64,000 bases of DNA from Acidimicrobiia bacterium (lineage in GTDB: Bacteria > Actinomycetota > Acidimicrobiia > Acidimicrobiales > Bin134), in contig JAJECA010000050.1 in NCBI GenBank assembly GCA_022822265.1, forward strand, positions 152,890-216,889. Reading direction: 5' to 3'. Shown piece after piece: positions 1 to 64,000 of the stretch (positions are counted from its first letter, which is position 1; every line of letters starts with the position of its first letter). Made by a program: the position numbers and the translations under genes. The notes beneath the pieces are model-generated. The model made no database searches. It saw only the letters and a list, made by a program, of their open reading frames with translations, and was not told the origin of the DNA.

Positions 1-2
1 GG

Positions 3-275
3 GAACAGCTCGGACTTACGGCGGAAGGCTCGGAATACTTGGAGGATCCAACCCGCGAGCACTTGCTTAGAATTGCCGAGTATCGAATTGTCGGATTCGA
101 AAAGATAGTTCACTGGCTCTCAGAGCGGCCCCACACAGCTCAAGACCTGCTTAGTCGTGCCCAAGATGAGCTAGGGGTCGAGTGGGAGTCACAGCAGCAG
201 ATCCTGTACCGACTTGGATGGCTGGAAGTCTTGGGAGCGGCGAAGAAGTCAGGTAACTCCTGGTCTCCACAGTAA
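3..275 (+). CDS. 3' end of hypothetical protein (5'-truncated by window edge), possibly a winged-helix domain of the type found in restriction-associated proteins
   Basis: Frame is open from position 3 (EQLGLTAEGSEYLEDPTREHLL...LGVEWESQQQILYRLGWLEVLG) to TAA at 273-275. The family guess is weak. Confidence 0.55.
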   Translation, partial: EQLGLTAEGSEYLEDPTREHLLRIAEYRIVGFEKIVHWLSERPHTAQDLLSRAQDELGVEWESQQQILYRLGWLEVLGAAKKSGNSWSPQ

Positions 276-376
276 TTTGCCCCGTGACCGGCCAAGATGG
301 TGGGGACCATTGGCGCAGGCCTTAGTCGCTCAAAGCCCCTCGCGACTCCACCCCTTGGACGTGCCAACCTCATTGG

Positions 377-535
377 GTGTGGCACGAACTGGAAGCAACG
401 GGAGAGATGGACCACCTCTATGTCTTGGGCCCTGGGGCATGGGAAGAACTTGAGACCCATCTTGATGGGCCGCGAGAACCAAATTCGAAGGTCGCGGATC
501 TGCTGAGGCAGGCTTCGATCCTCGAAATCGAATAG
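377..535 (+). pseudogene. DUF1778/TacA-like antitoxin C-terminal fragment (42-52 aa)
   Basis: Manual translation from GTG377 or ATG407: MDHLYVLGPGAWEELETHLDGPREPNSKVADLLRQASILEIE*. Resembles the C-terminal half of DUF1778 antitoxins; no N-terminal RHH part and no GNAT toxin follows. Confidence 0.4.
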
Positions 536-565
536 GTCCTAGTCGGACGCAGCCTGAACAACGGG

Positions 566-1489
566 TCAGCCAAGCCGCTCAAGCTGGCGGCGGAGCCAGT
601 CTTCTCGGTCGGCGGCGTAGCGGTGGGCTATGGCGGATTGGGGGAAGAGGCCTACTCCGTGGGGGGCGCCGGGGTAGACGTGGAGTTCGGTGGGGACGCC
701 GGCGCCGTAGAGGCGCATGGCGTAGATGATGTTCTCGTCTCTGAAGCCATCGGCGCCGCCTACGCAGACGTAGGCCTCGGGGAGGCCGGATAGGTCCTCG
801 GCTCGGGCGGCGGCTGCGGTGTAGGGGACGTTGTCGGTTCCGTAGAGATCACCGAGGTAGCTCTGCCAGCCGAAGGCGTTCGACGCTTTGTTCCAGATGA
901 CCAGGTCTTCCTGTTGGCTGGACGGCGTGATCTGGCGGTCGTCGAGCATGGGGCAGTCTAGGAGTTGGAACTGCAACGGGATCTCGCCTCGGTCCCGGGC
1001 CAGCAGCGCCAGCGCGGCGCAAAGGCCGCCCCCAGCGCTGACCCCGGTGATGCCGATCTTGTCCCGATCAATGCCGATCTCTGCTGCGTTGTCATACGTC
1101 CACTTCAAACCGGCGTAGCAATCTTCCAAAGGACCGGGATAGGGCGTCTCGGGGGCCAGGCGGTACTCCACCGACACGCCTACGATGCCGTAGGTCGGAC
1201 ACCAACGGTCGAACTTGGCGTCGTCCATGTCGTAGGTGCCCCGGATGTAGCCCCCGCCGTGGATGGAGTACACGCACGGCACCACACCCTCCAGCCCCAC
1301 CGGCCGGTGTACCCGCACCACCACGCCGTTGGCCTCGTCCACCACATGGTCCGACCGCTCCACCGCGTCGCTCAGCTCAGGAAACTGGACTGGCAAGCTG
1401 GCCCGAACCTCGGGCAGCAGCGCAGCACTGAGATCACGAGTCGGCACCGTGTGCTTTAGCCGTTCGATCTCCTCGTCCAATAGGACCAT
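566..1489 (-). CDS. Alpha/beta hydrolase fold-3 esterase (HSL/GDXG family)
   Basis: HGGG oxyanion motif, VEYRLAPE, GVSAG nucleophile elbow, D and HG catalytic residues. Confidence 0.92.
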   Translation of the reverse strand: MVLLDEEIERLKHTVPTRDLSAALLPEVRASLPVQFPELSDAVERSDHVVDEANGVVVRVHRPVGLEGVVPCVYSIHGGGYIRGTYDMDDAKFDRWCPTYGIVGVSVEYRLAPETPYPGPLEDCYAGLKWTYDNAAEIGIDRDKIGITGVSAGGGLCAALALLARDRGEIPLQFQLLDCPMLDDRQITPSSQQEDLVIWNKASNAFGWQSYLGDLYGTDNVPYTAAAARAEDLSGLPEAYVCVGGADGFRDENIIYAMRLYGAGVPTELHVYPGAPHGVGLFPQSAIAHRYAADREDWLRRQLERLG

Positions 1490-1532
1490 CGCTGTACCCG
1501 CCTTTCCAGAGGGCTGCTAAGAGAAAAGGCCT

Positions 1533-2462
1533 TCAGCCGATGCGCTCTAACTGTCGTCGGAGCCAGTCTTCTTGGTCGGCGGAATAGCGCTGGGCAATCT
1601 CCAGGTGACCGAACATGGCCACGCCGTGGGGGGCACCGGGGTAGACGTGGAGTTCGGTGGGCACGCCGGCGCCGTACAAGCGCATGGCGTAGGTGATGTC
1701 TTCGTCGCGGAAGCCGTCAGCCCCGCCGATGCAGACATAGGCATCGGGCAGGCCCGACAGATCCTCAGCCCGAGCCGCCGCCGCGGTATAGGGCACATCA
1801 TCAGAGCCGTAGAGATCGCCGAGATAGCTCTGCCAGCCAAAGGCATTCGACTCCCGGCTCCAGATCAGCAAATCGTCAAGCTGGCTCGACGGGGTGATCT
1901 GCCGGTCATCGATCATGGGACAGTCCAACAACTGGAACTGCAACGGCACCTCGCCCCGATCCCGGGCCAACAGCGCCAGCGCAGCGCACAATCCGCCTCC
2001 GGCGCTCACTCCGGTGATGCCGATCTTGTCCCGGTCGATGCCGAGTTCATCGGCATTGTCATAGGTCCACTTCATACCGGCATAGCAGTCCTCCAGCGGA
2101 CCGGGATAAGGCGTTTCCGGTGACAACCGGTACTCCACCGACACCCCGACTATGCCGTACGTGGGACACCAGCGGTCGAACTTGGCGTCGTCCATCTCAT
2201 AGCTGCCCAGGATGTAACCCCCGCCGTGAATCGAATACACACACGGCAGGTCGCCCGTCGCGTCAACCGATCGGTGAACCCGAACCACCACGCCGTTGGC
2301 CTCATCCACCACATGGTCGGCGCGCTCTACCCCATCGCTCAGTTCGGGAAGCTCCCCCAGACGTCCAGCCCGCAACTCGGGCAGATTCTCCGCATTGATG
2401 ACGGCAAACGGCACCATCTCCTTGAGCGGCTCGATTTCCTCGTGCAACGGCACCGTGGCCAT
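1533..2462 (-). CDS. Alpha/beta hydrolase fold-3 esterase (HSL/GDXG family), tandem paralog
   Basis: Same motifs (HGGG, GVSAG, YPGAPHG); collinear with and highly similar to the 566-1489 protein. Confidence 0.92.
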   Translation of the reverse strand: MATVPLHEEIEPLKEMVPFAVINAENLPELRAGRLGELPELSDGVERADHVVDEANGVVVRVHRSVDATGDLPCVYSIHGGGYILGSYEMDDAKFDRWCPTYGIVGVSVEYRLSPETPYPGPLEDCYAGMKWTYDNADELGIDRDKIGITGVSAGGGLCAALALLARDRGEVPLQFQLLDCPMIDDRQITPSSQLDDLLIWSRESNAFGWQSYLGDLYGSDDVPYTAAAARAEDLSGLPDAYVCIGGADGFRDEDITYAMRLYGAGVPTELHVYPGAPHGVAMFGHLEIAQRYSADQEDWLRRQLERIG

Positions 2463-2658
2463 GCCAGCTCCTTCCCAATTCCGGTCTGAATCCCCGGATC
2501 AATCTCAACGAGCAGGCATACTACGCCTCGCGCCCGCTGGCTGCGGCAACGTGGTGTGATGGCGGCCCCAACCCCACTCCCCCGCTGACATAGCCAAAAC
2601 AAACCCGCCCTTCGCTAACCTGCCGGACGATGCTGTGCGCCAACTTCACCAACCCACA

Positions 2659-5010
2659 ATGATCCTCGAGCACCTGCGGGCGATCGAAGTGGGGGGCGGC
2701 ATCTCGGGTTCCTACGCAGGCAAACTGTTGGCCGACGCCGGAGCCGACGTGATCAAGGTCGAGCCACCCGGAGGGGAGCCTATGCGGCGGTGGTCGGCTT
2801 CTGGCGCAGAGTTGGGCGACAAGGACGGGCCGCTGTTCCAGTTCCTCAACACCTCCAAGCGCTCGGTGGTTGGCGATCCGAGCGACCCGGAAATCGCTGA
2901 ACTACTGGCCAGCGCCGACATCCTCATCGACTCCACCGATGAGGGGCTGCCAACCTCAGTTATCGAGTCGGCCCGCAAAGCCAATCCTGCGCTGGTACTG
3001 GTGTCCATCTCTCCGTGGGGGCGAACCGGCCCCTATGCCCACCGTCCGGCCACCGAGTTCACCTTGCAGGCTGAATGCGGCGGCATCGGCAAGCGAGGCA
3101 ACCCCGAGCGGCCGCCGGTGCAGGCCGGAGGCGTCATCGGCGAATGGACCGCGGCCATCTATGCCGGAGTGGGGGCGCTGGCCGCGGCCCGAGCCGCCGG
3201 ACGAAGCGGCCAGGGCGACCATGTGGACGTGTCCATGTTCGAGACGATGGTCATGACCATGAACACCTACGCCTGGATCTCCGCAGAGTTCGCCGGCGAC
3301 ACCAACCCCCAGCGACCGGGCCGAAACGTAGAGCTGCCCTCCATCGAGCCCACCGCCGACGGCCACGTGGGCTTTTGCACCGTGGCCCGCCAGCAGTTCC
3401 TGGACTTCTTGGCAATGATCGGCCGCTCCGATTGGCTGGAGGACGAAGAGATGTGCGGCTATGGCGGCCGCTGGAAGCGACGGGATGAGTTCCGAGCCGC
3501 CATGCACGCCTGGACCACCCAGCGGACCACCGCTGAGGTGATCGCCGAAGCGTCGGCCCGGCGCATCCCGGTGGCTCCCATCGGGACCGGAGCCACCGTG
3601 CCCACCCTGGAGGCATTCTCTGGCCGGGACGCCTTCACCACTAACCCCTCCGGCGGCTTCACCCAGCCCACCGTTCCCTACCAACTGCATGGGGCCGAAA
3701 CCCGACCCTTCGAGGCAGTCCCCGCTGCGGGTGAACACACCGGACAGATCGAGGCCCGAACCCCCCAAACCAACCGCGGCGAACCCGCCGCCCTCCCCCT
3801 GGCCGGCGTGCGGGTGATCGACTTCACCGCCTGGTGGGCCGGTCCCATCGCCAGCCACTCCCTCGCTCTGCTTGGCGCCGACGTGGTCAAAATCGAGTCC
3901 ATCCAGCGGGCTGACGGCATGCGCTTCGCCTCCGCCCGCCCTCCGTCGGTGGACCAGTGGTGGGAATGGGGCATGGTCTTCCACGGGGCCAACACCAACA
4001 AGCGAGGCGTCACCCTCGACCTCCGGTCCCCCGAGGGGGTGGCAATCGCCGAGCGACTCATCGCCGACGCTGATGTGGTGATCGAGAACTTCACCCCCAG
4101 GGTGATGGAAGGCTTCGGCCTCACCTGGGAACGGCTGTCAGCCCTCAACCCGAGGCTGATCATGACTCGCATGCCCGCATTCGGCCTCAGCGGCGCATGG
4201 CGCAACAACACCGGGTTCGCCCAGACCATGGAACAGCTCACCGGGATGGCCAACATCACCGGCTATCCCGACGAGGATCCCCAAATCCCCCGAGGGCCGT
4301 GCGACCCACTGGCCGGCATGCACGCGGTATTCGCCACCCTCACCGCCCTCGAGGAGCGAGATAGCACCGGCCAGGGCCGGCTGGTTGAGGTAACCATGGT
4401 GGCCGCCGCCCTCAACGCCGCCGCCGAGCAGCTCGTGGAGTACTCGGCACTGGGCCGCCAATTGCCCCGGGAGGGCAACCGAGGACCGCGGGCCGCTCCT
4501 CAGGGCGTGTATCCCGCGGCCAGCTTCGAGCGCTGGGTGGCCGTGGCGGTAGCGAACGACCTCCAGTGGAAGGCCCTCTGCAACCTGCTCGACCGCTCCG
4601 ACTGGGCCGACTACGACACCGCCGACAAGCGGCGGGCTGCCGCCGACGCCATCGACTCCGGGATAGCCGAATGGATCGCCCCCCAATCCGACGCCGACGC
4701 GGTGGCGCAGCTGAACGCAGCCGGAGTCCCGGCCAGCGTGGTGGTGCTGCCTGCCGAGATCGGAGACCACCCCCAACTTCGAACCCGCTCATTCATCGAG
4801 CCGATAGACCACCCGGTGTGCGGGGAGGTTTCCGCGGCCAGCCTGCCCTTCCGGTTCGAATCGTCACCCGGTCCCTGGACCAAGACCCCGGCTCCCACAC
4901 TGGGCCAGCACAATCACGAGGTGCTGGCCAGCGAGATTGGCCTCGCCGATGACGAGTTGGCCGAATTGGAGGCCAAGGGCGTCATCGGCACCCGCCCTGC
5001 CGGGCTGTAG
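2659..5010 (+). CDS. Family III CoA transferase (CaiB/BaiF), two-domain fusion
   Basis: Two CaiB-like halves: LLADAGADVIKVEPPGG..NTSKRS and LAGVRVIDF..LGADVVKIES..NTNKRGVTLDL..ENFTP, ending PAPTLGQHN. Start ATG2659 or GTG2635. Confidence 0.92.
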   Translation: MILEHLRAIEVGGGISGSYAGKLLADAGADVIKVEPPGGEPMRRWSASGAELGDKDGPLFQFLNTSKRSVVGDPSDPEIAELLASADILIDSTDEGLPTSVIESARKANPALVLVSISPWGRTGPYAHRPATEFTLQAECGGIGKRGNPERPPVQAGGVIGEWTAAIYAGVGALAAARAAGRSGQGDHVDVSMFETMVMTMNTYAWISAEFAGDTNPQRPGRNVELPSIEPTADGHVGFCTVARQQFLDFLAMIGRSDWLEDEEMCGYGGRWKRRDEFRAAMHAWTTQRTTAEVIAEASARRIPVAPIGTGATVPTLEAFSGRDAFTTNPSGGFTQPTVPYQLHGAETRPFEAVPAAGEHTGQIEARTPQTNRGEPAALPLAGVRVIDFTAWWAGPIASHSLALLGADVVKIESIQRADGMRFASARPPSVDQWWEWGMVFHGANTNKRGVTLDLRSPEGVAIAERLIADADVVIENFTPRVMEGFGLTWERLSALNPRLIMTRMPAFGLSGAWRNNTGFAQTMEQLTGMANITGYPDEDPQIPRGPCDPLAGMHAVFATLTALEERDSTGQGRLVEVTMVAAALNAAAEQLVEYSALGRQLPREGNRGPRAAPQGVYPAASFERWVAVAVANDLQWKALCNLLDRSDWADYDTADKRRAAADAIDSGIAEWIAPQSDADAVAQLNAAGVPASVVVLPAEIGDHPQLRTRSFIEPIDHPVCGEVSAASLPFRFESSPGPWTKTPAPTLGQHNHEVLASEIGLADDELAELEAKGVIGTRPAGL

Positions 5011-5017
5011 CCCTTCG

Positions 5018-6598
5018 CTAGCGAGAACCGGACGATTCTGGCGGGTCAGGGCGGTTGGGTTCGATGCCCAGGGTGGCCGATTCGACGAGCTCCACCAGGT
5101 TGTCCGGATCGCAGTCCATGGTGCCCTGGGTGGCTGGGTGGCGGCGGATCCAGCCGCTGGGAGTGGGGCTCATCAGCAGGAAGCACGGCGACGGGATTCC
5201 CTCCGCGGGATTGGTCGGCCCATGGAGGCCCCGACCATCCCACTCGGTAATCGTGCGCGCCGACTCGATCACCAGCTCTCGAGTAAGTCCCCCTCCACTA
5301 TTGAACATTGCCCGATTGACCGCTTCCTCGAACAGCAGCGCCGACGCCCAACTCGACAGGCCGATCAAGTCCACTTCGGCCTCTTCGTCCACTTCTTCTC
5401 TCAAAAAGAGCACATACCTCACCAACTCGACGTTGTCGCCCGGCTCTTCAAAGGGGAGCATCCCGATGCTCACCCAGAGGTCCGATCCCAATTCGGCAAC
5501 TTCGGCCGCCCAGCTCTGGGAGTAGCAGTCGGCACCGCAGAGGACGAAGGTCGGCCCGTCGGCAGGTTCTTCGACAGCCCCCTCATCCAAAGGCTCCCCT
5601 TGGGCATCGGCGGTGGGCTCGGTCTCGCCAGGCTCGGCATCGTCTGCCTCGTCAGTCTCAGAAGCGTCCTCCCCTGAAGCAGCGAGAGAGTCTTCTTCGG
5701 GCGCCGGGAAATCAAAGGTGGGCAACTGTGCGAACAGGCTGGCCCGAGCTTGGAGCAACTCCATCAGCCGATTTCGGTCGGCCGACCAGGTGATTCCCAG
5801 AACATGGGCTTCCAGCATGGCCGAGGCCAACGCGTCGTAGTCCTCGTCGATCACGTCAGCGGTGGCTTCGAACGCGAAATCGAACCCCCCCGCGGTGGCC
5901 GCCTCGATGTCCCGCTGGGCCCGGTAGAACGAAACCGGCATATCCAGCACCACCGTGCCCACCGAACCCGCGGCATTCGGAAAGCGCTCGCTCAAATACC
6001 GGGCCGGACCGGCCTGCCAAACGGTATTGGAGGTTGGGTTGGAAACGAATGTCACCGGCGACGCCCGCCGGTCCGGGCTCAGTGCGGCAGCCGGGAAGTC
6101 GGGCAGGCGGCAGGACTCATCGTTCAGGATGTCCACCCCGTCGCCGTCGAACAGCGCATAAGACCCCACCAGGGCGAAGATGTCGCTCTCACAGGCCTCC
6201 TGCATGGCGGCCCGGTGGTCGAACACGTTGGCATCGAACAGGACGACCTCAACGTCGCGGCCTCCGAGGCCGCCGCTGCTGTTCACCGCTTGGGCCCAGG
6301 CCCGCATGGCCAACCATGCCGCCTCGCTGCCGCCGGTCACCGCGTTGCCCGTGCTGCTGTCGGCGATCACCCCGATGCGAATCACCTCGTCGCTGACCCC
6401 GGACCGCACCGGTGCGGCCGTCGGACCGGGCACCACCGTGTCCAGAGGCTCAGGGGTGGGGGTGGGGGTGGCCAATTCGGGCGACGACACCTCCGGCCCC
6501 CGGAGATCGGGGGTCTTGCAACCCGCTACCACCATGGCCAAGGCCACCGTCAGCACGAACGGCGCAGTTGCAAACCTGAGGATGCGGGCGAGCCCCAC
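5018..6598 (-). CDS. ABC substrate-binding lipoprotein, branched-chain/Peripla_BP_6-like
   Basis: Lipobox VAGC, GVSDEVIRIG, VNSSGGLGGRDVEV; acidic internal insertion; start inferred at GTG6598. Confidence 0.75.
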   Translation of the reverse strand: MGLARILRFATAPFVLTVALAMVVAGCKTPDLRGPEVSSPELATPTPTPEPLDTVVPGPTAAPVRSGVSDEVIRIGVIADSSTGNAVTGGSEAAWLAMRAWAQAVNSSGGLGGRDVEVVLFDANVFDHRAAMQEACESDIFALVGSYALFDGDGVDILNDESCRLPDFPAAALSPDRRASPVTFVSNPTSNTVWQAGPARYLSERFPNAAGSVGTVVLDMPVSFYRAQRDIEAATAGGFDFAFEATADVIDEDYDALASAMLEAHVLGITWSADRNRLMELLQARASLFAQLPTFDFPAPEEDSLAASGEDASETDEADDAEPGETEPTADAQGEPLDEGAVEEPADGPTFVLCGADCYSQSWAAEVAELGSDLWVSIGMLPFEEPGDNVELVRYVLFLREEVDEEAEVDLIGLSSWASALLFEEAVNRAMFNSGGGLTRELVIESARTITEWDGRGLHGPTNPAEGIPSPCFLLMSPTPSGWIRRHPATQGTMDCDPDNLVELVESATLGIEPNRPDPPESSGSR

Positions 6599-6641
6599 GC
6601 CCTTATCGTCGCACGAATCTGCTGCTATACGGGGTGCGGGA

Positions 6642-7955
6642 TCAGGCCCGGGCAGCCGCGAAACCCTGCTCCAGGTCGGCGATGATGTCGTCCACCGACT
6701 CCAAGCCAACCGACAGCCGCACCAGCCCGGGGTACACACCGGTGCTCACCTGCTCCTCTTCGGTGAGCTGCGAGTGCGTGGTGGATGCCGGGTGGATTAC
6801 CAGGCTCCGCACGTCGCCGATGTTGGCCACATGGCTGTGCAGGGTGAGTGCGTTCACGAACTTCTCACCGGCGTCGCGTCCGCCCTTGATGTGGAAAGCG
6901 GGCACCGAGCCATAGCCCCTGCCGTCGGTGTAGTGGTTCATCCGCTCGTGCCAGGGGCTCGACGACAGTCCGCCGAACTGCACCGACTCAACCTGGTCGT
7001 GGCCCTCGAGGTACTCCGACACGGTCTGGGCGTTGGAGCAGTGCCGCTCCATGCGCAGGCTGAGCGTCTCCAACCCCTGAAGGAAGTAGAAGGCGTTCTG
7101 CGGGGAGATGGCCGCACCGATGTCCCGGAGCAGCTGCACCCGGGCCTTGATGATGAAGGAGCCGTTGCCCAAAGCCGGCCAGAAGGCCAGTCCGTGGTAG
7201 CTGGGGTCGGGCTCGGTGAAGTTGGGGAAGCGGCCGCTGGCCCCGTAGTCGAAGGTGCCGCCGTCGATGATGACGCCGCCGATGGAGTTGCCGTGGCCGC
7301 CGATGAACTTGGTCATGGAGTGGACCACGATGTCGGCGCCGTGCTCCAGCGGGCGGATCAGGTAGGGAGACGGCACGGTGTTGTCCACCATCAGCGGGAT
7401 GCCCTCGGCATGGCCCACCGCGGCGACGCCCTCGATGTCGAGGCAGTCGTTCTTGGGGTTGCCGATGGTCTCGGCGTACAGCACCTTGGTGTTCTCCTGG
7501 ATGGCGTTCTTCCAGGCACCCAGGTCGTCGGGGTCTTCGATGAACGACACCTCGATGCCCATCTTGGGCAGGGTGTAGTGCAGCAGGTTGTAGGTGCCGC
7601 CGTACAGCGACGCGGACGACACCACGTGATCGCCCGACTCGGCCAAGTTCAAGATGGCCAGCGTCTCCGCGGCCTGCCCCGAGGCCATGGCCAGCGCCCC
7701 GGGAATTCCGATGGCGGTCTCGGTGCCACCCTCAAGTGCGGAGAGGCGGGCTTCCAGCACCATCTGGGTGGGATTCATGATCCGGGTGTAGATGTTGCCC
7801 ACCTCGGCCAGCCCGAACAGTGCCGCAGCGTGCTCGGTGTCGCGGAACACATACGAGGTGGTCTGGTAGATGGGCACGGCCCGCGATCCGGTGGCCGGAT
7901 CGGGCTCCTGCCCAGAGTGGATCTGCTTGGTTTCAAAACCCCAGTTTTCGCTCAC
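6642..7955 (-). CDS. metY: O-acetylhomoserine aminocarboxypropyltransferase (sulfhydrylase)
   Basis: [37 protein letters not shown] (PLP Lys), [17 protein letters not shown]. Confidence 0.95.
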
Positions 7956-8000
7956 GGCTATTCCCTTTACCTTTCAGAGTTGCCGGGTAGATACTAATGA

Positions 8001-8022
8001 ATTGCTGCCGTTTGGCAGCTAT
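8001..8022. terminator. Inverted repeat between ilvC and metY (possible terminator or operator)
   Basis: ATTGCTGCC-GTTT-GGCAGCTAT (one mismatch); a TAGTAT -10-like hexamer follows on the minus strand before metY. Confidence 0.35.
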
Positions 8023-8040
8023 CGAAGGCCGGCCGGGGGC

Positions 8041-9078
8041 CTAATCCTTCCCTTGGCCTCCGGACACTGCTTGGACGCTCTGGCGGCCCTCGGAGATCCA
8101 GGGCATCATGGCCCGCAGCTCCGCCCCCACCTGCTCGATGGGGTGCTTTTGGCCCTCGGCTTCCAAGCGCAGGAAGTTGGGCCGGCCGCTGCGGCTCTCG
8201 CTCATCCACTCCTCGGCGAACGATCCGCTTTGGATCTCGCTCAGGATCCTCTTCATCTCGGCCCGGGTGTCCTCGTTGATGATGCGGTCGCCCCGGCTCA
8301 AGTCGCCGTATTCGGCGGTGTCGGAGATGGAGTAGCGCATCCCGCCGATTCCCTCCTCGTACATGAGGTCGACGATGAGCTTCAGCTCGTGGAGGCACTC
8401 GAAGTAGGCCACCTCGGGCTGGTATCCGGCCTCGCACAAGGTCTCGAACGCCGCGGTCACCAGCGAGGTGAGCCCGCCGCACAACACCACCTGCTCGCCG
8501 AACAGGTCGGTCTCGCACTCTTCGGCGAAGGTGGTCTCAATCACCCCGGCACGGGCACCCCCGATGGCGTCGGCATAGGCCAAGGCCAGCTCTCGGGCAC
8601 TGCCGGTGGCGTCCTGGCCCACCGCGATCAGGCACGGCACGCCGCCGCCCTCCACATAGGTGCGCCGCACCAGGTGGCCGGGTCCCTTGGGGGCCACCAT
8701 AGCCACGTCTACGCCCTCGGGGGCGGAGATCAGGTCGAAGCGCACGTTGAAGCCGTGGGCGAAGAACAGGGCATCGCCCGCTTGGAGGTGGGGCTCGATG
8801 TGGGCCTGGTAGATATCGGCCTGCTCGGTGTCGGGCAAAAGCAGCATGATGATGTCGGCCTCGGCCGACGCGTCGGCCATCGACATCACCTTCAATCCGG
8901 CCTCGGCGGCCTTGGCGGCTGACGACGAACCGTCTCGCAGCCCCACCCGAACATCGATACCCGATTCCTTCAGGTTCAGGGCGTGGGCATGGCCCTGGGA
9001 CCCGTACCCCAGGATCGCAACCTTGCGGTCGGCGATGTGGGAGCGGTCGACATCATTCTCATACAACACGGTTGCCAT
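8041..9078 (-). CDS. ilvC: Ketol-acid reductoisomerase
   Basis: [58 protein letters not shown]. Confidence 0.98.
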
Positions 9079-9121
9079 TAGTTGTCCTTAAAGTCGGTAT
9101 TGGCTATTGATCTTGTTCTGA

Positions 9122-9646
9122 TCAGGGGGCCAGGGGGTCGGGGGCGGCTTTGACCAGCTTGGGCAGGGCCACCTTGCCGGTGCGCTGCACGTCCACGATC
9201 CCATAGGGTCGCAGAAGGTCCTCGAAGTCATCCACTCGGCTGGGCGATCCGGTGAGCGACACCATGATCTCGTCGTAGCCCACGTTCAACACGGTGGCCT
9301 GGAATATCCGCACCAGATCCAGGATCTGCCCCCTGATCTCCGGATTGGCCCGCACCGTGACCATCATGAGCTCCCGCTCCACGCTGGCTGATGGGTTCAG
9401 CTCCCGGATGTCCACCACGTTGACCAGCTTGTCGAGCTGCTTCACCACCTGCTCCATGGGGGCGGCGTCCACCCCCACCACGATGGTGAGACGGCTGAAC
9501 CGCTCGTCGTCGGTGGGGGCCACCGCCAGCGACTCGATGTTGAACCCCCGGCGGGCGAACAGCCCGGCCACCCGGGCCAGCACGCCGGCCTTGTTCTCCA
9601 CCCGCACCACCAGCGTGGTGGTGCCACCGCCGTCGGCGGCGCTCAT
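9122..9646 (-). CDS. ilvN: Acetolactate synthase small subunit
   Basis: ENKAGVLARVAGLFARRGFNIESL ACT domain; 4-nt overlap with ilvB. Confidence 0.97.
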   Translation of the reverse strand: MSAADGGGTTTLVVRVENKAGVLARVAGLFARRGFNIESLAVAPTDDERFSRLTIVVGVDAAPMEQVVKQLDKLVNVVDIRELNPSASVERELMMVTVRANPEIRGQILDLVRIFQATVLNVGYDEIMVSLTGSPSRVDDFEDLLRPYGIVDVQRTGKVALPKLVKAAPDPLAP

Positions 9647-11382
9647 CGGGGCTGGTCCCGCTGGGAGGGGTCCACCACCACGTCGCTGTTGGACATGCCG
9701 GCCGGGACCATGGGGAAGACGTTCTCCTCAGCCTCGCAGCGGAACTCCACCACCACCGGCTGATCGTCGATCTCATTGGCCTGGGCGATGGCCGGGCCAA
9801 CCTCCTCGGGCGACTCCACCCGAAGCCCGACACAGCCCAGGGCCTCGGCCCACATCTTGTAGTCGGGCACATCGCGGGTGAGGTAGACCTCGGAATAGCG
9901 CTCCTCGTAGAACATCTCCTGCCACTGGCGAACCATGCCCAGATACGCGTTGTTGATGAGGGCCACCTTGATGGGGAACCCCTCGGTGGCCGCGGTGACC
10001 AGCTCTTGGGCAGTCATCTGGAAGCAGCCGTCGCCGTCCACTGCCCACACCATGCGGTCGGGCCGGCCCGCTTTGGCCCCAATGGCGGCGGGGATGGCGA
10101 ACCCCATTGTGCCCAGGCCGCCCGAATTCACCCATGTGTAGGGGTGGTTGAACTTCCAGTACTGGCTGGTCCACATCTGATGCTGGCCCACTCCCGACGC
10201 CACGATGGTGTCGGAGGGGGTGGAGTCCCGAAGCTGCTCCAGCACGTACTGGGGCTTCAGCAGCTCATCGCCCTTCGACTGCTCATAGGTCAGCGGGAAC
10301 CGCTCTTGCCAGCCGCTGATCCGGGACCGCCACTGGTTCCGGTCGGGCTGGGCCTCGCTGCCCCCCATCTCCTTCAGCGCCTTAACCAACTCCTCGATTA
10401 CCACCCGGCAGTCGCCCTGGATGGCCACGTCCGGGCGGCGCACCTTGCCCAGCTCAGCGCTGTCGATGTCCACGTGGATGATCTTGGCCAGGGGGGCGAA
10501 CTCGCCCACCTTGCCGGTGACTCGGTCGTCGAAGCGGGCCCCCAGCGCGATGAGCAGGTCGGCCTCCTGCATTGCAGTGACCGCGGTGTAGTTGCCGTGC
10601 ATGCCGGGCATGCCTAAGCACAGCGGGTGGTCGTCGGGGAAGCCTCCCCGGTTCATCAAGGTAGTAACCACGGGGATGCCGGTCATTTCGGCCAGCTCCA
10701 GGAGGGCTTCTGCCCCCCGGGACTTCAAGATGCCGCCCCCGGTGTAGAGAACCGGGCGCTCAGCCTCGCAGATGAGCTTGGCCGCTTGGCGGATCAGCTC
10801 GGCATCACCCGCCTGGTTGGGGAGGTAGCCGGGCAGGTCGTGGCTGTCGGGGGTGTACCACTCCATGGCCGAGCGGGGGTTGTTGGGGTCGACGATGTCT
10901 TTGGGAATGTCCACCAGCACCGGGCCGGGACGGCCGGTGGTGGCGATGTAGAAGGCGTCGTGGATCACCTGGGGGATGTCGGCCGCCTCGGTCACCAGGT
11001 AGTTGTGCTTGGTCACCGACATGGTGATGCCGGTGGTGTCGCACTCCTGGAAGGCGTCGGTGCCGATGGCCGCGTAGGGCACCTGGCCGGTGACCACCAC
11101 CATGGGGATGGAGTCCATATAGGCATCGCACAGTGGGGTGACAATGTTGGTGGCCGCCGGTCCCGAGGTGACCATGGCCACGCCGGGGCGACCGGTGGCG
11201 TGGGCGTACCCCTCGGCCATGTGGCCGGCGCCCTGCTCGTGGCGCACCAGCACGTGGCGGATGGACGAGTCGATTAGCGGGTCGTACACCGGCAGGATGG
11301 CCCCGCCGGGCAGCCCGAACAAGATGTCCACGCCCTCGTTCTCGAGGGCCTTCATCAGGGCTTGTCCGCCGTTCATATTCAT
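9643..11382 (-). CDS. ilvB: Acetolactate synthase large subunit
   Basis: RHEQGAGHMAEGYA, TSGPAATN, GMPGMHG, SGGLGTMGF, GDGCFQM TPP motif. Confidence 0.98.
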   Translation of the reverse strand: MNMNGGQALMKALENEGVDILFGLPGGAILPVYDPLIDSSIRHVLVRHEQGAGHMAEGYAHATGRPGVAMVTSGPAATNIVTPLCDAYMDSIPMVVVTGQVPYAAIGTDAFQECDTTGITMSVTKHNYLVTEAADIPQVIHDAFYIATTGRPGPVLVDIPKDIVDPNNPRSAMEWYTPDSHDLPGYLPNQAGDAELIRQAAKLICEAERPVLYTGGGILKSRGAEALLELAEMTGIPVVTTLMNRGGFPDDHPLCLGMPGMHGNYTAVTAMQEADLLIALGARFDDRVTGKVGEFAPLAKIIHVDIDSAELGKVRRPDVAIQGDCRVVIEELVKALKEMGGSEAQPDRNQWRSRISGWQERFPLTYEQSKGDELLKPQYVLEQLRDSTPSDTIVASGVGQHQMWTSQYWKFNHPYTWVNSGGLGTMGFAIPAAIGAKAGRPDRMVWAVDGDGCFQMTAQELVTAATEGFPIKVALINNAYLGMVRQWQEMFYEERYSEVYLTRDVPDYKMWAEALGCVGLRVESPEEVGPAIAQANEIDDQPVVVEFRCEAEENVFPMVPAGMSNSDVVVDPSQRDQPR

Positions 11383-11409
11383 ATTGGATCAACCCTTCCG
11401 GCATCTCCG

Positions 11410-11439
11410 AAATGGAAAGACCTCCCAGGCTGGGAGGTC
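11410..11439 (-). terminator. Attenuator terminator upstream of ilvB
   Basis: Perfect 9-bp stem GACCTCCCA-GCC-TGGGAGGTC followed by TTTCCATTT on the minus strand. Confidence 0.8.
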
Positions 11440-11476
11440 GGATGCGCTCGGTCTCCGGGTCGGCCGGGACCGCGCG

Positions 11477-11524
11477 CTAAAGACGTACTACGAGAATCGC
11501 TCCGGTGTGGGGATGGCGCTTCAT
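11477..11524 (-). CDS. ilv leader peptide MKRHPHTGAILVVRL
   Basis: ATG11524 to TAG11477; Ile-Leu-Val-Val-Arg-Leu at the C-terminus, directly upstream of a GC hairpin and the terminator. Confidence 0.8.
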   Translation of the reverse strand: MKRHPHTGAILVVRL

Positions 11525-11552
11525 AGGATCACACCAGTATGAACGCTAGGGC

Positions 11553-12113
11553 GTGGCTGTGACAAGACGGTTTGGGGTGTATCCCGGCTCGTTCAATCCG
11601 CCCACGATCGGCCATCTGGCCATCGCGGAGGCAGCCAGGGACCAGCGGGGGCTCGAACGGGTGGATCTCATGGTGTCACGGGTGGCCCTGGGCAAGGCGC
11701 AGGTGGAGCGGCCCTCGTTCGATGATCGCATCGCGGTGCTGGAAGCCTCGGTAGCCGACATCGACGGATTGGCTGTGGCGGTGACCGATCACCAACTCCT
11801 CGTGGACATCGCCCAGGGGTACGACGTGGTGGTTATGGGCGCCGACAAGTGGACCCAGGTGCTGGACCCGGCCTTCTACGGGGGTTCGGTCGAAACCCGC
11901 GACCAGGCGGTGGAAGCCCTGCTCGAGTTGGACCTGGCCATCGCTCCCCGGCCTCCGTTCCCGGTGCCAGCCGGCGCGGCCCTGGACGTCAGTCCCGAGA
12001 TGATCGCGGTGTCGTCCACCGGAGCACGGCAGGGTCGGTTGGAGTGGATGACTGCCGCGGCCCGGGCGTTCGACGACGCCACCGGCGCCTGGTCGAACCC
12101 CGATACCGGCTAG
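11553..12113 (+). CDS. Cytidylyltransferase-like nucleotidyltransferase (NadD/CoaD superfamily)
   Basis: [16 protein letters not shown] (HIGH-like), MGADK, VSST. Confidence 0.75.
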
Positions 12114-13786
12114 GCCTCGGTAATAGCGCCCTTCTCGGCCCCCTGGGCCAAGCGGGCGTATTTGGCCAGCACACCCTTGGTGTAGCGGGGCTCGGGCGGC
12201 TTCCAATTGGCTTGGCGCTCGGCCAGGGTGGCCTCGTCCACCAACAAATCGATGGAGTGGTCCCGCACGTCGATGCGGATGGTGTCGCCCTCGGCCACAA
12301 GCGCAATAGGCCCGCCCTCGGTGGCCTCAGGAGCCACATGGCCCACGCAGAACCCGTGGGTGCCCCCCGAGAACCGCCCGTCGGTAACCAGCGCGGCGTC
12401 TCCCCCGCGGCCCGCACCCTTCATTGCCCCGGTGATGGCCAGCATCTCCCTCATGCCGGGGCCACCCTTGGGCCCCTCGTAGCGGATCACCACGATGTCG
12501 CCGGCTTCGATGCGCCCGTTCAGCACCGCGTCCATGGCCGCGTCCTCGCCGTCGAACACCCGGGCCCGGCCTTCGAAGTGGTCGAAGTCGATGCCAGCCA
12601 CCTTCAGCACCGCGCCGTTGGGGGCCAGCGAACCGGTGAGCACGGCGATGCCGCCGATGTCGTGGAGCGGATCGTCCAGGCCGTGGATCACGTCTCCATC
12701 GGGACCGGGCGGGTCGAGCAGGGCCAGGTTCTCAGCCATGGTCTTGCCGGTGACGGTGATCTCGTCGCCGTGCAACAGACCCTCGTCCAGCAGCATTTGC
12801 ATCACCACCGGAACGCCGCCGATGCGGTCGATGTCGGCCATGTGGTATTGGCCATGGGGCTTGGTGTCGGCCAGATGGGGAACCCGGGCGGCCACCTTGT
12901 TGAAGTCGTCAAGCTCCAGCTCCACACCGGCCTCCCAGGCGATGGCCAGCAAGTGCAGCACCGCGTTGGTGGACCCGCCCAGGGCCATGGTCACCGCAAT
13001 GGCGTTCTCAAAGGCGGCCTTGGACATGATGGTGCGGGGCCGGATGTTGTCCCGCAGGAGTCCGATCACCGCGGTGCCGCTGGCGTAGCTGTAGTCGTCG
13101 CGGCGGCGGTCCACCGCGGCGGCCGAGGCGCTTCCCGGCAGCGACATGCCCAGCGCCTCGCCGATCGAGGCCATGGTGTTGGCGGTGAACATCCCCGCGC
13201 ACGAGCCCTCGGTGGGGCAGGCATTGCGCTCGATGGCGTCAAGCTCCTCGTCGTCGATGTCGCCCACCGCATGGGCACCCACCGCCTCGAACACGCTCAC
13301 GATGTCGAGCACCTGGCCGTTGTGCTGGCCGGGGAGGATGGACCCCCCGTAGACGAATACCGACGGCAGATTGAGCCGAGCGGCGGCCATCAGCATGCCG
13401 GGCAGCGACTTGTCGCAGCCTGCGAAGCTGACGAAGGCGTCCAGCCGCTCGGCGTGCATCACCGCTTCCACTGAGTCGGCGATGATTTCCCGGCTCACCA
13501 GAGAGGCCCGCATCCCCTCGTGGCCCATGGAGATTCCGTCGGACACCGCAATGGTGTTGAACTCGATAGGGAAGCCGCCGGCGTCGCGCACGCCCTGCTT
13601 GGCCCGCTTGGCCAGCCGGTCGAGCGGCAGATTGCAGGGGGTTACCTCGTTCCACGAAGACGCCACTCCCACTTGGGGCTTGTCCCAATCGTCATCGGTC
13701 ATGCCAACGGCCCGCAGCATGGCCCTGGCCGGCGCCCTCTCCGCTCCCGAGGTGACCTCGCGAGAACGTGGCTTCATATCGCTCAT
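12110..13786 (-). CDS. ilvD: Dihydroxy-acid dehydratase
   Basis: [53 protein letters not shown]. Confidence 0.98.
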
Positions 13787-13868
13787 AGCGACAGGCTATC
13801 TAGCAGCATGGCGAAAACTGGCATGGCAACAACTGGTATCGCGACGACCCGGTAGGAGCAGAACGGGC

Positions 13869-15206
13869 ATGGCGCGAATTAGAGGGCTAATGGGATTGCA
13901 CAAGTCGCCCTTTGACCGAGAGATCGCCCGCCTGGCCGTTCCCGCCCTCGGCGCGCTGGTCGCCGAACCGCTCTATACCCTGGCCGACACCGCGGTGGTG
14001 GGGCATCTGGGCACCCCCCACCTGGGCGGCCTGGCGGTGGCCTCACAGGTGCTGCTGGGGGCGCTGTCGCTGTTCATCTTCCTGGCATACGGCACCACCG
14101 CGGCGGTGGGACGGCTCATCGGTGCGGGTGACCATCGCCGAGCCGCCCAGCAGGCGGTGCAGGGGCTGTGGCTGGCCGGGGTGGTCGGCGCGGTGCTGGC
14201 CGCGGCGGCCTATGCGTTCGCCGATCCCCTGCTCAGAGTCCTAGGGGCCGACGGCGAGGTGCTGGCCCAGGGCCGGATCTACTTGCGGATCAGCCTCTTT
14301 GGCCTGCCGGGAATGCTCATCACCTTGGCCGGGGTGGGCTATCTGAGAGGGCTGCAAGACACACTGCGCCCGCTCAAGGTAGCCGTGTTCACCGCCGGGC
14401 TGAACCTTGCCCTAGAGCTGGTGCTGATCTACGGGCTCGGCTTCGGCATCGGCGCCTCGGCGCTGTCAACGGTGGTGGCCCAATGGCTCGCCGCGGGGGC
14501 CTACGTGTGGTGGATTCGGGAGGCCGTGAAAGTCCACGGGGTGACCATGGCCCCCGACCGTTCGATGATTGCGCGATTGGCGGTAGTGGGATTGGACCTG
14601 TTCTTGCGGACCGCGGCGTTACGGGCCTCGTTCACCATGTCGGTGGCGGTAGCCGCCCGCTTGGGAGACATCGAGTTGGCCGCCCACGAGGTGATCTACC
14701 AGCTCATGTTCTTCTTGGCCCTGGTTCTGGATGCGGTGGCCATCGCCGGTCAAGCCATGATCGGCCGCTTTCTTGGTGCCAACGAGCTGGACAACGCTCG
14801 GGCCGCCGGCCGCCGCATGATCGAGTGGGGATTGGCCACTGGAATGGCGGCCACCATTGTGCTGCTGGCCATCAGACCCTGGCTCCCGTTGGTGTTCTCC
14901 AGCGACGAGGCCGTGCTTTCCCTGGTGGGATTCTTGATGCTGCACCTGGCGTTCATTCAGCCGATAAACGGAGTGGTGTTCGCCCTCGACGGCGTGCTCA
15001 TCGGTGCCGGAGACATGCGCTTTCTCGCCGTGGCCATGGCCGGCGCCGCCGCGGTGTTCATCCCCCTGGCAGTGTGGGTGATGGCCGCCGGCGCCGGCAT
15101 AGGCTGGCTGTGGGGCGCCATGTGGGCCCTCATGGCCTCCCGCCTAGTCGCCCTGCTCTGGCGCTTCGCCGGATCCCGCTGGCTAATCCCCGGCGCCGTC
15201 CGCTAG
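13869..15206 (+). CDS. MATE family efflux transporter (DinF-like)
   Basis: LAVPALGALVAEPLYTLADTAVVGHLG; about 12 TM segments; start ATG13869 or ATG13890. Confidence 0.92.
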   Translation: MARIRGLMGLHKSPFDREIARLAVPALGALVAEPLYTLADTAVVGHLGTPHLGGLAVASQVLLGALSLFIFLAYGTTAAVGRLIGAGDHRRAAQQAVQGLWLAGVVGAVLAAAAYAFADPLLRVLGADGEVLAQGRIYLRISLFGLPGMLITLAGVGYLRGLQDTLRPLKVAVFTAGLNLALELVLIYGLGFGIGASALSTVVAQWLAAGAYVWWIREAVKVHGVTMAPDRSMIARLAVVGLDLFLRTAALRASFTMSVAVAARLGDIELAAHEVIYQLMFFLALVLDAVAIAGQAMIGRFLGANELDNARAAGRRMIEWGLATGMAATIVLLAIRPWLPLVFSSDEAVLSLVGFLMLHLAFIQPINGVVFALDGVLIGAGDMRFLAVAMAGAAAVFIPLAVWVMAAGAGIGWLWGAMWALMASRLVALLWRFAGSRWLIPGAVR

Positions 15207-15216
15207 CTGAGTCGAG

Positions 15217-16374
15217 CTAAGAGGCCCCTGCCTCCACGTGGGCTTTGATGCCGTTCACCACTGCCTGCATGTTGGTTCGGTGGACTCGGAGGCGGTTGGC
15301 GATGATTCGGGGTTCTTTTTCGGGGTTCTGCTCGATGAACATGTTCAGGCCGGAGGGGCCGGGGCCGAGGAGGAGGCGGTAGATCAGGCGGGTGCCGCCG
15401 CCCATGAGGGATTGGAGCTCGAAGCGCCACCTTGCGCCGGGATTGTCGGGATCGGAGGTACACCAGCCGAAAGCCACCGGCTTCTCGCACACGTCCACGA
15501 AGCAAGGCACCTCCCAGTCGCCCATCACCTCTAGGTGGTTGCGGCCGGTGAACACAGCCCCCAGCGCGGGGCCGGCGAAGCCTTCGTTCCAGGTGGCCCC
15601 GGTGAACTCGTCGGAGAACTGGGCGGGGAGGTCGATGTCGGTGACCGCGGCCCACACGTCGTCGATCTCGGCCGCGATGTCGGTCTCCACCATCGTGCCG
15701 GGGCCGTCGGCCATGGTTGCCACTGCTCCCGGCCCCGATTCATAGGTGCGGCCGTAACCGTCGAAGAAAGTGATGTTTCGGGCCGGGGTACGTTGCGCAG
15801 GCCGGAATTCAGTGCCCTTGGTCCAGGCCACTGGGAACATGGCGATCTCGGTGATCTCCTCGGGGATGCCCAACAGCTCCTTCAGCTCGGGGGCCTTGGC
15901 CAAGACCGCGGTGGTCCAGGCAGTGCCCAAACCCCGGGCCCTCAGGGCCACGCAGAAGCTCCACCCGCTCTGGATTACCGAGTCGAACAACCCTGGAGCT
16001 CCGCTGCCGTCGTGGCGACCCACGATCGTGGGAATAACGATTGCCGGAACCTCGGCCAAGTGCTCTACCAAGTAAGCCGACGAACTCACCGTCTTGGCCC
16101 GTGGGTGGTCGGTGCCCTCCAAGCGGTCGCGGGCCTCCAACATGAAGCCGCCCACAACCTCGCGGTACAGCCGGGCCAGCTCCTGTTTGATCTCGGGATC
16201 GTGCACCACGATCCACCGCCGGCTGGTCTGGTTGCCCCCGGTGGGCGCCTGCTCGGCGATGTCGATGCAGTCGAGGATGATCTGATCGTCCACCGGCCGC
16301 TCCAAATCCAGCCGCTTCCGCACCGCCCTCGTCGTGGTCAGGGCCAGATCCACCGCCTCGGTGTCGATCTTCAT
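15217..16374 (-). CDS. Nitroreductase family protein fused to an SRPBCC/START domain
   Basis: N-half TTTRAVRKRLD..QAPTGGN..LRARGLGTAWTT; C-half VWAAVTDIDLPAQFSDEF..FTGRNH..WRFEL; GAGGA RBS before ATG16374. Confidence 0.85.
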   Translation of the reverse strand: MKIDTEAVDLALTTTRAVRKRLDLERPVDDQIILDCIDIAEQAPTGGNQTSRRWIVVHDPEIKQELARLYREVVGGFMLEARDRLEGTDHPRAKTVSSSAYLVEHLAEVPAIVIPTIVGRHDGSGAPGLFDSVIQSGWSFCVALRARGLGTAWTTAVLAKAPELKELLGIPEEITEIAMFPVAWTKGTEFRPAQRTPARNITFFDGYGRTYESGPGAVATMADGPGTMVETDIAAEIDDVWAAVTDIDLPAQFSDEFTGATWNEGFAGPALGAVFTGRNHLEVMGDWEVPCFVDVCEKPVAFGWCTSDPDNPGARWRFELQSLMGGGTRLIYRLLLGPGPSGLNMFIEQNPEKEPRIIANRLRVHRTNMQAVVNGIKAHVEAGAS

Positions 16375-16387
16375 GATCGATTTATCC

Positions 16388-17650
16388 TCATAATCGCTGG
16401 GCATCGTTGTATATGCCGCGCGACATCAGGGATTGCTCTTGGTCTCGCCGCTTCTGGTACACCGCGGCACGCTGTTCGAGCACGCCAGGGGCGTCGGGGG
16501 CGGCTTGGGCAGCCCATTCGGCGAGATGGCAGGCAAGACGTAGATCGCCGGCCTCGGAGAGCTCGATGGCTCTGGTGGCCAGCTCGGAAGCCCCTCCGGC
16601 CAGCCGGGCGACTTCCGCAGCCACTGCCTGATCCGGGGCGGGCTTGAGGCGGGCGGGGTTGCCGTCGTACCAGCCGCCGTAGAGGCGCCAGATGTTGCGC
16701 ACCACGAACTCGGGCTCGTCGTAGCCGGCCCGCAGGTAGGGCTTGGCCATCAGGTCGTCGGGTACCCGCACCTCGTGGATGATGTCGTCGAGACGGGCCC
16801 CGGCGTTCATCATCTCCAGCGTGTCGGCCACCAAGCCCTCCAGTGCGGTGGCCACATCGTCGAGCACCATGGCGATGCGCGCCTCCCCCTCGATGGGCAG
16901 GCCGTGGGCCGGCAGCAACAACGCGGGGCGCAGATCGATTATCCGGCGCAAGGCCGCGGCCCACTCCGCGGGATACCGCTGCACCTTCTGGGGATTGCCC
17001 GCGTTGGGGAAGTACCAGATGAACAGGTCGCCGGCGAACAGCGCCCGTTGGTGGGGCAGCCACACCAGGGTGTGGTCGTCGGTCTCCCCCTCGGCATGGA
17101 TAAGCCGCAGCGACGTACCGCCCACCTCCAACTCCAGCTCGGCGGTGTAGTCAGTGGTGGGGCGCACCCAGTCGTCGGCGAACATGTCCATCACGCCACT
17201 TCGACCGAACTGGCGGCGGTTGATGAGCCGGTTGTATTCCTGGGTGAGGGTGTAGCGGTCGAACCGGCGATCCACGGCCTCGTGGGCCACCACCTGCGGA
17301 GCGGCCCTCCCCTGCTGCAAGGCGTCCTCGACGAAGGCGGGGGCTCCGCCCACGTGATCCATATGGCCATGGGTGTAGACGATGGTGTGGACCGGCTGGC
17401 CCTTCCACCGTCGGAGGTGGTCCAGCGCGATGGGAGCGAACCCTGGAAGCGAGGTGTCGATGGCCACGAACCCCTCTTCGGTGGCCACCGACCACACATG
17501 GGAAAACGCGCACACTATGGATACGTCGTCGGCAATCTCGTGGAACGATCCGTCCATAGGGTGGATCGCCTGCTGCGGTTCATCAACGCCCTCGTCGATG
17601 ATTCGGGCCGACCGTTCCAGCAGCGTCATACCGTCCTGCACCCTAGCCAA
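16388..17650 (-). CDS. Alkyl sulfatase-like metallo-beta-lactamase with dimerisation domain
   Basis: THGHMDH, GETDD, FPNAGNPQKVQRY, LPAHG, YGGWYDGNPARLKP; start may be ATG17629. Confidence 0.85.
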   Translation of the reverse strand: MARVQDGMTLLERSARIIDEGVDEPQQAIHPMDGSFHEIADDVSIVCAFSHVWSVATEEGFVAIDTSLPGFAPIALDHLRRWKGQPVHTIVYTHGHMDHVGGAPAFVEDALQQGRAAPQVVAHEAVDRRFDRYTLTQEYNRLINRRQFGRSGVMDMFADDWVRPTTDYTAELELEVGGTSLRLIHAEGETDDHTLVWLPHQRALFAGDLFIWYFPNAGNPQKVQRYPAEWAAALRRIIDLRPALLLPAHGLPIEGEARIAMVLDDVATALEGLVADTLEMMNAGARLDDIIHEVRVPDDLMAKPYLRAGYDEPEFVVRNIWRLYGGWYDGNPARLKPAPDQAVAAEVARLAGGASELATRAIELSEAGDLRLACHLAEWAAQAAPDAPGVLEQRAAVYQKRRDQEQSLMSRGIYNDAQRL

Positions 17651-17669
17651 TACTCCGAAAACCAGCCCT

Positions 17670-19121
17670 CTAGCCGCGGCGGGAATTGAGGAGTTGGGTG
17701 ACGGCTTTGCCGTCGGCTCGGCCCTGAGTGGCCTTCATGACCTGGCCGACGAAGAAACCAGTGAGCTTGCCGTCGCCATCGCAGAAGCGTGACCACTCTT
17801 CGGCGTGCTCGGCAATGAGGCTGTCGACCAAAGACTCCAGCTCGCCGGTGTCCATGGCCTCGAATCCCAGTGTCTGGGCCGCGTCTTGGGGCGATCCCCC
17901 GCCCTCCACCAGCACAGCCAGCACCTTCTTGGCCTGGGTGGCGGTCAACTCGCCCGCCTCCTCCATGCCAACCAGATCGGAGAGCGCCTCAGAGGTCAAC
18001 TGGCCAGAACCATCAGCCAGATTCTGGACGATGTGGGTCATCACCCTCTCCGCCGCTCCTCCTCCGCTGATGGCGGCCAACGCCAGCTCGTCCATCGAGC
18101 GCTCGACGGCCAGCGCAATGTGGTCGATGTCCACCGAAGGGGCGGCTGCGGCTAGCCGAAGTCGGCGGTCCCGGGGCAAGGCGGGCAGCGCCTGGCGGAT
18201 CTGCTCCACCCACTCGGCGCTGGGGTCGAGCGGCAGCAGGTCGGGCTCAGGGAAATAGCGGTAGTCGTAGTCCTCCTCCTTGGAACGCAGGGCGTGGGTG
18301 CGCCCGTCATCCTCGTTCCAGTGCCGGGTCTGCTGCTCTATTGGCTGGCCACTGGTCAACTGGTCGATTTGGCGACTGGCCTCGTATTCGACAGCCCGGC
18401 CCAACGAGCGAAGCGAGTTCACATTCTTGATCTCGCACCGGGTTCCCAGCCGGTCGCTTCCCACCGGTCGCACCGACACATTGCAGTCCACCCGCAGCGA
18501 CCCCTCCTCCATCTTGCCGTCGGACGCCCCCACCGCCACCAGGATGGAACGCAATTCAGCAACATATTGGCGGGCCTCCTCGGCTGAACGCAGCTCGGGA
18601 TGGCCCACGATCTCGATGAGCGGCACCCCGGCCCGGTTGTAGTCCACCAGCGAGTACCCGGCCTCGTGGATGCGCCCACCCCCGCCGATATGGACGGTCT
18701 TGCCGGTGTCCTCCTCCAGGTGGGCCCGCTCGATGCCGACCCGCTTGCCCGAGGGCAGCTCCAGCCAGCCGTCCACGTTGATGGGCTGGTCGTACTGGCT
18801 GATCTGAAAGTCCTTGGGCATGTCGGGGTAGAAGTAGTTCTTGCGGGCAAACACCGAGGGCTGAATCCGGCAGTTGAGGGCTAGGCCCACCCGAACGGCC
18901 AGCTCCACCGCTTTCTCGTTGAGCACGGGAAGGGAGCCGGGCAAGCCGAGCGACACCGGGTCGATGTGAGTGTTGGGATCGCCGCCGAACCGGTTGGGGC
19001 TGGCGCTGAACAGCTTTGTTTCGGTGGCCAGCTCGGCGTGGACCTCCAAGCCCACCACCGTCTCCCACTCGGTGTCGGGCGGGGCCCCCAATCCGGGCAC
19101 CTCTAGGGAGTCTGCGCCCAT
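17670..19121 (-). CDS. gatB: Asp/Glu-tRNA amidotransferase subunit B
   Basis: VGLEVHAEL, RKNYFYPD, HLEEDTGK, YNRAGVPLIEIV, DYRYFPEPDL, GFFVGQVMK. Confidence 0.97.
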   Translation of the reverse strand: MGADSLEVPGLGAPPDTEWETVVGLEVHAELATETKLFSASPNRFGGDPNTHIDPVSLGLPGSLPVLNEKAVELAVRVGLALNCRIQPSVFARKNYFYPDMPKDFQISQYDQPINVDGWLELPSGKRVGIERAHLEEDTGKTVHIGGGGRIHEAGYSLVDYNRAGVPLIEIVGHPELRSAEEARQYVAELRSILVAVGASDGKMEEGSLRVDCNVSVRPVGSDRLGTRCEIKNVNSLRSLGRAVEYEASRQIDQLTSGQPIEQQTRHWNEDDGRTHALRSKEEDYDYRYFPEPDLLPLDPSAEWVEQIRQALPALPRDRRLRLAAAAPSVDIDHIALAVERSMDELALAAISGGGAAERVMTHIVQNLADGSGQLTSEALSDLVGMEEAGELTATQAKKVLAVLVEGGGSPQDAAQTLGFEAMDTGELESLVDSLIAEHAEEWSRFCDGDGKLTGFFVGQVMKATQGRADGKAVTQLLNSRRG

Positions 19122-20536
19122 CACAAGCTCGCTTCCAGCACCGCGGCGGCCCGGAACATGACCGGTTCGCCCAGGGCGGGGGCCATGATCTGCACGCCCA
19201 CCGGCAGACCATCGTCGCCCACCCCGTAGGGCACCGACATGGCGGCCTGTCCGGTGAGGTTCACCGGCACGGTGCAAACGTCGCTCATGTACATGGCCAT
19301 GGGGTCGGCGGTGCGCTCCCCCAGTGAGAATGCAGTTGTAGGCGACGTGGGGCTCACCAGCAGGTCGAACTGCTCCCAAACCGACGCGAAGTCGTTGATG
19401 ATGAGCGTGCGGACCTTTTGGGCTTTCCCGTAGTACGCGTCGTAGTACCCGGCCGACAGGGCGTAGGTGCCGATCATGATGCGGCGCTTGACCTCGTCGC
19501 CAAAGCCGGCGGAGCGGGTGGCGGTGTTCATGTCGGGAGTGCTGGAGCCGTCCACCCGCAACCCGTAGCGGACGCCGTCGTAGCGGGCCAGGTTGCTGGA
19601 TGCCTCGGCCGGGGCGATCAGGTAGTAGGCCGACAGTCCGTAGACCGCAGCCGGCACGCTGGCCTCGGCAACGCGGGCTCCGGCTGATTCCAGCGCTCCC
19701 ACCGCGGCCTGCAATCGAGCGGCAACATCGGAGGCGATGCCGTTGCCGCTCAACTCGGCCAGCACTCCCACCCGCAGCCCGTCTACTCCATCGGCCAGCG
19801 TGTGCGACACCGGGGGCTGGGGCTGGCTGATGCTGGTTGAGTCGCGGGCATCGGGGCCACCGATCACGTCCAACACGGCCGCCGCATCAGCCACCGTGGT
19901 GGTGAAGGGGCCGATCTGGTCGAGCGAAGAGGCGAAGGCCACCAGGCCGTAGCGGGACACCAGGCCATAGGTGGGCTTGACCCCCACCACTCCGCACAGC
20001 GCGGCGGGCTGGCGAATCGACCCGCCGGTGTCGCTGCCCAGCGCCACCGGGGCGAACCCGGCGGCCACCGCGGCTGCGCTGCCCCCTGACGACCCCCCCG
20101 GCACGCGGCTCGTGTCGCGCGGGTTGCGGGTGGGGCCGAACGCCGAGTTCTCGGTGGAGCTGCCCATGGCGAATTCGTCCATGTTGGTCTTGCCCACCAC
20201 CACCGCACCGGCATTTTGGAGCTGCTCCACCACGGTGGCGTTATAGGGCGGTACCCAGCCCTCCAGGATGCGAGAGGAGCAGGTGGTAGCCAGCCCCCGG
20301 GTACACAGGTTGTCTTTGAGGGCGACGGGCACCCCGGCCAAGGGCCCGGGATCGTTGCCGGCGGCCACTGCGCCGTCGATCTCGTCAGCCCGAGCTTGGG
20401 CCTGGGCTGCGGCCACCAGGTTGAAGGCATGGATGTCGGCGTCGCCGTCGGCGATCACATCCAAGTGCTCATCGACCACCGAGCGAGCCGACCGCTGCCC
20501 TGATCGCACGGCGGCGGCAATCTCGACTGCGGTCAC
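19121..20536 (-). CDS. gatA: Asp/Glu-tRNA amidotransferase subunit A
   Basis: [53 protein letters not shown]. Confidence 0.98.
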
Positions 20537-20838
20537 GGTGCCTCCCCCAGAACCGGGGGAACCCGAAACTGGCCGTCCTCGGCAAACGGCGCCTGCGCCA
20601 TAACTTCGTCGCGGTCCAATACCTCGCCAGGAGTGTCGGGCCGGAGCAAGTTGGCGATGGGAAGGGCGTGCATCGTGGGGGGAAGAGCCTCGAGGTCCAG
20701 CGCCTCCACCTCAGCCACGTGGTCCAAGAGCTCGTCGAGCTGACCGGTGAAACGGTCCAGTTCCTCGTCGGTCAGCTCCAAGCGGGCCAAAGCAGCCACA
20801 TGGGCGCATTCAGCCCGGGTGATGCGTTGCTGGCCCAT
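20533..20838 (-). CDS. gatC: Asp/Glu-tRNA amidotransferase subunit C
   Basis: [25 protein letters not shown]; overlaps the gatA start. Confidence 0.93.
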
Positions 20839-20910
20839 ACCGAAGCGAATGGTACCGCCCCAATTGTCGGTTTCCCGCGCCGGAGTCGCTGCGTGGCCTA
20901 CGTTGCCGGG

Positions 20911-21336
20911 GTGGGGTCGCACCCATTTCTCAGTCCACAGTGGATCGAAGCAGCCATGGAACTGCGCGAGGAGTTGGCGTCAAATGCACCCGATCCCGTT
21001 CACACCGCCAGAGTCAACCTGGTGGTCACCGGCGCCCCTTTCGGCGACGGCCAGTTCCGGGCCTACATAGACACCGAAGCGGGAGGCCCGCTGCCCGTTC
21101 CGGGCAATCTGGAAGACCCAGATGCCACCGTAATCCTCGACTACCCAGCAGCTCTGGCCGCATTCGTGACCGACGATCCCGATGCCGTTGCCCACGGCTT
21201 TCTCACCGGCACACTTCGAGTAGACGGCGACTTGGCCCTTGTCCTCATGCTTTTCGGAGAGGGCATGACCGAAGAGCAGATCGCCTTCGCCCGACATGCT
21301 CAGACCCGCCTGCGGGCCATGACCGCCCTGGAATAG
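20911..21336 (+). CDS. SCP2 sterol-binding domain protein
   Basis: HPFLSPQWIEAA, NLVVTGAP, PDATV, FLTGTLRVDGDL; TACGTT-N6-GTG start. Confidence 0.8.
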   Translation: MGSHPFLSPQWIEAAMELREELASNAPDPVHTARVNLVVTGAPFGDGQFRAYIDTEAGGPLPVPGNLEDPDATVILDYPAALAAFVTDDPDAVAHGFLTGTLRVDGDLALVLMLFGEGMTEEQIAFARHAQTRLRAMTALE

Positions 21337-21339
21337 GGC

Positions 21340-23232
21340 TCAGCCCTCTCCTTCTTCCTCGTCGGGCCGGGTGATCAAGTCCACGCACGTTCCGAAGTCC
21401 ACGACCGCATCGGCAGGAGGATTGGACGCCAGGATCTCGGAATCGAGCGGGCCCTCCACCTCGCCAAGGCACAGTCCGACTCCCTCTAGAACACCGGTGG
21501 CGTCGGCTACCCCGAGGGTGGCGGTATCGGGTACCCGTATTTGCTCGGGCCCGGTGGAGACCACCACGGTGATGACCGTGTCGGCGGCCACTTCGGTTCC
21601 TGGCGGGGGCTCGACTCTCACCACATGGTCGACTTCTACCCCGTTGTCGGGGACCCGCCATTCCAACACTCCCAGGCGGACTTGCTCCAGCCTCTCCCTG
21701 GCCACGGCCAGCGATGAGCCGGGTTCTATGTCGGGGACCACGCGGGGCAACGGCCCCAGCGAAACCAACAAGTCCACACTGGAACCCAGCTCAACCTCGG
21801 AGAAAAGCTCGTCAACCTCGATGACCAACCCGGCAATCACCGTTTCGTGTGGGCGCCGGGTGATCTCCCCCACCGACAGACCCGCTGCATCCAGCAATTC
21901 CGTGACGTCTGCTACCGCGAGTCCGGCAAGGTTGGTGGGTATGGCCACCAGTTCAGGGCCCAATGACACCCACACCGTGACCGTCTCCCCTTCCTCCAAC
22001 CCCGTGCCCGGCTCAGGCGCTTGTCGGAGTACTTGGCCCGCGACGGTGCCGTCTTGGCGCTGTTCGAGGCGGTTGAGCACCCAGCCATAATCGCTCTCAA
22101 GGCGGAGCAATTCGGCCTCGTCGGCACCAGCCAGATCGGGCACCGGTTGGGTCTCGGTGCCGAACTGCCTGTCCCAAAGGGCAAATGCCCCAAATCCGGC
22201 AGCCCCCAGCAGCACCAGGGCCACAACTGCCGCCAGCAGCCGACGAAACCCTGGACCTCTGGCGTCTGGAGGTGCGCTTGAGGGCTCTGTTCGCCTCGGC
22301 GGAGCGCCCACCTCAGCGGTTTCCGCGGTGTCGGGGATCTCCGGCCCCGCCTTTGGCAGCGGAATGGGCGCCGGCCGGGGCATTGTTCCCGCCGCGGCCA
22401 AAAGCGCGAGGCCCAAGTCGTGGGCACTGGGACGCTCGTCGCGTTCCGGCCTTCCCGCCATCTCCAACACCCGTCCCAACCGGTCGAATTGACCGGCAAG
22501 GTCGAGTTGGCGGCTCATCTTGGCCATCTGCGTGTACTCGGGATCGTCGGATTCGAATGGCACACGGCCTGACAGCGCCTCGGTGAGCACCAGAACCAGG
22601 GAGTACACGTCGCTCTTTTGGTCGGGGGCCAGGCCCTGAGCCTGCTCGGGGGACGCATAGCGAGCCGCGTCGATCTCCGAGAACACCGACCGCGACGCGA
22701 GCGCTCCACTGGACTCGGACGAAGTCAAGATCCAGGACGTGCCCAGATCCGCCAGACGGGACCGGCCGCGGCCGTCGAACAAGATGTTGGAGGGCCGGAC
22801 ATCTTGATGGACCAAGCCTTGGCGATGGACGTGCTCCAGCGCGCGGGCCATCTCCAATCCAACCATCAGCGTCTGCGAAGGCGAAAGCAAATGCTCAGAG
22901 TTCAATAGTCCCTGAAGGCTCCCACCGGCCAGGTACTCGCTCACCACATAGGGGCCGACTTCGGATTCTCCCCAGTCGTGTACCGCAACCAGGTGCGGGT
23001 GGACCAGCGCAGCAGCCTCCTCGGCAGCCTCCAGGAAGCGGCTGGCGAATACCGCCTCTTGATCCCACCCGTCGGGCAGTACCTCTCCAGCAAGCAGCTT
23101 GACCGTCACACGACGCGATTTCGACAGGTCGTAGGCCAGGTAGACGTGAGTGAACCGACCTGCGCCAATGCGGGTCACGAGACGGAAGCGCCCGCCCAGA
23201 ACTCGGCCGATCTCCCCGCTGCCTTGCGACAC
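21340..23232 (-). CDS. Membrane Ser/Thr protein kinase with PASTA domains (divergent motifs)
   Basis: VTVKLL, VHQDVRPSNIL, LADLG, YASPEQ, SDVYSL, TM helix, about 4 PASTA-like repeats (VPDL..VSLGP); TACCCT-N6-GTG start. Confidence 0.88.
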   Translation of the reverse strand: MSQGSGEIGRVLGGRFRLVTRIGAGRFTHVYLAYDLSKSRRVTVKLLAGEVLPDGWDQEAVFASRFLEAAEEAAALVHPHLVAVHDWGESEVGPYVVSEYLAGGSLQGLLNSEHLLSPSQTLMVGLEMARALEHVHRQGLVHQDVRPSNILFDGRGRSRLADLGTSWILTSSESSGALASRSVFSEIDAARYASPEQAQGLAPDQKSDVYSLVLVLTEALSGRVPFESDDPEYTQMAKMSRQLDLAGQFDRLGRVLEMAGRPERDERPSAHDLGLALLAAAGTMPRPAPIPLPKAGPEIPDTAETAEVGAPPRRTEPSSAPPDARGPGFRRLLAAVVALVLLGAAGFGAFALWDRQFGTETQPVPDLAGADEAELLRLESDYGWVLNRLEQRQDGTVAGQVLRQAPEPGTGLEEGETVTVWVSLGPELVAIPTNLAGLAVADVTELLDAAGLSVGEITRRPHETVIAGLVIEVDELFSEVELGSSVDLLVSLGPLPRVVPDIEPGSSLAVARERLEQVRLGVLEWRVPDNGVEVDHVVRVEPPPGTEVAADTVITVVVSTGPEQIRVPDTATLGVADATGVLEGVGLCLGEVEGPLDSEILASNPPADAVVDFGTCVDLITRPDEEEGEG

Positions 23233-23313
23233 GCTTTGAGGGTACTTGCTGTTTCGAGTTTTTCCGCGCCACCCAGGGTGCCTCCGCGCCCTGTCAGCGG
23301 GCACACTTGAAGC

Positions 23314-23733
23314 GTGCTGGAATCCATCGCCCTACGCCGGGCGCTGTTGGTGGTCGCGGCCTTGATGGGCGCCGCGGCCATCTTGTTGGCGTTGTTTCTG
23401 GCCGACACCGATGACAACGACGTGACCGTTACCGGCAATGCCGCGGTGGACGAGCTCATCCCCCCTCGCAATGCAGAGGTTCTCTCCCAGGAAACCGTGG
23501 GCATCGACTTGGCCATCGGCTACGACGCCCGCCTGGTCATCAACGGGGTGGAGATTCCGCCCGCTCAGATTCGCCATTTCCCCAATCTCAACCGGTTCAC
23601 ATTCCGGCCTGACCAGGGCAAGGCGATCGAAAGCCTGCGCGCCGAACAGAATTGCGCCCAGGTGACCTACTGGCGCCAAGAGGCCGGCCCCACAGAGGCC
23701 GACACCATCTCCTGGTGCTTCTCTGCGTCCTAG
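23314..23733 (+). CDS. Hypothetical membrane-anchored/exported protein
   Basis: N-terminal hydrophobic helix, beta-rich domain, two C-terminal Cys. Confidence 0.7.
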   Translation: MLESIALRRALLVVAALMGAAAILLALFLADTDDNDVTVTGNAAVDELIPPRNAEVLSQETVGIDLAIGYDARLVINGVEIPPAQIRHFPNLNRFTFRPDQGKAIESLRAEQNCAQVTYWRQEAGPTEADTISWCFSAS

Positions 23734-24257
23734 TCGGAAGGCTCTTCCGGCTGCACCCCTCCGTCGAGAGACCGCAGGGATGCCTCCAACGTGCGCAAAT
23801 AGGCCGCGAATTCCTCCGACTCCCCGTCCCGCAACCACTCCAGACGGGCCCGCTCGCGTGCCAAGTGTTCGCCCATGAGACGGTCGATGAGGTCTTTGCC
23901 CTCGGGGCTGAGCTGGGCCATCATCACCCGGCGGTCGTCGGGGTCAGGCACCCGACGCACCAGATTCAGCTTCTCCAGCTGGTCCACCCGACCGGTCATT
24001 CCCCCGGAAGTGAGCATGGTCATAGCCGCCAGCTCACTGGGCTTGGCTTGAAAGGGAGCGCCGTTTCTCCGCAACGCCGCCAGCACGTCGAACAAACCCA
24101 GGGTAAGGCCATGCGGACGGAGAAAATCAGTCATCGACTGCTCGAATAAGCGGTCGATACGGGAGATGCGCCCGAAGATCCCGATGGGCGATGCGTCCAA
24201 ATCGGGGCGCTCGCTGGCCCATTGCTCCAGAATCGAGTCCACTCGGTCGTGGGTCAT
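23730..24257 (-). CDS. MarR family regulator, UrtR/TamR/PecS-like
   Basis: DRVDSILEQWASERPDLD N-terminal helix with Trp, FDVLAALRR, TSGGMTGRVDQLE, PDPDDRR. Confidence 0.9.
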   Translation of the reverse strand: MTHDRVDSILEQWASERPDLDASPIGIFGRISRIDRLFEQSMTDFLRPHGLTLGLFDVLAALRRNGAPFQAKPSELAAMTMLTSGGMTGRVDQLEKLNLVRRVPDPDDRRVMMAQLSPEGKDLIDRLMGEHLARERARLEWLRDGESEEFAAYLRTLEASLRSLDGGVQPEEPSD

Positions 24258-25495
24258 GTCAACTCCTCCAGCACCGTCCCGATGGTGTCGGCTACTCGGT
24301 CCACCTCAGTAGTGGTGAATGTGAACGGCGGGTAGATGCCCAAGTGGTCGGCTTGTGCCCGCACCAGTACCCCGGCTGCCTGGATGCGCCTCTGGGCTTC
24401 CGCCACCAGCGGCTCCGGATTGTCTGCGGCCAGTTCCACCGCGGCCAGCATCCCCTCGCCGCGAACCTCGGCCACCACTGGCAGGGAATCCAAACTGCCT
24501 ACCCGCTCCTGAAGGTGCCGACCGGTCTGGAGGCTGTGATCCACTAGGGCCTCCCGCTCGAGGATCTCAATCACCTTCAGCCCGGCGACGCAGGCCGCGG
24601 GATGGCCGCTGTAGGTATAGCCGTGCATCAGCTCGATTGAGCCTTCTGGATCGACGAACTCCTCATGAATCCGGGTGCTGGCAATGGCCGCCCCCATCGG
24701 GATGTAGGCCGACGTCAACCCTTTGGCCACGGTCATGATGTCGGGAACCACTCCGTAGCGGTGACCCCCGAACCAGTAGCCCAGCCGACCGAATCCGCAG
24801 ACAACCTCATCCAGGACCAGCAGCACATCGTGGCGGTCGCACATCGCCCTGACCTCGGACAAATAGCACTCCGGGGGCGGATAGACCCCTCCCGCGGCTT
24901 GCACCGGCTCCATGATCACCGCGGCGATGGTGCTCGGATCGCGAAAGGCCAGTTCCCGTTCCAGCGCGTCGATGTCGTGGGCCGGGACTTGGGTGCAGCC
25001 CTCCAGCAGGGGTCCGAACCCCGACCGGTTCTCGGTGAGGCCGCCTACTGATATCCCCCCGAAGTTCATGCCGTGATAGCCCCGATGCAGCGACACGAAG
25101 CCGGTCTTGGACGCCTGACCGATACGGCGCCAGTACCCGCGGGCGATCTTCATGGCGGTCTCGACTGCTTCGGAACCTGAGTTGGTGAAGAACACGTGGT
25201 TCAGGTCGCCCGGGGTTCGGGCGACAACCGCCTCAGCCAGCTCCTCGGCCCGAGGGTGGCTGTATCCGAACAGGCAGTGGTACTCCAGGGTACGCAGTTG
25301 TTCGCTCACCGCCTCGGCGATCTCGGTTCGGCCGTGTCCCAGGATCACACAGGCCACACCCCCGGCGGTGGCATCGAGCAGCCGGTTTCCGTCGTCGGTC
25401 TCCACATAGTTGCCATCGCCGGCCACCACCACCGGAGGCCTGCTGCCACCCGCCGAGGTGAAGGGCATCCACAATGGGGCAGTGTCGCTGCTCAT
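24254..25495 (-). CDS. Class III aminotransferase (omega-amino acid/beta-alanine:pyruvate-like)
   Basis: LWMPFT, FFTNSGSEAVETAMK, GYHGMNFGGISVGG, DEVVCGFGR, AKGLT, HGYTYSGHP. Confidence 0.92.
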   Translation of the reverse strand: MSSDTAPLWMPFTSAGGSRPPVVVAGDGNYVETDDGNRLLDATAGGVACVILGHGRTEIAEAVSEQLRTLEYHCLFGYSHPRAEELAEAVVARTPGDLNHVFFTNSGSEAVETAMKIARGYWRRIGQASKTGFVSLHRGYHGMNFGGISVGGLTENRSGFGPLLEGCTQVPAHDIDALERELAFRDPSTIAAVIMEPVQAAGGVYPPPECYLSEVRAMCDRHDVLLVLDEVVCGFGRLGYWFGGHRYGVVPDIMTVAKGLTSAYIPMGAAIASTRIHEEFVDPEGSIELMHGYTYSGHPAACVAGLKVIEILEREALVDHSLQTGRHLQERVGSLDSLPVVAEVRGEGMLAAVELAADNPEPLVAEAQRRIQAAGVLVRAQADHLGIYPPFTFTTTEVDRVADTIGTVLEELT

Positions 25496-26283
25496 GGCCC
25501 GCTCCGGGCATCCCGCCACGCCAGCAGTGACTCCAGTTCTTCCATCCGATAGTCGGGGCCCGACCGGACCAAGATGAGGTGCTCAGCCCCGGCCGCCGCG
25601 TAGTCGTCGTAGGTGGAATCGCTAGCAATCTCGAACAACGCCACCGTTCGCTCCACCTTTGCCGGGTCGCGTTCGGCCCGCTCGCACCATTGGTCCAGCA
25701 CCCCGTTGAGGTGGGCGATCTCTTCGGGAGTGCCCCACCCGTTCCAGGCATCGGCTAGGCGAGCGCACACGTCCAGGGTCATCCGCTCCCCTAGCCCGCC
25801 GACCAAGATGGGAAGCGGCCCCACCGGCCCGGGCCTTAGCTTTTCGAGCCGTCGGCGGATGCGATGGATGGCGACCTCCATCTCGCGGATCCGATCGGCA
25901 TCGCCGGACATTGCATACCCGTAGGAGTAGTAGTCCTGCTCCAGCCAGCCCGAGCCCAGGCCGAGCACCACTCGGCCTCCAGATGCGTGGTCCACCGTGC
26001 GGGCCATGTCGGCCAGCAGGTCGGGGTTGCGGAATCCGGTGCAGGTGACCAGCGGGCCGATCTGCGCCCTGCTGGTGACTGACGCCATGGCGGCCAGGGT
26101 GGACCAGCACTCAAAGGCGGTGCCGTCAGGGTCTCCGTCAATGGGGAAGAAGTGGTCGAACGTCCAGATGCTGTCAGCCCCGGCCTCATCGGCGTAACGC
26201 CATGCGGCCTCCATCTCGTCCCAGCTCACATGGTTGGGCCGGATCTGGACTCCCACACGCGGCGGCATCTCAATCTCCTTCAT
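25492..26283 (-). CDS. LLM-class (probably F420-dependent) oxidoreductase
   Basis: WTFDHFFP, ECWSTLAAMA, FRNPDLLADMARTVDHASGGR..GLGSGW. Confidence 0.9.
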   Translation of the reverse strand: MKEIEMPPRVGVQIRPNHVSWDEMEAAWRYADEAGADSIWTFDHFFPIDGDPDGTAFECWSTLAAMASVTSRAQIGPLVTCTGFRNPDLLADMARTVDHASGGRVVLGLGSGWLEQDYYSYGYAMSGDADRIREMEVAIHRIRRRLEKLRPGPVGPLPILVGGLGERMTLDVCARLADAWNGWGTPEEIAHLNGVLDQWCERAERDPAKVERTVALFEIASDSTYDDYAAAGAEHLILVRSGPDYRMEELESLLAWRDARSGP

Positions 26284-27085
26284 GAGACGCGGCCAAACCG
26301 GTGATGAGCGACACCAGCTTTTGGGCGTCGGTGCTGTGGGCGTCCAAAAGCTCGATGAGCTGCCCCCGGCGCATCACCGCGATCCGGTCGGCGAGGCGGA
26401 ACACCTGGTCGAGGTTGTGGCTGACCACGATTATGGTCAGCTTGCGCTCTCGCAGTGTGGTGATGAGGTCCTCCACCCGGGCGGTCTCGGCGATACCCAG
26501 CGCGGCGGTGGGCTCGTCCATGATGATCACCTCGTTGCCCCAGTTCATGGCCCGGGCGATGGCCACTCCCTGACGCTGACCCCCGGAGAAGTGCTGAACA
26601 GGGATGCGGACAGAGGGAATCTTGATATTGAGCCGCCGGATGATCTGCTCGGTGTCCCGCCGCATGGCCCGACGCCGCAGAAAGGTGAGCGGCCCCCACC
26701 CCACCTTGAGCTCCCGTCCCATGAATAGGTTTTGGGCGGCATCCAGATTGTCGGCCAGCGCCAGGTCTTGGTACACGGTTTCAATGCCCGCTGTCCGGGC
26801 ATCCAGCGGAGAGCGGAATCGGCGGGTCTCACCGTGCAGCACCACGCTTCCCGCGTCGGGCTGCTCCGCTCCGGAGATCACCTTCAACAGAGTGCTCTTG
26901 CCGGCCCCGTTGTCGCCGACAATGGCGGTGAGCGTGCCGGCGGGGAAGTCCAGCGACACGTCGCGGAGGGCAACCACTCCTCCGTAGCGCTTGTGGATCC
27001 CCGAAACGCTCAGCGCGATATCCGGTGACTGGGAATCCTCAGAGCGGGGGGATTCGACTGCCGATCCAGGCTGGCCTGCGGTCAT
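26270..27085 (-). CDS. Sugar-type ABC transporter ATP-binding protein (single NBD)
   Basis: GDNGAGKS, IETVYQDLAL, FSGGQRQ, MDEPTAALG, SHN. Confidence 0.95.
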   Translation of the reverse strand: MTAGQPGSAVESPRSEDSQSPDIALSVSGIHKRYGGVVALRDVSLDFPAGTLTAIVGDNGAGKSTLLKVISGAEQPDAGSVVLHGETRRFRSPLDARTAGIETVYQDLALADNLDAAQNLFMGRELKVGWGPLTFLRRRAMRRDTEQIIRRLNIKIPSVRIPVQHFSGGQRQGVAIARAMNWGNEVIIMDEPTAALGIAETARVEDLITTLRERKLTIIVVSHNLDQVFRLADRIAVMRRGQLIELLDAHSTDAQKLVSLITGLAASHEGD

Positions 27086-29403
27086 GATCTGGCTCCCTGC
27101 AATTGGTCGAACAAGTAGTAAGGCGACACGGGCACTTGGTTCACCTCGATGCCGAGGCCGCCCAACGCGTCTTCGACGGCGTTGGCCACAGCCGCCGGCG
27201 GCGAAATCGCCCCCGCCTCTCCCACGCCCTTGATGCCCAATGGGTTGAGCGGCGAAGGCGTCTCCAGGTGGGCGACGGCCAATTCAGGCACCCCGGCGGC
27301 GTCGGGCACCAGATAGTCGGCCAGGCTGGGGTTCTGGGGCTGCCCGTCGGCGTCGTAGACCGCCTGCTCGAACAGCGCCGCTCCGATCCCCTGGGCCACT
27401 CCTCCGGCGATCTGGCCGTCCACGATCATGGGAGAAAGCAGCGGTCCGCAATCATGGGCGACCACGTAGTCGAGGATCTCCACCGCTCCCGTGGACGGAT
27501 CGACCGCAACCCGTGCTGCGTGCACTCCGGCAGCAAAGGTGACCGTCGCCGGCTCGAAGCAGACCATCTCGTCAAGTCCGGGGGTGCTGCCGTTGGCAAA
27601 GTCGCCTCCGGGGGCGAAGCCTTCAGCGACTTCGGCCAGCTCCATGCGCCGGGTCGGAGTTCCCACCACCTCCACCACGCCGTTGTGGATGCGCAGGTCG
27701 GCGGGGGCCAGTTCCCACCGCTGAGCCACTGCGTTGACAATCCGGTCTCGCAGCACCCCGGCAGCCTCGTGGATCGCACTGCCGGCCACCACCGCGCTTC
27801 GACTGGCCAGAGTGCCCCATCCATACTCGACTGCGGCAGTGTCGCCCCCGATCACCGTCACGCGTTCAGGGTCGGCGCCCAGCGCTTGGGCGCACACTTC
27901 AGCGAACACGGTCTCGTGTCCTTGGCCCTGAGAACAGGCACCGGTTGACACCTCGACCCAGCCGGTCTCATCAACCCGAACCCGGGCGCTCTCGAACGGT
28001 CCGACCCCTGTTCCCTCCACATAGGTGGACACACCGACGCCGACCAGTCGGCCGGCTTCATCCGGCGCCCCTCCCCGGAGGCCGTCGGCCATATTGCCCA
28101 TGGCCATAGCCGCCTCGAAACAGCCGGAGAAATCACCGCTGTCGTATGTCATGGGCGTGCCATCCCGATAGTTGAGGCCGACGGTATAGGGCATTTCCTC
28201 GGCCCCGATTAGGTTTCGACGGCGAAGTTCTACCGGGTCAATGCCCATCTCTCGGGCGGCGACGTCGATGATGCGGTCCATGGCAAAGACGGCTTCAGGT
28301 CGGCCCGCTCCCCGATAGGGCGAGATCGGGGCTTTGTTGGTCACTACTGCGGTGGCCTCCACATCCAGCGCCGGCACCCGATAGCACCCGCACAGGTGGG
28401 CCAGCGTGTTGTAGGGCTGGACCACGCCCAGTGGATTGGCCGCTCCGTTGTCAACCACGAATCGGTCGCGCACCCCCAGTATGCGGCCGTCGCCGTCGAG
28501 GGCTAGTTCGATGTCGTGGATCTGGTCTCGGGAATGGATGGCGGCCAGGCCGTGCTCGCTTCGCTGCTCGACCCATTTGAGAGGGACTCCCATCTCCAGC
28601 GCCAGGAAGGCCATGACCAGTTCTTCGGCGTAGGGAATGGCCTTGACGCCGAATCCGCCGCCCACGTCGGGGGCCACAACCCGGATTCGGTGAGCTGGTC
28701 TGCTTAGCGACTTGGCCAAGGCGGTGCGCAGCGGATGGGGAATCTGAGTGCTGCTCCACACCGTGAGCAGATCGGTGCGGGGATCGTTTTCGGCCACCAC
28801 GCCCCTCGGCTCCATAGGGTGACAAGCCAGTCTGCCCGAGTGCAGGCGGCGTCGACTGACATGGGCGGCTTCGGCGAAGGCGCTGTCTGTGTCGCCGAAA
28901 CCGGCGGCCACGAACAACGAGCGGTTGTCGGGCCAGTGGTCATACAGCCGGGGAGCATCATCGGCCAGCGCGGCGAAGGGATCGACAACCGGCGGACGGG
29001 GAGCCAGGTCTAGAAGAACCCGATCAGCTGCGTCTGCTGCGCCATAGGGGGTGTCGGCGATCACCACGGCAATGGGGTCGCCCACGTGCCGTACCCGGTC
29101 TACCGCAAGCAGCGGCCGACCTTCATGGCGTACAAACAGCCGCTCGTCGCCCAGCGTCTCCAGCAATTTGTCCTGGTAGACGCCACCATCGGCCTCGTTG
29201 GGCGCCATCGTGTCGATCCGTCCGACCAGATCCGCGCCGGTCCAGCCGACAACCTCCGAGGGAAGCTCCACCCCGTTCACGTCGGCGTGAGCCACAGGAC
29301 TGCGCACGAAGGAGACATACCGCATCGACGGAAGCTCGATATCGGCCACGTAGCGTCCGTCGCCCCGCAACAGCCGGGAATCCTCCCGCCGCAGTGTCTT
29401 CAC
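27082..29403 (-). CDS. Xanthine dehydrogenase/CoxL-family molybdopterin-binding large subunit
   Basis: RREDSRLLRG.G.YVAD, PMEPRG, STQIPH, DVGGGFG.K, PYRGAGRPE, QGQGHET, GIKGVGEAG; GTGA overlap with the upstream gene. Confidence 0.93.
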   Translation of the reverse strand: MKTLRREDSRLLRGDGRYVADIELPSMRYVSFVRSPVAHADVNGVELPSEVVGWTGADLVGRIDTMAPNEADGGVYQDKLLETLGDERLFVRHEGRPLLAVDRVRHVGDPIAVVIADTPYGAADAADRVLLDLAPRPPVVDPFAALADDAPRLYDHWPDNRSLFVAAGFGDTDSAFAEAAHVSRRRLHSGRLACHPMEPRGVVAENDPRTDLLTVWSSTQIPHPLRTALAKSLSRPAHRIRVVAPDVGGGFGVKAIPYAEELVMAFLALEMGVPLKWVEQRSEHGLAAIHSRDQIHDIELALDGDGRILGVRDRFVVDNGAANPLGVVQPYNTLAHLCGCYRVPALDVEATAVVTNKAPISPYRGAGRPEAVFAMDRIIDVAAREMGIDPVELRRRNLIGAEEMPYTVGLNYRDGTPMTYDSGDFSGCFEAAMAMGNMADGLRGGAPDEAGRLVGVGVSTYVEGTGVGPFESARVRVDETGWVEVSTGACSQGQGHETVFAEVCAQALGADPERVTVIGGDTAAVEYGWGTLASRSAVVAGSAIHEAAGVLRDRIVNAVAQRWELAPADLRIHNGVVEVVGTPTRRMELAEVAEGFAPGGDFANGSTPGLDEMVCFEPATVTFAAGVHAARVAVDPSTGAVEILDYVVAHDCGPLLSPMIVDGQIAGGVAQGIGAALFEQAVYDADGQPQNPSLADYLVPDAAGVPELAVAHLETPSPLNPLGIKGVGEAGAISPPAAVANAVEDALGGLGIEVNQVPVSPYYLFDQLQGARS

Positions 29404-30116
29404 CGGGCCAACTCCACGGCCCAGTAGTCCCACTGGGTGTGGGTGTACTCCTCAAGAGTCAGCCCGTCAGTAAGCAACTCTTCGGTCAGCTCTGTCGGGT
29501 CGATGGCCGCTACGGGGCCCAGGCCTTGGGCCATGATCTGCAATCGGGCCGAGCGCTCAAGGTTCACCGCACTTACCGTGGCCTCCTCGATGGAGGATCC
29601 CACCACAGTGAGCCCGTGGCCCTTCAACAAGATCCCCTTCCGGTCTCCCATGGCTGCGGCCACTGCTCGGCCGCGTTCGGGGTCGTCGATCTGCACCGCG
29701 GAGTCGTACACCGGTACGCCGTCGGCGAACAGGGTGCACAGGTGCCAGACCGGGGCAAGAGGAACGTCGGTCATCGAGAACGCGATGCAGTGCATGGGAT
29801 GGGCGTGGATAACCGCTCCCACATCGGGGCGGGCCCGATAAATCTCGGTGTGCATGAACCGCTCGCCGGGGGCCTCCATCGAACCCTCGACCACCTCGCC
29901 ATCCAGGTCCATAATCACCACATCATCAGGGTCGGTCTCGGCCAGGTCTTTGACGTCATCGTGGGTGTGGCCCAATACGGCCACCAGGTCGGTTCCCGGA
30001 ATCCGGGCCGAGGGGTGGCCAAAGGGACCGATCAGCCGCTCTCGGACCAGAATCCGGGTCGAGGTGGCGATCTTCTCCTTGAGGTCGGCAATGGCCTCGG
30101 GCTGTTGGATGCTCAT
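29400..30116 (-). CDS. Class II aldolase/adducin family protein (probable decarboxylase type)
   Basis: FGHPSAR, PGERFMHTEIYRARPDVGAVIHAHP, LLKGHG. Confidence 0.9.
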   Translation of the reverse strand: MSIQQPEAIADLKEKIATSTRILVRERLIGPFGHPSARIPGTDLVAVLGHTHDDVKDLAETDPDDVVIMDLDGEVVEGSMEAPGERFMHTEIYRARPDVGAVIHAHPMHCIAFSMTDVPLAPVWHLCTLFADGVPVYDSAVQIDDPERGRAVAAAMGDRKGILLKGHGLTVVGSSIEEATVSAVNLERSARLQIMAQGLGPVAAIDPTELTEELLTDGLTLEEYTHTQWDYWAVELAR

Positions 30117-31594
30117 GGTCGCGCTCCGATGTCGAGAACGTGGACAACTTTGGTCCGGGTGTAGCTGAGCAGCGACTCCATCGACCCTTCCGCTCCCAGC
30201 CCTGAGTCCTTGTAACCGCCGAACGGCGTCTCCAGGAAGTGCTGGCCCCGCCCGTTGATCCACACGCATCCGGCCTGCACCCGGCGGGCGGCGTCCATCG
30301 CCCAGTCCAGGTCGTTGGTGATGATGTTGGCCGTCAACCCGTAGCGGGTGGCGTTGGCCTGGGCAATCAGGTCGTCTCGATCTCGCCATTCCAAAACTGA
30401 CAGCACCGGACCGAAGATCTCCTCGGCGGCGATGGTGTGGCCGGACTCCACCCGATCGAAGAGCGTGGGCGCCAAGTAAAACCCGCCCTCGGGCACGCCA
30501 TCGGGGGCGGTGCCGCCCCTGATCAGCCGGGCGCCCTCCGACCGCCCAACATCCACATAGCCCTGAACCCGGTTGAGCTGGGGCTCAGACACGAGCGGCC
30601 CCATGGTGGTTGCCGCATCGAGAGGGTCGCCCACTCTGATCTGGTCAAGCCGGGCCGCTACCGCATCCACGATCTCGTCACGGAGGGCCGCAGGGGCGTA
30701 GAGCCGAGACGTGGATCCGCATGACTGCCCCTGGGAGGACTCGAAGTTCATCCCCCCCACCGCCTGCTCGGCCACAAACGCGGGATCGGCATCGGGCGCG
30801 ACCAAGAGGGGGTTCTTGCCCCCGAGCTCAACGGTCACATGCTTCACCCGGCCCGAGGCCGCAGCAGCCTCCATGACCCGCAGCCCGGTCGTCCCCCGCC
30901 CAGTGAACCCGATGCGGCTGATTGCCGGGTGGGCCACCAAGGCCTCGCCGGTGGTGGCTCCGTTACCGGTCAGCACAGTCAGCACGCCGGTAGGCAGGAT
31001 CTCGGCGGCCAGATAGGCGATCTCCAACGGAGAGATGGGGGTTTGGTCGGGGGCCTTCACAATGACGGTGTTGCCCGCGGCCAAGGGGGCGGCCGCATGG
31101 AAGAGGGTGAACATCAGCGGGTGGTTGAAGGGCAGGATGCGGGCCACCACGCCGTAGGGCTCTCGCAAGGTCAAATGGAGGCTGTTGGCCGACGCGGGCA
31201 GGGTCTTGCCGTGCAGTTCGCGGGCGATGCCGGCGAAGTAGTCCAGGGCATCGGCCCCGTAGGCCACATCGTTGCGCATGGCAGCCAGGGGGTTGCCGCT
31301 GTCCATGGCATCGATTCGGGCCAGACGCTCGGACTGCGATCTCACGGCATCGGCCAGGGTGCGCAGATATCGGCCTCTCTCAGCAGCCGACAACGCAGCC
31401 CACGCCGGCTGGGCCCCTTCTGCTGCCTTAGCGGCCCGATCCACCGCAGCGGCGTCGGCCAGCGGCACCTCAGCCACGGTCTCACCGGTGCCCGGGGCGA
31501 TTGCCGCCATCATGTCGCCATCGGCCACCTCGCCGTCCCCCACCAGCAGCGGATAGCGGTCGCGGAGTTCGACTCCAGACAGGTCGGAAGTCAT
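30113..31594 (-). CDS. Aldehyde dehydrogenase, PhdK (2-formylbenzoate dehydrogenase)-like
   Basis: PFNHP, ELGGKNP, GMNF..GQSCGSTSRL, EEIFGPVLSVLEW, PFGGYKDSG. Confidence 0.9.
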   Translation of the reverse strand: MTSDLSGVELRDRYPLLVGDGEVADGDMMAAIAPGTGETVAEVPLADAAAVDRAAKAAEGAQPAWAALSAAERGRYLRTLADAVRSQSERLARIDAMDSGNPLAAMRNDVAYGADALDYFAGIARELHGKTLPASANSLHLTLREPYGVVARILPFNHPLMFTLFHAAAPLAAGNTVIVKAPDQTPISPLEIAYLAAEILPTGVLTVLTGNGATTGEALVAHPAISRIGFTGRGTTGLRVMEAAAASGRVKHVTVELGGKNPLLVAPDADPAFVAEQAVGGMNFESSQGQSCGSTSRLYAPAALRDEIVDAVAARLDQIRVGDPLDAATTMGPLVSEPQLNRVQGYVDVGRSEGARLIRGGTAPDGVPEGGFYLAPTLFDRVESGHTIAAEEIFGPVLSVLEWRDRDDLIAQANATRYGLTANIITNDLDWAMDAARRVQAGCVWINGRGQHFLETPFGGYKDSGLGAEGSMESLLSYTRTKVVHVLDIGARP

Positions 31595-32679
31595 GGGACG
31601 ATCACCGGCTTCATCTCAGCACCGGCTTTCATGGCGGCCAACGCATCAGTCACCTGATCCAGGGAATAGGTGTTGGAGCACACCGCTGATTCCAGCCCCA
31701 TCTTGGCGCTGTGCCGGTCCAAGAACCGGAGGGCGTCGTGGAAGTGGGAGATGTCGGCCGAAAGTGAGGTCCGTACCGTGAGCTGGCGAACCTTCATGGC
31801 CGTGGTCGGCACGGGAACGGTTTTGCCATGGGCTTGGCCGATGACCATTAGCGTGCCGCCGGCGCGCACCATCTCCATACCCTCGGTAAAGGCATCGGGT
31901 GGCCCCGCGCATTCGATCACGAAGTCGGCACCCCGGCCCGCTGTCATGCTGCGGACCGCTTCGATTCTCTCTTCGGGCTCGGTGTCATCGATGTCGATAC
32001 GGGCAGCCAGATCCCATGATTCGGTGGCGGCCAGCCGGGATCGGGGTGCACCGATGAGGATCACCTGGTTGGCCCCGCTTCGCAGGGCCGCCGCTGCGGC
32101 CAGAACCCCGACTGGACCTGCCCCGAGAACGACCACCGTGTCGCTAAAGCGAATGCGGGGCATGCGGTCGAGGGCGTGCATGACTGTGCGCAAGGCACAG
32201 GTGGCCGCTGAGGCCAGCGGGCTGGTCACGCCCTCGGGCACCCGCAGTACCCGAGAATCTGGCGACACGTGGAGGTGTTCGGAGAACGTCCCGTTGACCG
32301 CACCGTCCTCATAGGGACCCCACCCGTATCCCATGGTGTTTTCACACAGAGTGGGCTGTTTGGCCACCGCGCAGAAATAGCACCGCCCGCACCAATTGTG
32401 AGCCCAGACGATGCGGTCACCGGGTCGAAGCGGTTCGCCCACAGCGTCGCTCTTCAGACCTTTGCCCAGCTCCACCACAGTTCCGGTGCCCTCATGGCCC
32501 AATATCAGCGGCAGACGAGCCAGTTGATCGAAGACGCCGTCGCATATGTGCACGTCGGTCCCGCACACGGTCGCGGCGTCCATCCGCACCAGGGCGCCTC
32601 CCGGGAGAACCGGACCGAGCTCCAGTGTCTCCACCGCGGGACCGTCGGCGTAGTCGGCCAGAATCACAGCCCGGCTCAT
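31591..32679 (-). CDS. Zinc-dependent medium-chain alcohol dehydrogenase
   Basis: CGTDVH, GHEGTG, CGRCYFC..C structural Zn, GAGPVG. Confidence 0.92.
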   Translation of the reverse strand: MSRAVILADYADGPAVETLELGPVLPGGALVRMDAATVCGTDVHICDGVFDQLARLPLILGHEGTGTVVELGKGLKSDAVGEPLRPGDRIVWAHNWCGRCYFCAVAKQPTLCENTMGYGWGPYEDGAVNGTFSEHLHVSPDSRVLRVPEGVTSPLASAATCALRTVMHALDRMPRIRFSDTVVVLGAGPVGVLAAAAALRSGANQVILIGAPRSRLAATESWDLAARIDIDDTEPEERIEAVRSMTAGRGADFVIECAGPPDAFTEGMEMVRAGGTLMVIGQAHGKTVPVPTTAMKVRQLTVRTSLSADISHFHDALRFLDRHSAKMGLESAVCSNTYSLDQVTDALAAMKAGAEMKPVIVP

Positions 32680-32731
32680 GGTGACCAATCCTCAGTCACC
32701 ATGGCTTCCCAATTCACCAGAGTCGTCCAAG

Positions 32732-33175
32732 TCATCCCGGAGCCTCCCGCCATATCGGACCGCGTTCGACAACCGGATCAAGCAGGCCCTCGGCCACCCA
32801 CTCGGTGTAGGCGAAGGGGTCATAGGCTTTGGCCACCTGGCCCGGATACCCGATCAGCTCGCGTACCACCGGGCTGAGGTAATAGCACGCCGCCACCGAG
32901 GTAGTGAGCGCGACATAGGCATCTTCGTCCTCCTCGTGAAGGGCCGATAGCCGGTCGATGGTGAACGAGGACGGATCAAGCGCGTCCACCGCCCGGACCA
33001 GGGGCTCACGTAGATCATCGCGCCAGCCCAGGACTTGAGGCAGATAGGACTCCACTGCCTCAACGTCAGAGACGGCGGGCATCCCGTGGGCGGCGGGCAG
33101 CATCACGTCGGCCAGGGCGATCAGCCGGCCGATATCGATTTCGCCAGTCGATGCCGACGATGCCGGCGCGGTCAT
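32732..33175 (-). CDS. Gluconate 2-dehydrogenase subunit 3-like small partner of the GMC enzyme
   Basis: LADVMLPAAHGMPAVS, YYLSPVVRELIGYPGQ; coupled to the GMC gene. Confidence 0.7.
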   Translation of the reverse strand: MTAPASSASTGEIDIGRLIALADVMLPAAHGMPAVSDVEAVESYLPQVLGWRDDLREPLVRAVDALDPSSFTIDRLSALHEEDEDAYVALTTSVAACYYLSPVVRELIGYPGQVAKAYDPFAYTEWVAEGLLDPVVERGPIWREAPG

Positions 33176-34782
33176 GCCGGAACTTTCTGCTCGCTGCGGT
33201 GCTGAACCAGCAGGTCAGCAGTCCGCAGGGCCAGCGCGGTGATCGTGCAGGTTGGGTTGACCCCGGAGCTGGTCACGAACACGCTGGCATCGGCGATGTA
33301 CAGGTTGGGCACATCGTGGGCCTGCTGGCGGGAGTTGACCACAGAGTTCGCCGGTTTCTCACCCATGCGGGCAGTGCCCATTAGGTGCCATCCCGAGTAG
33401 GGGATCATGCTGGCTACCGCGGTTTCCTGGCATCCCGAAGCCTCCAGCGATTCTTCGGCCCGCTCTTCTTGGAAGGCCATTAGGCGCCGCGAGTGCTCAG
33501 AGATCCGATAGCTCACCCGGGGTGCGGGGATTCCGTGGCTGTCGGTGCGATCCAGATCGAGCTCTACTCGGTTGGCCTCCTCGGGAAGATCCTCCCCGAA
33601 AATGGCCCAGCTTGCCCCCCGTCCGAAGGTCTGGCCCATGAGGACGTGATGATCACTCCCCCACACCTCGTTTCCGGCTCGCATGGGCAGGATGTGGTTG
33701 AGGGGTCCGCCAACCGGCGAGAGCGCCCACTTGGCCCCTCGGACAAAATCTCGGCAGGGATCGGTCTCGTAGAACTGGTAGCTGGTGATGCTGGCCCCGA
33801 AGTGACCCTGCCATCCCTCTACCTGGTCGTCCCACCACCCCGTCACCACCGAGAAGGGGTGCATCATGAGGCGGCGGCCGACAAGGCCGCTGGAGTTGGC
33901 CAGACCATCAGGGCAGTGGCGGTCGTCGGCCGACAGCAACAGGAGGCGCGCCGTACCCACCGCGTTGGCCGCCAGGATCACCACATCGGCCTCTTGGTGG
34001 TGCTCGACTCCGGAGCGGTCCAGCCAGACAGCTCCGGTGGCCAACCCTTGAGACCCCAGCGTGATCCGGCTCACCCGAGCCCCGGTGATCAGCCGGGCTC
34101 CGGCGGCGGTGGCCTTGGGCCAGTGGGTTAGATCAGTGGAGGCCTTGGCCCCCTCGGCGCATCCCGAAGTGCAAACGCCTCGCTGCACGCATGGCCGCCT
34201 CCCGTCGTAGGGAGCCGACAAGATGGCGTTGGGCTCGGGCCACCAGTGCCATCCCAGCTGGTTGTGCCCCTCGGCCACCCGCCGGCCCGCCACCCCCAGG
34301 GGCAGCGGCGGGAGCGGATAGTCGTCGTGGGGCGGATAGGCCGGATCCCCGGCCAATCCAGACACGCCGATCTGCTGGTCGATGGCGTTGTAGTACGGAA
34401 CCAGATCCCGGTAGGCGATGGGCCAGTCGTCGGCCACACCGTCCAGCGTCCGAATCCGGAAGTCCGACGGGAGCATCCGGGGCCACGTCCCGGCGTAGAT
34501 GATCATGCTTCCCCCCACCGCGTTGTACATGAGGGGCTCTATGTCCGAATCGTCGTGAACCACCGGATAGTCCTCGGGCCGCATCCGCACGTTGGGGCTC
34601 ATGGCCCAGTCCTTGCGGATGGCCAGCTCCCAGTCGGGCCTGGTGCCAGGGAACGCGGACCTATCGGGCCAATCGCCCTGCTCGAGGCAGACAACATCGA
34701 AGCCGTGCTCGGCCAGGTGGCGTGCAGCCACCCCACCGGAGGCACCGGCACCGATGATGAGGACGTCGGCCCGATAGGTCAC
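33172..34782 (-). CDS. GMC family FAD oxidoreductase
   Basis: IIGAGASG, VGGSMIIY, DWPIAYRDLVPYY, CxxxGxCxxGC, HLMGTARMG, NLYIADASVF..NPT. Confidence 0.93.
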   Translation of the reverse strand: MTYRADVLIIGAGASGGVAARHLAEHGFDVVCLEQGDWPDRSAFPGTRPDWELAIRKDWAMSPNVRMRPEDYPVVHDDSDIEPLMYNAVGGSMIIYAGTWPRMLPSDFRIRTLDGVADDWPIAYRDLVPYYNAIDQQIGVSGLAGDPAYPPHDDYPLPPLPLGVAGRRVAEGHNQLGWHWWPEPNAILSAPYDGRRPCVQRGVCTSGCAEGAKASTDLTHWPKATAAGARLITGARVSRITLGSQGLATGAVWLDRSGVEHHQEADVVILAANAVGTARLLLLSADDRHCPDGLANSSGLVGRRLMMHPFSVVTGWWDDQVEGWQGHFGASITSYQFYETDPCRDFVRGAKWALSPVGGPLNHILPMRAGNEVWGSDHHVLMGQTFGRGASWAIFGEDLPEEANRVELDLDRTDSHGIPAPRVSYRISEHSRRLMAFQEERAEESLEASGCQETAVASMIPYSGWHLMGTARMGEKPANSVVNSRQQAHDVPNLYIADASVFVTSSGVNPTCTITALALRTADLLVQHRSEQKVPA

Positions 34783-34818
34783 GTTCGCTAGCAGTGGTTC
34801 ACCGGAGGGAGAGGTTCC

Positions 34819-35814
34819 CTATCGGAGGTCGGCGTTGGTCATACCTTCGATCGTGTCGGCATCCACCACGAAAGTGGGCGCCTGGATGAAGTAGCCCTGG
34901 CCGGTGCTGCCGGTGGTCAGGTACTGGTGGGCGACCTCGGCGGTCTGCCAACCCCACTGGTAACCCCTTAGGGCGATGGTCATGTCAACGCCGGATCCAG
35001 CGCGGATCTGGTCGAACACCGCCGGCTCGCCGTCGGTCCCGCTGATGAGGATGTCGGCGTGGTCGATGCCGGCCTCCTCCACTGCGGTAGCGGCGCCCAA
35101 GGCCAGAGCATCGCTGTCTGCCCAGATGCCGTCGAGATCGGGATTGGCGGTCAAAGCGTCCTGGGCCAGGCGGAGGCCCTCCTCAGCGGTGAAGCTGTTG
35201 GCGCTCTGGTTGAACACAACCTCGATGCCGGGGTTGTTCTCCATGGTGTGCTCGAAGCCCTCTCGGCGCTTCTCCACATACTCGCTGGCCCCCGGGCCGC
35301 CGATACGGGCGATCTTGCCCGAACCGCCGAGTTGTTCAACCATCCACTCGCTCTGCTTGGTGCCCTCAACACCCCAGTCGGTGCCGATGAAGCCGATCTC
35401 GGGGGCAGCCTCCTGCACACTGTCACCAGTGGACAGCATCGGAATGCCGGCTGCCGCCGCGGCTTCATAGGCGGGAATGAGCGCCTGGCGGTCGCCTGGC
35501 GAGGCGATGATGAGGTCGACCCCTTGAGTGACGAAGTCCTCGATCTGTGCCACTTGGTCCTCGATCACGTATGCCGCGTCGGCTGCGACGAAGTTCCAGC
35601 AGTTCTGAGCGCCGAACTCGGCCAAGCCGGCTTCAAGATCGCGGAAGTACAGGATGAAAGTCGCCAGATTGGCGTACCGCACCTCGTAGATCTCCTCGCA
35701 GCCTCCTTCTCCTGACGCGGCGTCGTCGTCATCGTCGTTTCCGCATGCCGACACCACCAGCCCAAAGGCCAACAGCAGCGCCAGCAGCTTGAACAACAGG
35801 TTCTTGGTTTTCAT
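34819..35814 (-). CDS. Sugar-type ABC substrate-binding lipoprotein (RbsB-like)
   Basis: Lipobox VSAC, QIEDFVTQGVDLII, AQDALTANPDLDGIWADSDALALGA, GTDG. Confidence 0.9.
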   Translation of the reverse strand: MKTKNLLFKLLALLLAFGLVVSACGNDDDDDAASGEGGCEEIYEVRYANLATFILYFRDLEAGLAEFGAQNCWNFVAADAAYVIEDQVAQIEDFVTQGVDLIIASPGDRQALIPAYEAAAAAGIPMLSTGDSVQEAAPEIGFIGTDWGVEGTKQSEWMVEQLGGSGKIARIGGPGASEYVEKRREGFEHTMENNPGIEVVFNQSANSFTAEEGLRLAQDALTANPDLDGIWADSDALALGAATAVEEAGIDHADILISGTDGEPAVFDQIRAGSGVDMTIALRGYQWGWQTAEVAHQYLTTGSTGQGYFIQAPTFVVDADTIEGMTNADLR

Positions 35815-35833
35815 TGTGCTCCCCTCCGGGTAT

Positions 35834-36979
35834 TCATGGTTGCTCCGACGTCGATTCGGCCGATTGCCCGGCCTGCTCAACGCCTTGGAGTTCTTGGTCT
35901 GTCGAACGGGCTGATTGCTCGGCCAGCTCGATGGCACGGCGCTCCTCATCAAGCTCGTGCTCGACTTCTACTTCTATGGCGGTGTCCTCACTTCGGTTGG
36001 CCCACCGGTCCAAGTAACGGCGCAGGAATTGCGATGTCATGGCCAGCACGAAAACGACGCCCAGCCATACGTCCTGCATGTTGGAAGACACATTGAGCAG
36101 GTTGAGGCTGTTGCGAATCACCCCGATCAGCAATACGCCGGCCAGGGTGCGGGGTATCGACCCCCGCCCTCCGAACAGATTTGTGCCTCCCAGCACGACG
36201 GCGGCCACCGCGTAGAGCTCGGTAAGCACCGCGGCATTCGGCTGGCCGACGTTGACCCGCCCCAACAATGTGAAGCCACCGACGGCAACGGCGAGGCCCC
36301 CCAGGACAAAAACCGTGACCCGTACCCGGGTGACGTTAATGCCGGCTCGGCGGGCTGCTTCGGCGTTTCCCCCCACTGCGTAGATCCGCAGTCCGAATCG
36401 GGAATAGCGTAGGATCACGTGGTAGACGACGCCGAGTCCCAGCGCCACCCAGATGGGCATTCGCAAGCCGATGAACTCCCCGCTCCACCAGGCCTTCCAG
36501 CCTCCGGGGAGATTCCCCACCGTGTTGCCCGCGGTTATCTCCCGGGCCAGCCCCCTCGCCATGATCAAAAGGCCCAAGGTGGTGATGAAGGAGGGGACTT
36601 TGAGCACCGCGGTAACTAGCCCGTTGAACAGCCCTGCGGCGATGCCGACGCCCACTCCGGCCAGCAGGCCGAGCACGATGCTGTTGTTCCGCACCATGGT
36701 CTCGGCGGCCACCACCCCGATGAGGGCAAGCACTGACCCCTGGGACAGGTCCAGCTCGGCCGCGATGATGACCAGGGTCATCCCGAAGGCTGCGCAGGCC
36801 AGAAATGACGTTTGCAGAAGGATGTTCTGGAGGTTGCCCGTGGTCAGGAACACGTCGGACTTGACGGTCATCACCGCGCCCAAGACGATGACGACGAAGA
36901 TTGCGAACCCGGCCTCAACCACCCGGGGAATGGCTACACGGATCCTGTCCCAGCCCATCGCGACCGCGGGTTCCGTCAT
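35834..36979 (-). CDS. Sugar-type ABC permease (RbsC-like)
   Basis: GMTLVII..LDLSQGS, VPSFITTLG, YAVGGNAEAARRAGI, AAVVLGGT. Confidence 0.94.
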   Translation of the reverse strand: MTEPAVAMGWDRIRVAIPRVVEAGFAIFVVIVLGAVMTVKSDVFLTTGNLQNILLQTSFLACAAFGMTLVIIAAELDLSQGSVLALIGVVAAETMVRNNSIVLGLLAGVGVGIAAGLFNGLVTAVLKVPSFITTLGLLIMARGLAREITAGNTVGNLPGGWKAWWSGEFIGLRMPIWVALGLGVVYHVILRYSRFGLRIYAVGGNAEAARRAGINVTRVRVTVFVLGGLAVAVGGFTLLGRVNVGQPNAAVLTELYAVAAVVLGGTNLFGGRGSIPRTLAGVLLIGVIRNSLNLLNVSSNMQDVWLGVVFVLAMTSQFLRRYLDRWANRSEDTAIEVEVEHELDEERRAIELAEQSARSTDQELQGVEQAGQSAESTSEQP

Positions 36980-37743
36980 GGGGCCACCCTCTGCCTCGAC
37001 TCTTCGCGGTGGGCTTCGATGCCCTCGACCACCAAGTCGACCAAGGCGTCGAGGTAGCGCTCTCCTGCGACCGCGGTGGCCCCGCGGGGATCGCCGATGA
37101 TGCCCACCGGAGAAAGGGCGGCCATGCCCTCAGAGCGCAGCTTGGCGCTGGCCGAGGACGCTGGCCCGACGTGGCCGACAACAGCGGACGCCATGTCTAC
37201 GTGGTCGGGGGCGATGGCCAGCATGATGCTGGTCTCGAAGTGCCCGCCGTGGGTTCCCACCAACTCCCTGTCCAAGCCCAGTTGGTTCTCGGCCACTTGA
37301 TGTACGGCTTCACGCTGGGCAGGCCAGTCGTCGAACGACACCACCCGGGAGCGTTCGGCGGCATCCAGCTCGCCCATGGCCGAGGCCATGGCTCCAACGT
37401 TTCCGGCATGCCCGGTAACCAGGTAGGCACCCCGGAAACCGTGGCTTACCAGGGTTTGGATTACCTCCACCAAGACGCTCCCGAGAGTCGCTTCGCTGAG
37501 GCTGGCCGTGCCGGGAAATGTCAGATGGTGGCTGGAGGCGCCAACGGAAATGCAGGGCGCCACCATGCACTCTCCCACTCTTCGGGCCGCTCGGTCGGCC
37601 ACTGCCTCGGCGATCTGAGCGTCGGTGTCGAGGGGCAGATGCGGACCGTGCTGTTCAAGTGCGCCCAGGGGAACCATCACATCCAGCGGACCTCGCTTGA
37701 GCCGCTCATCCAGAGCCGTCCAGCTCAACTCCCCCAGCCGCAC
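36976..37743 (-). CDS. Creatininase family amidohydrolase
   Basis: PLGALEQHGPHLPLDTD, GASSHH..FPGT, GHAGN, HGGHFETS, GIIGDP. Confidence 0.92.
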   Translation of the reverse strand: MRLGELSWTALDERLKRGPLDVMVPLGALEQHGPHLPLDTDAQIAEAVADRAARRVGECMVAPCISVGASSHHLTFPGTASLSEATLGSVLVEVIQTLVSHGFRGAYLVTGHAGNVGAMASAMGELDAAERSRVVSFDDWPAQREAVHQVAENQLGLDRELVGTHGGHFETSIMLAIAPDHVDMASAVVGHVGPASSASAKLRSEGMAALSPVGIIGDPRGATAVAGERYLDALVDLVVEGIEAHREESRQRVAP

Positions 37744-37750
37744 AAGTGCC

Positions 37751-38230
37751 TCAGAGATCGGTGAGGGTGGCGTCGAGATAGGTGGGCTTCTGTGGGCGAC
37801 CCACGCCGATCACCACCTGCACCTGGGCTTCCTCGTCAGTGTGGTTTCGCAAGCCGTGCATGATCCCCGCAGGGCTGTAGATCATCTCCCGCTCTTTCAG
37901 CACGGTGTCGACGATTCTCCCGTCGTCGTCCTCCCACCATGCAGTCAGCTCCCCCTTGACCACGAAGAAGACCTCTTCCACTTCGTGGGCATGCGACGGG
38001 GCCACGGCCCCAGGGGGCATCATCATCACCGACAAGGTGAAATTGTCGGCCGTGACTGTTCCAGGCTCGTAGTGCTTGCCGGTGATGCTCGCCCCCACCA
38101 TCCGCACGTGGGCCCGGCGGTACTCCTCCTTCAGGTCTCCCTGAGCGGCAAACGGCTCCCAGTCCAGTTCCTTGCTCCCGTACCGCTGAACATGCTCGAA
38201 AAACTCGGCTTCAGTGAATTCACTCGCCAT
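37751..38230 (-). CDS. Cupin domain protein
   Basis: HAHEVEEVFFVVKG and PAGIMHG cupin motifs; AGGGGG RBS. Confidence 0.88.
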   Translation of the reverse strand: MASEFTEAEFFEHVQRYGSKELDWEPFAAQGDLKEEYRRAHVRMVGASITGKHYEPGTVTADNFTLSVMMMPPGAVAPSHAHEVEEVFFVVKGELTAWWEDDDGRIVDTVLKEREMIYSPAGIMHGLRNHTDEEAQVQVVIGVGRPQKPTYLDATLTDL

Positions 38231-38262
38231 GCTCGTCCCCCCTAGTTGCTTCAGCGCTGGGT

Positions 38263-38279
38263 ATCTTAGTTTCAAAGTT
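38263..38279. promoter_or_regulatory. Imperfect palindrome overlapping the putative -10 of the catabolic operon (candidate MarR operator)
   Basis: ATCTTAG-TTT-CAAAGTT, an AT-rich island in GC-rich DNA; contains minus-strand TAAGAT (38268-38263), 32 nt upstream of the cupin ATG. Confidence 0.5.
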
Positions 38280-38322
38280 TTGTCGGCGCTGAGGGGATGC
38301 CTTTCCGGGGGTTGGCCGGCCG

Positions 38323-39210
38323 CTAGACGAGCTGTCGCTGGCGGGCGAGGGCGATGGTCTGACCGGGGCGGGTGGGCGCAATCAGAATTGCTTCGGCCTG
38401 CACTTCTTGGTTGCTGCTCTTGCGCTTGGCCGGGGGAGAAAGATTGATCGGCTGGCTGAGGGACAATTCCAACAGCAGTCCGGCCGCGCCCTGGCTCAGG
38501 TCCGAGGCGTCGGATCCCTGCTTGGCAGGACCGAAGCTGGCCACCGATCGTCGGCGGAGCAGCACGGGATCTTGCACCGCCAGGTGGTCGTGGACAACCA
38601 CGCCCGCAGGCACGAACACCAGCCACCGGCGGGTGAGCGAGTAGAGCGAGCGGGCCGCTAGAAATGCCAGCGCTCCGCCTGACACCGTGACCGCTGCTCC
38701 GACGGCCCAGTGCTCAGCGGCCAGTAGCAGGGGGCCGCTGACCGCGCCGCCGACAGTGATCACCGCCGCCGCTGGCAGCGGTCCAGCCAGCAGCACCGCC
38801 GGAGGTCGCAAAATAAGCCGGACTTCGTCGCCATAGGAGATGCCGTTCACGAACACCTGGCCCACCGGCGCGCTGAGCGCCACCGCGGCCAATGCACCTG
38901 AAATGGCCGCCACTAGGGAAACCTCACCCCAATCAGCGTCTCCCCTTCCGGCCCACAAAAGAGCTGCCACCGCTGACGGCAATGCCAGTCGGACCAAAAC
39001 CAGCGTGGCCGGATGGGCCAGTAGAGATCCCGCAAGGACTAGGCCCCACAGCACCCACAGCCCCACCGATGCCGTGGACCGCCAAGCCGCGGAGGTCTCG
39101 CGCAGCCCATCGGCCAACGCCGGCCCGGCAATAAACGGCAACGCGGCCCACCAAACCCTGACAGACCAGACCCACACTCGATCCCCCTGAAGACCCCTCA
39201 CCCACCCCAC
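38323..39210 (-). CDS. Hypothetical integral membrane protein
   Basis: Several TM segments, NGISYGDEVR loop, soluble C-terminal domain (RRWLVFVPAGVVVHD); start uncertain. Confidence 0.75.
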   Translation of the reverse strand: MGWVRGLQGDRVWVWSVRVWWAALPFIAGPALADGLRETSAAWRSTASVGLWVLWGLVLAGSLLAHPATLVLVRLALPSAVAALLWAGRGDADWGEVSLVAAISGALAAVALSAPVGQVFVNGISYGDEVRLILRPPAVLLAGPLPAAAVITVGGAVSGPLLLAAEHWAVGAAVTVSGGALAFLAARSLYSLTRRWLVFVPAGVVVHDHLAVQDPVLLRRRSVASFGPAKQGSDASDLSQGAAGLLLELSLSQPINLSPPAKRKSSNQEVQAEAILIAPTRPGQTIALARQRQLV

Positions 39211-39308
39211 TACAGCACTTCAGACCACTGGCGAACTCATCTGGCATCAGTTTCAATCGCCAAATCAACGTGACACTGCCACCGACGCCTGCGTTCGCAA
39301 ATTCAAAC

Positions 39309-39329
39309 TGTCACTGTCGTCGGTAGACT
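39309..39329 (+). promoter_or_regulatory. Leaderless promoter of the DUF222 gene with a PafBC/RecA-NDp-like element
   Basis: TGTCAC-N9-TAGACT-N6-ATG39336; the mycobacterial consensus is TGTCGG-N10-TANNNT, so the match is imperfect. Confidence 0.4.
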
Positions 39330-39335
39330 GGTGGC

Positions 39336-42760
<3,425 letters not shown>

Positions 42761-42788
42761 CCGACATGAACCATGATTCAGTGTCGCC

Positions 42789-43430
42789 ATGATCCAAGCA
42801 GTGTTCTGGGATTTCGGCGGGGTGTTCACTGGGTCGCCGTTTCATCTCGACGACTATGCCCGCTCGCTGGGCACAACAAACGAGCGTCTCTTGGAGCATG
42901 TCTTCGGGCGGTATGAGGCAGATGGCGACCATCCCTGGCACCGCCTGGAACGGGGCGAGGGCACTCTGGCCGAGGCACTGGAGGCGGCCGATGAGTCCTG
43001 CCGGGCTGACGGAATCGAGGGGTTCAGCTCCGAGGGGTTCTTCCAGGCCATGTCCGGCACCAACAGCGACGAGCGGCGAGACCTGGCAGTGTCCAAAGTC
43101 AGAGAACTCAACGAGGCGGGCATACGACAGGCCATCATCACCAACAACGCTAAGGAGTTCGGCGACATGTGGCGCCAGCTCATCCCAGTTGACGAACTGT
43201 TCGAGGCAGTGATCGACTCCAGCGCGGTGGGAATGCGCAAACCCGATCCGAGGATCTACCGGCTGGCTCTTGAACAGTTGGAAGTTTCCAGGCCCGAAAC
43301 CAGCGCTTTCTTGGATGACTTCGCACCCAATGTGGCTGCCGCCAGCCAGCTAGGAATGCATGGAATCCTCGTTGAAGACGACATCTCATCCGCCCTCGCC
43401 AATCTTGATCAGCTTCTCGAGACTGGTTAG
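42789..43430 (+). CDS. HAD family phosphatase
   Basis: WDFGGV, ITNN, GMRKPDPRIY, FLDD. Confidence 0.9.
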   Translation: MIQAVFWDFGGVFTGSPFHLDDYARSLGTTNERLLEHVFGRYEADGDHPWHRLERGEGTLAEALEAADESCRADGIEGFSSEGFFQAMSGTNSDERRDLAVSKVRELNEAGIRQAIITNNAKEFGDMWRQLIPVDELFEAVIDSSAVGMRKPDPRIYRLALEQLEVSRPETSAFLDDFAPNVAAASQLGMHGILVEDDISSALANLDQLLETG

Positions 43431-43440
43431 GGGCTGCAGG

Positions 43441-44400
43441 ATGAGTGGTCCCGAGAAGAAAAGTGGCGTCTGGATCGACCGGACTCCTCCGCCCGAGATC
43501 GCGATCCCCTCTGACGTGGAATTGGTTGACAGCCCAGAACACGCCGACGGCGTGGTGGTGGCCGCCGACCAGCCGTGGGATGACGAAGCATGCCGTCGTC
43601 TGCCCAACCTCAAGGTGGTAGTCCGCTCCGGTATCGGCTACGACAACGTGGATGTCGCAGCTTGCGCTGCTCACGGTGTGGCCGTCTGCAACACTCCCGA
43701 TGCCCCCACGGTCTCTACTGCGGAGCACGCACTGGCGCTGATGCTGGCGGTAGCCAAGCGGCTCAAAAACTCTGATGCTCGTATTGTCGCAGGCACCGCT
43801 GGTGGTCCTGGCAGACTTACGCGCCCCGGTGCGCTGGAGTTGGACGGTCGCATCCTTGGGTTGGTGGGTTGTGGACGGATCGGGAGCCGCTTGGGCCGCT
43901 ACGTCGAAGCGTTGGGCATGAAGATCCTGGTCTACGACCCCTATCTCGAAACTGCGCCCGTGGGCGAGCTAGTTGGCCTAGACCAGCTTTGGGCTTCGGC
44001 TGATGTTATCTCCCTGCATGCCCCGGCCACCGCGGAAACCCGTCATATCATCAACACCGACTCACTGACCGCCATGCGTCCCGGTGTGGTGATCATCAAT
44101 TGTGCCCGGGGAGCGTTGGTGGATCAGGAAGCGCTGCTGGCCGCACTCGATTCCGGCCATGTGGGCGGAGCAGGGCTAGACGTCACCGAACCTGAGCCGC
44201 TACCCCCGGACCACCCACTCCTAGGTCGCGACAATGTGGTTGTGACTCCCCACGTGGCCTCAACCACCACAGTGGGCATCGTAAGGCTGATAGGCCAGGC
44301 ATTGGAACAGGCTCTCATCTGGCTTAGAGGCGGAACCCCCGAACACCTACTTGATCCCGCGGCCGCCCATCCCTCGGTAGATCGCCGAGTCAATCCCTAG
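43441..44400 (+). CDS. D-isomer-specific 2-hydroxyacid dehydrogenase
   Basis: GIGYDNVD, TAEHALAL, GCGRIG, INCARG, GAGLDV..PEP, TPHVAS. Confidence 0.92.
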   Translation: MSGPEKKSGVWIDRTPPPEIAIPSDVELVDSPEHADGVVVAADQPWDDEACRRLPNLKVVVRSGIGYDNVDVAACAAHGVAVCNTPDAPTVSTAEHALALMLAVAKRLKNSDARIVAGTAGGPGRLTRPGALELDGRILGLVGCGRIGSRLGRYVEALGMKILVYDPYLETAPVGELVGLDQLWASADVISLHAPATAETRHIINTDSLTAMRPGVVIINCARGALVDQEALLAALDSGHVGGAGLDVTEPEPLPPDHPLLGRDNVVVTPHVASTTTVGIVRLIGQALEQALIWLRGGTPEHLLDPAAAHPSVDRRVNP

Positions 44401-44441
44401 AACTGGCTCGAATCTGACGCCAAAGACGCGAAACACTCCAT

Positions 44442-45470
44442 TCAAGCGGCCACCGCGCCGCCGACTACGAGATCGCCCTGGTAGAAGACCACCGCCTGGC
44501 CGGGGGCTACTCGGCGCTGGGGCTCTTCCCAGTCAACTCTCCCAGTCTGGTTCACCACACCTACCGCAGGGGTGCCGTGAGCGCTCACTTGGATGTCAAC
44601 CGGGCCCTCCACCTCTCCGTCGGCCCACTGGATGTCAATCACATCCTGGGCCGGCGTGTACAGATCGTCCCGCCGACCCACCGTCACCCGGCCGGCAGCA
44701 ATGTCCACGTCGGTCACGTAGCGGGGCTCGTCGGCGCCGCCGAGGTTGAGGCCCCGGCGCTGGCCGATGGTCACCGCCTGCACCGCCTCGACTGTGCCCA
44801 ACTCCGTGCCGTCGGCGTCCACCACAGTGGCGGACGACTCCCCCAAGCGGCGGGACAGAAAGCCCTGCCGCCCCCCGGCTCGATTGGCGATGAAACACAC
44901 GTCCTGGCTGTCGGGCTTGGCTGAATTCCGCAGGCCCAGCTCAGCGGCGCGCACGCGAACCTCGGCCTTGGTCAGGTGGCCGATGGGCAGCAGCAGACGG
45001 GCCATCTGCTCCTGTCCCAGCATGTACAGCACGTACGACTGGTCTTTGGCGTCGTCCACCCCTCGGCGCACCCGGTACCCATCTCCTGCCGTCTCGAGCC
45101 GGGCATGATGGCCAGTGGCCACCGCGTCGAAGCCCAGTGCCTCAGCCCGCACCATCAGCTTGTCGAACTTGATGTGGCGGTTGCACTCAATACACGGGTT
45201 GGGGGTCAGCCCGACAGCATGGTCGCTCACATAGGGGGCTACCACCCGACTGTCGAAGGCGTCGCCGAAGTTGAACACGTGGTGCTGCAACCCCAGAAGG
45301 TCGGCCACCCGGCGGGCGTCCTCCACATCCGACACCGAGCAGCAGCCGGTGTCGGACTCGCCGCCCCACAGCTTGAGGGTCACCCCCACCACCTCGTGGC
45401 CCTGCTCGGCCAGCATGGCCGCCGCTACCGAGGAGTCCACGCCTCCCGACATGGCCGCCAACACCCGCAT
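44442..45470 (-). CDS. mnmA: tRNA 2-thiouridine(34) synthase
   Basis: AMSGGVDSSV, GCCS, TPNPCIECN, ATGHHA, KDQSYVL, DSQDVCF, APGQAVVFY. Confidence 0.96.
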   Translation of the reverse strand: MRVLAAMSGGVDSSVAAAMLAEQGHEVVGVTLKLWGGESDTGCCSVSDVEDARRVADLLGLQHHVFNFGDAFDSRVVAPYVSDHAVGLTPNPCIECNRHIKFDKLMVRAEALGFDAVATGHHARLETAGDGYRVRRGVDDAKDQSYVLYMLGQEQMARLLLPIGHLTKAEVRVRAAELGLRNSAKPDSQDVCFIANRAGGRQGFLSRRLGESSATVVDADGTELGTVEAVQAVTIGQRRGLNLGGADEPRYVTDVDIAAGRVTVGRRDDLYTPAQDVIDIQWADGEVEGPVDIQVSAHGTPAVGVVNQTGRVDWEEPQRRVAPGQAVVFYQGDLVVGGAVAA

Positions 45471-45487
45471 CTCTCAGCCCGTCCCCC

Positions 45488-46630
45488 TCAGCCCTTGCCA
45501 TAGGCCCGGAGCCGGGCCACCGCATCGGGAATCACGGCCAACGCCTGATCGATATCGACATCCGCGGTCTCATAGCCCAGCGAGAGCCGCAGCGATCCAC
45601 CGGCCAGCATCCGGTCGTAGCCCATAGCCGCCAGCACATGGGACGGATCCTGCGCCCCGCTTGAGCACGATGATGCCGCAGACGCGTAAATCCCGGCGTC
45701 TTCCAGCAGGAACAACAGCGCCTCCGACTCGATGCCCTCAAAGCAGAGATGGGCCGACCCGGCCACCTTGCCCGACCGCTCTCCGGTCTCCACCGTGTTG
45801 GGCACCGCAGCCAGAATCCCGTCCACCAGCCGGTCCCGCAACCCGGCCAGGCGCTCCACCTGCTCGGCGCGGCCCTTCAGCACCACTTCAGCAGCCGCGG
45901 CCATGCCCGCGATGCCCGCCGCATTGTGGGTGCCCGAGCGCAGTCCCCGTTCCTGGCCACCCCCCAACATCAGCGGCGACAGCTCCACCCCGTCGCGCAC
46001 CACCAGCGCGCCCACCCCCTTGGGACCGCCGAACTTGTGGGCACTGACGGAGATCAGATCGGCATCAGCGGCCAGTGAAGCCACGTCCAACCACGGAAAG
46101 GCCTGCACCGCGTCGGTATGGAGCACGGCATTGGGGGCCGATGACCGGACTGCTTCGGCCACCTGGCCCAAGGGCTGGACCATGCCGGTCTCATTGTTGG
46201 CCAGCATGACCGATACCACGGTCACGCTGTCGTCGAGGGCCGCGGCCAGCGCGTCCAGGTCAATGACCCCGGCGGCGCCTACTGCCACCACTCGGCCGCC
46301 CAGATGCTCTACCGGCTCAAGCACGGCATGGTGCTCGATGGCAGAGCACACCGTCACCCCGCCCACCTGCATACGCCGTCCGACCACTGCCATGTTGTCG
46401 CCCTCGGTGCCCCCGCCGGTGAACACGATCTCCCCCGGCTCTGAGCCCAGAGCCTCGGCCATCACATCGCGGGCATCGTCGATACAGCGGCGGGTGTCCC
46501 GGGCCATTCGGTGCGCACCGGTCGGGTTGGCATACAACTCCCGGTGCAATGGCGCCATTGCTTGCACTGCCTCGGGGCACAGCGGGGTTGAAGCTGCGTT
46601 GTCAAGGTAGGCAATCCTCTCGGGGGCCAT
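45488..46630 (-). CDS. Cysteine desulfurase (IscS/NifS family)
   Basis: YLDNAAST, IEHHAV, NNETG, HTDAVQA, SAHKFGGPKG, SSCSSG. Confidence 0.95.
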   Translation of the reverse strand: MAPERIAYLDNAASTPLCPEAVQAMAPLHRELYANPTGAHRMARDTRRCIDDARDVMAEALGSEPGEIVFTGGGTEGDNMAVVGRRMQVGGVTVCSAIEHHAVLEPVEHLGGRVVAVGAAGVIDLDALAAALDDSVTVVSVMLANNETGMVQPLGQVAEAVRSSAPNAVLHTDAVQAFPWLDVASLAADADLISVSAHKFGGPKGVGALVVRDGVELSPLMLGGGQERGLRSGTHNAAGIAGMAAAAEVVLKGRAEQVERLAGLRDRLVDGILAAVPNTVETGERSGKVAGSAHLCFEGIESEALLFLLEDAGIYASAASSCSSGAQDPSHVLAAMGYDRMLAGGSLRLSLGYETADVDIDQALAVIPDAVARLRAYGKG

Positions 46631-46651
46631 TGCCGATCCTCCCGCTTCCCT

Positions 46652-47308
46652 CTATACCTTGGGGAACACCAGGTCGTCGCGCTTGGAGCGCTTGAGTTCG
46701 GCGAACGACGGCCACTCGGCCAGGGTCACCACCGCATCCCATAGACGAACGGCCTCCTCTGGGGGCGGAACCTGGCTAACCACCGGTCCGAAGAACGACG
46801 TGGTGCCCCCATTGTGGTGGAAGGAGATGATCGGGGTGCCCACGTCCCGGCCGGTGCGGCTCAGCGCCTCCATGGTGGACTCCCGCAGGGCTTCGTCCAG
46901 CGACTCGTCCTCAGCCCGGTCGGCAAGCTCACCAGGCAATCCAGCGCGCCCAAGGGCGGCCTTCAAATGCTCATCGGAGGCCACCTCGCCCATCGTCGAG
47001 CGGATTTCCGCATCGGGATTCCAGATGGTGGCTCCGTAGGCGGAGTACAGCTCGCCGGCCGCGGTGGCGCCGTGCTCGTCGCGAACCGCCTGGGCCACCC
47101 GCAGCATACGGCGGCCCTTGTGGTGAAGTTCCTGATAGCCCTCGGGGAAGTCTTCGTAGTCGCTGTCCTCGTTGAGGATCGACAGGCAGATCAGCCGCCA
47201 GTCCACCTCGTAGTCGCGCTGGCGGGCGACGTCGGTCACCCACCGAGATGTGAGCCACGCGAACGGGCAGATCGGATCCCAGAAGAACTCGATGTCGGCA
47301 TCGGGCAT
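46652..47308 (-). CDS. DsbA-like thioredoxin-fold protein (Rv2466c-like)
   Basis: FWDPICPFAWLTSRW, DVGTP, FFGPVVS, FAELKR; TAGGAT-N6-ATG start. Confidence 0.85.
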   Translation of the reverse strand: MPDADIEFFWDPICPFAWLTSRWVTDVARQRDYEVDWRLICLSILNEDSDYEDFPEGYQELHHKGRRMLRVAQAVRDEHGATAAGELYSAYGATIWNPDAEIRSTMGEVASDEHLKAALGRAGLPGELADRAEDESLDEALRESTMEALSRTGRDVGTPIISFHHNGGTTSFFGPVVSQVPPPEEAVRLWDAVVTLAEWPSFAELKRSKRDDLVFPKV

Positions 47309-47362
47309 CCACCAATCCTACGGCCCTCCGGCAAGACCCACGAGTCGCTTTAGACTCAGGTT

Positions 47363-47797
47363 GTGGCCAGGATCAGGGTCTCTACCACCATCGAAGCCCC
47401 TTTGGACGCGGTGTGGGAGTACGTGCGCCGAATCGACTCCCATACCGAGTGGATGGCCGACGCCGAGTCGATCTCCTTTCAGGGTTCCCAGACCGAGGGG
47501 GTGGGCACCGCCTTCGATTGCCTCACCAAGCTGGGTCCGCTCCGCCTCAACGACGCCATGGTGGTTACCGAATGGGCCGATAGGGAGGCCATCGGCGTGC
47601 GCCACACCGGATTGGTCACCGGCGAGGGGCGCTTCACCCTCTCCCCCGCAGGCACCGACCGCACCGAGTTCTGCTGGACCGAGGAGCTCCGGTTCCCCTG
47701 GTGGATGGGGGGCCTGCTGGGCGACATCATCGGGTCCCGCGTCCTCGAATGGGTGTGGCGGCGCAACCTGCGCACGCTGCGCAGCAAGTTCGACTAG
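47363..47797 (+). CDS. SRPBCC family protein
   Basis: TTIEAPLDAVW, GVGTAF, VVTEW, GEGRFTL; TAGACT-N6-GTG start. Confidence 0.85.
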   Translation: MARIRVSTTIEAPLDAVWEYVRRIDSHTEWMADAESISFQGSQTEGVGTAFDCLTKLGPLRLNDAMVVTEWADREAIGVRHTGLVTGEGRFTLSPAGTDRTEFCWTEELRFPWWMGGLLGDIIGSRVLEWVWRRNLRTLRSKFD

Positions 47798-48501
47798 CTG
47801 ACTATCAGGACCACGGTAGAGCGACTGGCCGCCCATTGGGCACCGACAAAGGAGACCGCGGCCACTGCTGTCGCGACCATCACCGGAATCATGGTGGTGT
47901 ACTGCTGTCGGCGAATGGACTGAGCCGCAGCTGCCCCCACGATCAACCCGGCGACAAGGCCGCCAAGATGGCCGCCCAGGGAAACCGATGGGACCGTGAA
48001 GCTGATGACCAAGTTGACGGCCAGGATTGGGCCGATCGGCGTCTGGAACAGGCCCACTCCTTGGACCAAGTACAAGGCGGCAAGGGCGCCCATCAATCCG
48101 AAAATGGCCCCTGAAGCCCCCGCGATCAACGAGTTCGGCGACTCCAGCAATGCCCCGAATGACCCGCACACCAGAGAAGCGAAGTACACCGCGGCAAACG
48201 GAACCCGGCCTACTGACCGCTCCAAGGCCAGACCCAGGATGTAGAGCGAGAACATGTTCACAGCCAGATGGAATACGCCGTGGTGCAAGAATCCGCCCGT
48301 GACTATCCGCCACCACTCGTTCAAGAACTCGATATTTCCCCCCAGGGTGGCAGCCCTTGCGATCAGCCCGTCATCGGCACCCTGGCCATCGAGGCTGTCG
48401 CCCAACGCCATTCCCACTATGAACACCGCCACATTGGCCGCAATCAGGACATAGCTGACATACCAGGCGTCGGTTCGCCGCGGGACCATGCTGGAGCGCA
48501 C
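47794..48501 (-). CDS. Rhomboid family intramembrane serine protease
   Basis: WWRIVTGGFLH, HLAVNM, GASGAIFGL, GHLGG. Confidence 0.92.
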   Translation of the reverse strand: MRSSMVPRRTDAWYVSYVLIAANVAVFIVGMALGDSLDGQGADDGLIARAATLGGNIEFLNEWWRIVTGGFLHHGVFHLAVNMFSLYILGLALERSVGRVPFAAVYFASLVCGSFGALLESPNSLIAGASGAIFGLMGALAALYLVQGVGLFQTPIGPILAVNLVISFTVPSVSLGGHLGGLVAGLIVGAAAAQSIRRQQYTTMIPVMVATAVAAVSFVGAQWAASRSTVVLIVS

Positions 48502-48519
48502 GAGCTTAAGGGATTGTGT

Positions 48520-48783
48520 CTACAGGCCCACCGGTGAGCCGTCGCTCAACAGGTTCTGACCTATGTTCACCACCTCGGTGACTCCTTCAACCCGGTCCTT
48601 GAGAATCCGCTCAACCCCGGCCTTCAGCGTGACCGTCGAGGCCGGACAGCTCACGCAGGCGCCGACCAGCTCCACGCTGACCACGCCAGTTTCCTCATCC
48701 ACACCCCGCAAGAAGATGTCCCCGTCGTCGGCCTGCACCGCAGGGCGGATGGCCTCGATCACCTGGGCGACGGCTTCCTGCAC
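48520..48783 (-). CDS. NifU/NfuA family Fe-S carrier
   Basis: IRPAVQADDGDI, GACVSCPAS..TLKAGVE. Confidence 0.92.
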   Translation of the reverse strand: MQEAVAQVIEAIRPAVQADDGDIFLRGVDEETGVVSVELVGACVSCPASTVTLKAGVERILKDRVEGVTEVVNIGQNLLSDGSPVGL

Positions 48784-48872
48784 GCTCTCATTGTCTCAGC
48801 CTGAACCCGATTCGCCAACCTTCCCACCGATCCATTCAAGAATTCAGGGCGCGGTCTGGCAGACTCCCATTG

Positions 48873-49007
48873 ATGGAACTGCTGGCCCACCAGGGAGGTT
48901 GGGACGAGATCCTCTTGGTGGCCGCCCCCTTGGCCCTGCTGGCCGGCTTGTTGTTTTTGGCTAACCGCCGGGCCTCTCGCGGCGGACGTCGCCCCCAAGA
49001 GCGCTGA
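48873..49007 (+). CDS. Small single-TM protein (44 aa)
   Basis: MELLAHQGGWDEILLVAAPLALLAGLLFLANRRASRGGRRPQER*; hydrophobic helix followed by a basic tail; CAGACT-N7-ATG. Confidence 0.6.
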   Translation: MELLAHQGGWDEILLVAAPLALLAGLLFLANRRASRGGRRPQER

Positions 49008-50253
49008 GCTTGCCGGCGAAATCCTCGTATCCCCGGTCGATGTGGTGGGGATCGGACACCACCGTGACCCCGTCGGCCGCCAGCCCGGCAACCACGAGGG
49101 CCGCTCCCGCCCGAATGTCGGATGCGCGCACAGGCGCACCGCTGAGCCGATCCACCCCTCGAATCACCGCGTGGTGGCCCTCGGTGCGGATATCAGCGCC
49201 CATGCGCACCAGCTCGTCCACATATCGGAACCGGCCCGAGAACAGGTTCTCGGTAACAATCCCCACTCCCTCGGCCACCGACAGCATGGCCACCAGCAGC
49301 GGCTTGCAGTCGGTGGGCAAGCCGGGATACGGCAGTGTGGAGACGTCGGCTGATCGTAGGCGCCCACTGCACATGGCCCAGATCCCATCGGGATCGGCCG
49401 ATGTCCGCACCCCCATGTCACCGAGTTTGCGGCACAGCATCGCCATATGGTCGGGCCGGGCGCCCACCAGAGTGATCTCCCCGCCGGCCATGCCCAATGC
49501 CGCTAAGAACGTTGCCGCCTCGATCCGATCGCTAACCGCAGTGTGCTCCACCGGATGCAACTCCTCGACCCCCTCCACCACGATGGTGGATGTTCCGGCC
49601 CCAGCCACTTGACCGCCCATATGGTTCAAGAACCCGGCCAAGTCAGCGATTTCCGGCTCCCGGGCGGCGTTGTCGATCACGGTGGTGCCCTTGGCCCGAA
49701 CGGCCGCCATCATGACATTCTCAGTGGCTCCCACACTGGGATACTCCAGTAGCACCGGGTTGCCCACCAGGTTGTCGGCGGTGGCGATGACGTCGCCGCC
49801 GGAGACTTCGAACTGGCAGCCGATGGCCTCCAGCCCGGCGACATGCATGTCAATGGGGCGAGGTCCGAAATCATCACCTCCGGGCAGCGCTACTCGGGCA
49901 TGGCCGATTCCGGCAAGCAGCGGTCCGAGCACCGCAGTGGATGCCCGCAGCTGCTCGGTCAGCGCATAGGGAGCCTCGGGGGTTACGGACTCGGGGCGAT
50001 TGATGGTGAGAACGTGGTCTGACCGGCTCACCGATACCCCCATGGACCGCAACACCTCGCCCATCACCGCCACATCCTCTATGTCGGGCACGTTGCGGAT
50101 CACGAAGGTGCCCTCGGTGAGCAGGCAGGCGGCCATGAGCTTCAGCACGGAGTTCTTGGCCCCGCCGATAGCCACCGTGCCCTCCAGGGGCCCGTTGGCG
50201 CGCACTTCGATTCGGTCTTGCGTATCGATGTCGTCTCGGCGACTGCGCTCCAC
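48961..50253 (-). CDS. murA: UDP-N-acetylglucosamine 1-carboxyvinyltransferase
   Basis: GAKNS, LRAS, LPGGDDFGPRPIDMH, SVGATEN, NAAREPEI, DRIEA, DIRAG, IDRGY. Confidence 0.97.
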   Translation of the reverse strand: MERSRRDDIDTQDRIEVRANGPLEGTVAIGGAKNSVLKLMAACLLTEGTFVIRNVPDIEDVAVMGEVLRSMGVSVSRSDHVLTINRPESVTPEAPYALTEQLRASTAVLGPLLAGIGHARVALPGGDDFGPRPIDMHVAGLEAIGCQFEVSGGDVIATADNLVGNPVLLEYPSVGATENVMMAAVRAKGTTVIDNAAREPEIADLAGFLNHMGGQVAGAGTSTIVVEGVEELHPVEHTAVSDRIEAATFLAALGMAGGEITLVGARPDHMAMLCRKLGDMGVRTSADPDGIWAMCSGRLRSADVSTLPYPGLPTDCKPLLVAMLSVAEGVGIVTENLFSGRFRYVDELVRMGADIRTEGHHAVIRGVDRLSGAPVRASDIRAGAALVVAGLAADGVTVVSDPHHIDRGYEDFAGKLSALGGDVRRERPGG

Positions 50254-50343
50254 GGGACAAGTATGGTGCCCTGCCGGGCGCAGTCATAGTCATTGTGAGG
50301 TCGCGGGCCGCAGGGGGCACAAAAGTAGACTGCCCACCAGTCC

Positions 50344-51855
50344 ATGCCCCAAGTGATCTCCCGTCGCGTCCTGAGCGCCGACGCCGCTGACGGCGTTCTG
50401 AACGGCCCCGACGGCCTTCTGTCCCCCCGTACCGACATTGTTTTGGAGCGCGCCGAAGGCGGAGCCGTCTTCACCGCGATTGAGGGACCGGTCGAGCACT
50501 ATCGGCGCACGGTCACCGCTGAGCCGCTCGACGGCGATCAGGTGGAGATAACCGAGAAGTTCGATTATCGACTGGCCATTCCGGTGTGGTGGGTGCTGTT
50601 CACCATCCCCTACGGACGGGCTCTGCGCCGAGGGCGCGATTGGCCTTGGTGGCATCCCCCCGATCGGTTCACTGCCCGACAGGCCCGGGTGGTAGGCCTT
50701 CTGGCCACATTGGCCGTGGTCGCCGGGTTCCTGGGCACGCTGCTGGGGCAGACGATCACGTTCGCGGCCGACGAGTTCGAGGTGGGCGAGTCGGCCCAGG
50801 GACTCGCCCTTTCGCTGGTCCGCCTCAGCATTCTGATCACGCTGGCGGTTGCCGCCCTCGGAGACCGCAAGGGGCGTCGGCGCACGCTTCTCTACGCCGC
50901 GGCCGGTTCGATCTTGGCGGCGGCCGCCACCTCTCTGGTCCCCAATCTGGCCACTTTGGCCACTGTCCAAGCTGTGTCGCGCGGCCTGTCCCACGCGCTG
51001 GCCCTATTGATCTTCGTGTTCGCCCTCGAGGAGGTTCCGGCCGGCTCTAGGGCTTTTGTGGCTTCCATGCTTGCGCTGGCTGCCGGCCTGGGCTCAGGCC
51101 TGGCGGTGGGGTCGGTGCCCTTTGCCGACCTCAGCGCGTCGGGATGGCGCTTCTCCTTTGTGGCCGCGCTGGCCGGACTGCCCTTGCTGGCTTTCGTGGC
51201 CCGACGGCTTCCCGAATCCCAGCGCTTCGAAACGGCCCGGCGACAGCCGCGAACCCGCCGGCCGAATCAGTACCGGTTCCGCCTGACCTTATTGGCGGTT
51301 ACCTCCTTCGCTGTTCTGGTCTTCTCTTCCCCGGCGTCTCAATTGCAAAACGAGTTCCTCAACGAGCAGCGAGACTTCAGCGCCACAAAGATCGCGGTGT
51401 TCACCCTGCTCACGACTTGGACAGCAGGCCCTGGCATGCTCATTGCCGGAAAATTGGCCGATCTGCGGGGTCGGCGGGTGATCGCATCAGTGGGCGTGAG
51501 CGGCGGGGCCCTGTTCATCTTGTGGCACTTCACCCAGGCCGGCTGGCCGATGTGGGTCTTGATCGCGGTGGGCGCGCTCTTGACTTCCTCAACCGTGCCG
51601 TCGCTGGGGGTCTACCGAGCCGAGATGTTCGGCACCATGCGCCGGGCGGAGTCCAATGGCCTGCTCGGTGTGGCCGGGGTATCGGGAAGCATGGTCGGCT
51701 TGGCAGCCGGGGGCTACATGATCGAAACCTGGGGCTACGGCACCGCGTTCTCAGTCCTAATAGCCGGCCCAATCCTCGTCGCCATCCTCGTGCTCCTGTA
51801 CTACCCCGAAACCACCAGACGGTCCCTGGAGGAGCTCAATCCAGAGGACCAGTAG
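50344..51855 (+). CDS. MFS transporter with extra N-terminal soluble domain
   Basis: LGDRKGRR and LADLRGRR MFS motif A copies, EEVPAGSR, LPESQRF, YPET; about 110-aa N-terminal extension. Confidence 0.88.
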   Translation: MPQVISRRVLSADAADGVLNGPDGLLSPRTDIVLERAEGGAVFTAIEGPVEHYRRTVTAEPLDGDQVEITEKFDYRLAIPVWWVLFTIPYGRALRRGRDWPWWHPPDRFTARQARVVGLLATLAVVAGFLGTLLGQTITFAADEFEVGESAQGLALSLVRLSILITLAVAALGDRKGRRRTLLYAAAGSILAAAATSLVPNLATLATVQAVSRGLSHALALLIFVFALEEVPAGSRAFVASMLALAAGLGSGLAVGSVPFADLSASGWRFSFVAALAGLPLLAFVARRLPESQRFETARRQPRTRRPNQYRFRLTLLAVTSFAVLVFSSPASQLQNEFLNEQRDFSATKIAVFTLLTTWTAGPGMLIAGKLADLRGRRVIASVGVSGGALFILWHFTQAGWPMWVLIAVGALLTSSTVPSLGVYRAEMFGTMRRAESNGLLGVAGVSGSMVGLAAGGYMIETWGYGTAFSVLIAGPILVAILVLLYYPETTRRSLEELNPEDQ

Positions 51856-51908
51856 GGCGGTGGGTGGCGCCGTAGGCGACAGGACCCGCCGCCCGGTGGG
51901 AGCAATCG

Positions 51909-52478
51909 CTACAGCGTCTCCAACCAGCTAGCCACAACAGCAACAATCTCAGCATCGGCCTTCTTCGGATCGTGGCCCTCGCCTTCGAGCCACACGGTGG
52001 TGACCGGGCCTTTGATGGCCGGCAGATGGGCGTCGAACTCCTCGGGAGTGCCGAAAGGGTCGCGGTCGCCGGAGATGAACAGGCACGGCACGTCGACCGC
52101 GCCGAAATGCTGGGTCCGCAGGTTCTCGGGCTTTTTCGGGGGATGCAGCGGATAGCTCAACAGCACCAACCCCGCGGCCGGCATTCCATCGGCCACCGCC
52201 ATAGAGCACATCCTCCCGCCCATCGACCGGCCGCCCAGCACCAGGCGCCCAGATTCGGTACCCAAACGAGTGGCGATGGCCGGAATCTCCTCGTCGAGGA
52301 AGGCCAGCAGCTTGGGGGCCCGGTCGGGGGGACGGCGCCCCTGATTCCGGTAGGGGAAATTGATGCGCTCCACCGGAAGCGGGTCCAGGCTGTCGGCTAT
52401 GGCCACCAATGTGTGCTGGTCGCGATCACCGCCCGCGCCGTGGGTCAGCACCAAGCCGTCCACCGCCGATCGAGCCAT
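51909..52478 (-). CDS. Alpha/beta hydrolase (dienelactone hydrolase/KANSL3-like)
   Basis: THGAG, GGRSMGGR, LSYPLHPP, GDRDPFG, GHD. Confidence 0.9.
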   Translation of the reverse strand: MARSAVDGLVLTHGAGGDRDQHTLVAIADSLDPLPVERINFPYRNQGRRPPDRAPKLLAFLDEEIPAIATRLGTESGRLVLGGRSMGGRMCSMAVADGMPAAGLVLLSYPLHPPKKPENLRTQHFGAVDVPCLFISGDRDPFGTPEEFDAHLPAIKGPVTTVWLEGEGHDPKKADAEIVAVVASWLETL

Positions 52479-53293
52479 TACATGTACCGGCGCAGCAGTT
52501 CCCGCAAGGCTTCCGCGGCTTGCTCTGCGGCCGTGTCGCCCTCGGTGAGATCGGGTCCGGCCACCAGAGCCTTTCGCAGCACATCGGCAGCTTCCAGCAT
52601 CGACCGCCAGAAATCGGCGTCGTACCCCCACGGCAGGCTGAGCTGCACCACCTGTTCGTGGGCCAATGCGAATTCCTCTATCGCCTTGCTGTCAGAGGTG
52701 TTGCGGCGAAGCCGGTCGGCCGAGAAGAACAGCGCTTCCAGCACCTCATAGGGCTCCACTCCCTGTAGTCCGGGACCGAATTGGCGCTGGGCCACTGCGC
52801 TGGCCAGTCGGTCGAACAACGCGTCTACCGCCTCCTCGTCGGCCTCGCCCACCTCCAGGTTGCCGGCGTAGTCCACCTCGTGGGCGATGCCCTCGGTCAA
52901 CATCTCGCTCAGAATGTCGGCCTTGTGGGCGTCGTCGTAGTCTCCAAGCTCGTACACCACCGCGGGCTTTGTCTTGTCGAGTTTGGGAAGCCGGGCCCGC
53001 AGCACCCCCTCTACCGCCTGGTCAATGGCTTCCTCATCGGCCTCGCACACGATCAGCGTCGGGCCTAGCCAGGCGTGCTCCAGCCCGAGGGCCCGCAGCT
53101 CGGCCTCCAAGCCGTTGCGGGCGTCGTAGGTCCATTCGTGGAACTCGTAGGCCAGCTGCTCATCTTCGGGGCCGCCCACCTCTTCGGCGGGCTGCGGTGG
53201 CGAGGGAAATGTAGCCACGCCGCACTCCGCGCACTCCAACACGTCATCGTCGAAGGGGGCGCCGCACTGAAAGCACCAAACCATGCCGAACAT
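52478..53293 (-). CDS. Hypothetical protein with N-terminal zinc ribbon and duplicated domain
   Basis: WCFQCG..CAECG; two similar segments ending EADEEAID and EADEEAVD. Confidence 0.8.
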   Translation of the reverse strand: MFGMVWCFQCGAPFDDDVLECAECGVATFPSPPQPAEEVGGPEDEQLAYEFHEWTYDARNGLEAELRALGLEHAWLGPTLIVCEADEEAIDQAVEGVLRARLPKLDKTKPAVVYELGDYDDAHKADILSEMLTEGIAHEVDYAGNLEVGEADEEAVDALFDRLASAVAQRQFGPGLQGVEPYEVLEALFFSADRLRRNTSDSKAIEEFALAHEQVVQLSLPWGYDADFWRSMLEAADVLRKALVAGPDLTEGDTAAEQAAEALRELLRRYM

Positions 53294-53344
53294 GGTCTCA
53301 GATAACGGGGCAGCGGTCGCATCGCAGCACTACGGTTGGGCAAC

Positions 53345-54343
53345 GTGAACGAATCGCCCGAGACACCCGACCGCAACTTGGCGATGGAGCTGGTCAGAGT
53401 GACCGAAGTCGCCGCACTGGCCGCCTCCCGATGGATGGGCCGAGGCGACAAAGAAGGGGCCGACGGCGCCGCAGTCGAGGCCATGCGAGTGCTGCTGCGG
53501 ACCGTGCCGATGGACGGAATCGTGGTGATCGGCGAGGGCGAGAAGGACGAAGCCCCCATGCTCTTCAACGGAGAGCTGATCGGCGATGGGACGCCTCCCG
53601 AATGCGACATCGCGGTCGACCCCATCGACGGCACCACGCTCACATCGCTGGGCCGGGGCAACGCCTTGTCGGTGATCGCGGTGTCCGACCGGGGGACCAT
53701 GTTCAACCCCGGACCCTGCGTGTACATGGAGAAGATCGCCTTCGGCCCCGAGTGCGTGGGCTATGGCATCTCACTGGACAACTCCCCCACTCGTAATCTC
53801 GAGCTGGTAGCCGAGGCCAAGAGCGAGCCGGTGCGAGATGTGACCGCAGTGATCCTCGATCGCGACCGCCACTCGGAACTGATCGCCGAGGTGCGCGAGG
53901 CCGGCGCCCGCATCCGGCTCATCCCCGACGGCGATGTGGCCGGGGCCATCTCCACCGCCTGGCCCGACTCGGGCGCCGACATACTGTTCGGCATCGGGGG
54001 AACCCCCGAGGGAGTCATCTCTGCGGCCGCCCTCAAATGCATGGGCGGCGAACAACTCGGGCGGCTCTGGCCCCGCAACGACAGGGAGCGCAAGGAGGCG
54101 GAGAAACTGGGCCGAGATGTGACCAAGGTGCTCACCGCTGACGACCTGGTTCAAGGCGACAACTGCTTTTTCGCCGCCACCGGGATTACCGACGGCGACC
54201 TGCTAAAGGGCGTCCACTACTACAAGAACCACGCCAGCACTCAGTCACTGGTCATGCGGTCGAAGTCGGGCACGGTCCGGCTGGTCACCGCCGACCACCA
54301 GCTGGACAAGCTGAACAGCTTCTCAGCCATCGAATTCGGCTAG
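53345..54343 (+). CDS. glpX: Class II fructose-1,6-bisphosphatase
   Basis: [54 protein letters not shown]. Confidence 0.97.
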
Positions 54344-54376
54344 CCGACTGCCCCTGGAGACGGCAGGGTTAGTCGG

Positions 54377-56434
54377 TTACTGATCAGTGCGGTACAGGTA
54401 GCGCAGATCCCAGTAGCCGTAAAGCGTCGGGGTGGTGTTGCCAAACACGTTGCGAACCGCTCCCAATCGCTCTGACTGCGTGGTGTAGATGAGAGGCACG
54501 TTCTCGGCGACGATCGCCTGCGCATCCCAGTAGTGCTGCACCCGCTGCTCGTGGTCGAGCTCTTTGCTGCCGGCGATGTACAGCTCATCTATCTCCGCCT
54601 CCCATTCCGTGGCGGGCTCTGGCTGATTCGGATGCCAAAGGTGCAGGCCTTCGCCGCTGTGCCACACGGTCATGCCGCCGAAGGGGTCGGGACTGCCGGT
54701 CAGCCCCACCACCATGGCCTGCCAGTCGTAGGTGGCCGTGAGCTGGGCCACCATGTCGCCGAAGTCCACGATGCGGAAATCAACGTCGAGGCCGACCGCC
54801 GTCATCCCCTCGTGAATGATGCCGGTGATATCGGAGCGAACGCTGTTCCCCTCGTTGGTAACCATCGTGAACGAGATGGGGTTGCCCTCATCGTCTTCGC
54901 GGATGCCGTCGCCGTCGGTGTCAACCCAGCCCATCTCGTCGAGAATTTCGTTGGCCCGGTCCACGTCGTAGGGGTATTGGCGCACCTCGGGATTGTGGAA
55001 GTCGCCAGCCGCCGGACTCACCGACGACCACTGCGGATAGCCCAGACCGTGCTGGACTCCGTCGATCATGGCTGATTTGTCCATGGCGTGGGCAACGGCC
55101 TGTCGAAACGCCGTGTTCTGGAACCAGCGAAGCTGAACCGGGTCGACATACGGCTCGCCCGCCTCGTTCGACCCGGGGTTCTGATTGAACGCCAGGAAAT
55201 TGGTGCCGAACCCGGGGCCGCGGCGATGCAGTGTGAAGTTCTCCGCTTCGGCCACTGGATCGAGCACGGCGAATTCCTCGCCCAGCACGCCGTGCAAATC
55301 AGTGGTGCCGGCGCGGAACAACGCTAACTCGGCCTCGAAGTCCTCCACGATCAACTGCACCACCCGGTCGAGATACGGCAGGCGCCCTCCGGCATCGTCA
55401 ACCAGCCAGTAGTTGGGGTTTCGCTCGAAGACGAAGCGCTCGCCGGGTGTGTACTCCCCGATGGTGAACGGGCCGGTGCCGATTATCTCGGTGGGGTCGG
55501 TGTCGATGCCCCAAAACTCCGTGAAGGTGCCCGCCTCGATAGGACCCTCGACGATGTGCTTGGGGTAGATGGCGGTGCCCATTGAGCGCAGGAACGGCGC
55601 GAATGGCTGCGGGAGGACGAATTCCAAGGTGTGGTCATCCAGGGCCGTCACCGTCATCTGTGATTGCTCCCACTGGCCGGTCTCAGAATTCAGGAATCGG
55701 AACTCGAAAGAAGCCCGGCTTGCCGCTTGGAAGTCGTCGTTGTAGATGACCCGGTTGAACGTGAACTCCACGTCGTGGGCGGTGAACGGGGTGCCGTCGT
55801 GCCACTGCACGTCGTCGCGCAGATGGAACACCCAGCGCAGTCCGTCGTCGGAGCGCTCCCACGACTGCGCCAGCAGCGGCTCAATCTCATCGTTCAACCA
55901 CGACGTTTCGGTGAGGCCCTCGAACAGGTACCCCAGCACGCCCGACGATCCGGCGTCCCTGGCCAGCGCGAGGTTGAACGTGAGGGGCTCGGAGATCGTC
56001 GCCACCGTGAGCGTGCCGCCGTGGTTGCCGATCTCATAGGAAAATCCCTCGGCGTTCCGGCGCAATTCCTCCACAATGACCATGGACGGAACAAGTCCCC
56101 CGAACGCAGCAGCCGCTGCCATGCGACGTCGGAGCTGCTCCAGAGCCGACTGATCCGCAGGGTCGATTGCCTCGCTGTCATCGGTCGGCTCGGGCTCGGG
56201 GGTCGGCTCGGGCGGTGCAGCCGTCGGCTCGGCAGTAGGAACGGGGGTCGGCTCGGGCGGTGCAGCCGTCGGCTCGGCAGTTTCCCCGGCGTCATCTGGC
56301 TCATCGGAGTCTGTGTCTGGCGCGACGGTCGCCTCGGGTGTCGACGCGGTGGGGGCAGGATCACCGTCTGAACAGGCGAACGTGAAGGCGAAAACGAGCA
56401 CAAGCACGAAGCCGAGCCACCGTTTGGGGTTCAT
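54377..56434 (-). CDS. Peptide-type ABC substrate-binding lipoprotein (family 5)
   Basis: Lipobox TFAC, Pro/Thr/Glu linker, LAQSWERS..LRDDVQWHDG.PFTA.DVEFT, GTGPF, RNPNYW, FRQAVAHA. Confidence 0.92.
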   Translation of the reverse strand: MNPKRWLGFVLVLVFAFTFACSDGDPAPTASTPEATVAPDTDSDEPDDAGETAEPTAAPPEPTPVPTAEPTAAPPEPTPEPEPTDDSEAIDPADQSALEQLRRRMAAAAAFGGLVPSMVIVEELRRNAEGFSYEIGNHGGTLTVATISEPLTFNLALARDAGSSGVLGYLFEGLTETSWLNDEIEPLLAQSWERSDDGLRWVFHLRDDVQWHDGTPFTAHDVEFTFNRVIYNDDFQAASRASFEFRFLNSETGQWEQSQMTVTALDDHTLEFVLPQPFAPFLRSMGTAIYPKHIVEGPIEAGTFTEFWGIDTDPTEIIGTGPFTIGEYTPGERFVFERNPNYWLVDDAGGRLPYLDRVVQLIVEDFEAELALFRAGTTDLHGVLGEEFAVLDPVAEAENFTLHRRGPGFGTNFLAFNQNPGSNEAGEPYVDPVQLRWFQNTAFRQAVAHAMDKSAMIDGVQHGLGYPQWSSVSPAAGDFHNPEVRQYPYDVDRANEILDEMGWVDTDGDGIREDDEGNPISFTMVTNEGNSVRSDITGIIHEGMTAVGLDVDFRIVDFGDMVAQLTATYDWQAMVVGLTGSPDPFGGMTVWHSGEGLHLWHPNQPEPATEWEAEIDELYIAGSKELDHEQRVQHYWDAQAIVAENVPLIYTTQSERLGAVRNVFGNTTPTLYGYWDLRYLYRTDQ
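56197..56281. repeat. Intragenic tandem duplication (40 bp identical, 45-bp period)
   Basis: CGGGGGTCGGCTCGGGCGGTGCAGCCGTCGGCTCGGCAGT at 56197 and 56242; encodes TAEPTAAPPEPTP twice. Confidence 0.85.
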
Positions 56435-56466
56435 TCCAGGATTCCTTCCAAGCATGGGAGGACAAC

Positions 56467-57288
56467 CTAGCTGCGGCGGGAGAACCAACCGATGGTCGCC
56501 CGTCGCAAATGCCGAGGCGCTTTGCTGGACAAGACGGCAAGCACCCGGTTCTGCCAGCTGCTGATCACCTCGGGGCGGGAATTCGCCGCCGCGGCCAACG
56601 CCGCTGAGGCCACGGCATCGGCGTCTTGCCATCCAATCGACGGCCACCGGTCCAAATCCCAGTGTCCCCGCTGGTGAAACTCGGTGTGGGTCAACCCGGG
56701 CAACACGGTGGTGACCGTCACCCCAGTGCCCTTGTGCTCTTCGTACAGGCCTTCGCCAATGCTGGTGATGAACGCCTTGGTGGCCGAGTACACCGCAGTC
56801 ATCGGCATGCCCTGAAGCGAGGCCATGGACGACACCAGGATCACCTGACCCCGGTCCCGGGCGGTCATCGGCCCTAGAGCGGCGTGGGTCAGCCGCACCA
56901 GTGCCACCACATTCAGATCAATGGTCTCTGACACCTCAGCGAGATCTTGAGCGTGAAACAGCCCCTCATAACCCAGGCCGGCGTTGTTCACCAGCAAGTC
57001 TATGGGTGCCTCCTCGGCCATCACCCGCTTCTCAACCGCGGCCAGCCCCTCTGGGTCGCACAAGTCGGCCTCCAGCACCTCCACGTCCAATTGCCCCCCG
57101 CTGGCCCGCAACTCGGCCGCCAGTTCTTCCAACCGGTCGCCGCTGCGGGCCACCACCACCAAGTCAACCCCCGCAGCGGCCAATTCCACCGCCATCGCCC
57201 GCCCGATCCCCGTCGAAGCCCCAGTAACCAACGCCCGCTCCCACCGGGCCTCCCGCGACCTTCCCAACTTGATTCCGAGCATCCTCAT
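56467..57288 (-). CDS. Short-chain dehydrogenase/reductase
   Basis: TGASTGIG, NNAG, YSATK, PGLTHTEF. Confidence 0.93.
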   Translation of the reverse strand: MRMLGIKLGRSREARWERALVTGASTGIGRAMAVELAAAGVDLVVVARSGDRLEELAAELRASGGQLDVEVLEADLCDPEGLAAVEKRVMAEEAPIDLLVNNAGLGYEGLFHAQDLAEVSETIDLNVVALVRLTHAALGPMTARDRGQVILVSSMASLQGMPMTAVYSATKAFITSIGEGLYEEHKGTGVTVTTVLPGLTHTEFHQRGHWDLDRWPSIGWQDADAVASAALAAAANSRPEVISSWQNRVLAVLSSKAPRHLRRATIGWFSRRS

Positions 57289-57332
57289 CCCACCCAAACC
57301 TGTATCACTCCCCCCGCCAAGCTAGCGAGTGG

Positions 57333-57590
57333 TCAGCTGACGGTGGCGGAGTCGCTTAGTAGGGCGACGCTGTCGTGGGAGACTTCTACGAAGCCGCGCT
57401 CGACGGCGATGGTGGTCTTGGCGCCGTCGGTGGTGTACACCCGCACGTCACTGGGCACCAGGACGCCCAAGAAGGGCACGTGGCCGGGCTGGAACGCGAT
57501 CTCTCCGTCGGTGGTGCGGGCCACCACCATCTCGGCTTCGCCGGTGTAGACGATCTCCTCGGGGGAGACGAGCTCGACGGTGAGGGCCAC
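57333..57590 (-). CDS. atpC: F1 ATP synthase epsilon subunit (N-terminal beta domain only)
   Basis: VELVSPE, GEIAFQPGHVP, GFVEV; 85 aa; follows atpD. Confidence 0.93.
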   Translation of the reverse strand: MALTVELVSPEEIVYTGEAEMVVARTTDGEIAFQPGHVPFLGVLVPSDVRVYTTDGAKTTIAVERGFVEVSHDSVALLSDSATVS

Positions 57591-57592
57591 GT

Positions 57593-59970
<2,378 letters not shown>

Positions 59971-59974
59971 GGAT

Positions 59975-61600
59975 TCAGTCTTCCTCGGGCCGCTGGATGT
60001 CGGTCTCGGGAAGCGTGTGGTCGGCGTCCACCACTCCCGAGGCTGCCTCGGCCTGGGCTTCGGCGTCGGGCTCGTCGCCCTCGGGCTCGGCCGAAGACTC
60101 GAACTGGGCGGCGAAGGCCGACACCGCGGCCTCAAGGGCCTCTTCGTCCACCGCCCCGGTGTCCACCACTGCCGACATCAGGTCGGCATTGCGGGCCCGG
60201 ACCCACTCCAGCAGCTCAGACTCGAAGCGGGCCACGTCTTCCACGGGGATGTTGTCCAGATAGCCCCGGGTGCCGGCGTACAGTGACACCACTTGCTCTT
60301 CCACCGGCATGGGCGTCTGGATGCCCTGCTTGAGCAGCTCGGTGAGGCGGTAGCCCCGGTCGAGCTGGGCCTGCGACACGGCGTCCAGATCGGAGCCGAA
60401 AGCGGCGAAGGCCTCGAGCTCGCGGAACTGCTGGAGGTCGGCCTTGAGCGTGCCCACCGCGGTCTTCATGGCCTTGATCTGGGCAGCGGAGCCCACCCGG
60501 GACACCGAGATGCCCACATCCACCGCGGGCCGCACCCCCGACTTGAACAGGTCGTCCTGCAAGAAGATCTGCCCGTCCGTGATGGAGATCACGTTGGTGG
60601 GGATATAGGCCGACACGTCGCCGGCCTTGGTCTCGATGATGGGCAGCGCGGTCAACGACCCCGCTCCCCGCTCGTCGCTCAGCTTGGCCGCCCGCTCCAG
60701 CAGTCGGCTGTGCAGGTAGAACACGTCGCCGGGGTAGGCCTCGCGTCCCGGCGGTCGGCGCAGCAGCAGCGCCATCTGGCGGTAGGCCTCGGCCTGCTTC
60801 GACAAGTCGTCGTACACCGCCAGCGCGTGTCCGCCGTTGTCCATCCAGTGCTGGCCCATGGCGCAGCCAGCGTAGGGGGCCAGATACTTGAACGGGGCCG
60901 GGTCGGAGGCGGGGGCCACCACCACCACCGTGTACTCCATGGCGCCCCGCTCAGCCAGGGTGGCCACCGCCTGGGCCACAGTAGAGGCCTTCTGGCCGAT
61001 GGCCACGTACACGCACTTCACCCCTTGACCCTTCTGGTTCAAGATGGTGTCCATGGCCACAGTGGTCTTGCCCGTCTTGCGGTCGCCGATGATCAGCTCC
61101 CGCTGACCCCGCCCGATGGGAATGAGCGAGTCGATGGCCTTGATGCCGGTCTGAATGGGCTCATGCACCGGCTTGCGGCCGGTGATGCCGGGGGCCTGAA
61201 CCTCCATGCGGCGGGTGTCGGCGCCGACGATGGGTCCCTTGCCGTCCACCGGCTCGCCCAAGGCGTTCACCACCCGGCCCAAGAGGGCATCGCCCACCGG
61301 AACCGACAGGATGTCGCCAGTGGAGCGGACCGCCTGGCCCTCTTCGATCTCGTCCACCTCGCCGAGCACCACCGCGCCGATGGAATCCTCGTCCAGGTTC
61401 AGGGCCAAGCCGATGGTCCCGTTCTCAAACTCAAGCATCTCGTTCACCGCCGCGCCGGGCAGCCCGGAGATGCGGGCGATGCCGTCGCCTACTTCGGTGA
61501 TCCGCCCCACCTGGGCCAATTCGACCTCGGGTTGGAACCCCTCCAGGTTGCGGCGGATGGCCTCGGCGATGGAACCGGTGTCGATGGTCAGCTCTGCCAT
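59975..61600 (-). CDS. atpA: F1 ATP synthase alpha subunit
   Basis: [39 protein letters not shown]; acidic C-terminal extension. Confidence 0.99.
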
Positions 61601-61645
61601 TGCTCTCCTCGGTAAGAAACGTTCATCAAACTCGTGTGCACGGGA

Positions 61646-62170
61646 TTAGAAGGTGTCCCGCAGCTGGCTCAGGCGGTGGCGGACTGATCCGTCGATCACC
61701 TCGTCGCCGATGGTGGCCACCACGCCGCCCATGATGCTGGGATCGACAACCACCTTGACGTCCACCTGATGGCCGGTGGCCGCGCTCAGCGCAGCGGCCA
61801 GCCGTTCGGCTTGGTCGTCGGTTAGCGCCACCGCACTGCGCACCTCGGCCACCGAGCGGCCCCGGTCGCGGGCGTTGATCTCCACCGCCTCCTGAGCGAT
61901 GCCGGCCAGGTCGGACGACCGCCCCGCGGCCACGATCATGGACACCATTGCGGTGGTGGTGTCGGAGGCGTGGCCGCCCAGCAGGTCTTCCACGATCTGC
62001 TGGCGGCGAGCGGCGGGGATCTGCCGGTCGGACAGCGTCATCCGCAGCTCGTCGGAACCCTCCAGCGCCCGGGCGACGCGGAAAAGCTCGTCGGCCACGA
62101 GGTCGAGGTTGCCCTCGGCCCGGGCCACCGCGGCCACGGCGTCGGCGTAGCTGACAGATCGCTCAGCCAT
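61646..62170 (-). CDS. atpH: F1 ATP synthase delta subunit
   Basis: VADELFRV, AEVRSAVAL, VDPSIMGG..IGDEVIDGSV. Confidence 0.96.
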   Translation of the reverse strand: MAERSVSYADAVAAVARAEGNLDLVADELFRVARALEGSDELRMTLSDRQIPAARRQQIVEDLLGGHASDTTTAMVSMIVAAGRSSDLAGIAQEAVEINARDRGRSVAEVRSAVALTDDQAERLAAALSAATGHQVDVKVVVDPSIMGGVVATIGDEVIDGSVRHRLSQLRDTF

Positions 62171-62174
62171 TGGC

Positions 62175-63202
<1,028 letters not shown>

Positions 63203-63967
63203 CTAGTGCTCGGGGTGTAGTGATCCGCCGATGTACACGGCGGTGAGAATGGTGAAGATGAAGGCCTGGAGGGCCGAGACGAAGATCTCGAACGCGGTAA
63301 GCAGGATCAGAGCGGCAAACGGCAGCACCGCAGGCACGTAGAGGGTTCCCCACAGGGCAGCCGACAGCACCGCGAAGGTCACCAGCAGCAAGTGGCCGGC
63401 CACCATGTTGGCCCAGAGCCGGATGGCCAGCGAAAGCGGGCGAATCAACAGGATCTGGAGCAGCTCGATGGGCGCCACCAAAATGTAGAGCGCCTTGGGC
63501 ACTCCCGGTGGGAACAGCGCTCCCTTGAAGTAGTGGTAGAAGCCCTGGGCCCGGATGCCCACCACGTGGTAGATGGCCCATACAACAAGCGCCAGGGCCA
63601 AGGGGATGGCCATGCGGGAGTTGGCCGGGAACTGGATAAACGGGACAACCTCGAAGATGTTGCTGAAGAAGACAAAGAAGAAAAGCGTGGTCAAGAAGGG
63701 CAGGTACCGGCGGCCGTCGGGGCCGATGGTCTGCATGATGATGCTGTTCTCAACGAAGTCGATCCCCGCCTCGGCCACGGTCTGCGCTCCGGTGGGCACC
63801 AGCGATCGGCGCCGGCCCGCCGCCCAGAACAGCCCAGCAGTCAGCAGCAGCGCGGCGATGTAGATCAGCCCGGTCTTGTTGAGGGCCACCGGCGTATCGG
63901 TGAACAAGAAGTCCGGCCAATTGAACAGCTGCGAGACCGGAGGAAAGTCCAGGGCAAACACGTTCAC
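63203..63967 (-). CDS. atpB: Fo ATP synthase subunit a
   Basis: PIELL..RPLSLAIRLWANMVAGH, FEIFVSALQAFIF. Confidence 0.97.
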   Translation of the reverse strand: MNVFALDFPPVSQLFNWPDFLFTDTPVALNKTGLIYIAALLLTAGLFWAAGRRRSLVPTGAQTVAEAGIDFVENSIIMQTIGPDGRRYLPFLTTLFFFVFFSNIFEVVPFIQFPANSRMAIPLALALVVWAIYHVVGIRAQGFYHYFKGALFPPGVPKALYILVAPIELLQILLIRPLSLAIRLWANMVAGHLLLVTFAVLSAALWGTLYVPAVLPFAALILLTAFEIFVSALQAFIFTILTAVYIGGSLHPEH

Positions 63968-64000
63968 TGAGTGGCTCCTTGTGGCTTCAAGCCGGGGTAA

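Follow-up and report, generated by a model that had tools for sequence, protein, structure and literature searches.

A conserved 14-gene operon with a UrtR-type regulator gene that seems to degrade a polar nitrogen-ring compound in an Acidimicrobiia bacterium

The UrtR-type regulators described in one published study control efflux, virulence or uricase genes, and their published operator consensus is T-N2-CT-N8-AG-N2-A. In Mycolicibacterium ELW1, IbcH, IbcI and IbcJ have been assigned to the oxidation of 2-methyl-1,2-propanediol to the aldehyde and then to the acid. Relatives of both systems are found in one gene cluster at positions 23730 to 38230 (minus strand, as for all features below) of the window, i.e., the whole stretch of 64,000 nucleotides of Acidimicrobiia DNA analyzed in this study. 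The first-pass annotation had listed here 14 co-oriented genes in the order cupin, creatininase family, ABC permease, substrate-binding protein (SBP), GMC, small subunit, Zn-dependent alcohol dehydrogenase (Zn-ADH), aldehyde dehydrogenase (ALDH), class II aldolase, Mo large subunit, ABC ATPase, luciferase-like oxidoreductase (LLM), class III aminotransferase and MarR. The open reading frames bear out this order, and Pfam assigns 13 of them to the families given there, the exception being the small subunit of 147 residues. The junctions are also as claimed, with sizes that depend on the chosen start codons. Eight of them overlap by 4 nt (creatininase/permease, GMC/small subunit, Zn-ADH/ALDH, ALDH/aldolase, aldolase/Mo with GTG at 29403, Mo/ATPase, LLM/aminotransferase with ATG at 25495, and aminotransferase/MarR), ATPase/LLM overlaps by 14 nt, and the remaining gaps are 7, 19, 36 and 43 nt, the last becoming 52 nt if Zn-ADH starts at ATG 32679 and not at TTG 32688.

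The synteny check named in the first-pass annotation found copies of the block in both related and divergent loci. All 14 genes are present in the same order in 21 of 29 related genome loci; six of the others are truncated by contig ends, and two full-length loci lack only the LLM and aminotransferase genes. The gene order is kept on metagenome contigs whose proteins are only 52 to 75% identical and whose GC content ranges from 45 to 64%, including L041, L043 and L044 (aldolase identity of 69%, 68% and 55%; GC of 61%, 64% and 45%, respectively). In all five same-genus genomes without the cluster, as judged by a missing aldolase gene, the block is absent between the same two flanking genes, which are 0.6 to 2.2 kb apart there versus 15 kb here, and one of these genomes retains the MarR gene alone. 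The order kept in related and divergent loci, and the presence or absence of the block as a whole, exceed what chance would give, and the block behaves as one unit.

The last gene of the operon (23730 to 24257, 175 residues; Pfam MarR) encodes what is, judging from its sequence and structural model, a UrtR-type repressor of the uric acid-responsive, urate/xanthine-sensing kind. Among solved structures it matches PecS (8ylh, 104 bits) and MftR (8ylf, 94 bits), whereas the next match outside UrtR scores 46 bits; the six best structural matches of its model are PecS and MftR chains (35 to 42% identity), and it is 42% identical to PecS. An additional N-terminal helix comprises residues 5 to 16. 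All four invariant urate-binding residues are present: Trp13, Asp57, Arg64 and His131 correspond to Trp24, Asp68, Arg75 and His142 of PecS. Further pocket residues align at the same constant offset of 11, with Ile9, Ile25, Phe56, Met81 and Glu135 at the positions of Ile20, Met36, Phe67, Met92 and Glu146. Arg90, Arg102 and Arg110 correspond to the three invariant DNA-binding arginines of PecS, and the regulators encoded by the L041 and L044 clusters share the Trp, Asp, Arg and His residues. In contrast, the two PecS residues in contact with the C8 carbonyl group of bound urate, Arg43 and Ser64, are replaced by Ser32 and Leu53; therefore, the effector may be a compound other than urate itself.

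A palindromic promoter/operator-like element, AAACTTTGAAACTAAGATA, lies upstream of the first gene (38262 to 38280) and contains TAAGAT, which could be a -10 box. The core CTAAGATA is invariant in all 14 aligned upstream regions, that of the distant L041 included, and the half-sites CTTAG and CTAAG form perfect inverted repeats in some loci. The UrtR consensus is matched without mismatch in L041 and with one mismatch in L027 and L039, and it does not occur in its strict form near the cluster of the window, where the CT and AG pairs are separated by 9 nucleotides as opposed to the published 8.

The enzymes between these regulatory elements are assigned by family resemblance, and all score under the cut-offs of function-specific NCBIfam models, except for the LLM subfamily model and a misleading MftE model. 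The GMC protein (33172 to 34782, 536 residues; GMC_oxred_N/C) is predicted to be the catalytic subunit of an FAD dehydrogenase of the FAD-glucose/fructose dehydrogenase type, with 6a2u_B (2.3e-69) and the large subunit of fructose dehydrogenase (1.5e-57) among its solved matches and a Cys-x5-Cys-x3-Cys motif conserved in six of six sequences. Its probable small partner (32732 to 33175) has no match in Pfam or NCBIfam; its nearest ESM-Atlas clusters are annotated as the gluconate 2-dehydrogenase subunit 3 family (score of 0.96 to 0.97), and it is 28% identical to the product of an Agrobacterium gene downstream of the GMC gene of that organism. The GMC protein, the small subunit and the ALDH are 51%, 34% and 40% identical to IbcH, IbcI and IbcJ, respectively, and would fit an alcohol-to-acid module of that type. 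Zn-ADH (31591 to 32688, 365 residues; ADH_N and ADH_zinc_N), a medium-chain enzyme, is nearest to TIGR03366 (171.5 bits, cut-off of 328) and to the solved structure 1vj0 (6e-56). The NAD(P) ALDH (30113 to 31594, 493 residues; Aldedh, 5e-143) does carry the GQSCGSTSR motif reported for it, but no tool result stands behind the PhdK-like reading of that motif, and its best matches are betaine-aldehyde dehydrogenases, all under the family cut-offs.

The class II aldolase-fold metalloenzyme (29400 to 30116, 238 residues; Aldolase_II, non-phosphate subgroup) is a candidate decarboxylase. Among solved structures it is closest to 3-hydroxy-2-methylpyridine-4,5-dicarboxylate (HMPDC) decarboxylase (2z7b, 7e-24, 87.7 bits), aligned nearly end to end (residues 14 to 236). 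It conserves the triad of His-x-His plus His as well as the Glu within PGERF, and the PhtC model gives 122 bits (cut-off of 200). Because pyruvic oxime dioxygenase and NovR are its next solved relatives, it could alternatively be an oxygenase. Two other Actinomycetota genomes encode relatives of about 40% identity next to Mo-hydroxylase genes, and in one of the two they lie amid genes for a hydantoinase, an amidohydrolase and a MarR protein with the UrtR signature.

The Mo hydroxylase large subunit (27082 to 29403; MoCoBD_1/2 and Ald_Xan_dh_C, CoxL/Qor type) is nearest among solved enzymes to quinoline 2-oxidoreductase (QorL, 7.6e-144) and 6-hydroxypseudooxynicotine dehydrogenase (Kdh large subunit, 4.7e-143). 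These N-heterocycle hydroxylases score 484 and 482 bits, compared with 143 bits for the aldehyde oxidoreductase 1sij and 132 bits for PaoC. No gene for an FAD or 2Fe-2S partner is found anywhere in the window. In divergent clusters, coxM- and coxS-like genes lie immediately upstream (an FAD gene in eight of eight loci and an FeS gene in five of five that extend that far), whereas such genes are found there in none of the 31 loci of the window's group, and the genome holds no orthologues of these partners elsewhere (best 39% and 53%). The lineage of the window has thus lost both partner genes, and the Mo subunit is orphaned.

The single-domain, metal-binding cupin (37751 to 38230, 159 residues; Cupin_2, 2.8e-16) best matches the Mn cupin TM1459 family among solved structures, at an E value of only 1e-7 to 1e-6, and its stretches PSHAHEVEE and PAGIMHGLRN are retained in four of four orthologues. 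The creatininase-family protein, a putative metal amidohydrolase (36976 to 37743, 255 residues; Creatininase, 5e-62), conserves EQHGPHLPL, GHAGN and HGGHFETS and matches creatinine amidohydrolase at 9e-26. It also exceeds the cut-off of the MftE model (174.2 versus 172 bits), but a true MftE identity was rejected, as the genome has no MftC (best 52.6 bits, cut-off of 265). The transporter comprises a CUT2-type permease (35834 to 36979, 381 residues; BPD_transp_2, 1.4e-37) nearest to the AraH and RbsC models, all under cut-off; an SBP with the lipobox LVVSAC (34819 to 35814, 331 residues; Peripla_BP_4, 6e-42); and a single-domain CUT2-type ATPase (26270 to 27085, 271 residues; ABC_tran), which matches YtfR, AraG and RbsA over their first halves only, with six enzyme genes lying between its gene and those of the permease and SBP. 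The SBP is divergent and ribose-binding-protein-like: its best solved matches (ribose, monosaccharide and inositol binders) reach only about 100 bits, it is matched at 1e-35 in one of 400 other genomes of a phylum sample, and no match is found on plasmids at 1e-25. An accessory module consists of the predicted F420-dependent LLM (25492 to 26283, 263 residues; Bac_luciferase; TIGR03856, 305.5 bits, above the cut-off of 243.7) and the omega-aminotransferase (24254 to 25495; Aminotran_3, 1e-87; nearest model AptA, 423.5 bits, under the cut-off of 500). A gene for F420 synthesis is present in the genome (473 bits for its CofH domain), and the pair is absent together from L005, L013, L029 and L044.

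From these resemblances we infer, with moderate confidence, a self-repressed operon for the catabolism of a hydroxyalkyl- or hydroxymethyl-substituted oxo-N-heterocycle of the purine, pteridine or pyrimidine type. In this scheme, the lipoprotein SBP, permease and ATPase, a sugar-transporter-like ABC system, would take up the polar compound, the cytoplasmic FAD dehydrogenase and Zn-ADH would convert side-chain alcohols to aldehydes, and ALDH would yield the acid; in clusters with the accessory module, the aminotransferase, with the F420 enzyme, may channel an aminomethyl form to that aldehyde. The aldolase-fold enzyme would remove the new carboxyl group. The Mo hydroxylase, presumably borrowing the FAD and 2Fe-2S subunits of another Mo enzyme of the genome in the window's lineage, would add an oxo group beside a ring nitrogen, and the urate- or xanthine-like product could derepress the operon through a pocket apparently shaped to hold uric acid or a similar oxo-heterocycle. 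The cupin and the creatininase-fold amidohydrolase would open and hydrolyze the ring. The broad sequence proposed in the first-pass annotation (import, oxidation of hydroxymethyl or aminomethyl groups to acids, decarboxylation, Mo-dependent ring hydroxylation and ring opening) fits the closest characterized relatives, with the reservation that its decarboxylase may be an oxygenase, and the UrtR-type regulator with its full effector-binding signature lends independent support to the N-heterocycle class.

Several observations run against this scheme: the transporter is of a sugar type rather than a known nucleobase or vitamin type, the nearest assigned relatives of the GMC pair act on an aliphatic diol and on sugars, and the scheme is further weakened by the scores under function-specific cut-offs, the oxygenases among the relatives of the aldolase-fold protein, the operator spacing, the two unretained PecS residues and the missing Mo partners. 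Given the targets of the described UrtR regulators, urate could also be a signal and not a pathway intermediate. The transporter and the GMC pair would suit the catabolism of a non-aromatic sugar, polyol or cyclitol. Here, the imported polyol-like compound would be oxidized by the GMC pair, Zn-ADH and ALDH to a keto or dicarboxylic acid and cleaved or decarboxylated by the aldolase-fold protein, with the Mo enzyme as an aldehyde oxidoreductase and the creatininase-fold protein as a lactonase or as a hydrolase that cleaves a C-C bond in a cyclic diketone. The nearness of the transport proteins to ribose, arabinose and galactofuranose systems, a 582-bit match of the Mo subunit to the glyceraldehyde dehydrogenase alpha model, and weak matches to the cyclitol pathway (Zn-ADH to IolM, 112.8 bits; creatininase-family protein to IolN, 64.2 bits) agree with this. 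However, both Iol matches fall far short of their cut-offs (450 and 245 bits), and no sugar SBP is closely related to the one encoded here. Pfam detects no kinase, dehydratase or isomerase among the products of the block, the bit scores of the Mo subunit strongly favor N-heterocycle hydroxylases over solved aldehyde oxidoreductases, and the regulator with its complete urate pocket is not a sugar-type repressor; we regard a polyol substrate as unlikely. The regulator would also suit a non-canonical purine end-pathway in which the Mo enzyme converts xanthine to urate, urate is both substrate and inducer, and the cupin, creatininase-fold and aldolase-fold proteins replace uricase, 5-hydroxyisourate hydrolase and OHCU decarboxylase. 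The 94.7%-complete genome has no family matches for uricase, transthyretin/HIU hydrolase or OHCU decarboxylase, nothing in it exceeds the cut-offs for allantoinase or AllC, and the block does hold an oxidase-capable metal cupin, a ring amidohydrolase and a decarboxylase-like enzyme. Such a pathway is nevertheless improbable, since it leaves the GMC pair, Zn-ADH, ALDH, aminotransferase, LLM and sugar-type transporter without a role, the three proteins have no sequence link to the enzymes they would replace (cupin to ureidoglycine aminohydrolase, E = 5e-5 only), and the residues touching the C8 carbonyl are not retained.

The genes might alternatively be a mosaic of neighbors by descent that serve several processes, with urate acting only as an environmental or host signal that triggers a mixed stress or uptake response. 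The published role of UrtR regulators, which coordinate virulence and metabolism and not a single pathway, the independent gain and loss of the accessory pair and the lone regulator in one genome would accord with this, but the eight 4-nt overlaps, the placement of six enzyme genes between parts of one transporter, the persistence of the core order to about 52 to 55% protein identity across a 20-point difference in GC, and the gain or loss of the block as a whole in the five genomes without it, apart from that one regulator, make a mosaic slightly less credible still. Vitamin B6, the lead candidate of the first-pass annotation, we rank last and consider very unlikely. A variant of the Mesorhizobium pathway for pyridoxine or pyridoxamine would explain the protein resembling HMPDC decarboxylase, the pairing of two alcohol-oxidizing enzymes with an ALDH (two hydroxymethyl groups) and the aminotransferase (pyridoxamine), and the ATPase and permease weakly match "putative B6 ABC transporter" models. 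These matches are far under cut-off and below those to sugar models, however; the decarboxylase is the only likeness to a solved B6-pathway enzyme, the 39 solved structures matched by the GMC protein (E ≤ 1e-5) include no pyridoxine 4-oxidase, and a hydroxypyridine would fit poorly into the urate-type sensor pocket, which suits purine, pteridine or pyrimidine rings better.

A literature search by gene set and by organism found no described pathway that matches this gene set, as the first-pass annotation had supposed. The operon seems to take up and degrade a polar compound with a nitrogen-containing ring through a hitherto undescribed pathway, and the complete uric acid-binding signature of its repressor narrows the range of substrates to test.

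The cluster occupies positions 23730 to 38230 of the window and consists of 14 ORFs, all on the minus strand. From first to last, they encode a cupin, a creatininase-family protein (36976-37743), a CUT2-type permease, a Peripla_BP_4 substrate-binding lipoprotein (SBP; 34819-35814), a GMC flavoprotein, a 147-aa protein, a Zn-ADH, an ALDH, a protein with a class II aldolase fold (29400-30116), the large subunit of a molybdenum (Mo) hydroxylase, a single-domain ABC ATPase, a luciferase-like oxidoreductase (LLM), a class III aminotransferase, and a 175-aa MarR regulator (23730-24257). The ORF listing, the Pfam families, which agree with those listed at first reading, and a check of the start codons bear out the co-orientation, families, order, and junctions given in the first-pass annotation. 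After the start-codon check, neighboring genes overlap by 4 nt at eight junctions and by 14 nt at one, and the others are separated by 7, 19, 36, and 43 (or 52) nt. The flanks consist of housekeeping genes (gatB, ilvBNC, PASTA kinase, ligA, mnmA, and ATP synthase). No Rfam match was obtained over positions 23000 to 40000 at E ≤ 1, so that no riboswitch gives a clue to the ligand.

The synteny search that had been suggested as a check showed that the cluster is conserved elsewhere. The aldolase-fold protein was scanned against one genome per species, which gave 29 loci, and the gene content of these loci was determined by tblastn. All 29 belong to metagenome-assembled genomes titled Acidimicrobiia, Acidimicrobiales, "Candidatus Poriferisocius," "marine group Sva0996," or "bacterium." The 14 genes are all present in the order of the window at 21 of the 29 genome loci. 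Two full-length loci (L005 and L029) lack only the LLM and the aminotransferase (i.e., the accessory pair), and six are cut by contig ends, with the part that they hold in order; one of these six (L013) is also without the accessory pair. At one locus, an insertion of approximately 1.8 kb separates the permease gene from the SBP gene (L016:2530-4370). Because the 29 loci are close relatives, with identities of 68 to 100% within the group, their shared order alone says little. Divergent relatives were obtained by a profile scan of metagenome contigs, which gave 10 loci, two of which (L039 and L040) belong to the close group. L041 (aldolase-fold protein 69% identical, GC 61%) contains all 14 genes in order, and the order is kept over the part held by L043 (68%, GC 64%) and L044 (55%, GC 45%). 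L047 and L048 are fragments consistent with the cluster order, and the contigs of L042, L045, and L046 are too short to show the wider order.

In the genus of the window, the aldolase-fold gene is found in 29 of 40 genomes (E ≤ 1e-50). Five cluster-free genomes of this genus were examined, of which four are closed chromosomes and the fifth is assembled in two contigs. In all five, the flanking genes, for the PASTA kinase and a membrane protein of 295 aa, lie 0.6 to 2.2 kb apart, compared with 15 kb in the window. The only gene between these flanks is a conserved 139-aa ORF, except that one genome also has the MarR gene alone and another has a DUF222-HNH gene. These distances and this content show that the block from cupin to MarR has been gained or lost as a whole. 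Outside the genus, an aldolase-fold relative at 1e-30 was present in only 5 of 400 other genomes of a phylum sample, all at most 42% identical and none with the cluster; the best match in a class sample was likewise 42% identical. No more copies of the variant carried by genome G091 were found in its family, and plasmids gave aldolase-fold and creatininase relatives of at most approximately 40% identity and no match to the SBP.

The 139-aa ORF of the window (23314-23733, plus strand) lies between the PASTA kinase and MarR genes, on the strand opposite to the latter. It has a hydrophobic N terminus and no Pfam match. Of the 29 genome loci, 25 have it, conserved at 74 to 90%, and it also occurs in all five cluster-free genomes; it is a real flanking gene outside the operon. 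In two cluster-free genomes of the same genus, the match to the PASTA kinase gene is split in two and contains in-frame stops (G598:C1:1149767-1151791 and G608:C1:242605-244719), which may reflect a pseudogene or an assembly error. The upstream flank of the cluster is adjoined by a DUF222 and HNH endonuclease gene (39336-40703, plus strand), which has nine matches over at least 60% of its length in the genome of the window, itself included, the best other copy being 73% identical. A copy of 50% identity occupies the empty site in G595, a cluster-free genome of the same genus, and another copy is located at the same cluster edge in L022 and L039. These genes look like a mobile family with a tendency to lie close to the indel site.

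Judged from its sequence and its predicted structure, the regulator is a member of the uric-acid-responsive MarR subfamily (UrtR), which includes PecS, MftR, and HucR and is marked by release from DNA in response to uric acid (or xanthine). In comparisons with solved structures, it scores 104 bits with PecS and 94 bits with MftR, versus 46 bits with the next MarR outside the UrtRs. The AlphaFold model (pLDDT 82) has an extra N-terminal helix at residues 5 to 16 and the published order of elements, and chains of PecS (42% identical) and MftR (35 to 37%) make up its six closest structural matches. According to PMC11602129, four residues of PecS do not vary among UrtRs but are mostly substituted in other MarRs: Trp24 on the extra helix (alpha0), Asp68 and Arg75 on helix alpha2, and His142 on helix alpha5. 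With a numbering offset of 11, which was derived from the phmmer coordinates and the crystallized construct (residues 15 to 179), these residues are matched by Trp13, Asp57, Arg64, and His131 of the regulator, whose spacing (44, 7, and 67 residues) is the same as in PecS. At the same offset, Ile9, Ile25, Phe56, Met81, and Glu135 match the pocket residues Ile20, Met36, Phe67, Met92, and Glu146; Arg90, Arg102, and Arg110 match the three invariant DNA-binding arginines (Arg101, Arg113, and Arg121); and Thr83-Ser-Gly-Gly86 matches three of the four positions of the T/S-S-G-T recognition element. The tryptophan is invariant in all 10 regulators, among 11 aligned, whose sequence reaches that position. 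The regulators of L041 (54% identical) and L044 (41%) retain the complete four-residue signature, and Asp, Arg, and His are kept also in that of L051; in one second regulator, in L054, Ala replaces Asp. On the other hand, Arg43 and Ser64 of PecS, which contact the C8 carbonyl of urate, correspond to Ser32 and Leu53, suggesting that the effector may differ from urate on this edge.

A conserved palindromic element (38262-38280) with a CTTAG/CTAAG inverted repeat lies upstream of the cupin gene; CTAAGATA is invariant in all 14 upstream regions aligned. The published UrtR operator consensus is T-N2-CT-N8-AG-N2-A. The palindrome of L041 fits this consensus without a mismatch, those of L027 and L039 differ from it at one position each, and that of the window fits only when the spacer is one base longer (9 nt). 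Matches to the strict consensus are absent near the cluster, and the whole window contains three, versus 4.7 expected by chance.

UrtR genes usually sit beside an efflux pump gene or a uricase gene. The regulator shares with PecS, MftR, and HucR the N-terminal helix, the Trp, Asp, Arg, and His of the pocket, the DNA-binding arginines, and a palindrome upstream of the regulated genes, whereas its gene is the last of a 14-gene catabolic operon and adjoins neither an efflux pump gene nor a uricase gene. The C8 carbonyl-contacting residues of PecS and, in the window, the half-site spacing of the operator also set it apart. If the heterocycle account proposed below holds, this would be, to our knowledge, the first UrtR-type urate sensor within a long catabolic operon, not paired with either of these partners.

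The Mo large subunit is nearest to the large subunits of quinoline 2-oxidoreductase (QorL) and of 6-hydroxypseudooxynicotine dehydrogenase from the nicotine pathway (Kdh), which match over the full length at approximately 1e-143, and it scores below the cutoff of every function-specific NCBIfam model. The active-site loop of form I CO dehydrogenase is VAYRCSFR; identity as a CO dehydrogenase was rejected, since the loop reads SPYRGAGRPE in six of six orthologues and the CO_dehy_Mo_lg score is 439.5 bits against a cutoff of 991. Holoenzymes of the xanthine oxidase/CoxL family combine the large subunit with a medium (FAD) and a small (2Fe-2S) subunit. At the divergent loci, a gene for an FAD-binding medium subunit directly follows the aldolase-fold gene in all eight cases reaching that far, a gene for a 2Fe-2S small subunit comes next in five of five, and both precede the Mo large subunit. 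The two partner genes are absent from the window and from all 31 close-group loci (the 29 genome loci, L039, and L040), and the genome of the window contains no orthologue of them elsewhere, the best matches being 39% and 53%, versus 54 to 83% for the other cluster proteins of L041. The large subunit is nevertheless as conserved as its neighbors (73 to 99% among the genome loci). The same genome gives 16 matches to Mo-hydroxylase large subunits and only 9 to 2Fe-2S subunits, so orphan large subunits seem to be common in it. The loss of the partner genes, the continued conservation of the large subunit, and this excess make it likely that the large subunit in this lineage borrows FAD and FeS subunits from paralogues. 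Thus, the cluster resembles the Qor and Kdh N-heterocycle pathways in its large subunit and, in its divergent forms, in the trio of large, FAD, and 2Fe-2S subunits, but it has no further gene in common with those pathways, and the FAD and FeS genes are gone in the lineage of the window.

The best solved match of the aldolase-fold protein is the HMPDC decarboxylase Mlr6791, the Mn-dependent ring decarboxylase of vitamin B6 degradation (PDB accession number 2z7b; 7e-24, 87.7 bits, residues 14 to 236, i.e., 223 of 238 residues), followed by pyruvic oxime dioxygenase (76 bits, E = 2e-20) and NovR (62 bits). The metal-binding triad of His104, His106, and His167 is invariant in 10 of 10 relatives. 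The aldolase-fold protein has this triad in common with Mlr6791, which acts on 3-hydroxy-2-methylpyridine-4,5-dicarboxylate, and likewise a Glu within the stretch ER(F/Y)(I/M)H; the score is, however, only 87.7 bits, and the two oxygenases of the same fold are nearly as close. Among the phosphate-dependent aldolases and epimerases of the class II aldolase/adducin superfamily (FucA and AraD), the phosphate-binding residues of FucA are Asn29, Thr43, Gly44, Ser71, and Ser72, and its catalytic residue is Glu73 (PMC11841055). Mapped by motif position only, a Glu is apparently kept at the position of Glu73 (PGERF), and the two preceding Ser residues read Pro-Gly. Pyruvic oxime dioxygenases are marked by E < 1e-60 to AfPOD, a conserved N-terminal extension, and the absence of Glu at the sequence position of FucA Glu73 (PMC11841055); membership in this group was rejected because the match is weak by this measure (76 bits, E = 2e-20) and Glu stands where these enzymes have Thr. 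As it keeps the three His residues and also the Glu missing from the dioxygenase, the protein is a candidate decarboxylase in the first place, with an oxygenase possible as the second choice.

In public sources, relatives of the aldolase-fold protein carry the name "L-ribulose-5-phosphate 4-epimerase." Relatives of approximately 40% identity adjoin Mo-hydroxylase genes in two other Actinomycetota genomes. In one of them, the run is LLM, M29-like peptidase, cupin, aldolase-fold protein, FeS subunit, and Mo subunit. In the other, G376, the relative (39% identical) lies in a different island on contig C300 (L051:1-19000 and L054:1-7100), which contains hydantoinase B in two copies, an amidohydrolase, an SBP of the NMT1 type, DUF1989, Mo-hydroxylase L, M, and S subunits, an LLM, and two MarRs, one of which carries the full UrtR signature. 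This island may represent a second uncharacterized heterocycle pathway under the same kind of sensor.

The GMC protein matches the catalytic subunits of FAD-dependent glucose and fructose dehydrogenases at 2e-69 and 1.5e-57, respectively. The 147-aa protein encoded next to it has no match in Pfam or NCBIfam, and its nearest ESM-Atlas clusters are labeled "gluconate 2-dehydrogenase subunit 3 family" (0.96 to 0.97). A Cys-x5-Cys-x3-Cys motif, which we take to bind a 3Fe-4S cluster, is conserved among the GMC orthologues. The catalytic subunit, the adjacent gene for a small partner, and the Cys motif are features of the FAD-dependent complexes of Burkholderia (GDH, alpha and gamma) and Gluconobacter (FDH), whereas the block contains no gene for a cytochrome c subunit and the small subunit has no Tat signal. 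Inspection of the sequences revealed a twin-arginine signal on neither the GMC protein nor the small subunit, and the enzyme is thus probably cytoplasmic. The GMC protein, the small protein, and the ALDH are 51%, 34%, and 40% identical to IbcH, IbcI, and IbcJ of Mycolicibacterium sp. ELW1, in which a GMC protein, a 16-kDa partner, and an ALDH are encoded in a row and in the same order. In PMC13188929, IbcH and IbcJ are assigned to the oxidation of 2-methyl-1,2-propanediol via the aldehyde to the acid (2-hydroxyisobutyrate), and IbcI is called a protein of unknown function; the module comes after an alkene monooxygenase, and its substrate is an aliphatic diol. Unlike the cluster, this module has no transporter, Mo enzyme, cupin, or regulator. 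On an Agrobacterium plasmid, the pair of GMC protein and small protein occurs as well and is followed by an unannotated gene and by genes for an electron-transfer-flavoprotein alpha subunit and an Fe-S protein.

The creatininase-family protein matches Pfam Creatininase over residues 5 to 240 (5e-62). The stretches EQHGPHLPL, GHAGN, and HGGHFETS, in which the metal-binding residues presumably lie, are conserved in four of four sequences. The protein passes the NCBI model of the mycofactocin peptidase MftE by approximately 2 bits (174.2 versus 172); this identity was rejected because no MftC, the mycofactocin radical-SAM maturase with which MftE occurs, was found in the genome, which is 94.7% complete (best score, 52.6 bits against a cutoff of 265). 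Automatic annotation will label the hydrolase "MftE" and give the name "ribulose-5-phosphate 4-epimerase" to the aldolase-fold protein, in both cases probably wrongly. The LLM belongs to an F420-dependent subfamily (305.5 bits versus 243.7), and the organism can make F420.

The most economical account, to which we would give about an even chance, is that of a UrtR-controlled operon degrading a substituted polar oxo-N-heterocycle. The transporter and the operon would handle a ring compound of this kind with a hydroxyalkyl or hydroxymethyl substituent or, in loci that have the accessory pair, an aminomethyl one. The side chain would be oxidized to an acid, decarboxylation would follow, Mo-dependent hydroxylation of the ring would yield a urate- or xanthine-like inducer, and the cupin and the amidohydrolase would open the ring in the last step. 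This proposal stays close to the scheme of the first-pass annotation, in which import, side-chain oxidation, decarboxylation, and ring hydroxylation precede ring opening; what changes is the ring, since the UrtR regulator shifts the balance from pyridines such as vitamin B6 toward purine, pteridine, or 2,4-dioxopyrimidine rings. Vitamin B6 itself is an unlikely substrate: vitamin B6 degradation pathway I of Mesorhizobium loti, considered as a clustered set of homologues, has a single counterpart here, the decarboxylase, and no other enzyme of that pathway appears among the solved (PDB) matches of ten cluster proteins. A sugar, polyol, or cyclitol pathway instead of a heterocycle pathway is rather unlikely; it keeps a minor share of the probability because the transporter is of the sugar type, the GMC pair has diol and sugar relatives, and, apart from those of the LLM subfamily and MftE, all function-specific models score below their cutoffs.

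The heterocycle account can also be stated as an undescribed opening of a urate- or xanthine-like ring (purine, pteridine, or 2,4-dioxopyrimidine), which we regard as speculative and quite unlikely in this form. The aldolase-fold enzyme, the cupin, and the creatininase-fold amidohydrolase would replace uricase, HIU hydrolase, and OHCU decarboxylase (or barbiturase-type enzymes), and the UrtR would sense the product of the Mo hydroxylase. The side-chain module, i.e., the GMC protein with its small partner, the Zn-ADH, the ALDH, and, where present, the aminotransferase, would admit hydroxyalkyl- or aminomethyl-substituted forms such as hydroxymethyl-pyrimidines and polyol-bearing pterins. Uricase (PF01014), HIU hydrolase (PF00576), and OHCU decarboxylase (PF09349) were not matched in the 94.7%-complete genome, and no other canonical urate-pathway gene was found in it. 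A listing of papers on barbiturase and uracil dehydrogenase gave no gene for the Mo uracil dehydrogenase. In the literature searched, which leaves out most subscription journals and which for the genus concerns a coral microbiome, no described pathway matches the gene set, the organisms, or the UrtR control, in agreement with the earlier impression that the gene set is not a described pathway. The parts come from known families, and we could not match their combination and the UrtR control to any described pathway.

The main value of the finding is that the hypothesis is now cheaply testable. The UrtR signature narrows an open-ended search for the substrate to a short ligand panel, for which two soluble proteins (the regulator and the SBP) suffice. 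That the FAD and FeS genes were lost in one lineage beside a conserved large subunit provides a natural test case for subunit sharing among Mo-hydroxylase paralogues. The cluster is carried by 29 of the 40 searched genomes of one uncultured Acidimicrobiia genus, and its divergent forms span a wide GC range on metagenome contigs; the substrate is therefore probably a common dissolved metabolite. If the preferred account of a UrtR-controlled heterocycle operon is true, these organisms would have an N-heterocycle catabolic pathway made up of enzyme folds for which no such role is known.
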